This document shows positions 1 to 64,000 of a DNA stretch of 64,000 bases, in pieces. The notes under the pieces are model-generated. The model did no database searches and had not been told where the DNA came from. It was given only the letters and a program-made list of their open reading frames with translations. A program made the translations under genes and the position numbers. How positions within the stretch are numbered: position 1 is the stretch's first letter; each line of letters opens with the position of its first letter. Source of the DNA: Pecten maximus (lineage: Eukaryota); the NCBI RefSeq assembly GCF_902652985.1, contig NC_047017.1, forward strand, positions 31,620,001 to 31,684,000, given 5' to 3'.

Positions 1-137
1 GTTGTTGATCAAATGTTATGAGCCATGTGTACTGCTGGTTGTTCTAGTTGTTCTATACACAATACATCTTTGCTGTTCTTCTAATGATATGCTATAAAAG
101 TGGCCTTAAAATGTAAGGCAAACCATGGTAGATTGAA

Positions 138-983
138 TTGTGTTACCTGTCGATAAACAGTAGGTAGATAAATAGTGTTACCTGTCTATAAACAGTAGGT
201 AGGTAGATAAATTGTGTTACCTGTCTATAAACAGTAGGTAGGTAGATAAATTGTGTTACCTGTCTATAAACAGTAGGTAGGTAGATAAATTGTGTTACCT
301 GTCTATAAACAGTAGGTAGATAAATTGTGTTACCTGTCTATAAACAGAAGGTAGATAAATTGTGTTACCTGTCTATAAACAGTAGGTAGGTAGATAAATT
401 GTGTTACCTGTCTATAAACAGTAGGTAGATCAATTGTGTTACCTGTCTATAAACAGTAGGTAGGTAGATAAATTGTGTTACCTGTCTATAAAAAGTAGGT
501 AGATCAATTGTGTTACCTGTCTATAAACAGTAGGTAGATAAATTGTGTTACCTGTCTATAAACAGTAGGTAGGTAGATAAATTGTGTTACCTGTCTATAA
601 ACAGTAGGTAGATCAATTGTGTTACCTGTCTATAAACAGTAGGTAGGTAGATAAATTGTGTTACCTGTCTATAAAAAGTAGGTAGATAAATTGTGTTACC
701 TGTCTATAAACAGTTACCTGTCTATAAAAAGTAGGTAGATAAATTGTGTTACCTGTCTATAAACAGTAGGTAGATAAATTGTGTTACCTGTCTATACACA
801 GTAGGTAGGTAGATAAATTGTGTTACCTGTCTATTAACAGTAGGTAGATACATTGTGTTACCTGTCTATAACAGTAGGTAGGTAGATAAATTGTGTTACC
901 TGTCTATAAACAGTAGGTAGGTAGATAAATTGTGTTACCTGTCTATAAACAGTAGGTAGGTAGATAAATTGTGTTACCTGTCT
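138..983. repeat. 35/39-bp minisatellite (about 23 units) that includes the donor site of TTLL exon 1056-978
   Basis: Unit ttgtgttacctgtctataaacagtaggt[aggt]agataaa; on the minus strand each unit reads ...AGACAG|GTAACAC. Confidence 0.95.
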
Positions 984-3900
984 GCTCGAGATAGGTATCC
1001 AAAGTCTCCTTACATGTATACATTCCATCATCATATATATTCTTTAGCGATGGCATCTGTACAAAAAAGAAATATCAAAAGTAAATAACTCTCCCCTTAT
1101 TGTGAATAAATCCTTACCTTGTGAGACTAAATCTAAGATACTTTTAGGATCGACAGTGACAGATTGATTTGCAGACCTACCTCCCAGACTGGAGTGTAGT
1201 TATCATCAACCACATACTTCTTTGTGTTGGTGGGATCAAATGGATGATAATCCGCAGCACAGAATCTGTAAGTAAAGGCACCATTTATAACTAATAGTAG
1301 TTAATTGAGGCCTTTAACAGAATACGTTAGCAGAGGTAGGATACTGATGTTGTAGATGCTGTATGAAGTATTGCTACCTCTCAAAATCTATCAGAATTTC
1401 ATGTAGGTACTGTTTCTTTTTCAATAAAATCTGGACCAAAGTAATCCAAATCTCCATTTTTGTCAAGAGAGTTGCACACTGATGGTCTAATTACATTGTT
1501 TTTATACTGTAATTATTCATGTATAGTGGGCAGGTATGGTTTTTGAGGTTCATTTTCAAAATACATTTTTTTACATGTTTATTATTAAACTGCAAAGAAG
1601 CTGAACTCAATTTTTGAAAAAAAAGTGTGTACTACATGTGTGTATATGCGGATATTTACGGTAGTTTATGAGAAACTTATCTAAATGCAACTTCAAAATT
1701 TGTACCCCAACATTAAATACTATATGAACTCACATCAGCAAAACCTCTCCTTCAATAATATACCTACCTTAGCAGAACCTCTCCTTCAATAATATACCTA
1801 CCTTAGCAGAACCTCTCCTTCAATGATGTACCTACCTTAGCAGAACCTCTCCTTCAATAATATACCTACCTTAGCAGAACCTCTCCTTCAATAATATACC
1901 TACCTTAGCAGAACCTCTCCTTCAATAATATACCTACCTTAGCAGAACCTCTCCTTCAATAATATACCTACCTTAGCAGAACCTCTCCTTCAATAATATA
2001 CCTACCTTAGCAGAACCTCTCCTTCAATAATATACCTACCTAAGCAGAACCTCTCCTTCAATAATATACTTACCTTAGCAGAACCTCTCCTTCAATAATA
2101 TACCTACCTTAGCAGAACCTCTCCTTCAATGATGTACCTACCTTAGCAGAACCTCTCCTTCAATAATATACCTACCTTAGCAGAACCTCTCCTTCCACGA
2201 TGTATACTCTGAGAGGGTCAATAGAAGTCAAGATTGTGTACACACCAATGTCAAACTTTCTACAAAGAAGAAATCAAGTTACATGGTATTTCCTCATTAT
2301 ATGTTTATATTTTATGTGATGTTTGTTCCAGGTAAGTGAAACAAAACTGTCTAGTTTTTGTTGAAAAAATCAAACACTAATTATATACATGTACCTAGTT
2401 GAAAATAGGAGCACCATTTACTTGATCATTTATTAATCAATATCTCCTGAAAGTGTTTTAAGCCAACACAGTTCCAGAAATGTCATTTCAAGCAACATAA
2501 CCAAATTATACTTTTTGACACAGATCGCAGTGACCCTGAAGTTAAGCCCTTTCATTTTAATGATTGTAGAATCCCATCCAAGCCCCTTTAATTCAATCTT
2601 CAATTTAAACAATTTTGAATTCCCAATATCAAAGAAAGTTTCAGTCAAAATAAGGTAAAATTTCTTTCATATTTTTGCATAAGTCATTTAAGAAAAAGGC
2701 TGCTAGACAATACAAGAGCTGTTGGAGAACAGCATAGCTCGTCTCGCAAATGTTTGTCAATAAATAATTAAAATATATTAATTGGAATGGTTTCGCAAAT
2801 TGCATTAATAACATTTATATTGTTTACTTGATCAGATTATGTTTTGTGAATTCATGCAATTTTCAAAACCATACCAATTTATATATATATATAAATTATT
2901 TATTGAAAAACATTTTGGAGACAACCTATGCTGTTGTAGATTAAATGAAGATATTAAACACAAATGTAATTGCTTTTGGACATATTTCTTCAATTTTTTG
3001 ACAACATATCCTAATGAGAGTTGTCTCCCTTGAAAAATGTGGACCGGTATAAATTGTCTATTGTGACGTTTTCATATTGTTTTATATTCAGTTTCACCCC
3101 AAGAAAGGATAGTGTAACTCCATAGGGACTCTTTCACCAAATATCAGCACCTTAGTACAATCATAAAGTGATGTGTTAAAAAGCTTTCAACATTTGCACG
3201 AATTTAAAAAAAAAAAAATGTGTTTTTTCCTCAAAAAATATTTCAGTTTAACTCAGGAAAGGGATAGTTTAACCCCCACAGGGAACCTAATACCATGTAT
3301 TAATATGCCTTTCAACACTCACAATATAAACTTAACACAAAGTCCAAAGATTTAAAAACAAAAAAACACAGATTTAAAAAGAAAAAATCCAATTTCTTTT
3401 TAAAGTTTTACTCCAGGAAGGGATTGTCTTACTCTCTAGGGACTCTATTGCCAAATATCAGCACCCTTGTACAATTATATAGTGATGTATTAAAACCTCT
3501 TAACACTTGCACCAAAAACTTAACGCAGAAATATTCTAAGTCCAAAAATTTGATAATTCTGGTTATTTCCCCAAAAAACCTTTTAGTTTAACTCCGGCAG
3601 GGGATAGTTTAACCCAAGAGGGAGTTTATTACTAACTATCAGCACCCTAGTACAATTATAAAGTGATTTATTAATACCTTTCAACACTTGCACCAAAAAC
3701 TTAACGCAGAAATATTCTAAGTCCAAAAATTTGAAAATTCTAGTTTTTTCTAAAAAAAATCTTTTAGTTTAACTCTGGCAGGGGATAGTCCAACCCCAGA
3801 GGGACTCTATTGTCAATTATCAGCACCCTAGTACAATTATAAAGTGATGAATTAATACCTTTCAACACTCGCACCAAAAACTTAACGCAAAATTTTTCTA

Positions 3901-6900
3901 AGTCCAACAATTTTCAAAAATCTGTTTTTTTTCCCCAAAAAATCATTTAGTTTAACTCCGTCAGGGGATAGTTTGACCCCCACATGGACCATATTACCAT
4001 AAATTACTATGCCTTTCAACACTGGCACCAAAATTAACATTTAGAAAACCAACACCGACGCCGACGCCTACGCCGGAGTGACAACATAAGCTCTCACTCT
4101 TCTTCGAAGAGACGAGCTAATATGACAAGACAAATTTTGGACCAGTTTAGTTATCACCAAACCATCATGGTCAAATCTAATAATAAAACATCCAGTTTAT
4201 GAATATTTGTATTGTCCTAACACTTAACTTGTTTAATTACCTTTATGTACACACATTAAACAGATCTTACCTTTTATCAATAAGAAATGGTTTGTCTACA
4301 TATTCTTGAACAAATGAGCCATCATTTGCCAAATCTAAATCTGTAATAAAAAAAAAGACGGAACCATACAGCCAGATCAATTTTCCCGCCAGTTAAAAAG
4401 AAGCACTAAACCCCAACATCCCAAAGTATTCCAAGCATTATACCCCAACATCACAAAGTATTCCAAGCATTATACCCCAACATCACAAAGTATTCCAAGC
4501 ATTATACCCCAACATCACAAAGTATTCCAAGCATTATACCCCAACATCACAAAGTATTCCAAGCATTATACCCCAACATCACAAAGTATTCCAAGCATTA
4601 TACCCTAACATCACAAAGTATTCCAAGCATTATACCCTAACATCACAAAGTATACCAAGCATTATACCCCAACATCACAAAGTATACCAAGCATTATACC
4701 CCAACATCACAAAGTATTCCAAGCATTATACCCTAACATCACAAAGTATTCCAAGCATTATACCCTAACATCACAAAGTATACCAAGCATTATACCCCAA
4801 CATCACAAAGTATACCAAGCATTATACCCCAACATCACAAAGTATACCAAGAAATCCTCATATAACATTTGATTAAAAGTCGAGATGATAAATGAAATAC
4901 GTACCTTTGATTTTCTTTATCTTGATTCCCCGGTGACTATTACGCTTCTGTACCCACAGTTTCTCTGGGTGTTGCTGTGTCTGAAAGTTTCAGTGACATT
5001 AAAACCAATAAACCACAAAAAACTCTATTTCTCTGCAATACATATGAATTCTCTGCCATTTGATCTGCCATGTACTGGACTACTTACTTCAAGTACTGTT
5101 GGCACAGAAGTTAGAATAAGTATTGAACAGACTGAATTAAAGTAAAGAATAATATTATATAAATAATAATTCTTCTGTATATATGTAAAAATGTCAACAG
5201 AGGCCTTTCACGAATGTTGTCAATGGTGTGTTCCTTATCATGTAAATACTCACATATTTGAGAAACGTGTCTTTCTCTGATGGTATTTTGAAGGCTTTAG
5301 GGATGTATGAGATGGAGGAGGTGGCCAGACTGACTTTGTTGGTGATGTACCCAGTACCTGGAAAATGGTTCACCTGTAACAAAATATAAAGGTACTACAG
5401 GGTTCCATCAACTTTTATTGATAAGCTTAAATTGTAAACAGATTTTAATGATGTAATACATTAGAAAACACTAATATTAATACTCCTTGTTAGTTTGGAT
5501 CACACCATGTAGTTGTCTGAATTTTATCTTGTCACTGATCATGACGATAGACAATAGTGTTACTTTTAGAGTGGTGACATGTACAGTAGCGGTGTCATCA
5601 ACATTTCTCATTAAATTTTTGTATTCAGATCAAACTTGGTATATAGTTAGATCACATAGTACATAGTGGACATCTCAATACATCCTTCATTTATGAAGAA
5701 TCATCCAGAATTTATGATTCAGTGACTCTGAAATTTAGGGATGCTGGGAATCTTGATTTTGACAGTTTTGTGCTCAGCTAACCTTCTCAAAAAATATCAA
5801 TGTTATTCCATCCAGACTGGGACTATAGTTGTATTGTTGTATGGACATCTCAACACACCCAATACATTACATGAATTTTTTTGTTGTTGTATTTTTGGGT
5901 TAAAAACCTTATAAAATCTTTATTGATTCTCCAATTTATATGAACATTGAAGATATTGACTGCAAATTCGTCTTGTTTATATATCTTTTCAGACAGTCAT
6001 ATAACAACATATTCACTTAAAAACAAAATCCTGATTGGCTTAATTGATAATTGTAGCATCTGTTACTGTATATATACAATACAACTAATATCATAGCTGA
6101 TACACAAAACATAAATTTGTTTGTTTGCTGGGTTTAACGCCCAATGAACAGCTTAGAGGGTCATTTTGAGGCAGAGTCTCCTTGAAGTAGTTTGTGACTA
6201 CCTGACTAAACAAAATACAGCAGGCCTGTCACATGCCATCCAGAGCAATTAAGGTCAAGTGTCTTGCTTAAGGACACAACCACGACAGCACCGACCGGCC
6301 TGTTTCTCAGCTTCCTGAGAAACACAAACTGACACAGGTTGAGAGCATCAAACCTCTCTCCTCAGATCTTCACCTGAGGTTACAATGGCTGGTGTTCTCA
6401 CAGAATGAACTATCTTGGCCCTAAAACTTAAGACACACTTTTCATTTAATATGCTGTAGCATATAAATCATTGATGGTAGTTACCCTTTGATGAGGTTTA
6501 AGATCTGCCAATTTCTTGGACAAAGTTTCAAATGGATATTCGTGTGACCAGAGGACATCCCACTTAGACTCGCTGTCACCAACAGCATACCCAATTCTGT
6601 CAAACACTGTGAACACATGCTTCAGGTAGCCTGTTCCTAGCTGGTAACAAAAATATTAATTTATTTATAAATTTCATAATAAGACATTTTTTTAAAATAG
6701 TTTATACTCTAATGACAAGTATTCATTAATCAACACAATACCTTGCCCTACAAAATCAATTATTTGATCACCATGGTATTTAAAAACATCAGTACAATGA
6801 GGATGAGCATTGATAATATCTATATGTTAAAATTCTCTTTTAAGGCTCTTTTAGATGTCAGTAGAAATAAGGCATTGTTACATGTTTTCCTTCCACCCAT

Positions 6901-7752
6901 ACAACAGGTTGCTTGGATCCAAATGTTCCTGTTTTCCCCTCTGTCGCTGGTTGAATATGAATCATGTGGTCTTCCTTCATCTTGTGTAGTTCGTAGATGT
7001 TAAGGATGGTGAGGATGATTCCAAATCCTAAAACTACGCTAGCTGCTGTTATTAATTTCCCCGGACCTCGAGATCTACGATGTTGGGGCGGATTATACAT
7101 GAAATTCTGAGGAAACAAATATCAGGTACAGGTAACTTAACTAAATTAAAGGACAATTAACAAATCACCATGATTACTTTACCATAACAACATTGATGTT
7201 TTAGTGTCTCAAGCGACAGAACAACGATATATCAGGTAACAAGTCTAGTCGTATATTATATACTCGACCAGGGACCAGTACTTACCGCATATGCATCAGT
7301 ATGGAATGGAAAGGTGTACAAATTGCCTTAACACCACAGGCACATATGGACAAACTATATGTAAATTGCTAAAGTCAGTTAAGAAGGTGTAAAGATTGGA
7401 AAGTGCCCATTTATATAAGTTACATGTTTCCACTTGTATTTGTAATAATAGTTTGGTTTTTTTTTAATTGAGAAAAAATAACTTTTGACAAGCAATAACA
7501 GATTACAAAGTTCCTGATACATACATTGTTTCTGTGTAAAAATCTAGTATGATGAAGTCACATCAATTTTAAATTAAATTTAATAGATTACAAAGAAAGT
7601 ACATTTTATTTTCATGCATTGTATAAATTCACTCTATTAAGACATGAAATATATACACTTGTACATTGATTTTCACATGTCTACTGACACTAGTAATAAT
7701 TAACATATTATTGTGTACTTACATATGATGGAATCTTTTGAGAATAATCCAT
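978..7752 (-). CDS. ttll-15: TTLL15-like (probable tubulin polyglutamylase ttll-15 family) ATP-grasp ligase, 5' part; continues beyond the left edge
   Basis: Nine phase-consistent GT-AG exons: 7752-7723 (MDYSQKIPSY, least certain), 7106-6882, 6640-6485 (LGTGYLKHVFTVFDRIGY..WDVLWSHEYPF..LKPHQR), 5373-5254 (VNHFPGTGYITNKVSLATS..YIPKAF), 4980-4905 (WVQKRNSHRGIKI), 4340-4271 (FVQEYVDKPFLIDK), 2259-2176 (RKFDIGVYTILTSIDPLRVY..LLR), 1265-1181 (FCAADYHPFD..KYVVDDNYTPVWE), 1056-978 (MPSL..). VNHFPG, QEYV.KP.LID.RKFD.GVY and LRFC are TTL/TTLL motifs. HRGI and KYVV.D.Y.P.WE.PSL match the invertebrate TTLL15 type as I recall it. Confidence 0.9.
1737..2195. repeat. 34-bp minisatellite (about 13 units) made of 20 nt of exon end plus 14 nt of intron start
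   Basis: Unit cctaccttagcagaacctctccttcaataatata; minus strand GAAGGAGAGGTTCTGCTAAG|GTAGGT matches the end of TTLL exon 2259-2176. Confidence 0.95.
2712..4121 (-). mobile_element. Non-autonomous Helentron-like (HINE/pearl-type) element
   Basis: Subterminal inverted repeats tagctcgtctc (2735) and gagacgagcta (4109), terminal hairpin gctgttggagaacagc, (gacgcc)n microsatellite near 4055, degenerate central tandem repeats of about 180 bp. Confidence 0.8.
4411..4850. repeat. 32-bp intronic minisatellite (about 14 units)
   Basis: Unit ccccaacatcacaaagtattccaagcattata. Confidence 0.95.
6117..6425 (-). mobile_element. tRNA-derived SINE (CORE/Meta-type), degenerate
   Basis: Minus strand carries the core-like box gtgtccttaagcaagacacttgacc and a ggcgttaaacccagcaaacaaac tail; a second homologous copy lies at 7929-8200. 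Confidence 0.65.
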
Positions 7753-7928
7753 TTTTCTACTATTTCTTTGTTTTTCTTTCTTTAAATTTCAAATGCTTAT
7801 ACCAGGAATAATGGACATAAAATCAAATCTGTAAAGAAAAATAATAAGTATTACAGATATTCATTCTTAGTACAAATATAATACTGATACTGTATAGTAG
7901 AGATAACAAGAGAGACCTCTCTGGTGGT

Positions 7929-8200
7929 GGTTTGTTTGTTTGTTTTGCTGGGTTTATCGCCTCATGAATATATAGCCAGGGTCATTTTGAGGAGGAATCT
8001 CCATGTAGTAGTTGGTGACTACCTCAATGAACAATGTATGGCTGGCCCGTTTCATGCCAACCAGAGCAATTAGGATAGATTGTCTTTCCCAAGGACACAA
8101 CCATGATACAGACAAGTTTGTTTCTCAACTTCCCATGAAAAAAAACATGACATACATATGTAGGTAGGGAGCTGGTGGTGGTGGTTCTCCTTAATAGGAG
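7929..8200 (-). mobile_element. Second copy of the same SINE family
   Basis: (gttt)n tail, then gggtcattttgagg, gtagttggtgactacct, ccagagcaattagg and ccaaggacacaacca, all aligning with 6117-6330. Confidence 0.65.
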
Positions 8201-8258
8201 AGATCTAAGAGAACAGAACATTGCACCCTTGCCTAAGATATCAATATCTTCTCAACTG

Positions 8259-8415
8259 TTTCCATTTAAAAAAGATCAATTAAAAAAAACCAGTGCCCAC
8301 GAGTCTATTTCCATTTAAAAAAGATCAATTAAAAAAAAACAGTTACCCACGAGTCTATTTCCATTTAAAAAAGATCAATTAAAAAAAACCAGTTGCCCAC
8401 GAGTCTATTTCCATT
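8259..8415. repeat. Tandem repeat of about 49 bp, 3 copies
   Basis: tttccatttaaaaaagatcaattaaaaaaaaccagttgcccacgagtcta. Confidence 0.85.
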
Positions 8416-8649
8416 GTTTCATGAACAAGTTCAGAGCTTTTTCTGAGGGCTTTTTGGGACCGTTGGAACTCGCCACTTTTGTCTTTCTTTACCCTCGCCA
8501 AAATACAGCTTACATTTTAAGACACTGATCATGACCATGTATTCTCTATATGTACATGTACACTGATATAGGCCTCTGCTCACAGTTTATGAAAATATGA
8601 AAGGCTTGCAACATTGCCTCGTCCGTTGCCCACTTTCTTTAAAGAAACA

Positions 8650-9700
8650 TGTATACGTTCAGTTAACTTACGTTACACTTGACTGGTTCTTACGAAATAC
8701 TAACAGTCAGAAATGATGACAATCTGCAAGTTCATCCATCCGGGAGGAGATCATCTGATGTCCGACTGTACCCCATAACAAGTGATGTCGATACTGGCCT
8801 AATATTTCAAATTACTTTTTCACTATAAAAACAGTAAGAAGCAATTGAATAGCAAATATTACCGTTTTCACTCATCTTATTGTGGCTGTGCCTCTTCTGT
8901 CGTCAGTATTTATCATAATCTCAAAACGTGAAACTTTTGAATCGACTGACAGTCAAACCGGATATAACTACTTTCATGCCTTCAAACTAAAGAGTTCCAC
9001 TAATAACGAGCAGACGCTAAAATGTTACGACGAAATGCCTACAGAATGTACACATGTCCTGATATTGAATCAAAGTAACAATAATGGTGAGTAAAATGTA
9101 AACATCCAATGAAGCTAAATGTGTACGAGATGGGATTGTCAACCATAGACAAAACATACAGATTCACATATATGATACGAGAAAGTTAATTAATTTAAGG
9201 ACATACTCGGGCTACTGTAAAAACGCTTGCGTTGTCGGTTGTTCACAGCAAAAGTAATGACACGAGGCCGTGTGAGTTTTATTAATTCATTTGTTATGTG
9301 TTACTTTCATTCATGCACGGCCCGCTCTCATTTGATCTCTATCTGATGTAAGAATGTCTATAAATCTTTCGAAATATTCTTTGAAATTTCGCGCCTCTGT
9401 TTAAAACATGTGTTTTGTTTGATGACGTCGCTATGGTGTCGACCCCGGGTCGATGACTGGCTTGCCTCTATCGATATGTAGTACACTGTGATAAGCTGAC
9501 AGGAACAACACCGTTTTATTGGATTACATGTGGAATAGCTGCTGGTGCATACTAGCTGGTTATTGATAATAATTTGATACCGTCCTTCAGATTCGTTTCA
9601 TTACCGACACTATATTGTATATATTGGACGTCGAATTAGCTAAATAACATGACGCTTTCTTGGTAATAATAGGACTGTCTTCAGCCAGGTAAGGAGACTA
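8650..9700. promoter_or_regulatory. Putative bidirectional promoter and non-coding first exons
   Basis: Local CpG enrichment; minus-strand donor-like sites near 8671 and 8862; plus-strand donor CAG|GTAAGG at 9688/9689; CRE-like TGACGTCG (9423) overlapping an imperfect X-box GTCGCTATGGTGTC (9427-9440). Confidence 0.5.
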
Positions 9701-11904
9701 TAAAACGTGAAATGATCAACAAATAATTGGCAGAGAGTGGCAACGTTAACAATTGTATCTATATTAACTTGATGGACACAGTCTTGGCAATATCTTAAGT
9801 AAATATTAGATTACTTTGAGTAACAAGTTTACCTGGCAGTGGGAGTATGAACAAAGTTTCTTATGTGAAACATTTTAATAATGTCACCGATATATATATA
9901 TATACTATATTTACTTAATGACATATTACTTTATTGAATGTTTCTTTAACATATATGTATCACAAATTTAAATTTGACTTGTTGTATCAAGTGAATATAG
10001 AGTGACATTCAGTTTTACTTCATTCAACAAAATCAACATAATAAAATTACAATTAAAATATAGGTATTACGGTATTTGACAAAATATATGCACCTACCCA
10101 CCTATTTCTAAAAGAAAAAACTTTTTTCACCTTGATGTAAAAAAAAATTCCCCTTGTAAAGGGTACATTTTATTAACCGAAGTCTCTATGTTTTTGTTTA
10201 CATATATATACTGTAGATATAAAATTTTATCATCAAGCCAAACTTCATAATCATATATGGATTTATCTTCATTTAATATCTGTCAAATCTGCTCTATTAC
10301 AGATTATGTCCACAGTTGGAGATTTTTGTAGAAAGAGGAACATTTTTGTGACCAGAAACTGAGAACTCTATAGTTTCATTATGCCAGGATTTCACGCCTG
10401 TAATAAACTTCTTAAGAAGTATGAAGAGGACAAAGCCTACCGGATACATAAAAAAAAGGTGAAATATTGTTTGAATACTTATCATTTCATTGCATTGACT
10501 TAAAAATGTTTTTGTTTAAAATACATATTTTCCATTTCTGGTTATTTTCTGTTTTGCAATCAGGATAGATTATCCTAAACAAAATTGTCAGGGTTTAGAA
10601 TACTTACAAATCTTGATACTTCACCGTTTTTATTTGCAAGTAAGCCCCTTCGTCATTTTTGTAGAATCATTAATCTTAAAATAGTTAGCCTAAATGAGTT
10701 CATAAAGCCCTCCGCAAACTTTTCTGCTTAAATTGTATCATTTTGGTAGTTGAGGGTGAGGCATAGTTCATTTATCCATTTAATTACAGGGATGAGGCTG
10801 GTTGGATCAATAAAGAATAATAATAAAGGTAGTCTGACCCACACAATATTTAACTGGTCTCCCAAAATCAATATCCAGTGAGTGGAAAAGAAAAATAACA
10901 TTACTACTAAAATGATTTAATATCCTTACCAGTACCACCATTACTGTTGCATATGCCACCCCTGTTACTCCAGGAAACATGCATGAAACTGTATCTTCAC
11001 ATCAGCGTAGAACTAAGAAGCTAAAGAGCTTAGGTTTACTACCATTACTGTCATCTCTGTGTCTGATCATATGATGTTAGTGTCTCGTGTCTTAAAACTT
11101 ACAATTCATTAAATAATAGTACTAGGATGCTGACCTTTCAGTCCACCGATTATAAGAAACAGTGATCCTCCAGTTTTCTGCATCAAGTAGTAGCTAGGAT
11201 ACAGAGTTTTGGCATGCAAGGTCTTCAGTTGTTGTGGCAGTGAGATATAACATTATAAGTCGCAATGATGCATGTGACACAACACAGGGTAAAGCTATTA
11301 TCATGTTTAGCTATTGTCTGTTTATCAACTTTACTTTCCCTGAAATTTATAGATGGAACAAAGTTTGGCCTTTTATCATTGTGCACAGTAAATATACAGG
11401 CTACCTCACATTTTTGGCTGTATGAGTGGAAGATTTACATTATCAATGTTTTATACCTGGCTCCTTTTACATTGTTGACTATCGTGTTGTTGTGGACATT
11501 TACAACCAACACTTAACTACCATTGACAGACTTGATATTGACAATACACATGTATTTATATGTCAGTGGCTATTGTATAGTGAAGAAGTACATCAACAGA
11601 GGCAGGTTTTTCAAATAATGAAATAGCTTAGTTTTTAGCCTTACTTATAATTCATGCTATACATTATGGTTTGTTGTGCAAAGTAGGTTTTTTTAACTTG
11701 TGTATTAATAGTTGTGAATTATAATGATTTGTTGTGTAGTTGGTTGTTGTGTGTTGCTGGTGGTGAATTTTACATTTAAAAAAAATTGTTTGCTGTTTGT
11801 TTGTTTTTGTCAGATACAATTCATGCATCATAAAATCAGATACAATGTATTATTCATGCACATGCCTAAGTTTCAGACAGCCCTAATGTGTATTCTGTAA
11901 AACA

Positions 11905-12210
11905 GTTTCACTGTCCAGAGAAATCCTTATGATTCTGTTAAACATTTTCAGTGTCCAAAGAAACCCAATGATTTTGTAAAACATTCTGTGTCCAGAGAGA
12001 CCCTAATGAATCTGTAAAATATTCCCAGTGTCCAGAGAAACCTTAATGAATCTGTAAAATATTCCCTGTGTCCAGAGAAAACTTAATGAATCTGTAAAAT
12101 ATTCCCAGTGTCCAGAGAAACCCTAATGAATCTGTAAAAATGTTCCCAGTGTCCAGAGAAACCTTAATGAATCTGTAAAACTTTCTCAGTGTCCAGAGAA
12201 ACCTAAATAA
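11905..12210. repeat. Degenerate minisatellite of about 40 bp
   Basis: gtgtccagagaaaccctaatgaatctgtaaaatattccca, about 7 copies. Confidence 0.85.
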
Positions 12211-13014
12211 AGCTAGTGTAAAATATTCTTGGTATCCAGAGATGTTGTAACCCCTATAAATATAAGACATACACTTTAAATGTGCACGGTATTGATTGAT
12301 ATCTACTGTACTGTACAGCAGGAAACACGTTATGTTTTTCATTAAATGTCTGTGGATGTATTAAAAATATCTATACCTATAATATGCTAATTAGGTTAGT
12401 ATCATTTATTCAGTATTATTGCTAGAAGTATGTATACCTATACCCAACACATACAATATTGTGATAATAACGAGTAGGACTGAATTATAAAATTTTTATA
12501 GATACTGATTAGATTGAGACTAAAATTATGTAGATGATATCACTGATATTGGTAAAATTGATTAAGGTTAGAAATGTTCATTATGTTGATTTAAACAAGA
12601 TGATTTTGAAGTATCTTTAGGTCTAGAAATTTGACTTACTTGCACATGAAGGATCTTCATCAGCTGTGTAACTATGGCGATTGATTGGTTTGTACCTGGA
12701 CATAATGATGTCAGTGTGGGCATAAACCATATCACAGCAAGTCTCTGGTAGTGTTCACAGTCCTATAATGCTGTTAGGTATTATAGGTAAATCCTTAATT
12801 TCATAGTGATCTTAAATGTAATGAGGGATTCTGGTATTATTTGATTTTATGAAGAAAACACACAGTGATTCTGTTATAAACAAAATTAATCCAATTACAA
12901 TAAGCAGCTGTTTATACAGTTAAATGTTGAGATAAAGCAATTATGACAAGACTAGGACTGATTGGTATATGTAATTTGATTTAACAGACTACTGTGTATG
13001 TGTAGTATTGGTAC

Positions 13015-14990
13015 AGTATGAAAATTGTCTGGCAATTTGGTGTCAAGGTCACTGTACAAAATTTGCCTGGCACTTTGATGAGTCAAGGTCATTGTATGAA
13101 AATTGTCTGGAACTTTGATGATCAAGGTCATTGTATGAAGCTTGTCTGGCACTTTAGTGTGTCAAGGTCAGTTTATGGGACTTGTCTGGCACTTTGATGT
13201 GTCAGGGTCATTGTATGAAACTTGCTGGCACTTTGGTGTCAAGGTCATTGTATGAAAATTGTCTGGCACTTTGATGAGTCAAGGTCATTGTATGAAGCTT
13301 GTCTGGCGCTATGGTGTCAAGGTCATTGTATGAAACTTGTCTGGCACTTTGATGTGTCAAGGTTATTGTTAACGTCAGGGTGCCTTTGGCACCTGCCGTT
13401 ATAGGCGTGGTGGGGAAATGTTGTTACTGATTGACATCTTCCGGCTAACTATTCCTCTTTTCTGTCATACAAATGATATACATCCGCAGCCTTATATAGT
13501 TCCTATTTTGATAGCAATTATTGACAGAAATTTTAATAATGTAAACCGTGTTTACTGCAATTATTTAAAATGAAATGTTAATGTTTGGTGTTCTAGACTA
13601 TTTTAGAGTATAATTATTAATATTTTTCCTCGTCAGTATATGCAATTTTGTTGGCGTAGGATTACGTAGTTCTGTCTCGATATTGCCTTGAAAACGAAAG
13701 TAGAAAAATCAGTTTGATCGTCGTGGAAATTTACATGCATTCACAGAGAAACTATTCACATCTGTTTATCCTGAGTTCATATGCAGGAACATTTGATAGC
13801 TTAAACCCAATCCTATTTACGTAGTCAAATGCACCCGAGCATTCCACGAGATAACTTCAGCTGTCACGTGACTCTTCACTAGTCAGCCAAAATGGCAGTT
13901 ATGTCTACTGTAACTAAACCAACGACCGTTCGCAGTTTCATATTCATTTGTAAGTCGCTAGAATACGCAAGAAATATGACCAGGAATTGAGGGCACGTTA
14001 TAACAAACTACATTGCCGTTTTTCGTGAGGATTTTATTAAATAAGATTATTATTTGTTGTTTGAAAAGAATCTAATGATTATGATCTGTGACTGTGACTG
14101 ATGTACTGGCGGTGTCAAAACTAGATATGTCTCGTCCGCAACCGCAATTTTCTATCAGAGTTAAAATGTGTTACTTAAGGGGTCATAAAATAGATGTTTG
14201 ATAGGCCTTATTAATAACTTATAGTATAAATAAAATTAAAAAAACTTCGGCTGTGTACATCCTAGATTTTATCTTTTGTTGTAGTTACATGTTCTGTTAA
14301 TAGACCGATTTGTCGCTCAGTTGATTCTTTTTTTCAAAGTTTACAAGCAGCTTTACTGATTCAGGAGTATATCAATAATCTTTCACAAGCATTAAAGAAA
14401 TGGGGAAAGAACTATACTCAGCTATTGTAAAGTTGTCAGCTGATATATATTATGTTATACATGTTTTCTTGAATATATATAGAATAGAAATACTAGGGCC
14501 AGATGAAGACATTTCATCTGATACAAATGTAACTTTCTGACTATAAAATCCAATTTTAAATTTCTTATAATATGACCTCAGACCCTGACGTTTCTCAGGG
14601 CCTTTGGCCCTTTGATATGAAACTTGCTGGCACTTGGTGTCAAGGTCATTGTATGAAACTTGTCTGGCACTTTGATGTGTCAAGGTCATTGTATGAAACT
14701 TGCTGGCACTTTGGTGTCAAGGTCATTGTATGAAACTTGTCTGGCACTTTGATGTGTCAAGGTCATTGTATGAAACTTGTCTGGCACTTGATGTGTCAAG
14801 GTCATTGTATTAAAGTTGTCTGGCACTTTGGTGTGTCAAGGTCATTGTATGAAACTTGTCTGGCACTTTGATGTGTCAAGGTCATTGTATGAAACTTGTC
14901 TGGCACTTTGATGTGTCAAGGTTATTGTATGAAACTTGTCTGGCACTTGGTGTCAAGGTCATTGTATGAAACTTGTCTGGCACTTTGGTG
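13015..14990. repeat. 40-bp minisatellite split in two (13015-13369 and 14615-14990) by an inserted element
   Basis: Unit gtcaaggtcattgtatgaaacttgtctggcactttgatgt on both sides of the insertion. Confidence 0.9.
13366..14614 (+). mobile_element. Helentron-like non-autonomous element without central repeats
   Basis: Subterminal inverted repeats aacgtcagggt (13371) and accctgacgtt (14582); 5' stem-loop aacgtcagggtgcc-ttt-ggcacctgccgtt; 3' hairpin agggcctttggccct; no clear TSD. Confidence 0.75.
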
Positions 14991-17568
14991 GTGGACACAT
15001 TATACCTTTATTGAGTAATTATGTAAAAGGAAATGATACCCTGTCACTGCTGGGGCTCAAACTACTGTGTTTGAGTGGATATCCTACCATTTTGGTCTAC
15101 AAGCTAGACTAAAAGGAAATTATCACTAGCCAGAGTTTGTAAGGTGATCTATACTTTTCACTTTTACATAATTAAAAAGAGCAAAATTTGAAAACTGGCA
15201 ATCATTTCCTGATCAAGTCTGTATTGCTGTAGATTTTGGGAGGATTTATTTTATATATTATGGAAATCTATACATAATAATACAGATTATCTGAACCAAG
15301 AATTTGGTTTTAAATTTAATTTGTCATTTAATAAATTCCAAATAGAGCTGATATATTTTGTGTATGATGGTGTGGCTATTAAGTTGAACTGAATAATGTG
15401 ACAGTACAAAAACTTGTTTTTGCTGTTCTTTCACTGTTATATTTGACAAAGATTGAACCTTTATGATAGATACAGAGTGGGATTTAAACATTTTACAATG
15501 TTGGAATCATGTATTTGTATGTGAATGAATACCTGTGTAATTACAGGTCGACATTTCTCACAGCCTAGTGGACGATCAATGCTAGATGGCCATGCTTGAT
15601 TTGACATATATGTCCAGGTGTATCAGAAATCTTTAATCTACATAAGTGGGTGATATGTACATTTCTTACAGACACCCACTAGACACTGTACTCTAACTGC
15701 CAGAGTCTAACAATGAATATTCCAATTTCACGTTACAGGTAGAATCTATCTTACTTAAACTTTAAATGTGTCGTAGTAGTTTCCTATGTCATGTATATAG
15801 AGAGGTAATTATTTTTCAATTTGTGGTGCTGGGTGAAGTCGTAGTTCCTATATGTTGTTGTATAAAGCAGTACCATATTTATCCTGTATCTTGGTGAGTC
15901 AACACATAAACTTTGACATAAAGAAGGGCTGGACTTCTTGCAGAGTATTGAAAAGTCATATATTAGCATTCTCACTGACCTTGAGAAATCAGACATTGAT
16001 GATGGCATTTCAGTATGATGACACTATAAATAGGCCCCACCAGCTGTCTGCTCTGTCTTCATGACTTTAGCGGTTGTTAGGAGGAAAATCCCTTCACAAA
16101 GGATGACTGTTTATCATGTCCACTAAATAATCAGCCAATCCTTTCTGTCACTGTTTGAAAATATTAAGGACTTCCGACCATAGTCCCAGGTTTGAAAACC
16201 AAGAACCTGGGATTGTGGTGGAGTCATTGATATTTCACCTTGTGATAAACATTCATAAATAATCTGATATATGATATATATATTTATATTACATATGATA
16301 TATAAATATAAGATATTTTATTCCAAAGGGGTATAATTCAACATTACAAAAAAAACAACCTAGAACCATATTTCTATAATCTAGCAGTAAGCTAGTAAAC
16401 TATTGATGCTTAATTGATTTACCTGAATGACTAATTAGATGGTGTGTATATGTGAGGAGCATGTGAGTAGTATACAAACCTGATCTCAGCTCTAGATAGT
16501 TCAAGTTCTTTATTAGTTTGAGCTTTGCAGCTCATCGGATAGGTACATGTATACCTATTATAAATCATTTATACATAGCTAAGTCAAGGTATACAAACAG
16601 CTTGGTTACTTTATCTGCATTCTGTTTGGAAGGATTTAGAAATTATTCCTTTTACAACTTAAGGATCCCATTCATTAGATAATGAATACTAACATATAAT
16701 GTATGCTTTTATGATATTAACATACAGGTTTTGAGGGCTTGTATTGGTAAGGCGGCCTGAAGCTGGAAAGATTATGCTATAGAAAAGCTGGCCTATAATA
16801 AAAAATAAGTGATTCATGCGAACAGATTTTAATTAACTAATGCTAAGTGACATTCATTTCAGAAATCAGAAAATATTCTTTAACATTACACACATGCAGT
16901 TTGCTTACCAACTTGACAGAATGTTTTAACTTTAAATAATTGGAAATGTAGGGGTTGACACTATTTTTATCGCCTTGACTGACCACTCGGCTGCCAGGTT
17001 TTGAAATGAGGTAGTCCAGGCTGCCAAAGGTGAAGCTCCTTTTGGGGAATTTGGTAACATGTCCCTCCAGCCCCTTACCCCAGCATTGGGGAAAAAAATG
17101 AATTCTAGATGCAGTTTCCTGCATTCTATTTCAATTTGAGCATACAAATATTAGATCTTACACCAGGGGGTTTTATAAAAGAAAAAATTTGCAGCCTACA
17201 GGGCTGCTGCATGGTCTGAACATTCTGATAGCCCGACCAGATTCCAGGCAGCCCTAGCTGGGCTACTGTTAGTGTTGATCCCTGAAATGTGGTTGTTATG
17301 TTATTAAAACTTATTTGTAATGAATTTTTGTTTAGTCATGCAAAAGTGTTTGGCTGTGTCCTGAGTGATTACTCTGAAAATTTGTGGAACCATCCCTGGG
17401 TTGATGAAAACTTGTGGAATCATCCCAGGTACTGGGTTGATGAAAACTTGTGGAATCATCCCTGGGTTGAACAAAGTCTTTGTCAATAGATCTACAGTAG
17501 TTAAACAGCCCTATCCTGACTGTCAGTTAATCTGGTCAAATGCCATATCCTCACATTAGTGGCCACAC

Positions 17569-18235
17569 AATTTTCCTTGTTGTAGGACAGACAATATTTC
17601 CCTCTAATTTTCCTTGTTGTAGGACAGACAATCTTTCCCTCTAATTTTCCTTGTTGTAGGACAGATAATCTTTCCCTCTTATTTTCCTTGTTGTAGGACG
17701 GATAATCTTTCCCTCTAATTTTCCTTGTTGTAGGACAGATAATCTTTCCCTCTAATTTTCCTTGTTGTAGGACAGATAATCTTTCCCTCTAATTTTCCTT
17801 GCAGTAGGACAGATAATCTTTCCCTCTAATTTTCCTTGCAGTAGGACAGATAATCTTTCCCTCTAATTTTCCTTGTTGTAGGACAGATAATCTTTCCCTC
17901 TAATTTTCCTTGCAGTAGGACAGATAATCTTTCCCTCTAATTTTCCTTGTTGTAGGACAGACAATCTTTCCCTCTAATTTTCCTTGTTGTAGGACAGATA
18001 ATCTTTCCCTCTAATTTTCCTTGCAGTAGGACAGATAATCTTTCCGTCTAATTTTCCTTGCAGTAGGACAGATAATCTTTCCCTCTAATTTTCCTTGTTG
18101 TAGGACAGATAATCTTTCCCTCTAATTTTCCTTGTTGTAGGACAGATAATCTTTCCCGCTAATTTTCCTTGTTGTAGGACAGACAATCTTTCCCTCTAAT
18201 TTTCCTTGTTGTAGGACAGATAATCTTTCCCTCTA
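17569..18235. repeat. 37-bp minisatellite (about 18 units)
   Basis: Unit aattttccttgttgtaggacagataatctttccctct. Confidence 0.95.
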
Positions 18236-18692
18236 TTTGCTGATCCTAATAATTTGATTTAATCTGAGTAAAAATTACATGTCCAATCAGATAACAATTA
18301 TCAAAGTTATACCAGGTGTACTCTCCATCACAGTATCAGGCATATGATGGCATGAACCTTGTAATTGCATTTTGTATTTACAGGGGGATGCTCCATATAT
18401 GTTCATAGACAGCACTCATGCTAATGCTGTATGTCTTTATAAAAATGGAAATGAATTGTTGCAAGGAGCTATAGCTATTTAAAAAGATCGACTTTATCAC
18501 ACATCAATAATAATAATATGACTATAGCATTACTGTCGGTCAGCAGGGACAAAAATATTCTCATTGTACAGCCTACCTAGGAAACTGAAAAATGTAGTAT
18601 TATGATGAAAGGGGTGGAAAGCTCTGTCTAGTTTTGTACAAATAATAAAATAGCATCTAGGATGCATGGTAATTTTCATGTTTTATTTGCAG

Positions 18693-21600
18693 GTTGCTGA
18701 ATCAAGGACAGCTTTAGATACAAAATCTCCAAAGAAATATGCCCATGTCCTTGTACGACTCAAGAGAATACAGGTAAGACAATTTTATTGTTTATTTCAT
18801 ATAATTTCATTTTATTGTATCTAAAACATATTCTTACGAGACTAAAAGTAGCTCATGAATCAATTGATTGTATTTAAAGTCTTTTAACCAGACTAAATTA
18901 AAGTAGATGGATATTAAGTATTTCAAATTAATTACATAATTTGAGTTCGTAAATGTGGCATATCTGACAACTTTCCATTAATGTAGAATACAGCAAAAGG
19001 AGTTCTTGTGAGATTCCTTTCACATCTTTGTAAAGAAGGATACTGCAATAATAAGATATATGTTCCCATATCATTTTTGGTAAAAAATAGGCATACATGT
19101 ATACCCGGTATATACAATGTATGTATGTATTGTGAGTCCTTTTTAAAAAAAAATTGCCTGAAAAAGGCTGGTTGGACACTCCAACATGATCTATGCATGG
19201 TCTAATCAATGATACTAATGAGCAAAATGGGTTGTCATTTATTTGGTATTGTTTGTGTACACGAGGTTGTAAACCCTAAATGCCTACACAATGAAAAATA
19301 TTACATGCTAGATTCTGACAATGGATTGGCAACATATGATATGTTACCATTACAAGTCAATTTTGTTTGACTGATCTCTTTGGATAAAAGACTACAACAA
19401 AAACTGGTACTAGATCAATATGTTGGTCATAAAATAATATACAGTTAAAATATATAGCAAGTTTCTGGTTTCCCAGAAACCTACTCTAAACCACATGTCT
19501 AAACCTGAATCTTGCTTTATCCTTCAACTTCATACCTAAGGTTATTTGTTAATCCTGTCATTTAGATAGTAATAGAACCAAATGCAACCAGAGTGATTGA
19601 AATGTACAGGCACTTAACAGGACAAATGGCATGGGCTGGGATTGGACTTGGAAAAACATTCGTTGTTGATGATATCCTGGTTTTGTGTCCAAAGAAAGTG
19701 TTTTTGAAACATAAACCAAACTTCATTCCAAATTTTAGTATAAAAATTCTTAATACATGTACTTGATTGCATTAATCAACCCGACAGCTGTCAATCTCAT
19801 CTATATTCTTCCTTAGATGTTCCTTACAATCGCCTCTATCTAATTAAGAAAATCATGACAGTGCCAACAACAAAGGCCTGTTCAGTAAAAGCTCATTGCG
19901 TCAAGTGGGGTCATCTTGGCCTCCATTGGGTTGAAAAAGTGGGGTCATGAATTCAATGGAGGGACTATAGATTTCATTGCTAGTGACTGGGTATTTTTAG
20001 CCCACTTTCAATGGTGGGCAATTCAAATCGCCCTGCATCCGTGGTCCGTCTGTCCAATCGTCCGTCCCTCCATAAACAATTCTTGTTATCACTATTTCTC
20101 AGAAAGTCCTGAAGGGATCTTTCTCAATTTCCATATGTAAGTTTACCTTGGTACCTAGTTATGCATATTGCAATTTGGGACCAATCGGAAAACAACATGG
20201 CCGACAGGCAGCCATCTTAGATTTTGACAATTAAAGTTTGTTATCGCTATTTCTCAGAAACAAGGAATCTTTCTCAAATTTCATAGATATGTAAGTTCCT
20301 CTTGGTCCCTTGGTGTGCATATTGCATTTTGGGACAGATTGGAAAACAACATGGCTGACAGGTAGCCATCTTGTATTTTGACTATTGCAGATCGTCCTGC
20401 TATATTGCACTATATCAAGTTATTAAATGTTTTGAAAGAAGAATGAAGAAGGAAAAAGAATAGAAAATATCTGTCTTTCATTTGACTGATATAGATGATT
20501 CGATGGTGGGCGCCAAGATCCCTCAGGGATCTCTAATGCATTCTTCTTGGTTTTAATACCATTTATTGTTGCTACAAAATAGGATTTCATATTTCTGGAT
20601 GAAACAGCTCGGTGCTTTGATATCTTTTCTATCAGCATATCAACTTCATGTTTTAAACAGTACTGAGTTATTATCTTAAATTACATATTTTTCTGGTCAA
20701 ATGTCACCCAACAATATGATGAAAAATAGTTATTTGATGTACCATTAAAGTCTACTGCCAACAGTGCTAATGTACAGTTCAATGCATCTCCCCTTGTTGT
20801 GTGAGAAGTCAGGAACGTGTACCATTAAGTCTACTGCCAACAGTGCTAATGTACAGTATCATGTCAAGTTTCTGTGTTGGCTGTTGCTTTCAGCTTTGGC
20901 TGCTGGTTAATGGATGTCTATTGATGATAAAATCAATACTGTGAAAAGGTTAGAATTCACATAAGACAACTGTGACCATCTTCTTGCCAGCCTTTCTAAG
21001 TACAGTGTATACAAAATTAACTCTTGGCTAGCAAAGATGAATTTACCAGTGACTAATGTATTCAAAATAGATTGAACTAAGATCTATGTTTGTATTCCTG
21101 ATAATGATTCTAAGTCAAACTAATTACAAGATCTTTGATCTTTGTAAGAAAAAAGTGAAAATATTTATGTAAGTATACACCAACTAAAGCTCCAATAGAC
21201 CTGACAAGCCGTTCTTGTAATTCATAGTAAAAATATGATCAAGTTTAACTATACTTTACTATAGTGAACTCCCATGGATTAGACTTAGCATACTTTACCT
21301 ATATATAATACTATTGAATATTTCCACACAATACAATAGGGATTAATAACAGGGATAGCAGAACCCCTTTTATTGTGACTTTGTATTGATGTACTGGCTT
21401 TTAATTCTGAACTGCTGGTTACGATAACACAGTCATAATAGCAGGGAGAATTGCCTTACCCTGCTTCCTGTCTACATGTACCACACTGTTATGGAAATAA
21501 ATTTTACCGTGGGGGAGATTTTAGTTTTGGTCTGAGTAGACTTTTATTTCATTTGAATTCATTGGTGTTTTAATATTTTATAAGGTATAGGTTTCCATGT

Positions 21601-24600
21601 TTATTTTGTACAATTACAAAGATTCATTGGTCTGCTTTTTTTAGAAATGAATGTTTTAGCAAATGTTGATATGGTCATATACCCTGCAAGACTCATTCAG
21701 TAAGTGAGTGTTTGTACCATTAAAATATATTCTTCAGTACCTATACAAAAGCAAGGCATGCTATTATAATGCATTGTGGCTGTATGACATGTAGTTATTA
21801 TAAAGATGTAATGTATTGTAGGAGTCCCTACGGTAATAGGAATCTTAGTAAACCTATAGCCATTCATGAGATGGCTTTCTCTTTTATTACAATTAAAATC
21901 CAACCTGAATACCTGTTAAACATTATTTATGTAAGATGACAATATTATGGAAGGAGAGATTTTATATTTATATATATTTTTTTATAAACGTTGAAAACAG
22001 GTTTTTATAGTCATCAGCTTTGGATTAAAGTGGGTTTTGTTCAGTGTAAATTTTAGAAGGGGAAACACATATTATACTTTTCCCCCGATTGACAAGTTTA
22101 TTGTTTGAGAAAATTGAATTTAAATCCCAATCTGCCACCTTAACACGGCAGTAAGTGCCTAGCAGAGATTTTCTATAGCTAACAAGTCTTGGGTTTGATG
22201 GGAATATCTGTAGCCTGAACACCTTTGTAAATACATAATACCAGATATTGAACTGTGAGTCAGTGCATTGATCTTATCCTTACATCTCATTTATCACCGA
22301 GCCTGGTATGTAAACTAATGACCCGTTATATTGGTGCTGGCAGATATTAAACTCTCTACTTGTGGTAAAGATTGCACTGAGATGTAAATAATGGTCGTAA
22401 TATCACAATTTATCAAGCTTCATCCTGCTGTTTGATGCAGTACTCTACAATGATGTGTTTTCAATGTAAAACTGTCCAGAGGTATGCAGTGTCATGGCTT
22501 GGCAGAATAGAATTTCTTTATCATCAAAGCTCCCAGACACATGTGTCATTAATGTTGGGTGGGAAATGGAAAATTATTCTGATTCCAAATTTCCAGAAAA
22601 AAAGCAGAATTTGCAAATGACATTTTCTGATAGAATGGAATGGGAATTAAGGTTGATAGTTTACGAAGCTTGTTCTAGAACAAAGGCTTTGTTTCAGAGT
22701 TTTTGTTTAAGTCATTTGTAAAATCTTTAGAATTATAGATTGAAAATAAGAAAATTGACTTCAAAAGTTTTAGGAATTCTGTTCAACCTAATTTACAAAA
22801 GGACTCCTTATAATAGAGCTGTCGTCGTTACAAACGATATAGATGTACATGTATTGTCGATTACCATCTTTCGATACAAATCCTTTTTTTTTCACAGAAT
22901 CAATACAAAGGCAGACAAATATGGCAAAAACTGTATATGATGATAAAGTTGTTATTTTTACTGGATATCTCCATTTTCTTCTCTTGTCTGCTCTCGTTAG
23001 TGGAGAGCAGCCATTTTATATACGACTGTAACTAGAAAGTATTTTTTATTGAATGGTAAACTTTGACATTCTTGCCTCAACAACACCAATATTTTGATAT
23101 ATATATTGACAATATCACGATATTTTTCTTATGATATATATTGATACTCAAAACTCCTATCAATCACAGCTCTCCCATATATTCAGAAAAATTGTAAACC
23201 CTGTTTGTTTTCAATGTTTTGGAATGCTCTCAACAGTTGATTGCAGAGATGAATTTATAATGTTAGTCATATCAGAAGATCGTGAAGGTTGAGTGTTAAA
23301 CATGGTATGGCTGGGGGAAGTCAACACCCATTTGACATTTACCTTGTCAAGTCAGTATAAAAACATTCACCAGACCCTTAATACCTGTACTTGTATAACC
23401 ATGACATAAGTAATTATTGATAATTATAAAGCTGGTTCTCATTTTTAGCCCACCATCATCAGATGGTGGGCTGTTCAAATCGCCCTGCGTCCGTGGTCCG
23501 TCGTCCGTCCGTCCGTCCGTCCCTCCGTCCCTCCGTCCGTAAACAATTTTTGTTATCGCTATTTCTCAGAAAGTACTGAAGGGATCTTTCTCAAATTTCA
23601 TATGTAGGTTCCCCTTGGTGCCTAGTTATGCATATTGCGTTTTGAGACCAATCGGAAAACAAAATGGCCGACAGGCAGCCATCTTGGATTTTGACAATTG
23701 AAGTTTGTTATCGCTATTTCTGAGAAAGTACTGAATGGATCTTTCTCAAATTTCATATGAAGGCTCCCCTTGGTGCCTAGTTATGCATATTGCGTTTTGA
23801 GACCAATCGGATAACAACATGGCCGACAGGCAGCCATCTTGGATTTTGACAATTGAAGTTTGTTATCGCTATTTCTGAGAAAGTGCTGAAGGGATCTTTC
23901 TCAAATTTCATATGAAGGTTCCCCTTGGTGCCTAGTTATGCATATTGCGTTTTGAGACCAATCGGATAACAACATGGCCGACAGGCAGCCATCTTGGATT
24001 TTGACAATTGAAGTTTGTTATCACTATTTCTGAGAAAGTACTGAAGGGATCTTTCTCAAATTTCATATGTAGGTTCCCCTTGGTGCCTAGTTATGCATAT
24101 TGTGATTTGAGACCAATCGGAAAACAACATGGCCGACAGGCAGCCATCTTGGATTTTGACAATTGAAGTTTGTTATCACTATTTCTGAGAAAGTACTGAA
24201 GGGATCTTTCTGAAATTTCATATGTAGGCTCCCCTTGGTGCCTAGTTATGCATATTGCATTTTGAGACCAATCGGAAAACAACATGGCCGACAGGCAGCC
24301 ATCTTGGATTTTGATAATTGAAGTTTGTTATCGCTATTTCTGAAAAAGTACTGAAGGGATCTTTCTCAAATTTCATATGTATGTTCCCCTTGGTGCCTTG
24401 TTATGCATATTGCATTTTGAGACCAATCTGAAAACAACATGGCCGACAGGCAGCCATCTTGGATTTTGACAATTGAAGTTTGTTATCGCTATTTCTGAGA
24501 AAGTACTGAAGGGATCTTTCTCAAATTTCATATGTAGGTTCCCTTTGGTCCCTGGTGTTGCATTTTGGGACCAATCCGAAAACAACAGACAGCCATTATC

Positions 24601-27600
24601 GCTAAATCTTAATTTTTAGCCCACCATCATCAGATGGTGGGCTGTTCAAATCGCCCTGTGTCCGTGGTCCGTCGTCCGTCCGTCCGTCCGTCCCTCCGTC
24701 CCTCCGTCCGTAAACAATTTTTGTTATCGCTATTTCTCAGAAAGTACTGAAGGGATCTTTCTCAAATTTCATATGTAGGTTCCCCTTGGTGCCTAGTTAT
24801 GCATATTGCGTTTTGAGACCAATCGGAAAACAAAATGGCCGACAGGCAGCCATCTTGGATTTTGACAATTGAAGTTTGTTATCGCTATTTCTGAGAAAGT
24901 ACTGAATGGATCTTTCTCAAATTTCATATGAAGGCTCCCCTTGGTGCCTAGTTATGCATATTGCGTTTTGAGACCAATCGGATAACAACATGGCCGACAG
25001 GCAGCCATCTTGGATTTTGACAATTGAAGTTTGTTATCGCTATTTCTGAGAAAGTGCTGAAGGGATCTTTCTCAAATTTCATATGAAGGTTCCCCTTGGT
25101 GCCTAGTTATGCATATTGCGTTTTGAGACCAATCGGATAACAACATGGCCGACAGGCAGCCATCTTGGATTTTGACAATTGAAGTTTGTTATCACTATTT
25201 CTGAGAAAGTACTGAAGGGATCTTTCTCAAATTTCATATGTAGGTTCCCCTTGGTGCCTAGTTATGCATATTGTGATTTGAGACCAATCGGAAAACAACA
25301 TGGCCGACAGGCAGCCATCTTGGATTTTGACAATTGAAGTTTGTTATCACTATTTCTGAGAAAGTACTGAATGGATCTTTCTGAAATTTCATATATAGGT
25401 TCCCCTTGGTGCCTTGTTATGCATATTGCGATTTGAGACCAATCGGAAAACAACATGGCCGACAGGCAGCCATCTTGGATTTTGACAATTGAAGTTTGTT
25501 ATCACTATTTCTGAGAAAGTACTGAATGGATCTTTCTGAAATTTCACATATAGGTTTCCCTTGGTGCCTAGTTATGCATATTGCGTTTTGAGACCAATCG
25601 GAAAACAACATGGCCGACAGGCAGCCATCTTGGATTTTGACAATTGAAGTTTGTTATCGCTATTTCTGAGAAAGTACTGAATGGATCTTTCTCAAATTTC
25701 ATATGAAGGCTCCCCTTGGTGCCTAGTTATGCATGTTGTGTTTTGAGACCAATCGGATAACAACATGGCCGACAGGCAGCCATCTTGGATTTTGACAATT
25801 GAAGTTTGTTATCGCTATTTCTGAGAAAGTGCTGAAGGGATCTTTCTCAAATTTCATATGAAGGTTCCTCTTGGTGCCTAGTTATGCATATTGCGTTTTG
25901 AGACCAATCGGATAACAACATGGCCGACAGGCAGCCATCTTGGATTTTGACAATTGAAGTTTGTTATCACTATTTCTGAGAAAGTACTGAAGGGATCTTT
26001 CTCAAATTTCATATGTAGGTTCCCCTTGGTGCCTAGTTATGCATATTGTGATTTGAGACCAATCGGAAAACAACATGGCCGACAGGCAGCCATCTTGGAT
26101 TTTGACAATTGAAGTTTGTTATCACTATTTCTGAGAAAGTACTGAATGGATCTTTCTGAAATTTCATATATAGGTTCCCCTTGGTGCCTTGTTATGCATA
26201 TTGCGATTTGAGACCAATCGGAAAACAACATGGCCGACAGGCAGCCATCTTGGATTTTGACAATTGAAGTTTGTTATCACTATTTCTGAGAAAGTACTGA
26301 ATGGATCTTTCTGAAATTTCATATATAGGTTTCCCTTGGTGCCTAGTTATGCATATTGCGTTTTGAGACCAATCGGAAAACAACATGGCCGATAGGCAGC
26401 CATCTTGGATTTTGACAATTGAAGTTTGTTATCGCTATTTCTGAGAATGTACTGAATGGATCTTTCTCAAATTGCATATGTAAGTTTCCCTTGGTGCCTA
26501 GTTATGCATGTTGTGTTTTGAGACCAATCTGAAAACAACATGGCCGACAGGCAGCCATCTTGGATTTTGACAATTTAAGTTTGTTATCACTATTTCTGAG
26601 AAAGTACTGAATGGATCTTTCTGAAATTTCATATGTAGGTTTCCCTTGGTGCCTAGTTATGCATATTGCGTTTTGAGACCAATCAGAAAACAACATGGCC
26701 GACAGGCAGCCATCTTGGATTTTGACAATTGAAGTTTGTTATCGCTATTTCTGAGAAAGTACTGAATGGATCTTTCTCAAATATGGAGGTTCCCCTTGGT
26801 GCCTCGTTATGCTAATTGCATTTTGAGATCAATTGGAAAACAATATGGCCGACAGACCGCCATCTTGGATTTTGACAATTGAAGTTTGTTATCTCTATTT
26901 CTCAAAGTACTGAATTGATCTTTCTCAAATTTCATAAGTAGGTTCCCCTTGGTCCCTTGTATTGCATTTTTAGACCAGTCTGTCCTGAAATAACCTGGCA
27001 AACAAACAGCCATTATCGTTAAATCTCAAATTTCTTATATAGCTAGGATTCCCTTGTTTGAAAAGTACTGGAGGGATGTCTCAATTTGCACAGATTAGTA
27101 AAATGAAGGGAAAAGTAGAGAAAAGATCAATCTGACATGGAACCTATGAAGATCATTCAATGGTGGGCGCCAAGATCCCTCTGGGATCTCTTGTTAGCTC
27201 ACCTGGACTGAAGGTCCGGTGAGCTTATGCCATGGCGCATCGTCCGTCGTCCGTCCGTCAACATTTGATTCAAATCGCAACTAGTCATAAAGTTCTTATT
27301 GGATATTGATCAAATTTGGTCAGAAACATCCTTGGCAGAAGGGGAACAGATTTTGCATAAATGGTGACTCTGACCCCCATAGGTCCCAAGGAGCGGGGCC
27401 CAATAGGGGAAATTGAGACAATTCCTTTAAATCGCTACTAGTCATCAAGTTATGAATGGATTTGAACCTAATTTGGTCAGAAACATCCTTGGGGGAACGG
27501 GAACAGATTTTGCATAAATGGTGACTCTGACCCCCAAGGGGGCAAAGGGGAGGGGCCCCATAGGGGAAATAGAGGTAATGCCTTTAAATCGCTACTAGTC

Positions 27601-29007
27601 ATAAAGATATTAATGAATTTGAGCTCAATTTGGTTAGAAACATCCTTGGGGGAAGGAGAACAGATTTTGCATAAATGGTGACTGTGACCCCAAAGGGGCC
27701 AAAGGGGCAGGGCCCAATAGGGGAACTAGAGGTAATAAATTTAAATCGCTACGTGTCATTAAGTTATGAATGGATTTGAACCCAATTTGGTTAGAAACAT
27801 CCTTAGGGGAAGGAGAACAGATTTTGCTTAAATGGTGATTCTGACCCCCAAGGGGCCAAAGGGGTGGGGCCCAATAGGGGAAATAGAGGAAATGCCTTTA
27901 AATCGCTAAAGTCATTAAGTTATGAATGGATTTGAGCCCAATTTAGTCAGAAACATCCTTGGGGGAAGGGAAACAGATTTTGCATTAATGATGACTGATC
28001 CCCAAGGGGCCAAACGGGCGGGGGTCAAATAGGGGAAATAGAGGTAATTCCTTTAAAATCGCTACTAGTTATTAACTTATGACTGGATTTGAACCCAATT
28101 TGGTCAGAAACATCCTTGGGGAAAGCGAAACCGATTTTGCATTAATGGTGACTGACCCCAAAGGGGCGGGGCCAATAGGGGAAATAGAGGTTATTCCTTT
28201 AAACCGCTACTAGTCATAAAGTTATGAATGGATTTGAACCCAATTTGGTCAGAAAAATCCTTGGGGGAAGGGGAACAGATTTTGCATAAATGATGACTCT
28301 GATCCCCAAGGGGCCAAAGGGGCGGGGTCAAATAGGGGAAATAGAGGTAATTCCTTTAAATGGCTTCTAGTTATTAACTTTTGAATGAATTTGAACCCAA
28401 TTTGGTCAGAAACATCCTTGGGGAAAGCGAAACAGATTTTGCATTAATGATGATTTTGATCCCCAATGGGCCAAAGGGGTGGGGCCCCATAGCGGAAATG
28501 AAGGTAATTCCTTTAATTCGGTACTAGTCATAAAGTTATGAATGCATGTTGTAAAAACAATCCTTGAGGTCTTTCAGACCCTTAGAGAGTCTGGACTTCG
28601 TTATTTCTTTAAAACAGTTGGGACCCCCCACACTTAAACCATATATAGTATTATTTGAGATTGACAAATAAAACGGATTGAACATGAACATTATTTTGAC
28701 ATATGGTCAAATCCAACCAGGTGAGCGATACAGGCCCCATGGGCTTCTTGTTAGCTCCTGTGACTTGAAGGGCCAAGTGAGCTTTTGTCAGTCGCAACTT
28801 TTGTCAACTTTATTCTAAATAAATGACTGATTGAATTTTGAACTAATCTTGTCTGAAAAAAATGATAACCTGAGGTGAAGGGAAACCACTTATGTACAAA
28901 CTGTGAGTTTGGGGCCTGAGGGACAGAGTCAAATAGGGGAACATAGCAAGTTTCTTTCTTTTGTAGGAATGAAAGGATATGGACCAAATTTAGTCGGAAG
29001 TATTCTT

Positions 29008-29040
<33 letters not shown>

Positions 29041-32000
29041 CTAAGGGGTTGGGCCGAGTCAAAATGCTTTACTATGGTTTCTGGCATAGCAAGTTGAGTG
29101 ATGCCCTCTGAGCCCCTTCTTTTCTATTCTTACTTGTGAATGGATTCCCCTATCGCTTTTGTAACTCATTTGAGGAAGTTTTCCGCATGTTACAGCAAGA
29201 GGAGGAGAGACAGGCTGAGGTGGATCATGAGAACAAGATACTTCTACAGAAGATGACCCAAATCATGAAGAGCAGACCAGAGATAGACAATTGGAATGAG
29301 TACGAGCCCAAGAGGTGAGTAGTGATACTGAAATATTTAGCTGTGAATATTTACCTGTGAAAGGTGTACATATTTAGGCTATGAAAGGTGTACATATTTA
29401 CCTGTGAATATTTACCTGTGAAAGCTGTACCTATAGAACACATTCATGGTTCAAACTGTACACCAAGAATAAAACCCAATCACATAGCATAAATATAAAG
29501 ATTCATGGTAAAACATTTTTTTGTTAATTTCTTATTTGCATTAACTACCTTAATTCAATTGAATATTTATTTCTCTCCCATCTTATATTTCAACTTTTTA
29601 CAAATATATTGGATATATATGCTGATTATACTATGTATGGTGCATTCACCAGAAAATGTTATTTATTATAGATTTGTTTTCACATCAACATGATATATGA
29701 CCACTCTAATAAAATTATCATTTATTTCTCATTATGCTATATGGTTTACATCAGTCAGTCAAACTCAGCGAGCTATGTAAAAGTACAATACATGTAGTAA
29801 AAATAACCATCAGTACATTAGTTATGATTGGAAACGGTCATTTTATTAAACAACATAAATATAATCATAATGCATGTGATAAGATCCCGCCTTAAAAAGG
29901 ACTCATTTTATTTGATTTGCATAAACAAATAAAAATCTATATTAAACATAACTATTGTAGGTGAAGGGACAAAAACAACAGCAAACACCAAATACATGTA
30001 AAAAATGTAAAGGATACTCAAATTACTAGAAAAACTTGAGACGCTAAGGGATGGTGGTGGGTAAATCAATATTTAAATGGTGCCATACCTTTTGGTATGA
30101 GAAAAAATTCAAAGTGAGTGACGCTTCAGCGGGTCACATGATTATGTACCACTATGCCATATCAGAATTTGTTTTGCCACATAACTCAGAAATTAAAACT
30201 CTGCGTCAAAAGGATATAAACCTGAAGAAAAAAATGTATCAACATAAATGCAATTGAAGTACCTTCCGTATTAAATTGTTATATTTTAATTTGTTTACAC
30301 TACATGTACCTAAAAGTTGATGGTTTAGAATAGTGTCTGTGACAGGTTTTCATGTGTAGGTAATATGTTGGAATCTTGAGAACACGGCAGATTGTCATGA
30401 AAATCTGAAAAATTTGTTTGTCATCAATGTCACTATTACTTCTCTGATTATGACTACTAAGTAATACACATCTTATGACCATCCATAGGTTTGGATACAT
30501 TGCTCATGTTTGATGAAGCATATTGTCATGACTATTACTTATTATTTGGTATTTGACAAGCCTTTATTGTGTTGTAGTTTAAATTACACCAGCCGAGAAA
30601 AGGTGTTGCGGGAGATACAGATGCAGAATATTGGTATTGCCCGACGATTGGACCGTGCTAAGCCTGTCTACAAAAATGACGAATTAGTGAGTACTTGCGA
30701 GTATTTGAATCATGAAAAGTAGTTTCCAGGCAGGATGTTTTATTTAGTCCAATTGAAAAGGCCATACGTAATTATATTTAAGTCCCGTCTTAACCAGACC
30801 CTGACAGTGACACCATAAATAATCTTAAAATTGTCAGTTATTGGTGACCTTAAATTAATGAAGATTATAGGAAAGACATAATAATACCCTATCATAAAGC
30901 AATTGATGTTATAGCCCTGAAATATTGAATGTGCCTGAAATTTATTGAGTATACCTAGAGATTTACAAAAACAATCAATATCACACTGAAAAAAAATATA
31001 CATACACATATACTCAGTGAATTTACAACATGATCGATGAGACATGGCAATGAAAAGTTAAACATTATCTAAATTTGTTACATATGATACTTGGTCCCAT
31101 ACTTATAAATTTATTGCAGCTTGTGCTTTCCTGTTGATTTATGACCTATAGTCTTTGAGGAGAAAGTTAATGTACATGTATGAATTATCTATTACAGACG
31201 CACACACAATGTGTATGGGTATGGCAATCATTAGGGTATTGTAATCATCTCTAGTGCTAGCCCATTTATCAGCTCAATTAGTGTTGTCATGGTTCATTAC
31301 AAATAATTAGCCGTGTAATTGAGGAATCCTACATGCTCTCGTATTGACTATATACTGGTTGGAGTGACACTCTACAGACAAGTAAATATTAAACTGTCCA
31401 TTGAACACACACTGTAGACCTTCATCAACACAGAATCCATGTTTACTCTCTATTGACATGCAAAACCTACCATTGGCAATTAAATTCCATTTACCCTAGG
31501 GTTCATCTCACAGAGATATATTGATGGTGCTGATATCGAACCTGGCCCAGATCGGATGTTTACTAATCTGATCCCCTGATGATCATGAAATGGTCGCTTC
31601 TTTACAAGATTGACATGTGCTGGCAATCATTTTATAGGCCTAGTTAATGAAATTAAAAAATTAAAAAGTTATTTGACAAATGCTGAAGCATGAATTATTA
31701 TTGATTGATCAGCTGATATTGTATTGTTGAATGGCGAATATTAGTTAATTGAAGCATGATTTCCTAAGGTGGATGTGATTTGATTTTATGTCAACAGTGT
31801 GTTTATATGAAACTGAAATCCAGTTGTATAATTGTTGATCGAATATTATAGATGGAAACTTGCATTCATTATGTAATAACTTGTATTGAATCAAGGGTAA
31901 TTTGTCTTCCTGTAATAAGAAGGGGGTTCTTACCGCCTGGAACCCTCTCACACACACACACCCCAATCTGTCTATGGTGATAGATTGTGGACTTGAAAAC

Positions 32001-32965
32001 AATCAAATTTTACCCAACCATGATATACTTGTCATTTCCTTGATTATTTGACTCCTGATTTGATGTCAAAACTGCTAGTGTCATGTCTGAGACTGTATTT
32101 AGTCATACTTACCATTTAGAGAAGCATTTATTGACATTTGTAATGTAGTACCTGGCCTAATTGTGTGTTGACTTAGTATCCATGGTTTGTTAATAAGAAA
32201 CTAAATGTCCTAAACTCACAGCATCAGTGCAATATAAGCCTCATAATATGAACCTAAAAATGGAAAGACTGAGAGATAAATATTTTTACAACATAACCAA
32301 CATTCTGACCAAAGAAAAAGCTTATTGGAGCTTTATTTTCTACACTACCTATCACTGGAACTTAATGCTTAAATCCTTTTTTTTGGCATGGATTGACCTA
32401 GGAAGGGTAATGTGTCATATGTAGGTCACTCTAACCTACATTTTGACCTACATAAAGAAAAAGTTTGCATTCTACATTGAAGTTCCACATGGACTAACTG
32501 TAACAGATTTTACATAGGTAAATACAGGACCAGTTTTATAAGGACCCGTTTTATATACCCCAGAGTTTTGGAGTTCCACATGGACTTCTGTAACAGATTA
32601 TACATAGTCATAGGTAAATACAGCACCTGTTTTAGTGGATACTTTGGATGGATGGGTAGATTAAAACCAAGACTTAAAGGATTTTAGATTTTTATTCAGG
32701 AAGTACATACCTAGGTATCAAAATTCTTTTTGAAGTTGTAATGTGTAGGTTACATGAAAACTGATTTCTTGTTTGTTTGTTTTTTTGTTTTTTTTAACAA
32801 AAGCTGTAAGGAAGTTAATTGGTATGTAAATCATACATTCTTAACTTTATGATTTTCTAGGAAAATGAATACCAGCAAAAGAGATACCTGCAGGCTTTGT
32901 GGGCTGAAAATGCCAAAGAGTTTGGCCAGGTTACCCCAAGACATCTGAAGTATCGCCAGCTTAAG
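18693..32965 (+). CDS. CFAP97/KIAA1430-domain (CFAP97D1/D2, hemingway-like) ciliary/flagellar protein exons; start exon not identified
   Basis: Exons 18693-18773 (VAESRTALDTKSPKKYAHVLVRLKRIQ), 29196-29314 (QEEERQAEVDHENKILLQKMTQIMKSRPEIDNWNEYEPK), 30578-30686 (SLNYTSREKVLREIQMQNIGIARRLDRAKPVYKNDEL), 32861-32965 (ENEYQQKRYLQALW..). All are GT-AG and phase-consistent. The pattern D.K.P..Y.H..LK..Q.EEER...I..EN..LL.KM..IM...DN.N.Y..KSLN...R..EL..I..EN..I..RL....P.Y is typical of the CFAP97D family. Confidence 0.85.
19994..20534 (+). mobile_element. Short HINE/pearl-type element (155-bp core family)
   Basis: 5' tttttagcccac..gtgggc, degenerate (gtcc)n, about 2 core repeats, 3' tggtgggcgccaagatccctcagggatctc hairpin; same family as 23442-27194. 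Confidence 0.85.
23442..27194 (+). mobile_element. Tandem pair of HINE/pearl-type elements carrying a 155-bp satellite (about 7 plus about 15 units)
   Basis: Near-identical 5' ends tttttagcccaccatcatcagatggtgggct plus (gtcc)n at 23442 and 24613; 155-bp repeats (ggaaaacaacatggccgacaggcagccatcttggattttgacaattg..); single 3' end tggtgggcgccaagatccctctgggatctcttgtt. Confidence 0.9.
27195..28751 (+). mobile_element. HINE-type element of a second family with about 8 central repeats of about 157 bp
   Basis: 5' ttagctcacctgg..ccggtgagct, (gtcc)n, repeats containing aatttggtcagaaacatccttggggg, 3' caggtgagcgatacaggccccatgggcttcttgtt. Confidence 0.9.
28752..29122 (+). mobile_element. Degenerate short HINE-type element
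   Basis: 5' ttagctcctgtgacttgaagggccaagtgagct, internal poly-G, decayed 3' end. Confidence 0.6.
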
Positions 32966-33034
32966 GTAAGACAACCTGTGTACAGAATACGATTTACTGG
33001 GTATACACTACGGGTATTAGTATTTGCAGGGGGG

Positions 33035-33272
33035 ATAACATGGTAATTGGTGATTAGAGTTTGTACCGTTATTATGGGTAGCGGGATGTAACACTGTAAT
33101 TGGTGATCAGAATTTGTACCGTTATTATGGGTAGCGGGATTTAACATTGTATATTGGTTATCAGAATTTGTACTGTTGTTACGGTATTGGGATGTAACAC
33201 TGTAATTGGTGATCAGAATTTGTACCGTTATTATGGGTAGTGCTATATAACATTGTAATTGGTGATCAGAAT
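33035..33272. repeat. Tandem repeat of about 59 bp, 4 copies
   Basis: gtaattggtgatcagaatttgtaccgttattatgggtagcgggatgtaacact. Confidence 0.85.
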
Positions 33273-33495
33273 TATATAGCAGTCTGAAGAATCCAAAATG
33301 CGACAAAACTACTAAAGACGTGTTGATGAATTAATTCGTCCATAGGGATCATACATAACAATTTTATTATATATGCATACCGTATTAGCATTGAGACATA
33401 TTCCAAGCCCAATCAAATGGTGATATTTGTAATCAGCATAAGTGACCTTTTGGGGGCCCTATATCTAAACAATGGTGATGTTTCTGTCCCTGTAG

Positions 33496-36400
33496 TCATT
33501 CAGACCAGAAGCCAACACACTAGTAAGTACCCTGAGGATTCACACTGTGGCCTAATCATCACTGTATGTGTCTGTAAACTTGTTGTTTGAAAGTCATTCA
33601 TGATAATTATTTGTACGAATATATAAGTTTGTGATTGCTGTGAAGTCAATTTGATGGAGTGTGTTACCAATGATACAGCACTGTTTGATGGAGTGTGTTA
33701 CCAATGATATGTCACTGTTTGAATGTTTACTACAGGATGAGACAACATTTATGATTGGTTACAATCCTAACTATTCAAGTCATGCTTATGTCCAAGGCCC
33801 CAGGATCATGAAACAGTCTGAGATTTGTGTGTGAACTCAATTTAACCAATTCCAACTATAATTATTTTATTGAAAAGCCTTAAAATTTGGTCCAGATTGA
33901 AGTAAACAGGTTTATATTTTACATTTTTAGATTGAAATCTGTAGAGTTTACCTGTAAGTCACTTGAGTTCAGAATCAGTAGATTGCTTAATGATCCAGGA
34001 TTAAAGCAGAGGAATTTTCATTGGAGTAAATATATGCCTCTGATTCTGGTAAAGTGTAAAAATAATTACCATCTGATTCTGTGAAATGAGTATAAAGTAT
34101 TGCCAAGTATGTGTTATCAATAATTGAATATTGGATGATTACTTACCTTAAGATTGGTCTTGTTTTTTGTTCAGTATGTAGTGCCTTTCCTAGATTATGA
34201 GCAGGTAAACAACAACTTATATAGAGGTAGATAGTGTAATGTATATAATTACAACAGTTAAACAACATTATATTTATATAAAATAAATGTACATGTAGCC
34301 AGATAGTTTACACTGTAGCTATAGTCTTAATTAGAACAGGTTCTACTAGTATCAATAGTCAATACCAATCTATTGTAATACAAAATGTTAGTGTATGATA
34401 TCCAAGATTTGAAAAAAAATAATCCATGATATTAACTTTTTATTTTATTTTTGTCAAGCAAGATGTCTTTGGAAATTGTTTTTCATTAAAATTTGTCCAA
34501 TTAACAAAAAATCATTTAAAATAGAATTGAATGATTATTCTGTAGTTTACATTTTATGATCTAGATAATGTATGACACTTATGTATCAGGTCAGCTTTTA
34601 ATCTTTGCTTTTACAAGGTTTTCACATATGGAACACATATCTTGTGTAAAACCAAAAAGGAATCAAGTTGAGTCTATAATTCCTTGATACAAGATACTAG
34701 TGAGAGGATGTTGTGGTATTCACTAAAACATTTACTTCTAGGGGCTTCCCCTACTGAACTATGAGACACAGAGTTATAGTATTTGTCCTTTACTTAATGG
34801 ATTGGATGACTTTGATGAAGTTTAATTAATTAAATGACAATAGTATTTGTCCGTTAATTTACTAGGTTGGGTGACTTAAAAAATGATTTGTTAAATGATA
34901 ATATTCAGCATTGCAGACCTTTTGGATGAAATTTATTGCCAGAGCCTGTAGTCTGTACGTGTAACTACATGTAGTGCATATTGTAGCTTAGAGAAAGCAT
35001 GCCAATATAACATCAGTATCTAGCCTGGCCAAAAGTATATCAGTAAAGATATATTAAGTCCTGAGTCCAGTATGAGAATGCTGACCAACATTTTCTGTGT
35101 GGCTGTGTTGCCTTCAGAAGGCTACCTCCCATCAGGTACAGATTTGTTATCTATTTCAGTTGTCATATTATGTTGAAAACTTACTCTCATTCGAGTTTAG
35201 TATTTGGTGAAATTCTTAAACGTTAATGCAGCTTCTGTGATCTAATTGGGTAATGATTTCTGGGCAGCAATCTGATTGGCTGATGATTTCTGAGCATTCT
35301 GATTGGCTGATGATTTCTGAGCATTAATTTGATTGGCTGATGATTTCCGGAAAATTCTTTTGGAGGATTTTGTTCAGAATTTCTATATGGTTTATCCATA
35401 CTACACATATAATGCCATTTTATTAATTTGTCATTTTATGGTAAATTGTTTTCAGGACTCTTTCCATCTTACTAGTGCAGACAACAGACAAAGTCTGGTT
35501 TAAAATGAAAAACTGTATACATGTGGTCATTATATTGATGTTTAGTAAAATCATTTCAACAAAGGTTTTATTATATAATAATAAGGAGAGACGGATTGTC
35601 GTTGGTGTCACTATACTATGTGTATGATATTTATATGGTAATGAGGAGAGATATATTGTTTCCTGTGGTTGTACCACATGGTATTTATATTGTTAATTTT
35701 ATAATAACACAGATGCTTATTTTCTCTCGCTTTTGCAGTAGAATTCCAACAAATGCTACTTCACGACCTTCTGGTCCAGATATTGAGGGATATTTAAAGT
35801 TTTAACGTTGTTGATAGAGTTGTGTTGATAATGCGATGATAACACTGATACCAAGAAATTTGTTGTTGATTCCAGAAACAACACGAAGGTGAAGAACCAC
35901 AAGATGAGTATGACGAGGAAGACGAACCTTTTCATCGTCACAATGTCATAGCCAAAAACACGACCTTGGGCTTACCCCCTATTGTAAGTGACATATACTA
36001 CTTCTCTCACTTATAAACGTTAAACACATACCTGTATACATTTGTTGTCTTCCTTCTATATGCTTTAAGTCGACCTGGACAGATTATTACACAACTGGGG
36101 TCTGACATAATGATCCTCTAGGTAATATGTCGGCCCAACAGGTGATAGATCCATGATCACCACGACTACACCATTAACCTTCAGTGTAGATCTTACTTTA
36201 TGTTAGTAGAGAGGATTTCATGATACATAAAACTATGCTCAAATATTTTACCATCTCAAGTTGTTAAATGAATAATCGCCTTGTTACTGTATGCATTCAG
36301 CAGACCACTTGTTATGTGATTATTGGTTCTAAGTATCTATGCATACCAGTCTTAATTAATCCAATCACAATATCAATAACATGCCATTCTCATTTCATTC

Positions 36401-37038
36401 TACAGAGATTATGCTTGTCATTTTTAACAAACTTTAATCTATAGGACAGTTTTCAACAAGGAGGCTGTTCATGTACAGTCAGAAGCTCTTCATTTTTAGT
36501 CAACATAGCATTTTGTCCAAATGGTACCTGCATATTGAAACAAAAAAAAAGGAGTTATATATAGTTTAAAGTTTATTCACTGTATCATATGCTTGAATGA
36601 ATAGACTGAATAGTTTAAAGTTTATTCACTGTATCATATGCTTGAATGAATAGACTGAATCATATTTTTCAAATGTATGGGCTAAAAACAGGTTTTTTTT
36701 ACTAAATTGTTTTGAAGCAAGTCTTACATTTAAGTATGAGAGTGTTTCTGATTAAAAAGTACTAGATCCACTGCAGTCACCACGGTCAAAGCTCTGTTGA
36801 CTAAATGTACATTAAATACAAAAATATCAGAATATCCTCAGTTTTTGTCTTTAATTATGAATCACTCATACAATAAATTAACATTAATTACGTAAAAGGT
36901 AAGTACCAGGTTGTTGAGATTAATTAGGTGATATTCACTTCAGTGAACTTTCAGAAGATGGTGTATGACTAACAGCACTGGTCTGTATGTTTTGGTGTTG
37001 TTCAATTTCAGGAGAATGGAAAATCAAATAGCAAGCAG
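33496..37038 (+). CDS. Phase-0 linker exons and microexons of the CFAP97-domain gene
   Basis: 33496-33522 (SFRPEANTL, TAG..GTAAGT), 35118-35135 (KATSHQ, weak donor), 35876-35983 (KQHEGEEPQDEYDEEDEPF..LGLPPI, GTAAGT), 37012-37038 (ENGKSNSKQ). All lengths are multiples of 3 with no stops. Confidence 0.6.
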
Positions 37039-40000
37039 GTATATTATCTAATAATGCCGCCGATTCAGTTAGTGTTGTAATACCCTTACGCACCTGTCAA
37101 TTCTGCAACCTGCATTTTCTTTTTTAAGCAAATAGACATTGCTAGATTTTGCACTTTGTAAAACATGGTAATTTCAAGCTTTTTATAACAGAAAAATTGT
37201 TGATGCGCTGAATTAGTGAAACAAAAAAAAATCGACAAAATTTTTAAGAAATTATTTTTTTTGAAAGTCTGACATTGTGCTTTTTATTTGATTTGAGTAT
37301 AAACTTGTATAATTAACACTTTGGTCAATGAACCCATTCTGTAAAACAGTCTTGAAATCATCAACAATTCTTCTGTTCCAGAGATTGAATGATCATACTG
37401 CCTCTCCTTTAATTTTTAATTGTCACGACAAATGGCAATCATTGCACTCTTATCATTCAGCATATAAGCATACCTGTTATCAAATTAAATGTTTATTGAA
37501 ATGTATACAGAGGAATTAGTCTCTAGAGACAAAGTATAGCATGATCTGCTACAGTCACATGTGTTGTGCATTGTCCTAAGGGTCAAATTTCAGGGCTAAA
37601 ATTTCAATAATTTTTTTCATCAGTCTAGGATCTGAATGGCTAAAATACAGTTAGTTTATATCAGGCTAATGGTTTAGAAGTTTTGTGTTGCTATATCTGG
37701 AAACATGATTATATAAGTGCCACATATTGCTTATAAACCTGTAAGTCGTGGTAGGAGGCTTTATGTCATTCACAATGCATTGTAACTCAGTCATGTAATC
37801 CTTTATTGTTTGCCAAATAGGGAATATCTTTAAAAAAATGCTGAATCTTTCTGTTTGTTCATTTTTTGAAAGAAATTATTATTCTACCTTGGTTCAGATT
37901 ATTAGTAGTATTCATATTAATTAGAGGCCTCTTACAAAGATGCATGTGAAATAGGTTGAAAGCAAATATTTTTTTTGTGAAAAATCAGAATATCGACAGT
38001 ATTTGTAAATCCATCATAGTTGTAATGTTTTATTGGTGAAAAAGAGATTGGAGAAAATTGTGGCAGTTTTAATCTTAGTCGAAGATTGATTGAGAACTCC
38101 TGAATATCACTAGGTGCTTGGGCTCAATTGCATGTTATAATGTTTTGTCATACCAAAACAATTGTAAGTCTTTTGACTGTTAAGTCTGTGGGCCTTCTGT
38201 ATATATGCATGTATGTTATATGTACATATCAATATGATTACAATTTACTATCAGACATAAGTGGTGGTTTGCAGTCGTGCATGTGCATTACATATCTTCA
38301 AAGTAATTATTATATAGATAAATCATATATAACCTCACCAAACATCCAAATCCTACTGAATTCATGGTTAATGGGAGCAGACTGGGTTAACGAAACTAAA
38401 CAAAACTTTCTGAATATTTTCAAGTCGGTGAAAGTAAAAAGTATAGAAATAGTTATGTGTCTAACTTAGATATAGAAGATTGTGGCAGTAAGTGTCTTTA
38501 TTACTATCTGTTTTATCAGGTATTAAAATGTATGTACTGTCTGTTAATTGTGTTCTTCGTTTGTACGTACCGTACATTAGTTGTGTCCTTTGTATGTAGT
38601 GTATGTTAGTTGTGTATGTTGTATGTACATTGTATTCCACAGTATTGAGTGTTAGAATCTATGAACAGTACACATATATGTACAATGTAGTTGTAATAAT
38701 ATTTGATTGATCTGAACACCCAATAATCCCTGATGTTCCACCATGTCCAATTCCAGCCTTTGTAATGAATGATTCAGTTTTTAAGTATTTAAGTCCCATG
38801 TCAATACCTTGATCCTTTAACAAGTCAGTTTACTAAGGTGCGCCTGATAGAATAGCACAGCTGATAGAATAGCACAGATCAGCATCTGTAACAATAGTTA
38901 TCTCCCTTAACCAGAGTTGTCTCCCTTAACAAATTTTGAAAAGTTTATTTTTTTGTAATTCTTAACACCATTATAAATCTGTATGTTTACCAAAGATGTG
39001 TACATTAAATGGACGGCTTGTTATTTTCTCTATTTATTTCAACATTTTCTTTCCAAGATGTATTGTTGCAACTGTATCTCTTGTTATATATTGTTGCCCC
39101 CCCCCCCCCCCCAAAAAAAAAAATTGTTGAATAATCAGTGCAATTATCCTGTAATAAATTGTATAAAGAATATTTAACAAGAAGCAGGCTTGCACAAAAG
39201 GTCACTTATATATATTTAAAAGAAGAATTGGATATATGTTGATATTGCTTGTATAATTATTCTTTCTGATCCCTGCAGCATAGAGCTTATTATGACTAAA
39301 TGCTTACATTGCTTACTGCTAAGTAGTGAAATATGCTTCCAGATACACTCAGCTTTACAGTTATTTCTCAGGCACTTTGATACAGGGTTTTGGTCATCTT
39401 CCATTTGAAGCATATGAACTTCTTATTATTCTGTATTTTAAGGTCTCAAGCACTTTGCATTTTCTAATAGAAGATTTTATTTATTTGAAGCAAAAAAATC
39501 ATATTTTATGTAACAGTATTAAATATTTTTGATATTTCTATTTACAATAAAGAATACTGAAGAAATTCACAGTGATTCTAATTCAAAATTGATAAGATAA
39601 TGGATTAACAAATTCCCATATACAGACATTTGAAAAAGTGCTGTCAAGGAAAATAAGACCATGCAGGTGTTCAGGAAGGGTGAGCATTATCTGCTTTATT
39701 CCATGTAAATATCTGCCATATAAATCTAAGTCAAGTCCAGGTGATGTCATTTTCTCATTTTAACTAGGGTGGTAATGATGGAATCATCCGGCATATTAAC
39801 AAGCATCAAACACCTCTTGCTTTATACTGCACATGAAAAAGATGTGATTTCAAACTTGTTTATTTCTAAATTTCACTGGTCCTTTTATCTGTGTAATGAC
39901 ACAGGCACAGTACAATGGTTTCTCCCAGCGAATCACAATTGAGTTTTTTTCACTATTTTTTCTTGTACACGTACATCAGTTATTTCTTTATTGGCCGATG

Positions 40001-40554
40001 AATATTACAACATGCAAAAATAAAACTTACAAATATTGAAACTTTAATTTTGCTAAATTTTTTAAGATGCCATTTTTTGGTAATAATACCACTGTAACAG
40101 TTTACACTGCTTAATACACTAGCTATTATGAATATATATATTCTTCCTAGTATAGACACATTATCATACCATCAGAATACTATTTCTGATAATTAGTACA
40201 TTGGCCTTATGTGTTTGAATATTTTAGTGACCTAAGCATAAACAATCTAAACATAATTTGTGTAAAGCATATATGTCAATATGCATTTCATTGTATATTA
40301 ATGTTTATCATGAAACTAATTAGTATATTTTGATTTGAAATCAAATATTGTTATCAGCTTGTGTATCAGTGTTAAGGTATATTTTGTACGGTGTTTTATT
40401 AGAATTTTGTGTAGTTTGAGATGAAGTGCAGGTAAGGAAATTTTAGCCAACCAAATTAAATCATTAAATTCTTTCAATAAATTAGACTGGACTTTCCAGC
40501 AAAACACAGAGTTATTATAGATATTCTTTAACATTCAAACTCTTCCTGTTGCAG

Positions 40555-41097
40555 AACATAAGATATATGAAGGACACTGGAGGATCAGGTTCAGACCCGT
40601 ATAAACAAGGCAAAGGACAAGACAGACTGCCACACCTCGACAAAAAGGTCAGTAAAGGTTCTAGGCCTGTCAAATCTGAACACACAGTTGATGTCAATTC
40701 AACCAATGATTCAACAAGGAAAATTGAATCAGCCAAAACTGTTGAATCAGCTAAGAATATTACATTAGGATCAACAACCTCAACTAAAAAGACCCGTCAA
40801 CCTAGAAAAATGGATTCCTCCAAAACTGTTAATTCAACTAAAACAGTTGAATCAACCACTTCTACCAAAAAGGCTGATTCAGTAAAGAAGTTTGAATCAG
40901 CAAAAACAAATGATGATTCTTCAACTAAAAAAGTTGATTCATCAGGTAAAAATCTTGAATCTGCTAAAACAATCAGGTCATTGGTACGAGCTGATTCACC
41001 TACTAAAACAATTACGTCGACCAAAAGGGAGAATTCACCTGTAAAAAGGCCATATTCTTTAAGTTCTGCCAAGAGGGATGATTCTTTCTTTGATTAA
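40555..41097 (+). CDS. Terminal coding exon with a Lys/Ser/Thr-rich low-complexity tail (short isoform end)
   Basis: Acceptor tcttcctgttgcag in phase 0, 180-codon open frame to TAA at 41097, AATAAA at 41656. Confidence 0.7.
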   Translation, partial: NIRYMKDTGGSGSDPYKQGKGQDRLPHLDKKVSKGSRPVKSEHTVDVNSTNDSTRKIESAKTVESAKNITLGSTTSTKKTRQPRKMDSSKTVNSTKTVESTTSTKKADSVKKFESAKTNDDSSTKKVDSSGKNLESAKTIRSLVRADSPTKTITSTKRENSPVKRPYSLSSAKRDDSFFD

Positions 41098-41819
41098 ACC
41101 AAGATAAGACAGGTCATGTTTGTAGACTTTAATAAGTTAGAACTATCAATACCATACAATCAAACCTGATAATCAAGTTCTGCATTTTAAAATATAGTAA
41201 TTTAGATAACTAGTAGAGTACAGCTGTAAGATTTATGGGACAATCAGATTTCTGGAACATTTGAATACTGAAAATGTTGTCGCTAAAATATTTGTTACAT
41301 CACCAGCTTGATAGTGAAGGCTGAACTCCTAACAATGTTATGTATAACTAGTGGTGTATGGTTTTGATAAGTAATACACTATATCATATGTACTTTTTAC
41401 ATTAAGAACTATTGATTTAAGCAGTTCTTATATATTGTGTGGTTTTTATGAAATGATATTACCTATATAACTAATTAGATCTATATAACTAATTACATGA
41501 ACTGTGATATATAATTTGCTCTGTAAATGTTACCAACCCATCGATACTGTTGTTTAGTTGCTAATGTTTTAGATGTGACAGGATTGTAGATCTCTACGGC
41601 AGACACTTGTCAACTGTAGGTAGAAATGGGCAGTAATTTACATCCTTAATTAAACAATAAATGAGGATACCAATTAAGCCATTGTCCTTGGTGTGGACAA
41701 TTATCACTAAACGATACATTAACGGTGTACCTCGGCAGTATTGATCATCCTCCTGTACCAATGATGTACATCAGGTGAACAGATGACTGAATAATTGATC
41801 AGTGCTTTAATGATTGATG

Positions 41820-43122
41820 TGATGGGAAAAGCATTCATTATCTAGGTGATGGGTAAAGCATTCATTATCTAGGTGATGGGTAAAGCATTCATTATCTAGG
41901 TGATGGGTAAAGCATTCATTATCTAGGTGATGGGAAAAGCATTCATTATCTAGGTGATGGGTAAAGCATTCATTATCTAGGTGATGGGTAAAGCATTCAT
42001 TATCTAGGTGATGGGTAAAGCATTCATTATCTAGGTGATGGGAAAAGCATTCATTATCTAGGTGATGGGTAAAGCATTCATTATCTATGTGATGGGTAAA
42101 GCATTCATTATCTAGGTGATGGGTAAAGCATTCATTATCTAGGTGATGGGTAAAGCATTCATTATCTATGTGATGGGTAAAGCATTCATTATCTAGGTGA
42201 TGGGTAAAGCATTCATTATCTAGGTGATGGGTAAAGCATTCATTATCTAGGTGATGGGAAAAGCATTCATTATCTAGGTGATGGGTAAAGCATTCATTAT
42301 CTAGGTGATGGGTAAAGCATTCATTATCTAGGTGATGGGTAAAGCATTCATTATCTAGGTGATGGGTAAAGCATTCATTATCTATGTGATGGGTAAAGCA
42401 TTCATTATCTAGGTGATGGGTAAAGCATTCATTATCTAGGTGATGGGAAAAGCATTCATTATCTAGGTGATGGGTAAAGCATTCATTATCTAGGTGATGG
42501 GAAAAGCATTCATTATCTAGGTGATGGGTAAAGCATTCATTATCTAGGTGATGGGAAAAGCATTCATTATCTAGGTGATGGGTAAAGCATTCATTATCTA
42601 GGTGATGGGTAAAGCATTCATTATCTAGGTGATGGGTAAAGCATTCATTATCTAGGTGATGGGTAAAGCATTCATTATCTAGGTGATGGGAAAAGCATTC
42701 ATTATCTAGGTGATGGGTAAAGCATTCATTATCTAGGTGATGGGAAAAGCATTCATTATCTAGGTGATGGGAAAAGCATTCATTATCTAGGTGATGGGTA
42801 AAGCATTCATTATCTAGGTGATGGGTAAAGCATTCATTATCTAGGTGATGGGTAAAGCATTCATTATCTAGGTGATGGGTAAAGCATTCATTATCTAGGT
42901 GATGGGTAAAGCATTCATTATCTAGGTGATGGGTAAAGCATTCATTATCTAGGTGATGGGAAAAGCATTCATTATCTAGGTGATGGGAAAAGCATTCATT
43001 ATCTAGGTGATGGGTAAAGCATTCATTATCTAGGTGATGGGTAAAGCATTCATTATCTAGGTGATGGGAAAAGTATTCATTATCTAGGTGATGGGAAAAG
43101 CATTCATTATCTAGGTGATGGG
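41820..43122. repeat. 27-bp minisatellite (about 48 units)
   Basis: Unit gatgggtaaagcattcattatctaggt. Confidence 0.97.
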
Positions 43123-43553
43123 TTTTAAAGCATTTTTTTCCCACTTGAAACGCCATGTTCTGTCTCCCAGCTCTCGATACTTGGTACCGGGTAATAACCA
43201 CGTTAATGGGACATGCAAATACCTAATAAACAACTAGGACTCATTGATTTATGCTTCAGTGTAACAAATCTTTAAAAAAAAAAAAAAAAAAGCTACAGTT
43301 TTTTTTTTAATTGGACAAAAGAAGTTCAAAGCCTTGATATCACTGGTTTTAAACTATGTGATGTGATTGTATCAGAATTTTTTTTTTTCATTATCTGATT
43401 GAACCTACACCTTGTTGAATGTTTTAATCTTTGATCATCATTATTTATTTGAGTACCTTACATGATGCTGGGAGAGTAGAATAAAGTGCCAACTGACATG
43501 TTATATCTGATAAGGTTTTGGATACTTACCTGCACAGATACTTACATTTGTCA

Positions 43554-43621
43554 CTACCATGGTAACGGTAACATTTTGTTATAGTTGCCTTGGTTACCTC
43601 CATGGTAACTGTCATGGTAAC
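43554..43621. promoter_or_regulatory. Cluster of RFX X-box-like motifs
   Basis: ctaccatggtaac, gttgccttggttac, ctccatggtaac and gtcatggtaac within about 70 bp. Confidence 0.4.
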
Positions 43622-45105
43622 CAGATATTCATTATGATGGTGAATGGTGATGTTAGAACCCAAAACCTATCATTGTAAAAAAGCCAACAAAAAAAAATTT
43701 TTTTGTTTCTTCTTAATTTAAACTGCTGCTTGATAATTTCGGCTGTCAGTTGATTTTGAAAGTAAAATGACCCTTCATCTAAATCCAATATACATGTAGT
43801 ACTAACTGGCCAGGAGGAACAGTCATGTTATCACAATGACGGTGGTTGACTTGATTTGTAGTACATATTTGATGATGGTATAATTTTTCCAATTAAGTGA
43901 ATTTGTGATAATTAAGATGTAAAATATTTACAGATTATGTTTAAGACTGTACTGTGATAGCAAGTAAATAACATGAATAAGGTGTTTTTTTATATTTCTC
44001 TGTATTACATCTATATTTTTGTATTACTTTTTGTAGACATGTATGATTATATCCTAATACCGGTAGTACGTCTGTTAGATGGTTTCACATCATATCAGGG
44101 TTGTGTAATTTTCACTTGCCTAACAAGCATGCTTTATGTTATGGTACTGAACACTTGAGTATTTATGGTATGAGGGACAGTGGGATAACACTATAATTGT
44201 ACACCCCTGCTTTATCAAACTCACTTAACCTGACATTTGTTTGATGTAATCTACTATTACTGATGGAGATTTGTTTAACATTCATAGACTCGCTCACAAC
44301 AGAAAACTAACTCTAGGTCTTGTAAGTAATAATTGTAAGATACAACTCATATCTCTCCATTGTTTTATGTTGTGTCATTCTAATGTATCTAACAAATATA
44401 CTTCATATATACTCCCTTCCTGTGTAGATCAAACTTTCTCTGATTTCTCTGTCTTATCTTCTATCAAAAGACAAATACAATTGTGTTTCTACATTGTGCC
44501 TGATGACATTAGTCCACCCGAGTCTGAATTCTCAAGCACAATTGCATAATCATGCAATTATGCTGTTAAAAAAGTATTTTCAAACAAAATTGTTTCATTT
44601 GTAGACTATGATGCAAGATAGGGTTGAGTTTATGAGAGAAGGTTTGATTTCATAGTTTGGTGAATGTACTAACAAATTGCTACATCTCAACCCAGTCATC
44701 TTTTCACTGTATTGTGCTTGACTCAGAGTTAAATTACCTGAAGACATATTAACATACCAAGACAGAAAAGCCTTATTCCAATGGAAAACTCTTTTGATTG
44801 TTTATTTGAAAAATTGGGTAATAACACATTTGGATACAAATCATAGTGTTGTTAAACATGTTTTATTATTAGTCTGGGTATAAATTTGGCGTGAAAGGCT
44901 ATAAGTTCCTCCTATGGTGGCAGCCAAATTAGAGCGTTACAAAATTTACCTTATAAATGTTCTTTTTTATTTTACCATCTTTTTATCAAGGGATTTTGTA
45001 ACAGATCAGTGTCAGCTTTTGTTTTTAAATTTCTGTTTGTATTTGTCATGGTTTTCCTCCTTACTGATCTGTTCTTTCTACCTGTGTTCTGTCCCCTCTT
45101 GTCAG

Positions 45106-45171
45106 CAGAAGGATGACTCTCTGAATGTGTATCGTGGCACTCACACAGTCCGGGTAATGGGCTCAGACCAG
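45106..45171 (+). CDS. 66-nt phase-0 exon (QKDDSLNVYRGTHTVRVMGSDQ)
   Basis: Long polypyrimidine tract, NAGNAG acceptor (cagcag), donor CAG|GTAAAC. Confidence 0.6.
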
Positions 45172-45835
45172 GTAAACTAAACCATGGTAACCAGGTGGGA
45201 CGCTCAGCATGTCAGCATGGCACTTTTCTGAAGGACACACTTTATGGACATTTTTGGAATCAAACATATTTTACGACATACTTGTGGAGTGTTATATTTG
45301 AGAAAAGATTATTCCTGTAAAACTCTGTGTAAAAGTCTTTGAAAAATCCTGTTAATTTTAATCCAGAATGAGATTTACCAGTATCATAAACTATCTTTCA
45401 TCTATTGAACTTGAAAGTTGCATGCATGTTTGATGTTTGGTGCCTGCATATGGCTATGAAATATTTTGTACTAATCATAACATTTATACATAAGGTATCA
45501 ATGCATTAATAATTATTTGAAAAATTGTAAAAAAAATTAATAACTAAAATGTTAATGCAGGGATTAAATGAGAAGTGAGTGCATGATACACAGCATTGAC
45601 CTGATACACTGAGCACACTGTACCTAGCCTACACACTTTCTATCTTACCAGAGAAATATGTTGTCAATCCAAAATTCTGTGATGTATTAGTTAAATATTC
45701 TACGCATTGGTGAGAAATAAGCCTGAAATATTTGTATGTTTAGTGCTGGGAAGTACATATGATCTGTACATCAGAAAATATCAAAATGTGAAGGTTGATA
45801 TCAAAATAATATAGCAATTTCTGATGTGTATTAAA

Positions 45836-47570
45836 TCCATATACTGACCCCCATATCGCACTGTCGATCATTATCACCACCTTATAGTATTAATTCTTGT
45901 ATCAGTCCATGTATACTTATATCCCCATATAACTCTTGATGGTCATTATCACCACCTTATAGTATTAATTCTTGTATTACTCCATGTATACATCCCCATA
46001 TCACACTGACGGTCATTATCACCACCTGGTATCACTCCATGTATACTGATCCCCATATCACACTGTCGATCGTCATCACCACCTTGTATCACTCCATGTA
46101 TACTGATCCCCATATCTCACTGTCGATCGTCATCACCACCTGGTATCACTCCATGTATACTGATCCCCATATCTCACTGACGATCATTATCACCACCTTG
46201 TATTACTCCATGTATACATCCCCATATAACTCTGACGGTCATTATCACCACCTTATAGTATTAATTCTTGTATTACTCCATGTATACACCCCCATATCAC
46301 ACTGTCGATCGTTATCACCACCTTGTATCACTCCATGTATACTGATCCCCATATCTCACTGTCGATCGTCATCACCACCTTGTATCACTCCATGTATACT
46401 GATCCCCATATCTCACTGTCGATCATTATCACCACCTTGTAACACTCCATGTATACTGATCCCCATATCTCACTGACGATCATATCACCACCTTGTATCA
46501 CTCCATGTATACATCCCCATATCTCACTGTCGATCGTTATCACCACCTTGTATTACTCCATGTATACTGATCCCCATATCTCACTGTCGATCATTATCAC
46601 CACCTGGTATCACTCCATGTATACTGATCCCCATATCACACTGTCGATCATTATCACCACCTTGTATCACTCCATGTATACTGATCCCCATATCTCACTG
46701 TCGATTGTTATCACCACCTTGTATCACTCCATGTATACTGATCCCCATATCACACTGTCGATCATTATCACCACCTTGTATTACTCCATGTATACTGATT
46801 CCCATATCTCACTGTCGATCATTATCACCACCTTGTATCACTCCATGTATACTGATCCCCATATCTCACTGTCGATTGTTATCACCACCTTGTATCACTC
46901 CATGTATACTGATCCCCATATCTCACTGTCGATCGTTATCACCACCTGGTATCACTCCATGTATACATCCCCATATCTCACTGTCGATCGTTATCACCAC
47001 CTGGTATCACTCCATGTATACATCCCCATATCTCACTGTCGATCGTTATCACCACCTTGTATCACTCCATATATACTGACCCCCATATCTCACTGTCGAT
47101 TGTCATCACCACCTTGTATCACTCCATGTATACTGATCCCCATATCACACTGTCGATCATTATCACCACCTTGTATCACTCCATGTATACTGATCCCCAT
47201 ATCTCACTGTCGATCATTATCACCACCTTGTATCACTCCATGTATACATCCCCATATCTCACTGTCGATCATTATCACCACCTTGTATCACTCCATGTAT
47301 ACATCCCCATATCTCACTGTCGATCGTCATCACCACCTTGTATCACTCCATGTATACATCCCCATATCTCACTGTCGATCATTATCACCACCTGGTATCA
47401 CTCCATGTATACATCCCCATATCACACTGTCGATCATTATCACCACCTGGTATCACTCCATGTATACTGATCCCCATATCTCACTGTCGATCATTATCAC
47501 CACCTTGTATCACTCCATGTATACTGATCCCCATATCTCACTGTCGATCATTATCACCACCTTATAGTTA
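45836..47570. repeat. 57/55-bp minisatellite (about 30 units)
   Basis: Unit ccatgtatactgatccccatatctcactgtcgatcattatcaccaccttgtatcact. Confidence 0.97.
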
Positions 47571-48012
47571 TAATTCTCATTGAATTATCACCTCTAAATA
47601 TGGGCCTATTAAGTTTTATGTCATTTAATGCCTAAATCTTACCTAATTACTAACTTGTGGGGAGATGTGTTTCTTCTTCAAAAGTTTGTAATATATTATT
47701 TTGAATGTTGAAGAAGAAAATAAGGATATCTTAAGATCTTAAAATCTATTTTCTGGTGAATTCTATGCTTTTAGATATCTGCTTTAGCATTAAGAAATAA
47801 ACAGTATTTAAGGTGTCTGATTGCATGATCTTGATTGCATGCTGTTGATGACAAACAGTTAATCTATAGTCCATGAAGTGATGTACATATATATCAGTTA
47901 AATATATTTGTTTATTACAATGAAAGCATGATTTGACCAGGCGTGGATCACCACCGCTCCTATCGTGATTTTTGTACCTTCAGTAGTTTGAACCATCAAT
48001 GAATGTCATCAT

Positions 48013-49280
48013 AGTCTCTCTACTGTAACACTTGTTTATATGTGATACCATGGTGTCACCTTGTCAGTCTACTGTAACACTTGTTTATATGTGATACCAT
48101 GGTGTCACCTCGTCAGTCTCTCTACTGTAACACTTGTTTATATGTGATACCATGGTGTCACCTCGTCAGTCTCTCTACTGTAACACTTGTTTATATGTGA
48201 TACCATGGTGTCACCTCGTCAGTCTCCCTACTGTAACACTTGTTTATATGTGATACCATGGTGTCACCTCGTCAGTCTCTCTACTGTAACACTTGTTTAT
48301 ATGTGATACCATGGTGTCACCTCGTCAGTCTCCCTACTGTAACACTTGTTTATATGTGATACCATGGTGACACCTCGTCAGTCTCTCTACTGTAACACTT
48401 GTTTATATGTGATACCATGTTGTCACCTCGTCAGTCTCTCTACTGTAACACTTGTTTATATGTGATACCATGGTGACACCTCGTCAGTCTCTCTACTGTA
48501 ACACATGTTTATATGTAATACCATGGTGTCACCTCGTCAGTCTCTCTACTGTAACACTTGTTTATATGTGATACCATGGTGTCACCTCGTCAGTCTCTAC
48601 TGTAACACTTGTTTATATGTGATACCATGGTGTCACCTCGTCAGTCTCCCTACTGTAACACTTGTTTATATGTGATACCATGGTGTCACCTCGTCAGTCT
48701 CTCTACTGTAACACTTGTTTATATGTGATACCATGGTGTCACCTCGTCAGTCTCTCTACTGTTACACTTGTTTATATGTGATACCATGGTGTCACCTCGT
48801 CAGTCTCTCTACTGTAACACTTGTTTATATGTGATACCATGGTGTCACCTCGTCAGTCTCTCTACTGTAACACTTGTTTATATGTGATACCATGGTGTCA
48901 CCTCGTCAGTCTCTCTACTGTAACACTTGTTTATATGTGATACCATGGTGTCACCTCGTCAGTCTCCCTACTGTAACACTTGTTTATATGTGATACCATG
49001 GTGTACACCTCGTCAGTCTCTCTACTGTAACACTTGTTTATATGTGATACCATGGTGTCACCTCGTCAGTCTCTCTACTGTAACACTTGTTTATATGTGA
49101 TACCATGGTGTCACCTCGTCAGTCTCTCTACTGTAACACTTGTTTATATGTGATACCATGGTGTCACCTCGTCAGTCTCTCTACTGTAACACTTGTTTAT
49201 ATGTTATACCATGGTGTCACCTCGTCAGTCTCTCTACTGTAGCGCTTGTTTATAAGTGTACTATGATGTCAGATCGTCAG
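48013..49280. repeat. 53-bp minisatellite (about 23 units) with an internal 18-bp imperfect palindrome
   Basis: Unit gtctctctactgtaacacttgtttatatgtgataccatggtgtcacctcgtca. Confidence 0.97.
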
Positions 49281-49727
49281 TCAAGCTTTGAAACTCACTT
49301 TTTATATTAGTATGAACTTGAATAATTTATATTTGCTATTCGTTTCAGCATTAAATTTTGAAATTGCGTGTGATCATAGCAATGACTTGAACACAGAACA
49401 TTTTAGTGTTACATGTATAATTAATAGATGGATCATCTTTATGATGAGAGCAACATATTTTTCATGCAGAAATAAAAAAATTAAGGGAGATGTTCTGTGT
49501 TTGCCTTGTTACAGCTAGAAAGTTGTTGAAAATAGAATGTTTTGTTGATAGCAAGTAAAATTCTGGTGAAGTGATGCATGATATTAATGAATATGCAAAT
49601 ATTTATCTGACAAGGTCACTCAGCATTTTCTGTTTGGAATATATGAGATACAGGGCTCCTCTCAGTGTAACTAATTTGTCCTTACATTTCAATTTGATCT
49701 TTTAATGCTGCTGGGATGTCCTTGTAG

Positions 49728-51299
49728 CCGGAATCAAAAGGTCTTCGATCAAATCCATGTAATGAGCAGTTGGTTGGGTTTGATGTTTTGCCTCCTATCA
49801 TGTCTAACAGTGTCCGTATACAGATGTATATAGGAGTAGCCAAACATCAATCCAATCATCAGAATCATAGAAAAAAACTGCCAAAGCATAGAAATTTAGA
49901 TAGATCAAGGTATGGCAGGTTCCTTCATACTGATTCCACGAGGAGTGTGGTGAGTACTGACCCTGTGGGGAAGGTAGAAAGTTCTAAACCAGGCCCTGTG
50001 GGGAAGGCAGAAAATTCTAAACCAGGCCCTTTGTGGAAGGTAGAAAGTTCTAAACCTGACCCTGTGGGGAAGGTAGAAAATTCTAAACCTGGCCCTGTGG
50101 GGAAGGTAGAAAGTTCTAAACGAGGCCCTGTGGGGAAGGTAGAAAGTTCTAAACCAGGCCCTGTGGGGAAGGTAGAAAGTTCTAAACCTGGCCCTGTGGG
50201 GAAGGTAGAAAGTTCTAAACCTGGCCCTGTGGGGAAGGTAGAAAGTTCTAAACTTGACCCTGTGGGGAAGGTAGAAAGTTCTAAACCTGGCTCTGTGGGG
50301 GAGGTAGAAAGTTCTAAACCAGGCCCTGTGGGGAAGGAAGAAAGTTCTAAACCAGGCCCTGTGGGGAAGCTAGAAAATTCTAAACCAGGCTCTGTGGGGA
50401 AGGTAGAAAGCATTCAACCCTCTTCTGTAGGGAAGGCAGCGAGTACTCAACCTGGATCGTTGGGAAAGACAGAAAGTACTCGAACCAGCCGATTGGGAAA
50501 GGTAGAAAGTACTGAATCCGGCCCTGTTGGGAAGGTAGAAAGTACTCAACCTGTTCTGATAGGAAAGAAAAAGGACTTTATCCTCCGTACGAAAGGGAAG
50601 ACTGAAAACCATTATGTCACACCCACAGATCACAGCATCGAAACACAAATTGCCAAACTAAAACAGGTGAAGGATAATTGTTTAAACCATAACCCAGTTT
50701 TACCTGCCATAGGTTCTTATTTTTCAGTAGATTTACATAGAGATTCTTTACCTGTACAAATAGACTCAAAAGGTGAAAATGCAAATTTAACTGATGAGTA
50801 TGAAAGTACAAAAATCTTAGATGATGAAGTTAGTGGTTCAGTACACTTGTCTCAAGTAGTGACTGGTGAAGGAGATGACATGGGTAACAATAGACCTGGG
50901 AACTCAGCACTCTCCCTGGTGGGGAGTAGTGATGATGGGGAAGGGTTTACAATCGGGGTATCTATAAGGGGCATTGATGTAGATAGAAATGAATACACTC
51001 AAGTCCGGAGCAGTGATCAGAACTTTCCAGAACAGCTTCGGAAGGACGAAGAATCTTCAAAGATAGTCACAATCACAACAGATTTGTCTACTGCTCATAT
51101 GGACAGACAATACTCTTCTGGGGGACCCAAGAACTCTAGACAACCAATGAGAATGGATTCGGGTAATGATTACCCGCCAGTAAGCAACAACCTCAATCTG
51201 AAGAAAGGATATCGAAGCTCAGATAACAGCCTGTCCTCCTCTGTGGGGAAATTGTCGTCCCTGACAAGATCAGAGGGCAGTTTGGATGGCTCAGACAAG
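49728..51299 (+). CDS. 1572-nt exon encoding a disordered region with 11-aa GKVESSKPGPV repeats
   Basis: Acceptor ccttgtag in frame with ORF 49770-51389; about 18 copies of a 33-bp coding repeat (about 49960-50550); candidate GC donor AAG|GCAAGC at 51299/51300, after which the ORF becomes intron-like and hydrophobic. Confidence 0.75.
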
Positions 51300-53222
51300 G
51301 CAAGCTCCTGCGTATATCTTCATGTGTTGGTATTGTGTGCTACTGTGTCTGTCTACCTCTCCTGTTATACCTCTCCTTGTCAAATATAACAGCTCACAAA
51401 AATTACAGTTATAGTGTTAGATAATATTGCATGAAAATTTCTTGTTACCATCAGTACTTAAAAAATGTTCAAATAGTTTTCTGTGAAGCATATGTTGAAT
51501 CAGGGATGTATTTAGTCTATGTTTGTCCCTGGTTCAATACCTATAATGCCATTTTAAGGTTTGTGAGACACAAGGAGGAGTAGTAACTGGAGATACTGGT
51601 GATGAGTGTGTACTTGATTTGCTGTTGTTTATGAAACCATTTCCTTACCACTTCATGTAAGATGTAACAAACTTTGTGAAAGTGAGGCAGATTCAGCTAG
51701 ATATTGCTTGAATATCTTGAGAGCTTGAAGCATAATATGATTCAGCTGATTTTGATAACATCAGAGTTGTATGTATCGGACTAAAATACAAAAAACACTT
51801 GACCTTTGTTTGCCTTGTCATATTAGTGTTGTTTTTTTGTAGCTTGTATTGCACAAATGGTTTGTACATAGATCTGTGTTCCTTAAATTTCTACTATAAA
51901 AGCAAAACAATTAAATGCATCAATTTAATAATATTGTAATTGAATTAAAAATTGAAAAAGTTTAAGTGATGGTCTGCACACAGTATTTTTTCATGAAATT
52001 TGTTTGTTTTAAAGACCTTTCTGTTTTCACTCTCCAGTTCTATGGCACATTTTTCTGTTCTGATAAGTTCTATTTCCATTCTGTCCAGGTCAGGTAGATC
52101 GCCCCCTACAATACATGTCACCCTTCCATCATCACATCTTCCGGGTTTGGTGAAACAGCACAAGCATATCACTTATTCTCCATAATTAAAAAACAAAACA
52201 AAACTTTAGAATGTTTAACTTTGATAAATGCTGATTTCCGTGAACCTTAATGCAAATTTTGTAGTACAGTATTAAGAGTTATGATAAAATATGATATTTA
52301 TGATATTTTGCTGAATCTCCTACAACTACTACAGCCTTGTATTTTTGTGCATGCTTTTGAATTAATGTTGTTGTAAACTTTGAACCGATTGTACTGTTGT
52401 AAAATGTTGTTTGATTTTTACTTTTCTATAGTTGTTGTTATTTTGTTGTTGTGAATTAAGTGTTTGTAGACAATTACAACATATGGACAAGTGTTGTCCA
52501 TTCCAGTGAGTATAAAAAATATACATGTGTTTTCAACTTTAAATATGCCTTAATCTGTATTCAAGCAGAACTGTTGTTGTATATTTTTCCCAGGAGCTTC
52601 TCAATATGTAATTGTACAATATTCACATTTTCTTTTTCAAATATTGATATAACATTTCTGAAAGGTAGTCATGTTGCTATAATTCTCATTGAGTTATATG
52701 TGTGGTCCAGTGGACACCTCAATACCACAAATCAAATTCTGGACTGCATGAATTCATGTTTTTTCCATATAAACTTTGAAATGATATAATGATAGTCAGG
52801 AACATCTAACAATAACTGGGTTTGATATTAGTAAGTTACTTACAGAATGGTGTGACTTACGTGATGTGTTCGAGTGATCTTTCTGGTTTTTGTGTGCAGG
52901 ACAATCAAGTGCTTTTTGCGTTTGATGGAGTTCATGTCATTCATTAAATAAAATTTGTTTGACATTTGAAAACATGAAAACAAAACAAAACAAAAAAACA
53001 ATCATATATCTAGTATGTTCTAGCTATAGTGCAATTACACACTTATCTAATAATGCTGTTTTGAAAGATTAAAAAGTGATAATGATTGATTCACATTGAT
53101 TATAAATTTTTCTATTTGTCTTCTAGTTTAAATTAAAGAAAATGACCTTGGTTACGTTTTGTACGGTAACAAAGAACACAGTACTGTGGAATTTATGCTA
53201 TTTCTAATTTCCATTAACACAG

Positions 53223-56200
53223 TACCATGATGACTCGAGATCAGAAACAACAGAGGGTGGACGGACAAACCGGTCAGATCGCTCTAGTATCCAGGGTGAC
53301 AAAAAGGACCCCCAGCAGGCACAGATGGATAGTGATGCTAAACAACTGTTCAACGCCTCCAAGCTCATAGGCAGAGGCAAGTTTGTTGAGGTCTCCTATA
53401 CCTGATGTGAAAATTATAATGTGAATGTTTTAAAACTGAGTCATCTAAGGACCAGCTTAAACACAGGTTTCCATTTCTAAATCTCTAACCTTAAATAGTT
53501 TTCCACATAGCTTTAGACAGCATGCTCTTTTGTTTCATTTTTGGCTCTGTCTATTGAGGTGTCAAAATTAATCTATCATTTCATTAACATTACATGGGTG
53601 TGGTACATAGAAAGGAAATCAAGTGGCATTGTTAGTCTGCCTTCAGTAGTCACACTATATTTAGGGTGTTAATGAAGAGAGTTATCTCCCTGTAACCATT
53701 GTTTGTTCTTACTTCAGTTCACCCTGAAGACATCATTATCAGGACCTGTGTGAGACGCAACCAGAAACAGAGAATGAAGACTAAAGCCAGATTTGAGGAA
53801 CTCTATGAGCTGGTGAGGAAGAAACTGTTTATATTTTACTAATCAGTATATTATGTGTATCATGAGATATTAACTAAACTGACTGTTGTAACTATTGACT
53901 CATTATCTCTGGTTTAGGAAACAATTATATACAAGATTGATCATTTATCCACAGGAGCTGATTCCAGAGTTGAAGTCAGGGCTTGGAGCCAGCTGGCACC
54001 TTTTGATAGATGCTCTCCTGGACGACCGCACCACTTCCTCAGCCAGGGCTATGCATGATGCTTTAGAGGTATGCATCTGTTGGATGATACTTCATCTTAA
54101 TTTGTACGCAAATTATGTCAAACCTAGCCTGTATAACAAAAACCTGTCTATTAAGTCCACCTGATTTGGTGCCCAATGTAGCACAAGTAATGGCATATGA
54201 CTCTATAATATAAAAAACACCTGCCTAGAGGTCAATTTTCTTTGCTCCTTTGACAGACCTTTATTGACAGATGTACATCTATTTTCTGAGATTCTATGTT
54301 TGTATGTAAGTACAGGTCTGTGTGAAGTCATCATTCCTTTCTGAGTTTTAGTCTGTAGTATAATACTAAGTACAATGACTTCTTGCAGGAAGGGAACTAC
54401 AATACAGCCGTAGAGATTTTATGTCTGAGTACTCCGCAGTCCCTGGCCACATTGAACGACCTCTACAACAAAGGTGACAGATATTACCTATTTTAAAGAC
54501 TGTATACTTTGTCTATTATATGTCATGCATGTAATATTTTGGTGTATATGTCACTAGTGTAATATACCCTTGAGTGTTTTTCATTTGCTGCACAACAGTC
54601 AGAAATTGATTGTGATGTCATAATAATGGACAATGGTGTGAAGTCATGAATTTTACATTTGCACAAAAAAATGATGGCCTCCATTTGATTTTGCCTTCCA
54701 CATTTTCACTTTAAAACCTGTCAAAATGCAAGGTTTCTAAGTTAATATGTGATTAAAAGCATCTGATTTTTTTGTTTTCATTTCATATGAGGTTTTATTG
54801 TTGTTCATTAAAGACAAAAGGAATATTACCCCATGACTTACCATTCAAGATATTCACAGGGTAAAATAATTAGAAAGGTTAAAATACTGTAGAATTTAAC
54901 AATTATAGGAAGCATTGCTTCATCACATTAAATAATTGGTGTATCAACTGCTGTGGTCAAAGTTCAAGGCCACGAAACCGCTACGGCCAAAAAAGATTTT
55001 ATTTTCTTCTATAGGATACTTGACAGCATTACAGTTATCTCCCCTACACCAATATTTTACTTAAGAAATAATTAACAATGATTCGTGTATTATTGCAGGA
55101 TATACAACGAGGACGAGGATACTTTGCAATTAAATTAATAACGAAGGCCGCAGGCCTGAGTTATTAATTAAAATTGCAAAATATCCGAGTCCGAGTTGTA
55201 TATCCTGTAACAATACACGAGTCAAAGTTGATTATTTCTATTCTACCATGTACTGTTCAGTTCTGAGATCGACCTCTTTCTAATAGAAAAACAGCAAAGA
55301 AACCCCGGGAAAACCTTGTAATTTATTTGTTGAGTATTGCATTATTTGTTGATGAAATATACAGGCAATACAGTACTACGATCAAGAGCATCTATCATAT
55401 GGAATTGATTTTGAAAATTAAAAAAAAAAGATAAAAAAAAGAAAAAAGTGGGGGCCTCCGTAGGATTCGAACTCGCGTCGTGATAAAAATATATTGAAAG
55501 ACTAACCCATTAGCCCACTCGGCTATAGTAACCTTTTATGAAACGGTTGAATATTAGATATTTAAAATTGTAACAGCCGTGACTCACGAGCGTGTACTAT
55601 TGGCACGAGCGTGGGTTATTGGAAAATAATACACATGGTTTTTAACCAATCAAAACTGGCGTTACATAGCAAACATGGTAGAATAGTCAATCATGCACCT
55701 ATATTTTCATCTTTTCATCAGTTTCATGTGTATAAGCAAGTTTGATTTCTGTAGGGGACACCAGTTTAGATTTTCGAAGTTTTGTGAATTTATAACTGTA
55801 CTTATCAGGTAGTACTTCACATGTCTCAATCTGTTTTATTTATTACGTATAACCTCATATAATAAAATGTTGATAATAGCATTATGTTATTAGGTTTTAC
55901 ATCAATGTTGTATGTTGTAGACTATGCTGTGAGTTTGGAAGGAGACATCACTGATAAGACAGAGGCTCCAGAACAGACACTACTACTTGCCCTACAGAAG
56001 GTAAGGCAAGCCTGTCGTGTTTATTCTGGACTTTTCCCAAAAGACTCACAAATATGTATACCCAGTACCAATCAGAAATAACGACAACTAGTTCTATTTT
56101 TTATATTATTTATTCCCTATGGTGATACACCACAGAAAACTGTATAAAAACTCTCCCTATTAGCAGTAAATATCTGAGTGAGGTCAGGTTCTGTGATGAA

Positions 56201-59200
56201 ATATTCCTCGTTTTCCCTGGTAATAAACAAAATAAATCTGTATAATTAGAACACTGCCTTTCAGTAGTAAATAAACCTCATATCAGGACAGTTAAAGGGT
56301 GTCTCCTGGGACATATCATCTGTTCTTTATTCCACATAGATCCATCTAGATCCATCATAAAAATTCATCAGACCTAAACATGGCTATAAAATGAGTCTTT
56401 ATGTCCTTGCCAGGGCCGTGATGAGTCTGTAAAGGTAGAGGAGAAGCAGGCTGAGAAGGATGCAGATTCTCTGTACGAGGTAAGCTTCTAGAGTTTAGAA
56501 TTGGAAAGATATAGTATGGTAATTGCCATCAGATGGCTTCAGTTCGCTGACTTACTTTTTGTTTTGACTTTTTTGAATTTTAAAGAAATTAGATGTAAAT
56601 TCAATAAATAGAAAAGCTTACTGTTCATTATTTGAAAAACAAAAACCAGCAAATTTATCAAGAGATGTATAACAGACAACACTGCACCTAAAATCTTGAT
56701 TGAATATTTTGATTTTGCAGTCTGGTGATGGTCGTTGGAGTAGTGACACAGGCCCTTTCATTAAGATGGTTTGTGCCCGTAATTTTGCCCATATCCGAGT
56801 TGTCTTGAACCTGTATAGAGTTCTGACAGGGGGCAAGGATGTGACAGAGGATATAAAGAATGAATGTTCCCGACAGTATGCGGACTGTCTGGTCACCATG
56901 GGTATGTTGATGTTTCACTAACCAGTCTAGGTCATGTCCCGAGAGCAATATCTGTGTGTCACAAATAATAATAATATGTACTTCAGACAGGGGGTGAACC
57001 ATCTGATTAAAAAAAAAAAAATTGAACTGTCAAATCCAGAACTCTTGTTTTGAAAGCAGATTATTGAACAAGTCAAACTCAATAACTCTCTAAATTTCCT
57101 AAATTCCCTGTGAACCAACAATGGTAACCTTTTTAACAAAATAGGCCATATGTTCAATGTTGGCAAACAAATTTTCCTTCTAGGTTTTCCTAGGAAAACA
57201 GGTGTACATCATGTTTTTTGATAAGCCATGTATTACCATTGGGTCACTCTTACCTTAGTTTAGGCTTTGACTTTGGTCAAAGTATAAACAATTAACAAAT
57301 TAATATGCATTTCCTGGAAATATCTCAGCAACTTCCATGCTAAGACATCAAATTTGTTATGGAGGTACTTATAAGGAAGCTATTTGATATATTCATGACT
57401 TTGGTAATACAGTGACCTCTATTTGACAATTGACATTGACCTCAGTAAATAATGAAGTATAGGTTTCTAGGACATACATGTACTTTGGTTTCATGTAAAG
57501 TATAGACTTAATGGACTTGGGAAAATATCATCACTTCTGTTTGACCTTTGACATCCAATGCCTAAATATATTTTCCCATGTCATATAGGTTTATATATGT
57601 CTTTAGGCTTGATATGTCCTACAACAGAGTCAAGAAATATGTTTGGTATCAAAAAGAATAATGTGATCTGTTTGATCTTTGGCTTTTTACAAATTACTAA
57701 AATACAAGTTTACATAGCATATCTCACTAAATTGTTATATGGAATTCCATCTTGGTATAAGGCACTTTATCACAAACCAAAATGTGAACCTTGAAACACA
57801 GGTTCAGTCGACATATCTTGCCCACCTGTTGGGAAATCACACTTAGTAGTCAGGCGTTACAGATTAAGAGAATATGAGTTGAATGTTTGGTGCTATTACA
57901 TTTTCTAAACACGATTTAAGACTTTGTAGCATTTCTATTTAATTAGCTATGGTTCTACTGAGTATAAATTAATCTTACACAGCCATATGTATCTAAATCA
58001 AGAGCTTTTCCAGTATGCAAGGATTAGACTGAGCATAGACAATTAATGCTGGGAAACGTTATTTTTGGATGTAAATCAGTAGATTTTTGGTACGATAATT
58101 TGAGGATGTGATCTCTGTCATACCCAGTAGTAATTCAATTGTCTGGCAGTGTAGATGAAGGGCTGATTGAATTGGAATACCTAATGCTTGTAGAAATGCT
58201 GTGATATTGTAAAGACTCTCTACAAAACATGCAACATGTCCATAGTAATAGATTTCCCACAGGAGATCATGCCAGAGTCAACTTTCCTTCTATAATTATG
58301 TATTCCATTCTGAACTTGTTTTTTCCCCTTGATGCTGATATAAATGCAATACAAATGAACTGACATCAGGAGATTTAAGTGTGTTTGGTAATGCAATGTG
58401 AAATCTCATTATCCTCGTACCTGATAAATAATAGCTGTTTTGATGTGCTGGTTTCTGCTTCTGACGTTTCCCACGTGTTTAGAAAGGAAACATAATACTA
58501 CCGTTGTCCCTTTGAATAGCCCCAAATTGTCATTTTGAATTTTGACGTATGAATTTTTTAAATGCTTTTCTAAGGAACTCCTGAAGAGATATTCTTGAAA
58601 TATAAGAGGCATAGTTAGTATAGGTTTTTGTTGTACATACCATATGTTGAAGATTGATATTTAACTTGTATTTTTCTATTACAGTGAATTGTGTGAGAGG
58701 GACTGATACTAATATTTATATTTTTAGGTCACCTGAGACAAAGTCTCATTCATGGGTAAAGGTCAGGGGGGGTTGGCAAAAAGGGTTTTATCGACTAAAA
58801 TTTTAGAAATCTTCTCAACTCCCAGATATGGTAGATTCAAATGCTCTTCACAAACAAAATTGTGAATTTCATGATCCTGGGGTCTCACATTTGCCCCTTG
58901 GGAGGAGGTAAACTTTACTGTAGTTTATTTTAAAAAAAATCTTCTTTTTTTTACTATATCATTTATTTCATTTCTATTGCACTACATTCTAACTTGGTTA
59001 ACATTATAATCATGGGATGACAGTTTGATGGTATGCACATGTTGCCCCTGACTGACCCCCAAGGACTGATGGTTGGGGCCAAGAAGGGTCAAATTAGCTT
59101 CATATACATCATAGACCACAGAAGGTAGAATCAAATACTCTTCATAGATGGAAGGGTCTTAAGGTGCTATACAAAAATTGTGAATTTCATAACCCTGGGA

Positions 59201-60549
59201 GGAGAAAAACTTTACTATAGTTTATATAAGGAAATCACATTTTTGACTATCATTTGTTTCATTTCTATTGGAATTAGCACTTTTGGAAGGCAGTTTGCTG
59301 ATATGCAATTATTAGGCCCAAGTGATCCCCAGGGGGTGATGGATGGGGTAAAAAAGGTCAAATGTACAGAAATACCAGGTATATACATTCTGTATATCAG
59401 AAACTTAGGTGACCATTAAGGCCCATGGGCCTCTTGTTCTTGCAGTGAATTGTGTGAGAGGGACTGACACTTATTTATATTTCTCTTTATTACAGTGAAT
59501 TGTGTGAGAGGGACTGATACTTATTTATATTTCTCTTTATTTCAGTGAATTGTGTGAGAGGAGCTGATACTTATTTATATTTCTCTTTATTACAGTGAAT
59601 TGTGTGAGAGGAGCTGATACTTATTTATATTTCTCTTTATTACAGTGAATTGTGTGAGAGGAGCTGATACTTAATTATATTTCTCTTTATTACAGTGAAT
59701 TGTGTGAGAGGGACTGATACTTATTTATATTTCTCTTTATTACAGTGAATTGTGTGAGAGGAGCTGATACTTATTTATATTTCTCTTTATTACAGTGAAT
59801 TGTGTGAGAGGAGCTGATACTTAATTATATTTCTCTTTATTACAGTGAATTGTGTGAGAGGGACTGATACTTATTTATATTTCTCTTTATTACAGTGAAT
59901 TGTGTGAGAGGAGCTGATACTTATTTATATTTCTCTTTATTACAGTGAATTGTGTGAGAGGGACTGATACTTATTTATATTTCTCTTTATTACAGTGAAT
60001 TGTGTGAGAGGAGCTGATACTTATTTATATTTCTCTTTATTACAGTGAATTGTGTGAGAGGAGCTGATACTTATTTATATTTCTCTTTATTTCAGTGAAT
60101 TGTGTGAGAGGAGCTGATACTTATTTATATTTCTCTTTATTACAGTGAATTGTGTGAGAGGAGCTGATACTTAATTATATTTCTCTTTATTTCAGTGAAT
60201 TGTGTGAGAGGGACTGACACTTATTTATATTTCTCTTTATTACAGTGAATTGTGTGAGAGGAGCTGATACTAATTTATATTTCTCTTTATTACAGTGAAT
60301 TGTGTGAGAGGAGCTGATACTTAATTATATTTCTCTTCATTTCAGTGAATTGTGTGAGAGGGACTGACACTTATTTATATTTCTCTTTATTACAGTGAAT
60401 TGTGTTAGAGGAGCTGATACTTATTTATATTTCTCTTTATTACAGTGAATTGTGTGAGAGGAGCTGATACTTATTTTGCTGATAAGATTTTCAAGAACAT
60501 GTCTGCCAAAGACCAAGACTTTGTAAACATGTTGGTAGCTCGGTCTGAG
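53223..60549 (+). CDS. Divergent annexin core (repeats 1-4; last exon(s) not found in this window)
   Basis: Exons 53223-53376 (..DSDAKQLFNASKLIGR, GC donor), 53718-53812 (95 nt, EDIIIRTCVRRNQKQRMKTKARFEELY), 53955-54068 (114 nt, ELIPELKSGLG..ARAMHDAL), 54389-54473 (VEILCLSTPQSL..Y), 55921-56000 (80 nt, SLEGDITDKT..LLLAL), 56414-56479 (GRDES..AEKDADSLYE), 56721-56901 (GDGRWSSD..FI..RNFAHIRVV..Y..DVTEDIKNE), 60446-60549 (VNCVR..YFADKIFKNM..LVARSE). Motifs and the 95/114/80-nt exon sizes match the conserved annexin gene structure. Confidence 0.9.
55069..55686. mobile_element. Non-autonomous element with a long terminal hairpin and asymmetric inverted repeats
   Basis: Inverted arms of about 75 bp (55069-55142 and 55159-55235) around gaaggccgcaggcctga; inverted repeat ctattctaccatgt (55238) and acatggtagaatag (55673). 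Confidence 0.7.
55451..55533 (-). pseudogene. tRNA-like / Pol III cassette inside the hairpin element
   Basis: A-box TAGCCGAGTGG, B-box GAGTTCGAATCC with T-arm, downstream T-run; acceptor and anticodon stems are degenerate. Confidence 0.5.
58721..59438 (+). mobile_element. HINE-type element inserted in the first unit of the 50-bp acceptor array
   Basis: 5' tttttaggtcacctgag, 3' aggtgaccattaaggcccatgggcctcttgtt; flanked by array sequence on both sides. Confidence 0.85.
59442..60475 (+). repeat. 50-bp minisatellite (21 units) that is a tandem amplification of an annexin 3' splice site
   Basis: Unit ttatttatatttctctttattacag|tgaattgtgtgagaggagctgatac; the last unit is the real start of exon 60446-60549; an orphan unit lies at about 58670-58720. 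Confidence 0.97.
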
Positions 60550-60790
60550 GTAAGTTGATGTTTCAATGAAAATGGTGATCTTAAGTAAACTTCTCACAAA
60601 TGAGATGATTGTGTTGAATGATCCTATTGAAAGACCTACATTTCCACTGCTGTATATACTGATAATGGAGTCCATTATTTCCTAAAAGAACTTTCCTACA
60701 TTACCTTGTATACGTTCTTCAATGTTGGTTTGTATTCATGCAGTTTTAAAATCTTTAAAAATCAATCACAAAGTATTGCCAAGGGTCCAA

Positions 60791-61583
60791 TTTTTAGGTG
60801 ACCTGAGCAAAGCGTCTGTTGTCATGCATAGTCAGTTGTCTGTCGTCCATCGGTCGTTGTCAGTTGTCTGTTGTTAGTTAACATTTTCTTATTTTTGATA
60901 AGGTTTTGCAGAAACCTTCCTGGGCCAAAGGTCAACCAAAATTGTGGTCCTCGCCACTCATGTACCTGAGGGGCAGTGCCAAAAGATATCAAATTGACTG
61001 AAAAATCTTCTCAAGACCCATATATAATAGAATTAAATACTCTTCATAGATCTATGGAAGTGTCTGGAGGTGCTTTTTCAAAAATTGTAAATATCATTAC
61101 CCAATTCTGGGTATCATGTTTTTCCTTTGGAGCTGGCTAAACTTTAGTTTATCTAGGAAATCACATTTTTGAGCATAATAATTTGTTGAATTTCAATCGG
61201 AATTTATTCTAGCTTGTTTAGAATTAGCAGTTTGATGGTATGCTTATGTTGGCCCTGACTGACCCCCAGGGACTGATGGGTGGGGCCAAAAAGGGTCAAA
61301 TTGACAGAAATTTCAAAAAATTTCTTCTCAAGACCCATATAATGTAAAATCAAATAATCTTCATAGTTGGAAGTGTCTTACATTTACTAATTAAGGTTCT
61401 TTACCAAAATTGTGAATTTCATGAACCTGGAGCCTCACCTTTGCCCCCAGTTTGGGATGGCAGTTTGATGGTATGCACATGTTGGCCTGACTGACCCCCA
61501 GATGTACTGCAGGGCTAAAAGGGTCTTATTGACAGAAATATTTCAGAACCCAGGTGACCATGAAGGCCCTTGGGTCTCTTGTT
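60791..61583 (+). mobile_element. HINE-type element, same family as 58721-59438
   Basis: 5' tttttaggtgacctgag, degenerate (gtc)n tract, shared internal sequence (ctgactgacccccagggactgatgg..ggggccaaaaagggtcaaatt), 3' ccaggtgaccatgaaggcccttgggtctcttgtt. Confidence 0.8.
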
Positions 61584-62532
61584 GGATACTGCCAAGGTTC
61601 CCATTTTAGATAAAGGAATTAACCTTTCTCTTAGATTTTATTTGATAAAACAGTAATGTAACAAATAGTTGTTAATACATGTAGAAGTATTACACCAGGG
61701 GTTCTGTAGAGCTGTGTTTTAAGTAACATTTATTGAACTGCTGTCCTTGCTGCAACATTTACATACTTTTGGCATCTTTTTATCAAAGTTCAGATTTAAC
61801 ATCAACATTCCTGTAGGATGAAGATTCATAAATATTCTGATCTCTGTCCCTCTTACTAAGGAGAAGGTTGTTCTGTCTGAGGTAGTATTGACTGTGACAT
61901 TCATCGTAAATGCCAGGAATGTTTAGGGCTGTCTGTGACAGAGTAAGAGTATCTATGATGACTGTATTGGGTACCAAGGATAATTTCATTGGGTTTTTTT
62001 CCCCTTTTGACTGGGCCTAATCAATACATCTGGTAATGTACTGAAAGCGCTTTGTAGTCATTGTCCCCAAAGAATTTGTTTCCATTTTGTCTGTGTTTTC
62101 GCTGGAAACAATAAATGAGAAGTGATGGTGATGACGACAATTTTGTATATAACTCCCCCACAGTTTTCCGGACTGAACATCAGCCTGTCTCCATCTGGAC
62201 TGGTACTCGGGTTTCCTCCAACATATACCATTTTAACCAAAATTGTAAGCTGACACTTCAGTTAGGGTATCCTGTATAAAACATTTCTATAGTTTTAATG
62301 AAAATCTTCATTTCACAAGCTTAAAATAAATTAAACCACGCCTAACAAGAGTATGGTAATTGTAAGTCATTGTTATAAAATGAGTATAATTAGTTATTAT
62401 ATTCAATATCTGTCAGAATCTAGATTTATTTCTATACCAGTGATAGTGTGATCAGTTCATTACAAGCTTCCAACAAAAATATTGTTCAAATCCAGTTTAG
62501 TGTTTTATGTTAATCGTGAAGATCAAGAAAAA

Positions 62533-62884
62533 AGAATGATTAGATATAGATGTTTACTGAACAAGAAACAAGAATGATAAGATATAGATGTTTACTGAAC
62601 AAGAAACAAGAATGATTAGATATAGATGTTTACTGAACAAGCAACAAGAATGATTAGATATAGATGTTTACTGAACAAGAAACAAGAATGATTAGATATA
62701 GATGTTTACTGAACAAGTAACAAGAATGATAAGATATAGATGTTTACTGAACAAGAAACAAGAATGATTAGATATAGATGTTTACTGAACAAGAAACAAG
62801 AATGATTAGATATAGATGTTTACTGAACAAGCAACAAGAATGATTAGATATAGATTTTTACTGAACAAGAAACAAGAATGATTA
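62533..62884. repeat. 38-bp minisatellite (about 9 units); the last unit resumes at 63522
   Basis: Unit agaatgattagatatagatgtttactgaacaagaaaca. Confidence 0.95.
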
Positions 62885-63521
62885 GGTAGCAGTGTACAGT
62901 AAAAATGCCCAATTCTGAAAAATATGGCACATGTTTTAGATATGTGAACATTGCCAGTTAACCCTACATATTACCTCTAATAAAGTATATATATTTGTAA
63001 TCTTTACAACATTTGCAATTTTAATACAGCTCTGAAGGATAAGTAAACTTATTTTTCTGTGATTTTTAGAGCTGTGAATACCATGGTAACAGCTTAAAAA
63101 TTGCTAAAAAATTGCAAAATATTATGATATTTGACCCAAAATGACAGAATTCTCTACACAATTTTTCTTTCTGAAACCTATTTGAAATTAAATATGTCTA
63201 TCCCAAAGACAGAATTAATCTTGTTTTGACATATGTTGTAAATTAAGTTTTCCTGCTATCTTACCTTTTCTGTGGGCTTCCATTTTTTGCTGTAGGCAGA
63301 ACTAAATTTCCTGTGTAAACACACTTACGGAAAATCCGGAAATTTAAAATCCGGAACCAATTAATTGATTTTTGTTTTAACAAATGTGAAGCCTGTATGT
63401 ACTACTTCATACTGAATATACCAATTATAGTGTACATTTATTTTTTCATTTTTTTATGCATATCATAATACAGGAGTTAAAAATTGTCCATGGCCAGGCT
63501 GTCCTACTGTAGTGTGCTACC
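62885..63521. mobile_element. MITE with TIRs of about 17 bp and a TTA target duplication (Harbinger- or Kolobok-like)
   Basis: tta|ggtagcagtgtacagta ... tactgtagtgtgctacc|tta; removing the element restores the minisatellite unit gattagatatagatgtttactgaac. Confidence 0.75.
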
Positions 63522-64000
63522 TTAGATATAGATGTTTACTGAACTTTATACAGGTTGGTCCCTAGTTGTTGTTTACAGTGCTTGTTTTCATGAGAGTACA
63601 TAGAAAATAGAAAAAGGAATCATTACAGTGTAGCTACAGCTGTTTGATTACAACTTTATACAGCTTCATACTTCCCTGTACTCCAGTGGTCATTTGTCAG
63701 ATGATTCAAGGTGGCGGTGTAGAGAGACATAAAATCCATAAATAGTTGTGATGTACAAAAATCTGTTGACGTAAAATATTTTGACTTCTTCTTACTGTTG
63801 TATGAGTGCCTGTAACCTTAGATTTCAGACTAAAACAGATATTTTAACTTAAATAATGTGACTTATTGTTCAAAATACAAATAGAATTAAACATTAACTT
63901 GAGAACATAAACAGAAGTCAATAATAGCCAAGATAATATGTCTGTATTAGCTAAACTGTGGTGTAATTACATAAACATGTGGCCAGACTTAGATTACATG

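What the first reader, a model, noticed from the sequence alone, without database searches (positions are those of the whole stretch)
18693..60549. Candidate CFAP97-domain / annexin fusion gene with alternative 3' ends
Seen: all exons from 32861 to 53223 join in phase 0 without stops. One frame can therefore run CFAP97 domain, microexons, 45106, the 524-aa repeat exon, then the annexin core (more than 1000 aa), skipping the terminal exon 40555-41097, which would give a short annexin-less isoform. Established: CFAP97/hemingway proteins are axonemal or sperm-flagellar and annexins bind membranes; I do not recognise this domain combination. Inference: a long-spacer axoneme-to-membrane tether for motile cilia or sperm. 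Alternative: two adjacent genes, with the annexin starting near 43.6 kb and using the ATG in exon 45106-45171 (MGSDQ).
Basis: partly seen in the sequence, partly recalled or inferred. Interest (0 to 1): 0.8.

Follow-up and report, generated by a model that had tools for sequence, protein, structure and literature searches.

The report
Scallop CFAP97-head / annexin fusion gene
In the king scallop and at least nineteen other named molluscs, one gene joins a small module of a family whose solved members sit on the outside of sperm-tail microtubules to a double annexin, a fusion that databases label only 'annexin A6-like' and that may link the beating core of cilia to their membrane.

Summary
The window is Pecten maximus chromosome DNA.

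RefSeq isoforms X4-X6 (981-990 aa) start at ATG 10381.

Isoforms X1-X3 lack the CFAP97 head. RNA contigs show a 5' exon ending at 44321 spliced to the 524-codon repeat exon at 49728, with translation starting at 49800.

Exon 45106-45171 has no support. The annexin part is an octad (two tetrads) that continues more than 37 kb past the window.

PF13879+PF00191 proteins occur in 20 named mollusc species (bivalves and gastropods). Three are encoded whole on 3.4-3.8 kb Logan contigs.

The head matches chains solved on sperm doublet microtubules (sea urchin CFAP97, E 3e-23; CFAP97D1). Papers place mammalian CFAP97D1 on the outer surface of the doublet.

An axoneme-to-membrane tether is therefore plausible but untested. 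I found no paper that describes the fusion. The short annexin-less isoform and a long CFAP97-plus-repeat isoform remain unverified in Pecten.

The parts
10381..10458 (+). First coding exon of the CFAP97-head isoforms (ATG at 10381; MPGFHACNKLLKKYEEDKAYRIHKKK).
   Evidence: Exact mapping of RefSeq X5/X6 (P0135/P0136) on the window. Donor GT.
18693..18773 (+). CFAP97-domain exon 2 (phase 0-0).
29196..29314 (+). CFAP97-domain exon 3 (119 nt, ends in phase 2).
   Evidence: PF13879 33.8 bits. 32.2 bits in the own-genome scan. Mapping.
30578..30686 (+). CFAP97-domain exon 4 (SLNYTSREK...; 109 nt).
32861..32965 (+). Exon 5, the end of the conserved ~165-aa head (ENEYQQKRYLQALW...PRHLKYRQLK).
33496..33522 (+). 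27-nt cassette microexon (SFRPEANTL), present in X4 and X6.
35876..35983 (+). Acidic linker exon (KQHEGEEPQDEYDEEDEP...LGLPPI).
37012..37038 (+). 27-nt cassette microexon (ENGKSNSKQ), present in X4 and X5.
40555..40647 (+). Linking exon of the fusion isoforms. Its internal donor AAG|GTCAGT at 40647/40648 joins to 53223.
   Evidence: 77-84% identical in the Argopecten, Mizuhopecten and Ylistrum proteins.
40648..41097 (+). Open extension of the same exon (Ser/Thr/Lys-rich). 40648-40983 is conserved coding sequence, with a candidate donor TTG|GTACGA at 40983/40984. 40984-41097 runs to a TAA stop. This is the possible end of an annexin-less isoform, unverified.
   Evidence: 74.6% identity over 112 aa to Ylistrum P0138, ending exactly at 40983. 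Stop and sequence. Poly(A) signals at 41649 and 41656.
44292..44321 (+). 3' end of an alternative 5' exon ('exon A'; donor CTT|GTAAGT) that is spliced to 49728. Its 5' limit is unknown. A TATAAT lies at 44192-44197.
   Evidence: The 30-nt loose end before 49728 in the RNA contig of run X2 matches here uniquely. Sequence.
45106..45171 (+). Splice-like signals only; no support.
   Evidence: Sequence. Skipped by the RNA contig that joins 44321 to 49728. Absent from all six RefSeq isoforms. No similarity to any of the 59 homologous proteins fetched.
49728..51299 (+). 524-codon repeat exon (11-aa PGPVGKVESSK-type repeats). Start codon of isoforms X1-X3 at 49800. GC donor at 51300.
   Evidence: Joint 51299>53223 in the RNA contigs of X1 and X2.
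53223..53376 (+). First exon shared by all isoforms (YHDDSRSE...), followed by a second GC-AG intron.
53718..56901 (+). Exons of the first, divergent annexin tetrad: 53718-53812, 53955-54068, 54389-54473, 55921-56000, 56414-56479, 56721-56901.
   Evidence: Mapping. RNA joints. PF00191.
60446..60549 (+). Last exon of the gene inside the window (start of repeat 4 of tetrad 1). The gene continues beyond 64000; the last matched exon is at window-equivalent 101079.

Best explanation
Shown, about 0.93 sure. This is a single Pecten maximus gene (RefSeq LOC117323910, more than 90 kb) with two alternative N-terminal modules on one common annexin body.

- Promoter 1 lies upstream of ATG 10381. It gives a ~165-aa CFAP97D-like helical head, a ~100-aa disordered linker with two cassette microexons, and exon 40555-40647 spliced to 53223.
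- A second 5' exon ends at 44321. It gives transcripts that start translation at 49800 in the 524-codon repeat exon and lack the head.
- Both classes continue into eight annexin repeats: a divergent tetrad without Ca2+-loop motifs, a Lys/Glu-rich helical linker, and a more canonical tetrad.
- The head+annexin architecture is ancestral to bivalves plus gastropods. It is not a read-through accident.

Inferred, about 0.35-0.4. The head lies along the outer surface of the A-tubule of axonemal doublets, as its solved relatives do (sea urchin CFAP97, mammalian CFAP97D1). Papers place mammalian CFAP97D1 with TSSK6, which sits external to the A-tubule seam. The ~100-residue linker lets the annexin array reach the inner leaflet of the ciliary or flagellar membrane. 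The protein would then act as a periodic, possibly Ca2+-sensitive axoneme-to-membrane tether in sperm flagella and/or gill and larval cilia. The head-less repeat isoform would place the same annexin body elsewhere.
For: Gene architecture
- RefSeq X4-X6 carry PF13879+PF00191.
- They map exon by exon on the window with AG/GT borders.
- The same junction (...LPxLDxK|YxDDxRSE...) is in the Argopecten and Mizuhopecten proteins. OWF41696.1, a non-XP GenBank accession that I take to be a submitter annotation, sits in the same 90% cluster (970 aa); I did not read its sequence.

Conservation
- The profile search found the two-domain architecture in 20 named mollusc species: scallops, mussels, oysters, ark clam, unionid, venerids, Mya, Haliotis, Aplysia.
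- Three Logan-contig proteins of 934-991 aa sit on contigs of only 3.4-3.8 kb. Those contigs must therefore be intron-free, which I take to mean mRNA.

Pecten RNA
- Contigs skip the annotated introns.
- 49728 is joined to 44292-44321.
- There is no coverage at 49283-49682.
- A 676-nt contig in runs X5/X7 (equal in size, so possibly one data set filed twice) covers 53221-53374 and carries 477 upstream letters that do not lie on 49283-53220. So 53223 has a partner other than the repeat exon.

Head
- PF13879 at 66 bits over the full profile.
- phmmer against PDB: 8snb_4T (sea urchin 48-nm doublet, 3 chains) 3.1e-23; CFAP97D1 9v10 2.5e-21; 8otz 4.1e-19. The identity of 8SNB is confirmed in PMC10973386.
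- CFAP97D1 is an external MAP. It is lost together with TSSK6, which lies external to the seam at the DMT-ODF junction, while the MIPs stay (PMC13066092, PMC11779644, PMC13406575).

Annexin body
- The AF2 model gives two confident cores (pLDDT 80-93), a disordered linker at 168-268 and a helix at 633-667.
- Foldseek's best matches are annexin VI (1m9i 2.7e-27, both tetrads) and annexin XII (TM 0.89).
- The Mytilus, Tegillarca and Potamilus orthologues keep canonical KGLGTDE-type loops in tetrad 2.

Background
- Microtubule-membrane bridges of unknown composition were described in scallop gill cilia (PMC2110547).
Against: - No direct read of the 40647>53223 junction in Pecten RNA was obtained. 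My single read-laying run covered 49283-55282 only.
- Tissue of expression is unknown, and no protein-level or localisation data exist.
- The head is a divergent paralogue. A separate scallop locus (C14:20.05 Mb) looks closer to the sea urchin doublet-bound chain, so binding at the same site is not guaranteed.
- In Pecten no repeat has a canonical GxGT loop. Tetrad 2 reads GKYGT, GMGS and SMGV, and tetrad 1 has none. Ca2+-dependent membrane binding may therefore be weak or lost in scallops.
- Most models are Gnomon predictions that could share a systematic bias. Against that stand entries whose names or accessions are not Gnomon's and the cDNA-like contigs.
Confidence: 0.5

Rival explanations
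1. Two adjacent same-strand genes. A CFAP97-like gene ends at the TAA at 41097, and an annexin gene starts at about 44.3 kb. On this view the fusion proteins are read-through or gene-prediction artefacts.
For: - There is a stop at 41097 with poly(A) signals 550 nt downstream.
- A separate 5' exon at 44.3 kb is spliced to 49728 in RNA contigs.
- RefSeq X1-X3 lack the head.
- This was my own reading until.
Against: - The fusion architecture recurs in 20 named mollusc species, under entries whose names or accessions are not Gnomon's, and on three short Logan contigs that each encode the whole fusion.
- The linking exon 40555-40647 and its junction peptide are conserved among scallops.
- The X5/X7 contig shows a partner of 53223 that is not the repeat exon.
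Confidence: 0.05
2. The fusion is real, but the head serves another purpose than anchoring to axonemal doublets. It might dock a kinase or EF-hand partner, as CFAP97D1 does with TSSK6 and EFCAB3, or bind cytoplasmic or centriolar microtubules. The protein would then be an annexin with a specialised targeting head, not an axoneme-membrane tether.
For: - The head is a divergent paralogue. Another scallop locus is closer to the doublet-bound sea urchin chain.
- CFAP97D1 works in a module with TSSK6 and EFCAB3.
- Annexin N-terminal heads commonly mediate partner binding (established knowledge of annexins A1/A2 and S100 proteins).
- A second scallop octad annexin, P0146, carries a different head.
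Against: - Homology to doublet-bound chains extends over residues 5-139 at E 3e-23.
- The Pfam family is described from cilia and flagella proteins (hemingway, PMC3982993; Cfap97d1, PMC7444823).
Confidence: 0.3
3. The fusion protein is axonemal, but the annexin body does not bind membrane. It would act as a rigid surface scaffold or spacer on the doublet, an invertebrate counterpart of accessory-structure linkers. Its Ca2+ loops are decaying.
For: - Tetrad 1 has no GxGT loops in any orthologue inspected.
- Pecten and oyster tetrad 2 are partly degenerate.
- In mammals the CFAP97D1 site faces the outer dense fibre, not bare membrane.
Against: - Mytilus, Tegillarca, Potamilus, Haliotis, Aplysia and the venerids keep canonical loops. 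Some lineages have added further canonical tetrads: 17 Pfam repeats in Aplysia. That argues for selection on the annexin function.
- From general knowledge, not checked here: scallop sperm are of the simple type without outer dense fibres.
Confidence: 0.15

Closest known systems
CFAP97D1 (mammalian sperm) and sea urchin 'CFAP97' (PDB 8SNB chain 4T), outer-surface proteins of axonemal doublet microtubules
   Same: - Residues 5-139 of the head align at E 3e-23 to 4e-19.
- Full-length PF13879 match.
- The conserved head is about 165 aa, against 164 aa for CFAP97D1.
- The predicted structure is a chain of helices.
   Different: - Here the module is the N-terminus of a 960-2100-aa protein rather than a free 160-230-aa protein.
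- It is a divergent paralogue. The scallop genome has three other PF13879 loci.
- Binding to doublets is not shown.
Vertebrate annexin A6 (octad annexin; PDB 1AVC, 1M9I)
   Same: - Two annexin tetrads in one chain joined by a linker.
- Best Foldseek matches over about 730 columns.
- RefSeq names the scallop gene 'annexin A6-like'.
   Different: - Only 26% identity.
- The first tetrad lacks Ca2+ loops.
- The inter-tetrad linker is long, disordered and then helical.
- It has a 270-aa N-terminal head and linker.
- Other molluscs have three to five tetrads.
- Orthology to ANXA6 was not tested and is unlikely. By general knowledge, vertebrate A6 arose by a separate tandem fusion.
Annexins with functional N-terminal heads (A1, A2 and A11 type) and Hydra annexin XII/B12
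   Same: - A conserved core plus a variable N-terminal region that sets the partner or location.
- The single tetrads match annexin XII at TM 0.89 and 36% identity.
   Different: The head here is a recognisable domain of a cilia and flagella protein family, not a short S100-binding or Pro/Gly-rich tail.
Microtubule-membrane bridges of scallop and Tetrahymena cilia (Dentler, Pratt and Stephens 1980, PMC2110547)
   Same: A structure that links outer doublets to the ciliary membrane, described in scallop gill cilia. It is the kind of object this protein could build.
   Different: Those bridges were attributed to a dynein-like ATPase complex. No sequence link exists, so the connection is only a hypothesis.

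Membership tests
Annexin (PF00191) | Several ~70-residue annexin repeats detected by the family profile | tested here: met
   P0133: 237 bits, 7 stretches at E<=0.1. P0135: 240 bits, 4 stretches at E<=0.001. Single exons at 53.7 kb and 56.7 kb also hit.
Annexin (PF00191) | Four-repeat alpha-helical disc fold | tested here: met
   The AF2 model has two cores at pLDDT 80-93. Foldseek TM 0.85-0.89 to annexins XII, III, II and V, and E 2.7e-27 to annexin VI.
Annexin (PF00191) | Type II Ca2+-binding loops (GxGT followed about 38 residues later by D/E) | tested here: inconclusive
   No canonical loop in Pecten. Tetrad 2 reads GKYGT, GMGS and SMGV, and tetrad 1 has none. The paralogue P0146 has six. 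Mytilus, Tegillarca and Potamilus orthologues keep KGLGTDE-type loops.
Annexin (PF00191) | Ca2+-dependent binding to acidic phospholipids | not testable with these tools
   Needs liposome binding assays.
Hemingway/CFAP97 family (PF13879), CFAP97D-type | Profile match above the curated cut-off over the whole domain | tested here: met
   66.1 bits against a cut-off of 25.6, profile positions 1-99 of 100, residues 23-117 of P0135. Orthologues score 59-77 bits.
Hemingway/CFAP97 family (PF13879), CFAP97D-type | Sequence homology to chains solved on axonemal doublets | tested here: met
   8snb_4T 3.1e-23, 9v10_Aa 2.5e-21, 8otz_Z 4.1e-19, 9e2g 1.4e-7, 9e78 3.8e-7.
Hemingway/CFAP97 family (PF13879), CFAP97D-type | Free-standing small protein (about 160-230 aa) | tested here: not met
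   The head is continuous with the annexin body in RefSeq X4-X6 and in all orthologues. Whether a free 390-aa form ending at 41097 exists was not tested.
Hemingway/CFAP97 family (PF13879), CFAP97D-type | [quoted passage not shown] | not testable with these tools
   Known for CFAP97D1 from the papers read. Not known for this protein.
Vertebrate annexin A6 orthologue | Eight repeats in one chain | tested here: met
Vertebrate annexin A6 orthologue | Orthology (common origin of the octad) | not tested
   No phylogeny was made. Identity to 1AVC is 26%, and the number of tetrads varies among molluscs.
Conjoined or read-through gene artefact | The joined form is confined to one annotation or species and the junction is not conserved | tested here: not met
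   The joined form occurs in 20 named species, under entries whose names or accessions are not Gnomon's, and on three 3.4-3.8 kb contigs. The junction exon is 77-84% identical among scallops.

The most novel reading that the evidence does not exclude
The CFAP97D-like head/annexin protein is the long-sought component of the periodic microtubule-membrane bridges of molluscan cilia and sperm flagella. It would be an outer-surface doublet protein, repeating every 16 nm if it follows the three chains per 48-nm map of its sea urchin relative. Its annexin array would clamp the ciliary membrane to the axoneme in a Ca2+-switchable way. The number of tetrads (2 to 5) would be tuned between lineages, and in scallops an alternative head-less isoform would exist.
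Probability: 0.2. Interest if true: 0.85.

Novelty: new variant of a known kind. Interest (0 to 1): 0.6.

Why it matters
How the ciliary membrane is held to the beating axoneme along the shaft is poorly understood. Bridges were seen in scallop gill cilia in 1980 (PMC2110547), but I found no sequence-level identification of them in the library I could search.

This protein family has a plausible microtubule-surface anchor at one end and a membrane-binding array at the other. It is conserved through bivalves and gastropods, yet databases list it only as 'annexin A6-like', 'titin homolog' or 'uncharacterized'. It gives a concrete candidate that can be tested by proteomics, cryo-ET and knock-down in oyster, mussel or scallop larvae and sperm.

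It is also a clean example of one annexin body served by two alternative N-terminal modules from two first exons. It warns that automated names hide the CFAP97 domain.

Tried and rejected
Readings I dropped
- My initial reading was two adjacent genes at 65%. It rested on the stop at 41097, on RefSeq X1-X3 starting at 49800, and on the 44.3-kb exon. I dropped it after one search returned RefSeq isoforms and orthologues with both domains.
It is absent from RefSeq, from the RNA contigs and from 59 homologous proteins.
- I considered an alternative donor at 51311/51312 for the repeat exon. The RNA joints fit the GC donor at 51299/51300.
- A possible internal acceptor at 44287 for exon A would break the frame with the CFAP97 exons. 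This was not pursued because the 5' limit of exon A is unknown.

Searches that led nowhere
- The word search with the repeat exon alone found nothing. That was an effect of the length filter: the proteins holding it are 1059-1241 aa.
They are judged cDNA-like only from contig length against ORF length.
- The ESM Atlas gave no usable hit.
- Pfam on the single small exons 10363-10500, 18654-18821, 30489-30719 and 32861-33043 gave nothing. They are too short on their own.
- Five literature searches for the domain pair or for mollusc annexin studies found nothing relevant.

Limits I kept to
- I avoided laying reads on stretches with the long tandem arrays (41819-43123, 45971-47563, 48013-49282) because the tool turns long repeats away. 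The joints 37038>40555, 40647>53223 and any use of 45106 were therefore not read directly.
Window sequence was searched exon by exon. Whole-protein queries were database proteins returned by the tools. One typed query was residues 1-240 of stored protein P0135, unchanged.

Full report
IDENTITY OF THE WINDOW

The 524-codon repeat exon (49728-51299) had no Pfam match and no hit in the length-limited word search. I therefore sent it to the full library.

It matched one protein at 100% identity over residues 25-524. That protein is XP_033735328.1, 'annexin A6-like isoform X2' of Pecten maximus, gene LOC117323910. The window is G000:C3:31620001-31684000.

CHECK OF THE OBSERVATION

Between 32861 and 53223 every candidate exon has AG and GT (or GC) borders, a length that is a multiple of three, and no stop.

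The CFAP97 domain is real.
- PF13879 scores 33.8 bits on exon 29196-29314 alone.
- It scores 66.1 bits over the whole profile on the RefSeq protein.

The annexin repeats are real.

The repeat exon carries an 18-copy 33-bp coding repeat. Frame compatibility by itself would be weak evidence, so the question was whether the parts are actually joined.

RNA EVIDENCE IN PECTEN

Seven public runs hold the repeat exon. I laid four of them on 49283-55282.

The contigs of X1 and X2 skip introns, so they are RNA-derived. They confirm these joints:
- 51299>53223, a GC-AG intron;
- 53376>53718, a second GC-AG intron;
- 53812>53955;
- 54068>54389.

Nothing covers 49283-49682. The contigs stop being colinear exactly at 49728. 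In X2 the 30 unlaid letters match the window once, at 44292-44321, just before a GTAAGT donor. The X1 contig also carries 30 unlaid letters there, but their sequence was not shown.

This fits RefSeq X1-X3, which all start at the ATG at 49800. In the frame of the repeat exon, the 44.3-kb exon has no ATG, and a stop lies at 44247-44249.

In runs X5 and X7 (equal in size, so possibly one data set filed twice), a 676-nt contig covers 53221-53374 plus 45 nt of the next exon. It carries 477 further upstream letters that lie nowhere on 49283-53220. Exon 53223 therefore also has an upstream partner that is not the repeat exon.

THE TURN

Up to this point I favoured two adjacent genes. A word search with the whole RefSeq protein changed that. 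It returned Pecten isoforms X5 and X6 (981 aa; X4 is 990 aa) that carry both PF13879 and PF00191. Proteins with the same architecture came back from other molluscs.

Mapped on the window, the fusion isoforms use these exons:
- 10381-10458 (ATG)
- 18693-18773
- 29196-29314
- 30578-30686
- 32861-32965
- the optional microexon 33496-33522
- 35876-35983
- the optional microexon 37012-37038
- 40555-40647
- then 53223 onward

The 44.3-kb exon, 45106-45171 and the repeat exon are all skipped.

CONSERVATION

A profile of seven fusion proteins (alignment A1) found 33 proteins. All are molluscan, and 29 of them carry both domains. The species are:
- four scallops (Pecten, Argopecten, Mizuhopecten, Ylistrum);
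- three Mytilus species;
- four oysters, including Magallana gigas;
- Tegillarca, Potamilus, Ruditapes, Mercenaria and Mya;
- three Haliotis species and Aplysia.

Several entries carry names or accessions that are not Gnomon's (OWF41696.1, CHS0354_017534, KUTeg_013675, 'ANX13-like protein'), which I take to mean other annotation pipelines.

Three proteins of 934-991 aa are encoded on Logan contigs of only 3.4-3.8 kb. The Pecten gene spans more than 90 kb, so such contigs must be intron-free; I take them to be mRNA-derived. They show head and annexin on one contiguous coding sequence.

THE OTHER POSSIBLE FORMS

The open frame continues past the internal donor to a TAA at 41097. Residues encoded by 40648-40983 are 74.6% identical to the Ylistrum balloti model, and the similarity stops exactly at 40983. 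At that point Pecten has TTG|GTACGA.

The Ylistrum model (1593 aa) goes from there straight into the repeat exon. The first 24 codons of that exon, upstream of the Pecten start codon, are alignable as protein. A long head + Ser/Thr/Lys-rich + repeat + annexin form is therefore annotated in a related scallop and is possible in Pecten. I have no Pecten evidence for it.

The annexin-less form ending at 41097 (poly(A) signals at 41649 and 41656) is likewise untested. Proteins under 540 aa were outside every search I could still run.

An alternative 3' end does exist elsewhere. X3 (1059 aa) ends inside the second tetrad, beyond the window.

WHAT THE PROTEIN LOOKS LIKE

The AF2 model, built on 15 orthologues (alignment A2), has mean pLDDT 71.

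| Residues | Feature | Confidence |
|---|---|---|
| 6-167 | five helices (the head) | moderate |
| 168-268 | disordered linker | pLDDT under 35 |
| 270-580 | first annexin core | pLDDT 82-93 |
| 585-632 | disordered | low |
| 633-667 | one long Lys/Glu-rich helix | not assessed |
| 681-978 | second annexin core | pLDDT 80-93 |

Foldseek's best matches are annexin VI over both cores (2.7e-27) and then single annexins (annexin XII, TM 0.89).

The Ca2+ loops differ between lineages.
- The Pecten sequence has no canonical GxGT loop.
- The Mytilus, Tegillarca and Potamilus orthologues keep them in tetrad 2.
- Mya has three tetrads, the venerids four, Haliotis several and Aplysia at least 17 repeats.

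THE HEAD

Residues 5-139 match chains solved on axonemal doublets:
- sea urchin sperm 48-nm doublet 8SNB chain 4T, 'CFAP97', 231 aa, E 3.1e-23 (entry identity from PMC10973386);
- CFAP97D1 in 9V10 (2.5e-21);
- CFAP97D1 in bovine sperm 8OTZ (4.1e-19).

The literature places CFAP97D1 among the external microtubule-associated proteins of sperm doublets (PMC11779644, PMC13406575). It sits in a module with EFCAB3 and with TSSK6, which lies external to the A-tubule seam at the junction with the outer dense fibre. The module is lost in Tssk6 knock-outs while the lumenal proteins stay (PMC13066092). Cfap97d1 knock-out mice have axoneme and motility defects (PMC7444823).

The scallop head is a paralogue, not obviously the orthologue. 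Three more PF13879 loci exist in the genome, and the one on C14 looks closer to the sea urchin chain.

MECHANISM

Shown:
- one gene;
- two alternative N-terminal modules;
- a common annexin octad;
- conservation of head + annexin in bivalves and gastropods.

Inferred:
- The head lies along the outward-facing surface of the A-tubule.
- The ~100-residue linker can span the gap to the membrane. This rests on general knowledge of axoneme geometry: roughly 15-25 nm, against up to about 35 nm for an extended chain.
- The annexin array binds the inner leaflet.

Together this would make a periodic and perhaps Ca2+-sensitive tether. Bridges of this kind were described in scallop gill cilia in 1980 (PMC2110547).

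I give this function about 0.35-0.4. The main alternatives are a head that targets something else, or an annexin body that has become a non-membrane scaffold.

NOVELTY

The gene models are public, and the two Pfam domains are precomputed on them, so the sequence is not new. I found no paper that mentions the combination and no mollusc annexin study that covers it. Database names hide the head. I class it as a new variant of known kinds: an annexin with a cilia-family head, or a CFAP97D-type protein with a membrane-binding tail.

LIMITS

- The single read-laying run could not cover 35.8-45.8 kb.
- Contigs cannot show transcript starts, and rare forms may be missed.
- Run identities and tissues are coded.
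- I built no spliced model of my own for any search.

Noticed in passing
window 51300 and 53377: Two consecutive GC-AG introns (donors GCAAGC and GCAAGT) in the same gene. Both are confirmed by RNA contig joints.
   Followed up: partly
window 59443-60476: A 50-bp tandem array (20.7 copies, 95% matches). Its unit repeats the acceptor and the first bases of exon 60446-60549, so about 20 look-alike acceptors precede the real one. This is already noted by the scan as s1-792134.
   Followed up: partly
window 41819-43123, 45971-47563, 48013-49282: Three long tandem arrays (27 bp x 48, 57 bp x 28, 53 bp x 24) lie between the 41097 stop and the repeat exon. They produce long spurious ORFs on both strands, for example the 464-aa 'HHLDNECF' ORF on the minus strand.
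   Followed up: no
window 23549-26957 and 27272-28544: 155-bp and 157-bp satellites fill much of the 10-kb intron between CFAP97 exons 18773 and 29196. A poly-G run of about 30 bases lies near 29014-29040.
   Followed up: no
G000:C14:20050711-20055932 (L007), C10:20427697-20428826 (L008), C6:28829107-28829319 (L009): Three further CFAP97-domain loci in the scallop genome. The C14 locus (RLATIERDNRILLEKMSYVMRTQGRVDNRNNYEYK) looks like a canonical free-standing CFAP97D-type gene. The C6 hit lies in a 447-aa open frame.
   Followed up: partly
protein P0146 (Pecten maximus 'annexin A6-like', 1100 aa; not in the window): A second scallop octad annexin with six canonical KGxGTDE loops and a different N-terminal region (PF13287). 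Octad annexins with exchangeable heads may be a molluscan theme.
   Followed up: no
G000:C1:55631742-55633082 (L004, L005): Stretches 37-40% identical to the PGPVGKVESSK-type repeat part of the big exon occur on another chromosome, some with stops.
   Followed up: no
window 54258-54473: A 2748-nt contig in runs X5/X7 starts at 54258, inside the intron before exon 54389-54473. This indicates intron retention or another internal start.
   Followed up: no
alignment A1, linker columns (P0135 residues 195-200 and 233-238): A short (K)LP(P/K)(I/L) motif occurs twice in the otherwise variable linker. L197, P198 and P235 are invariant from scallops to Aplysia, which suggests a docking motif.
   Followed up: no
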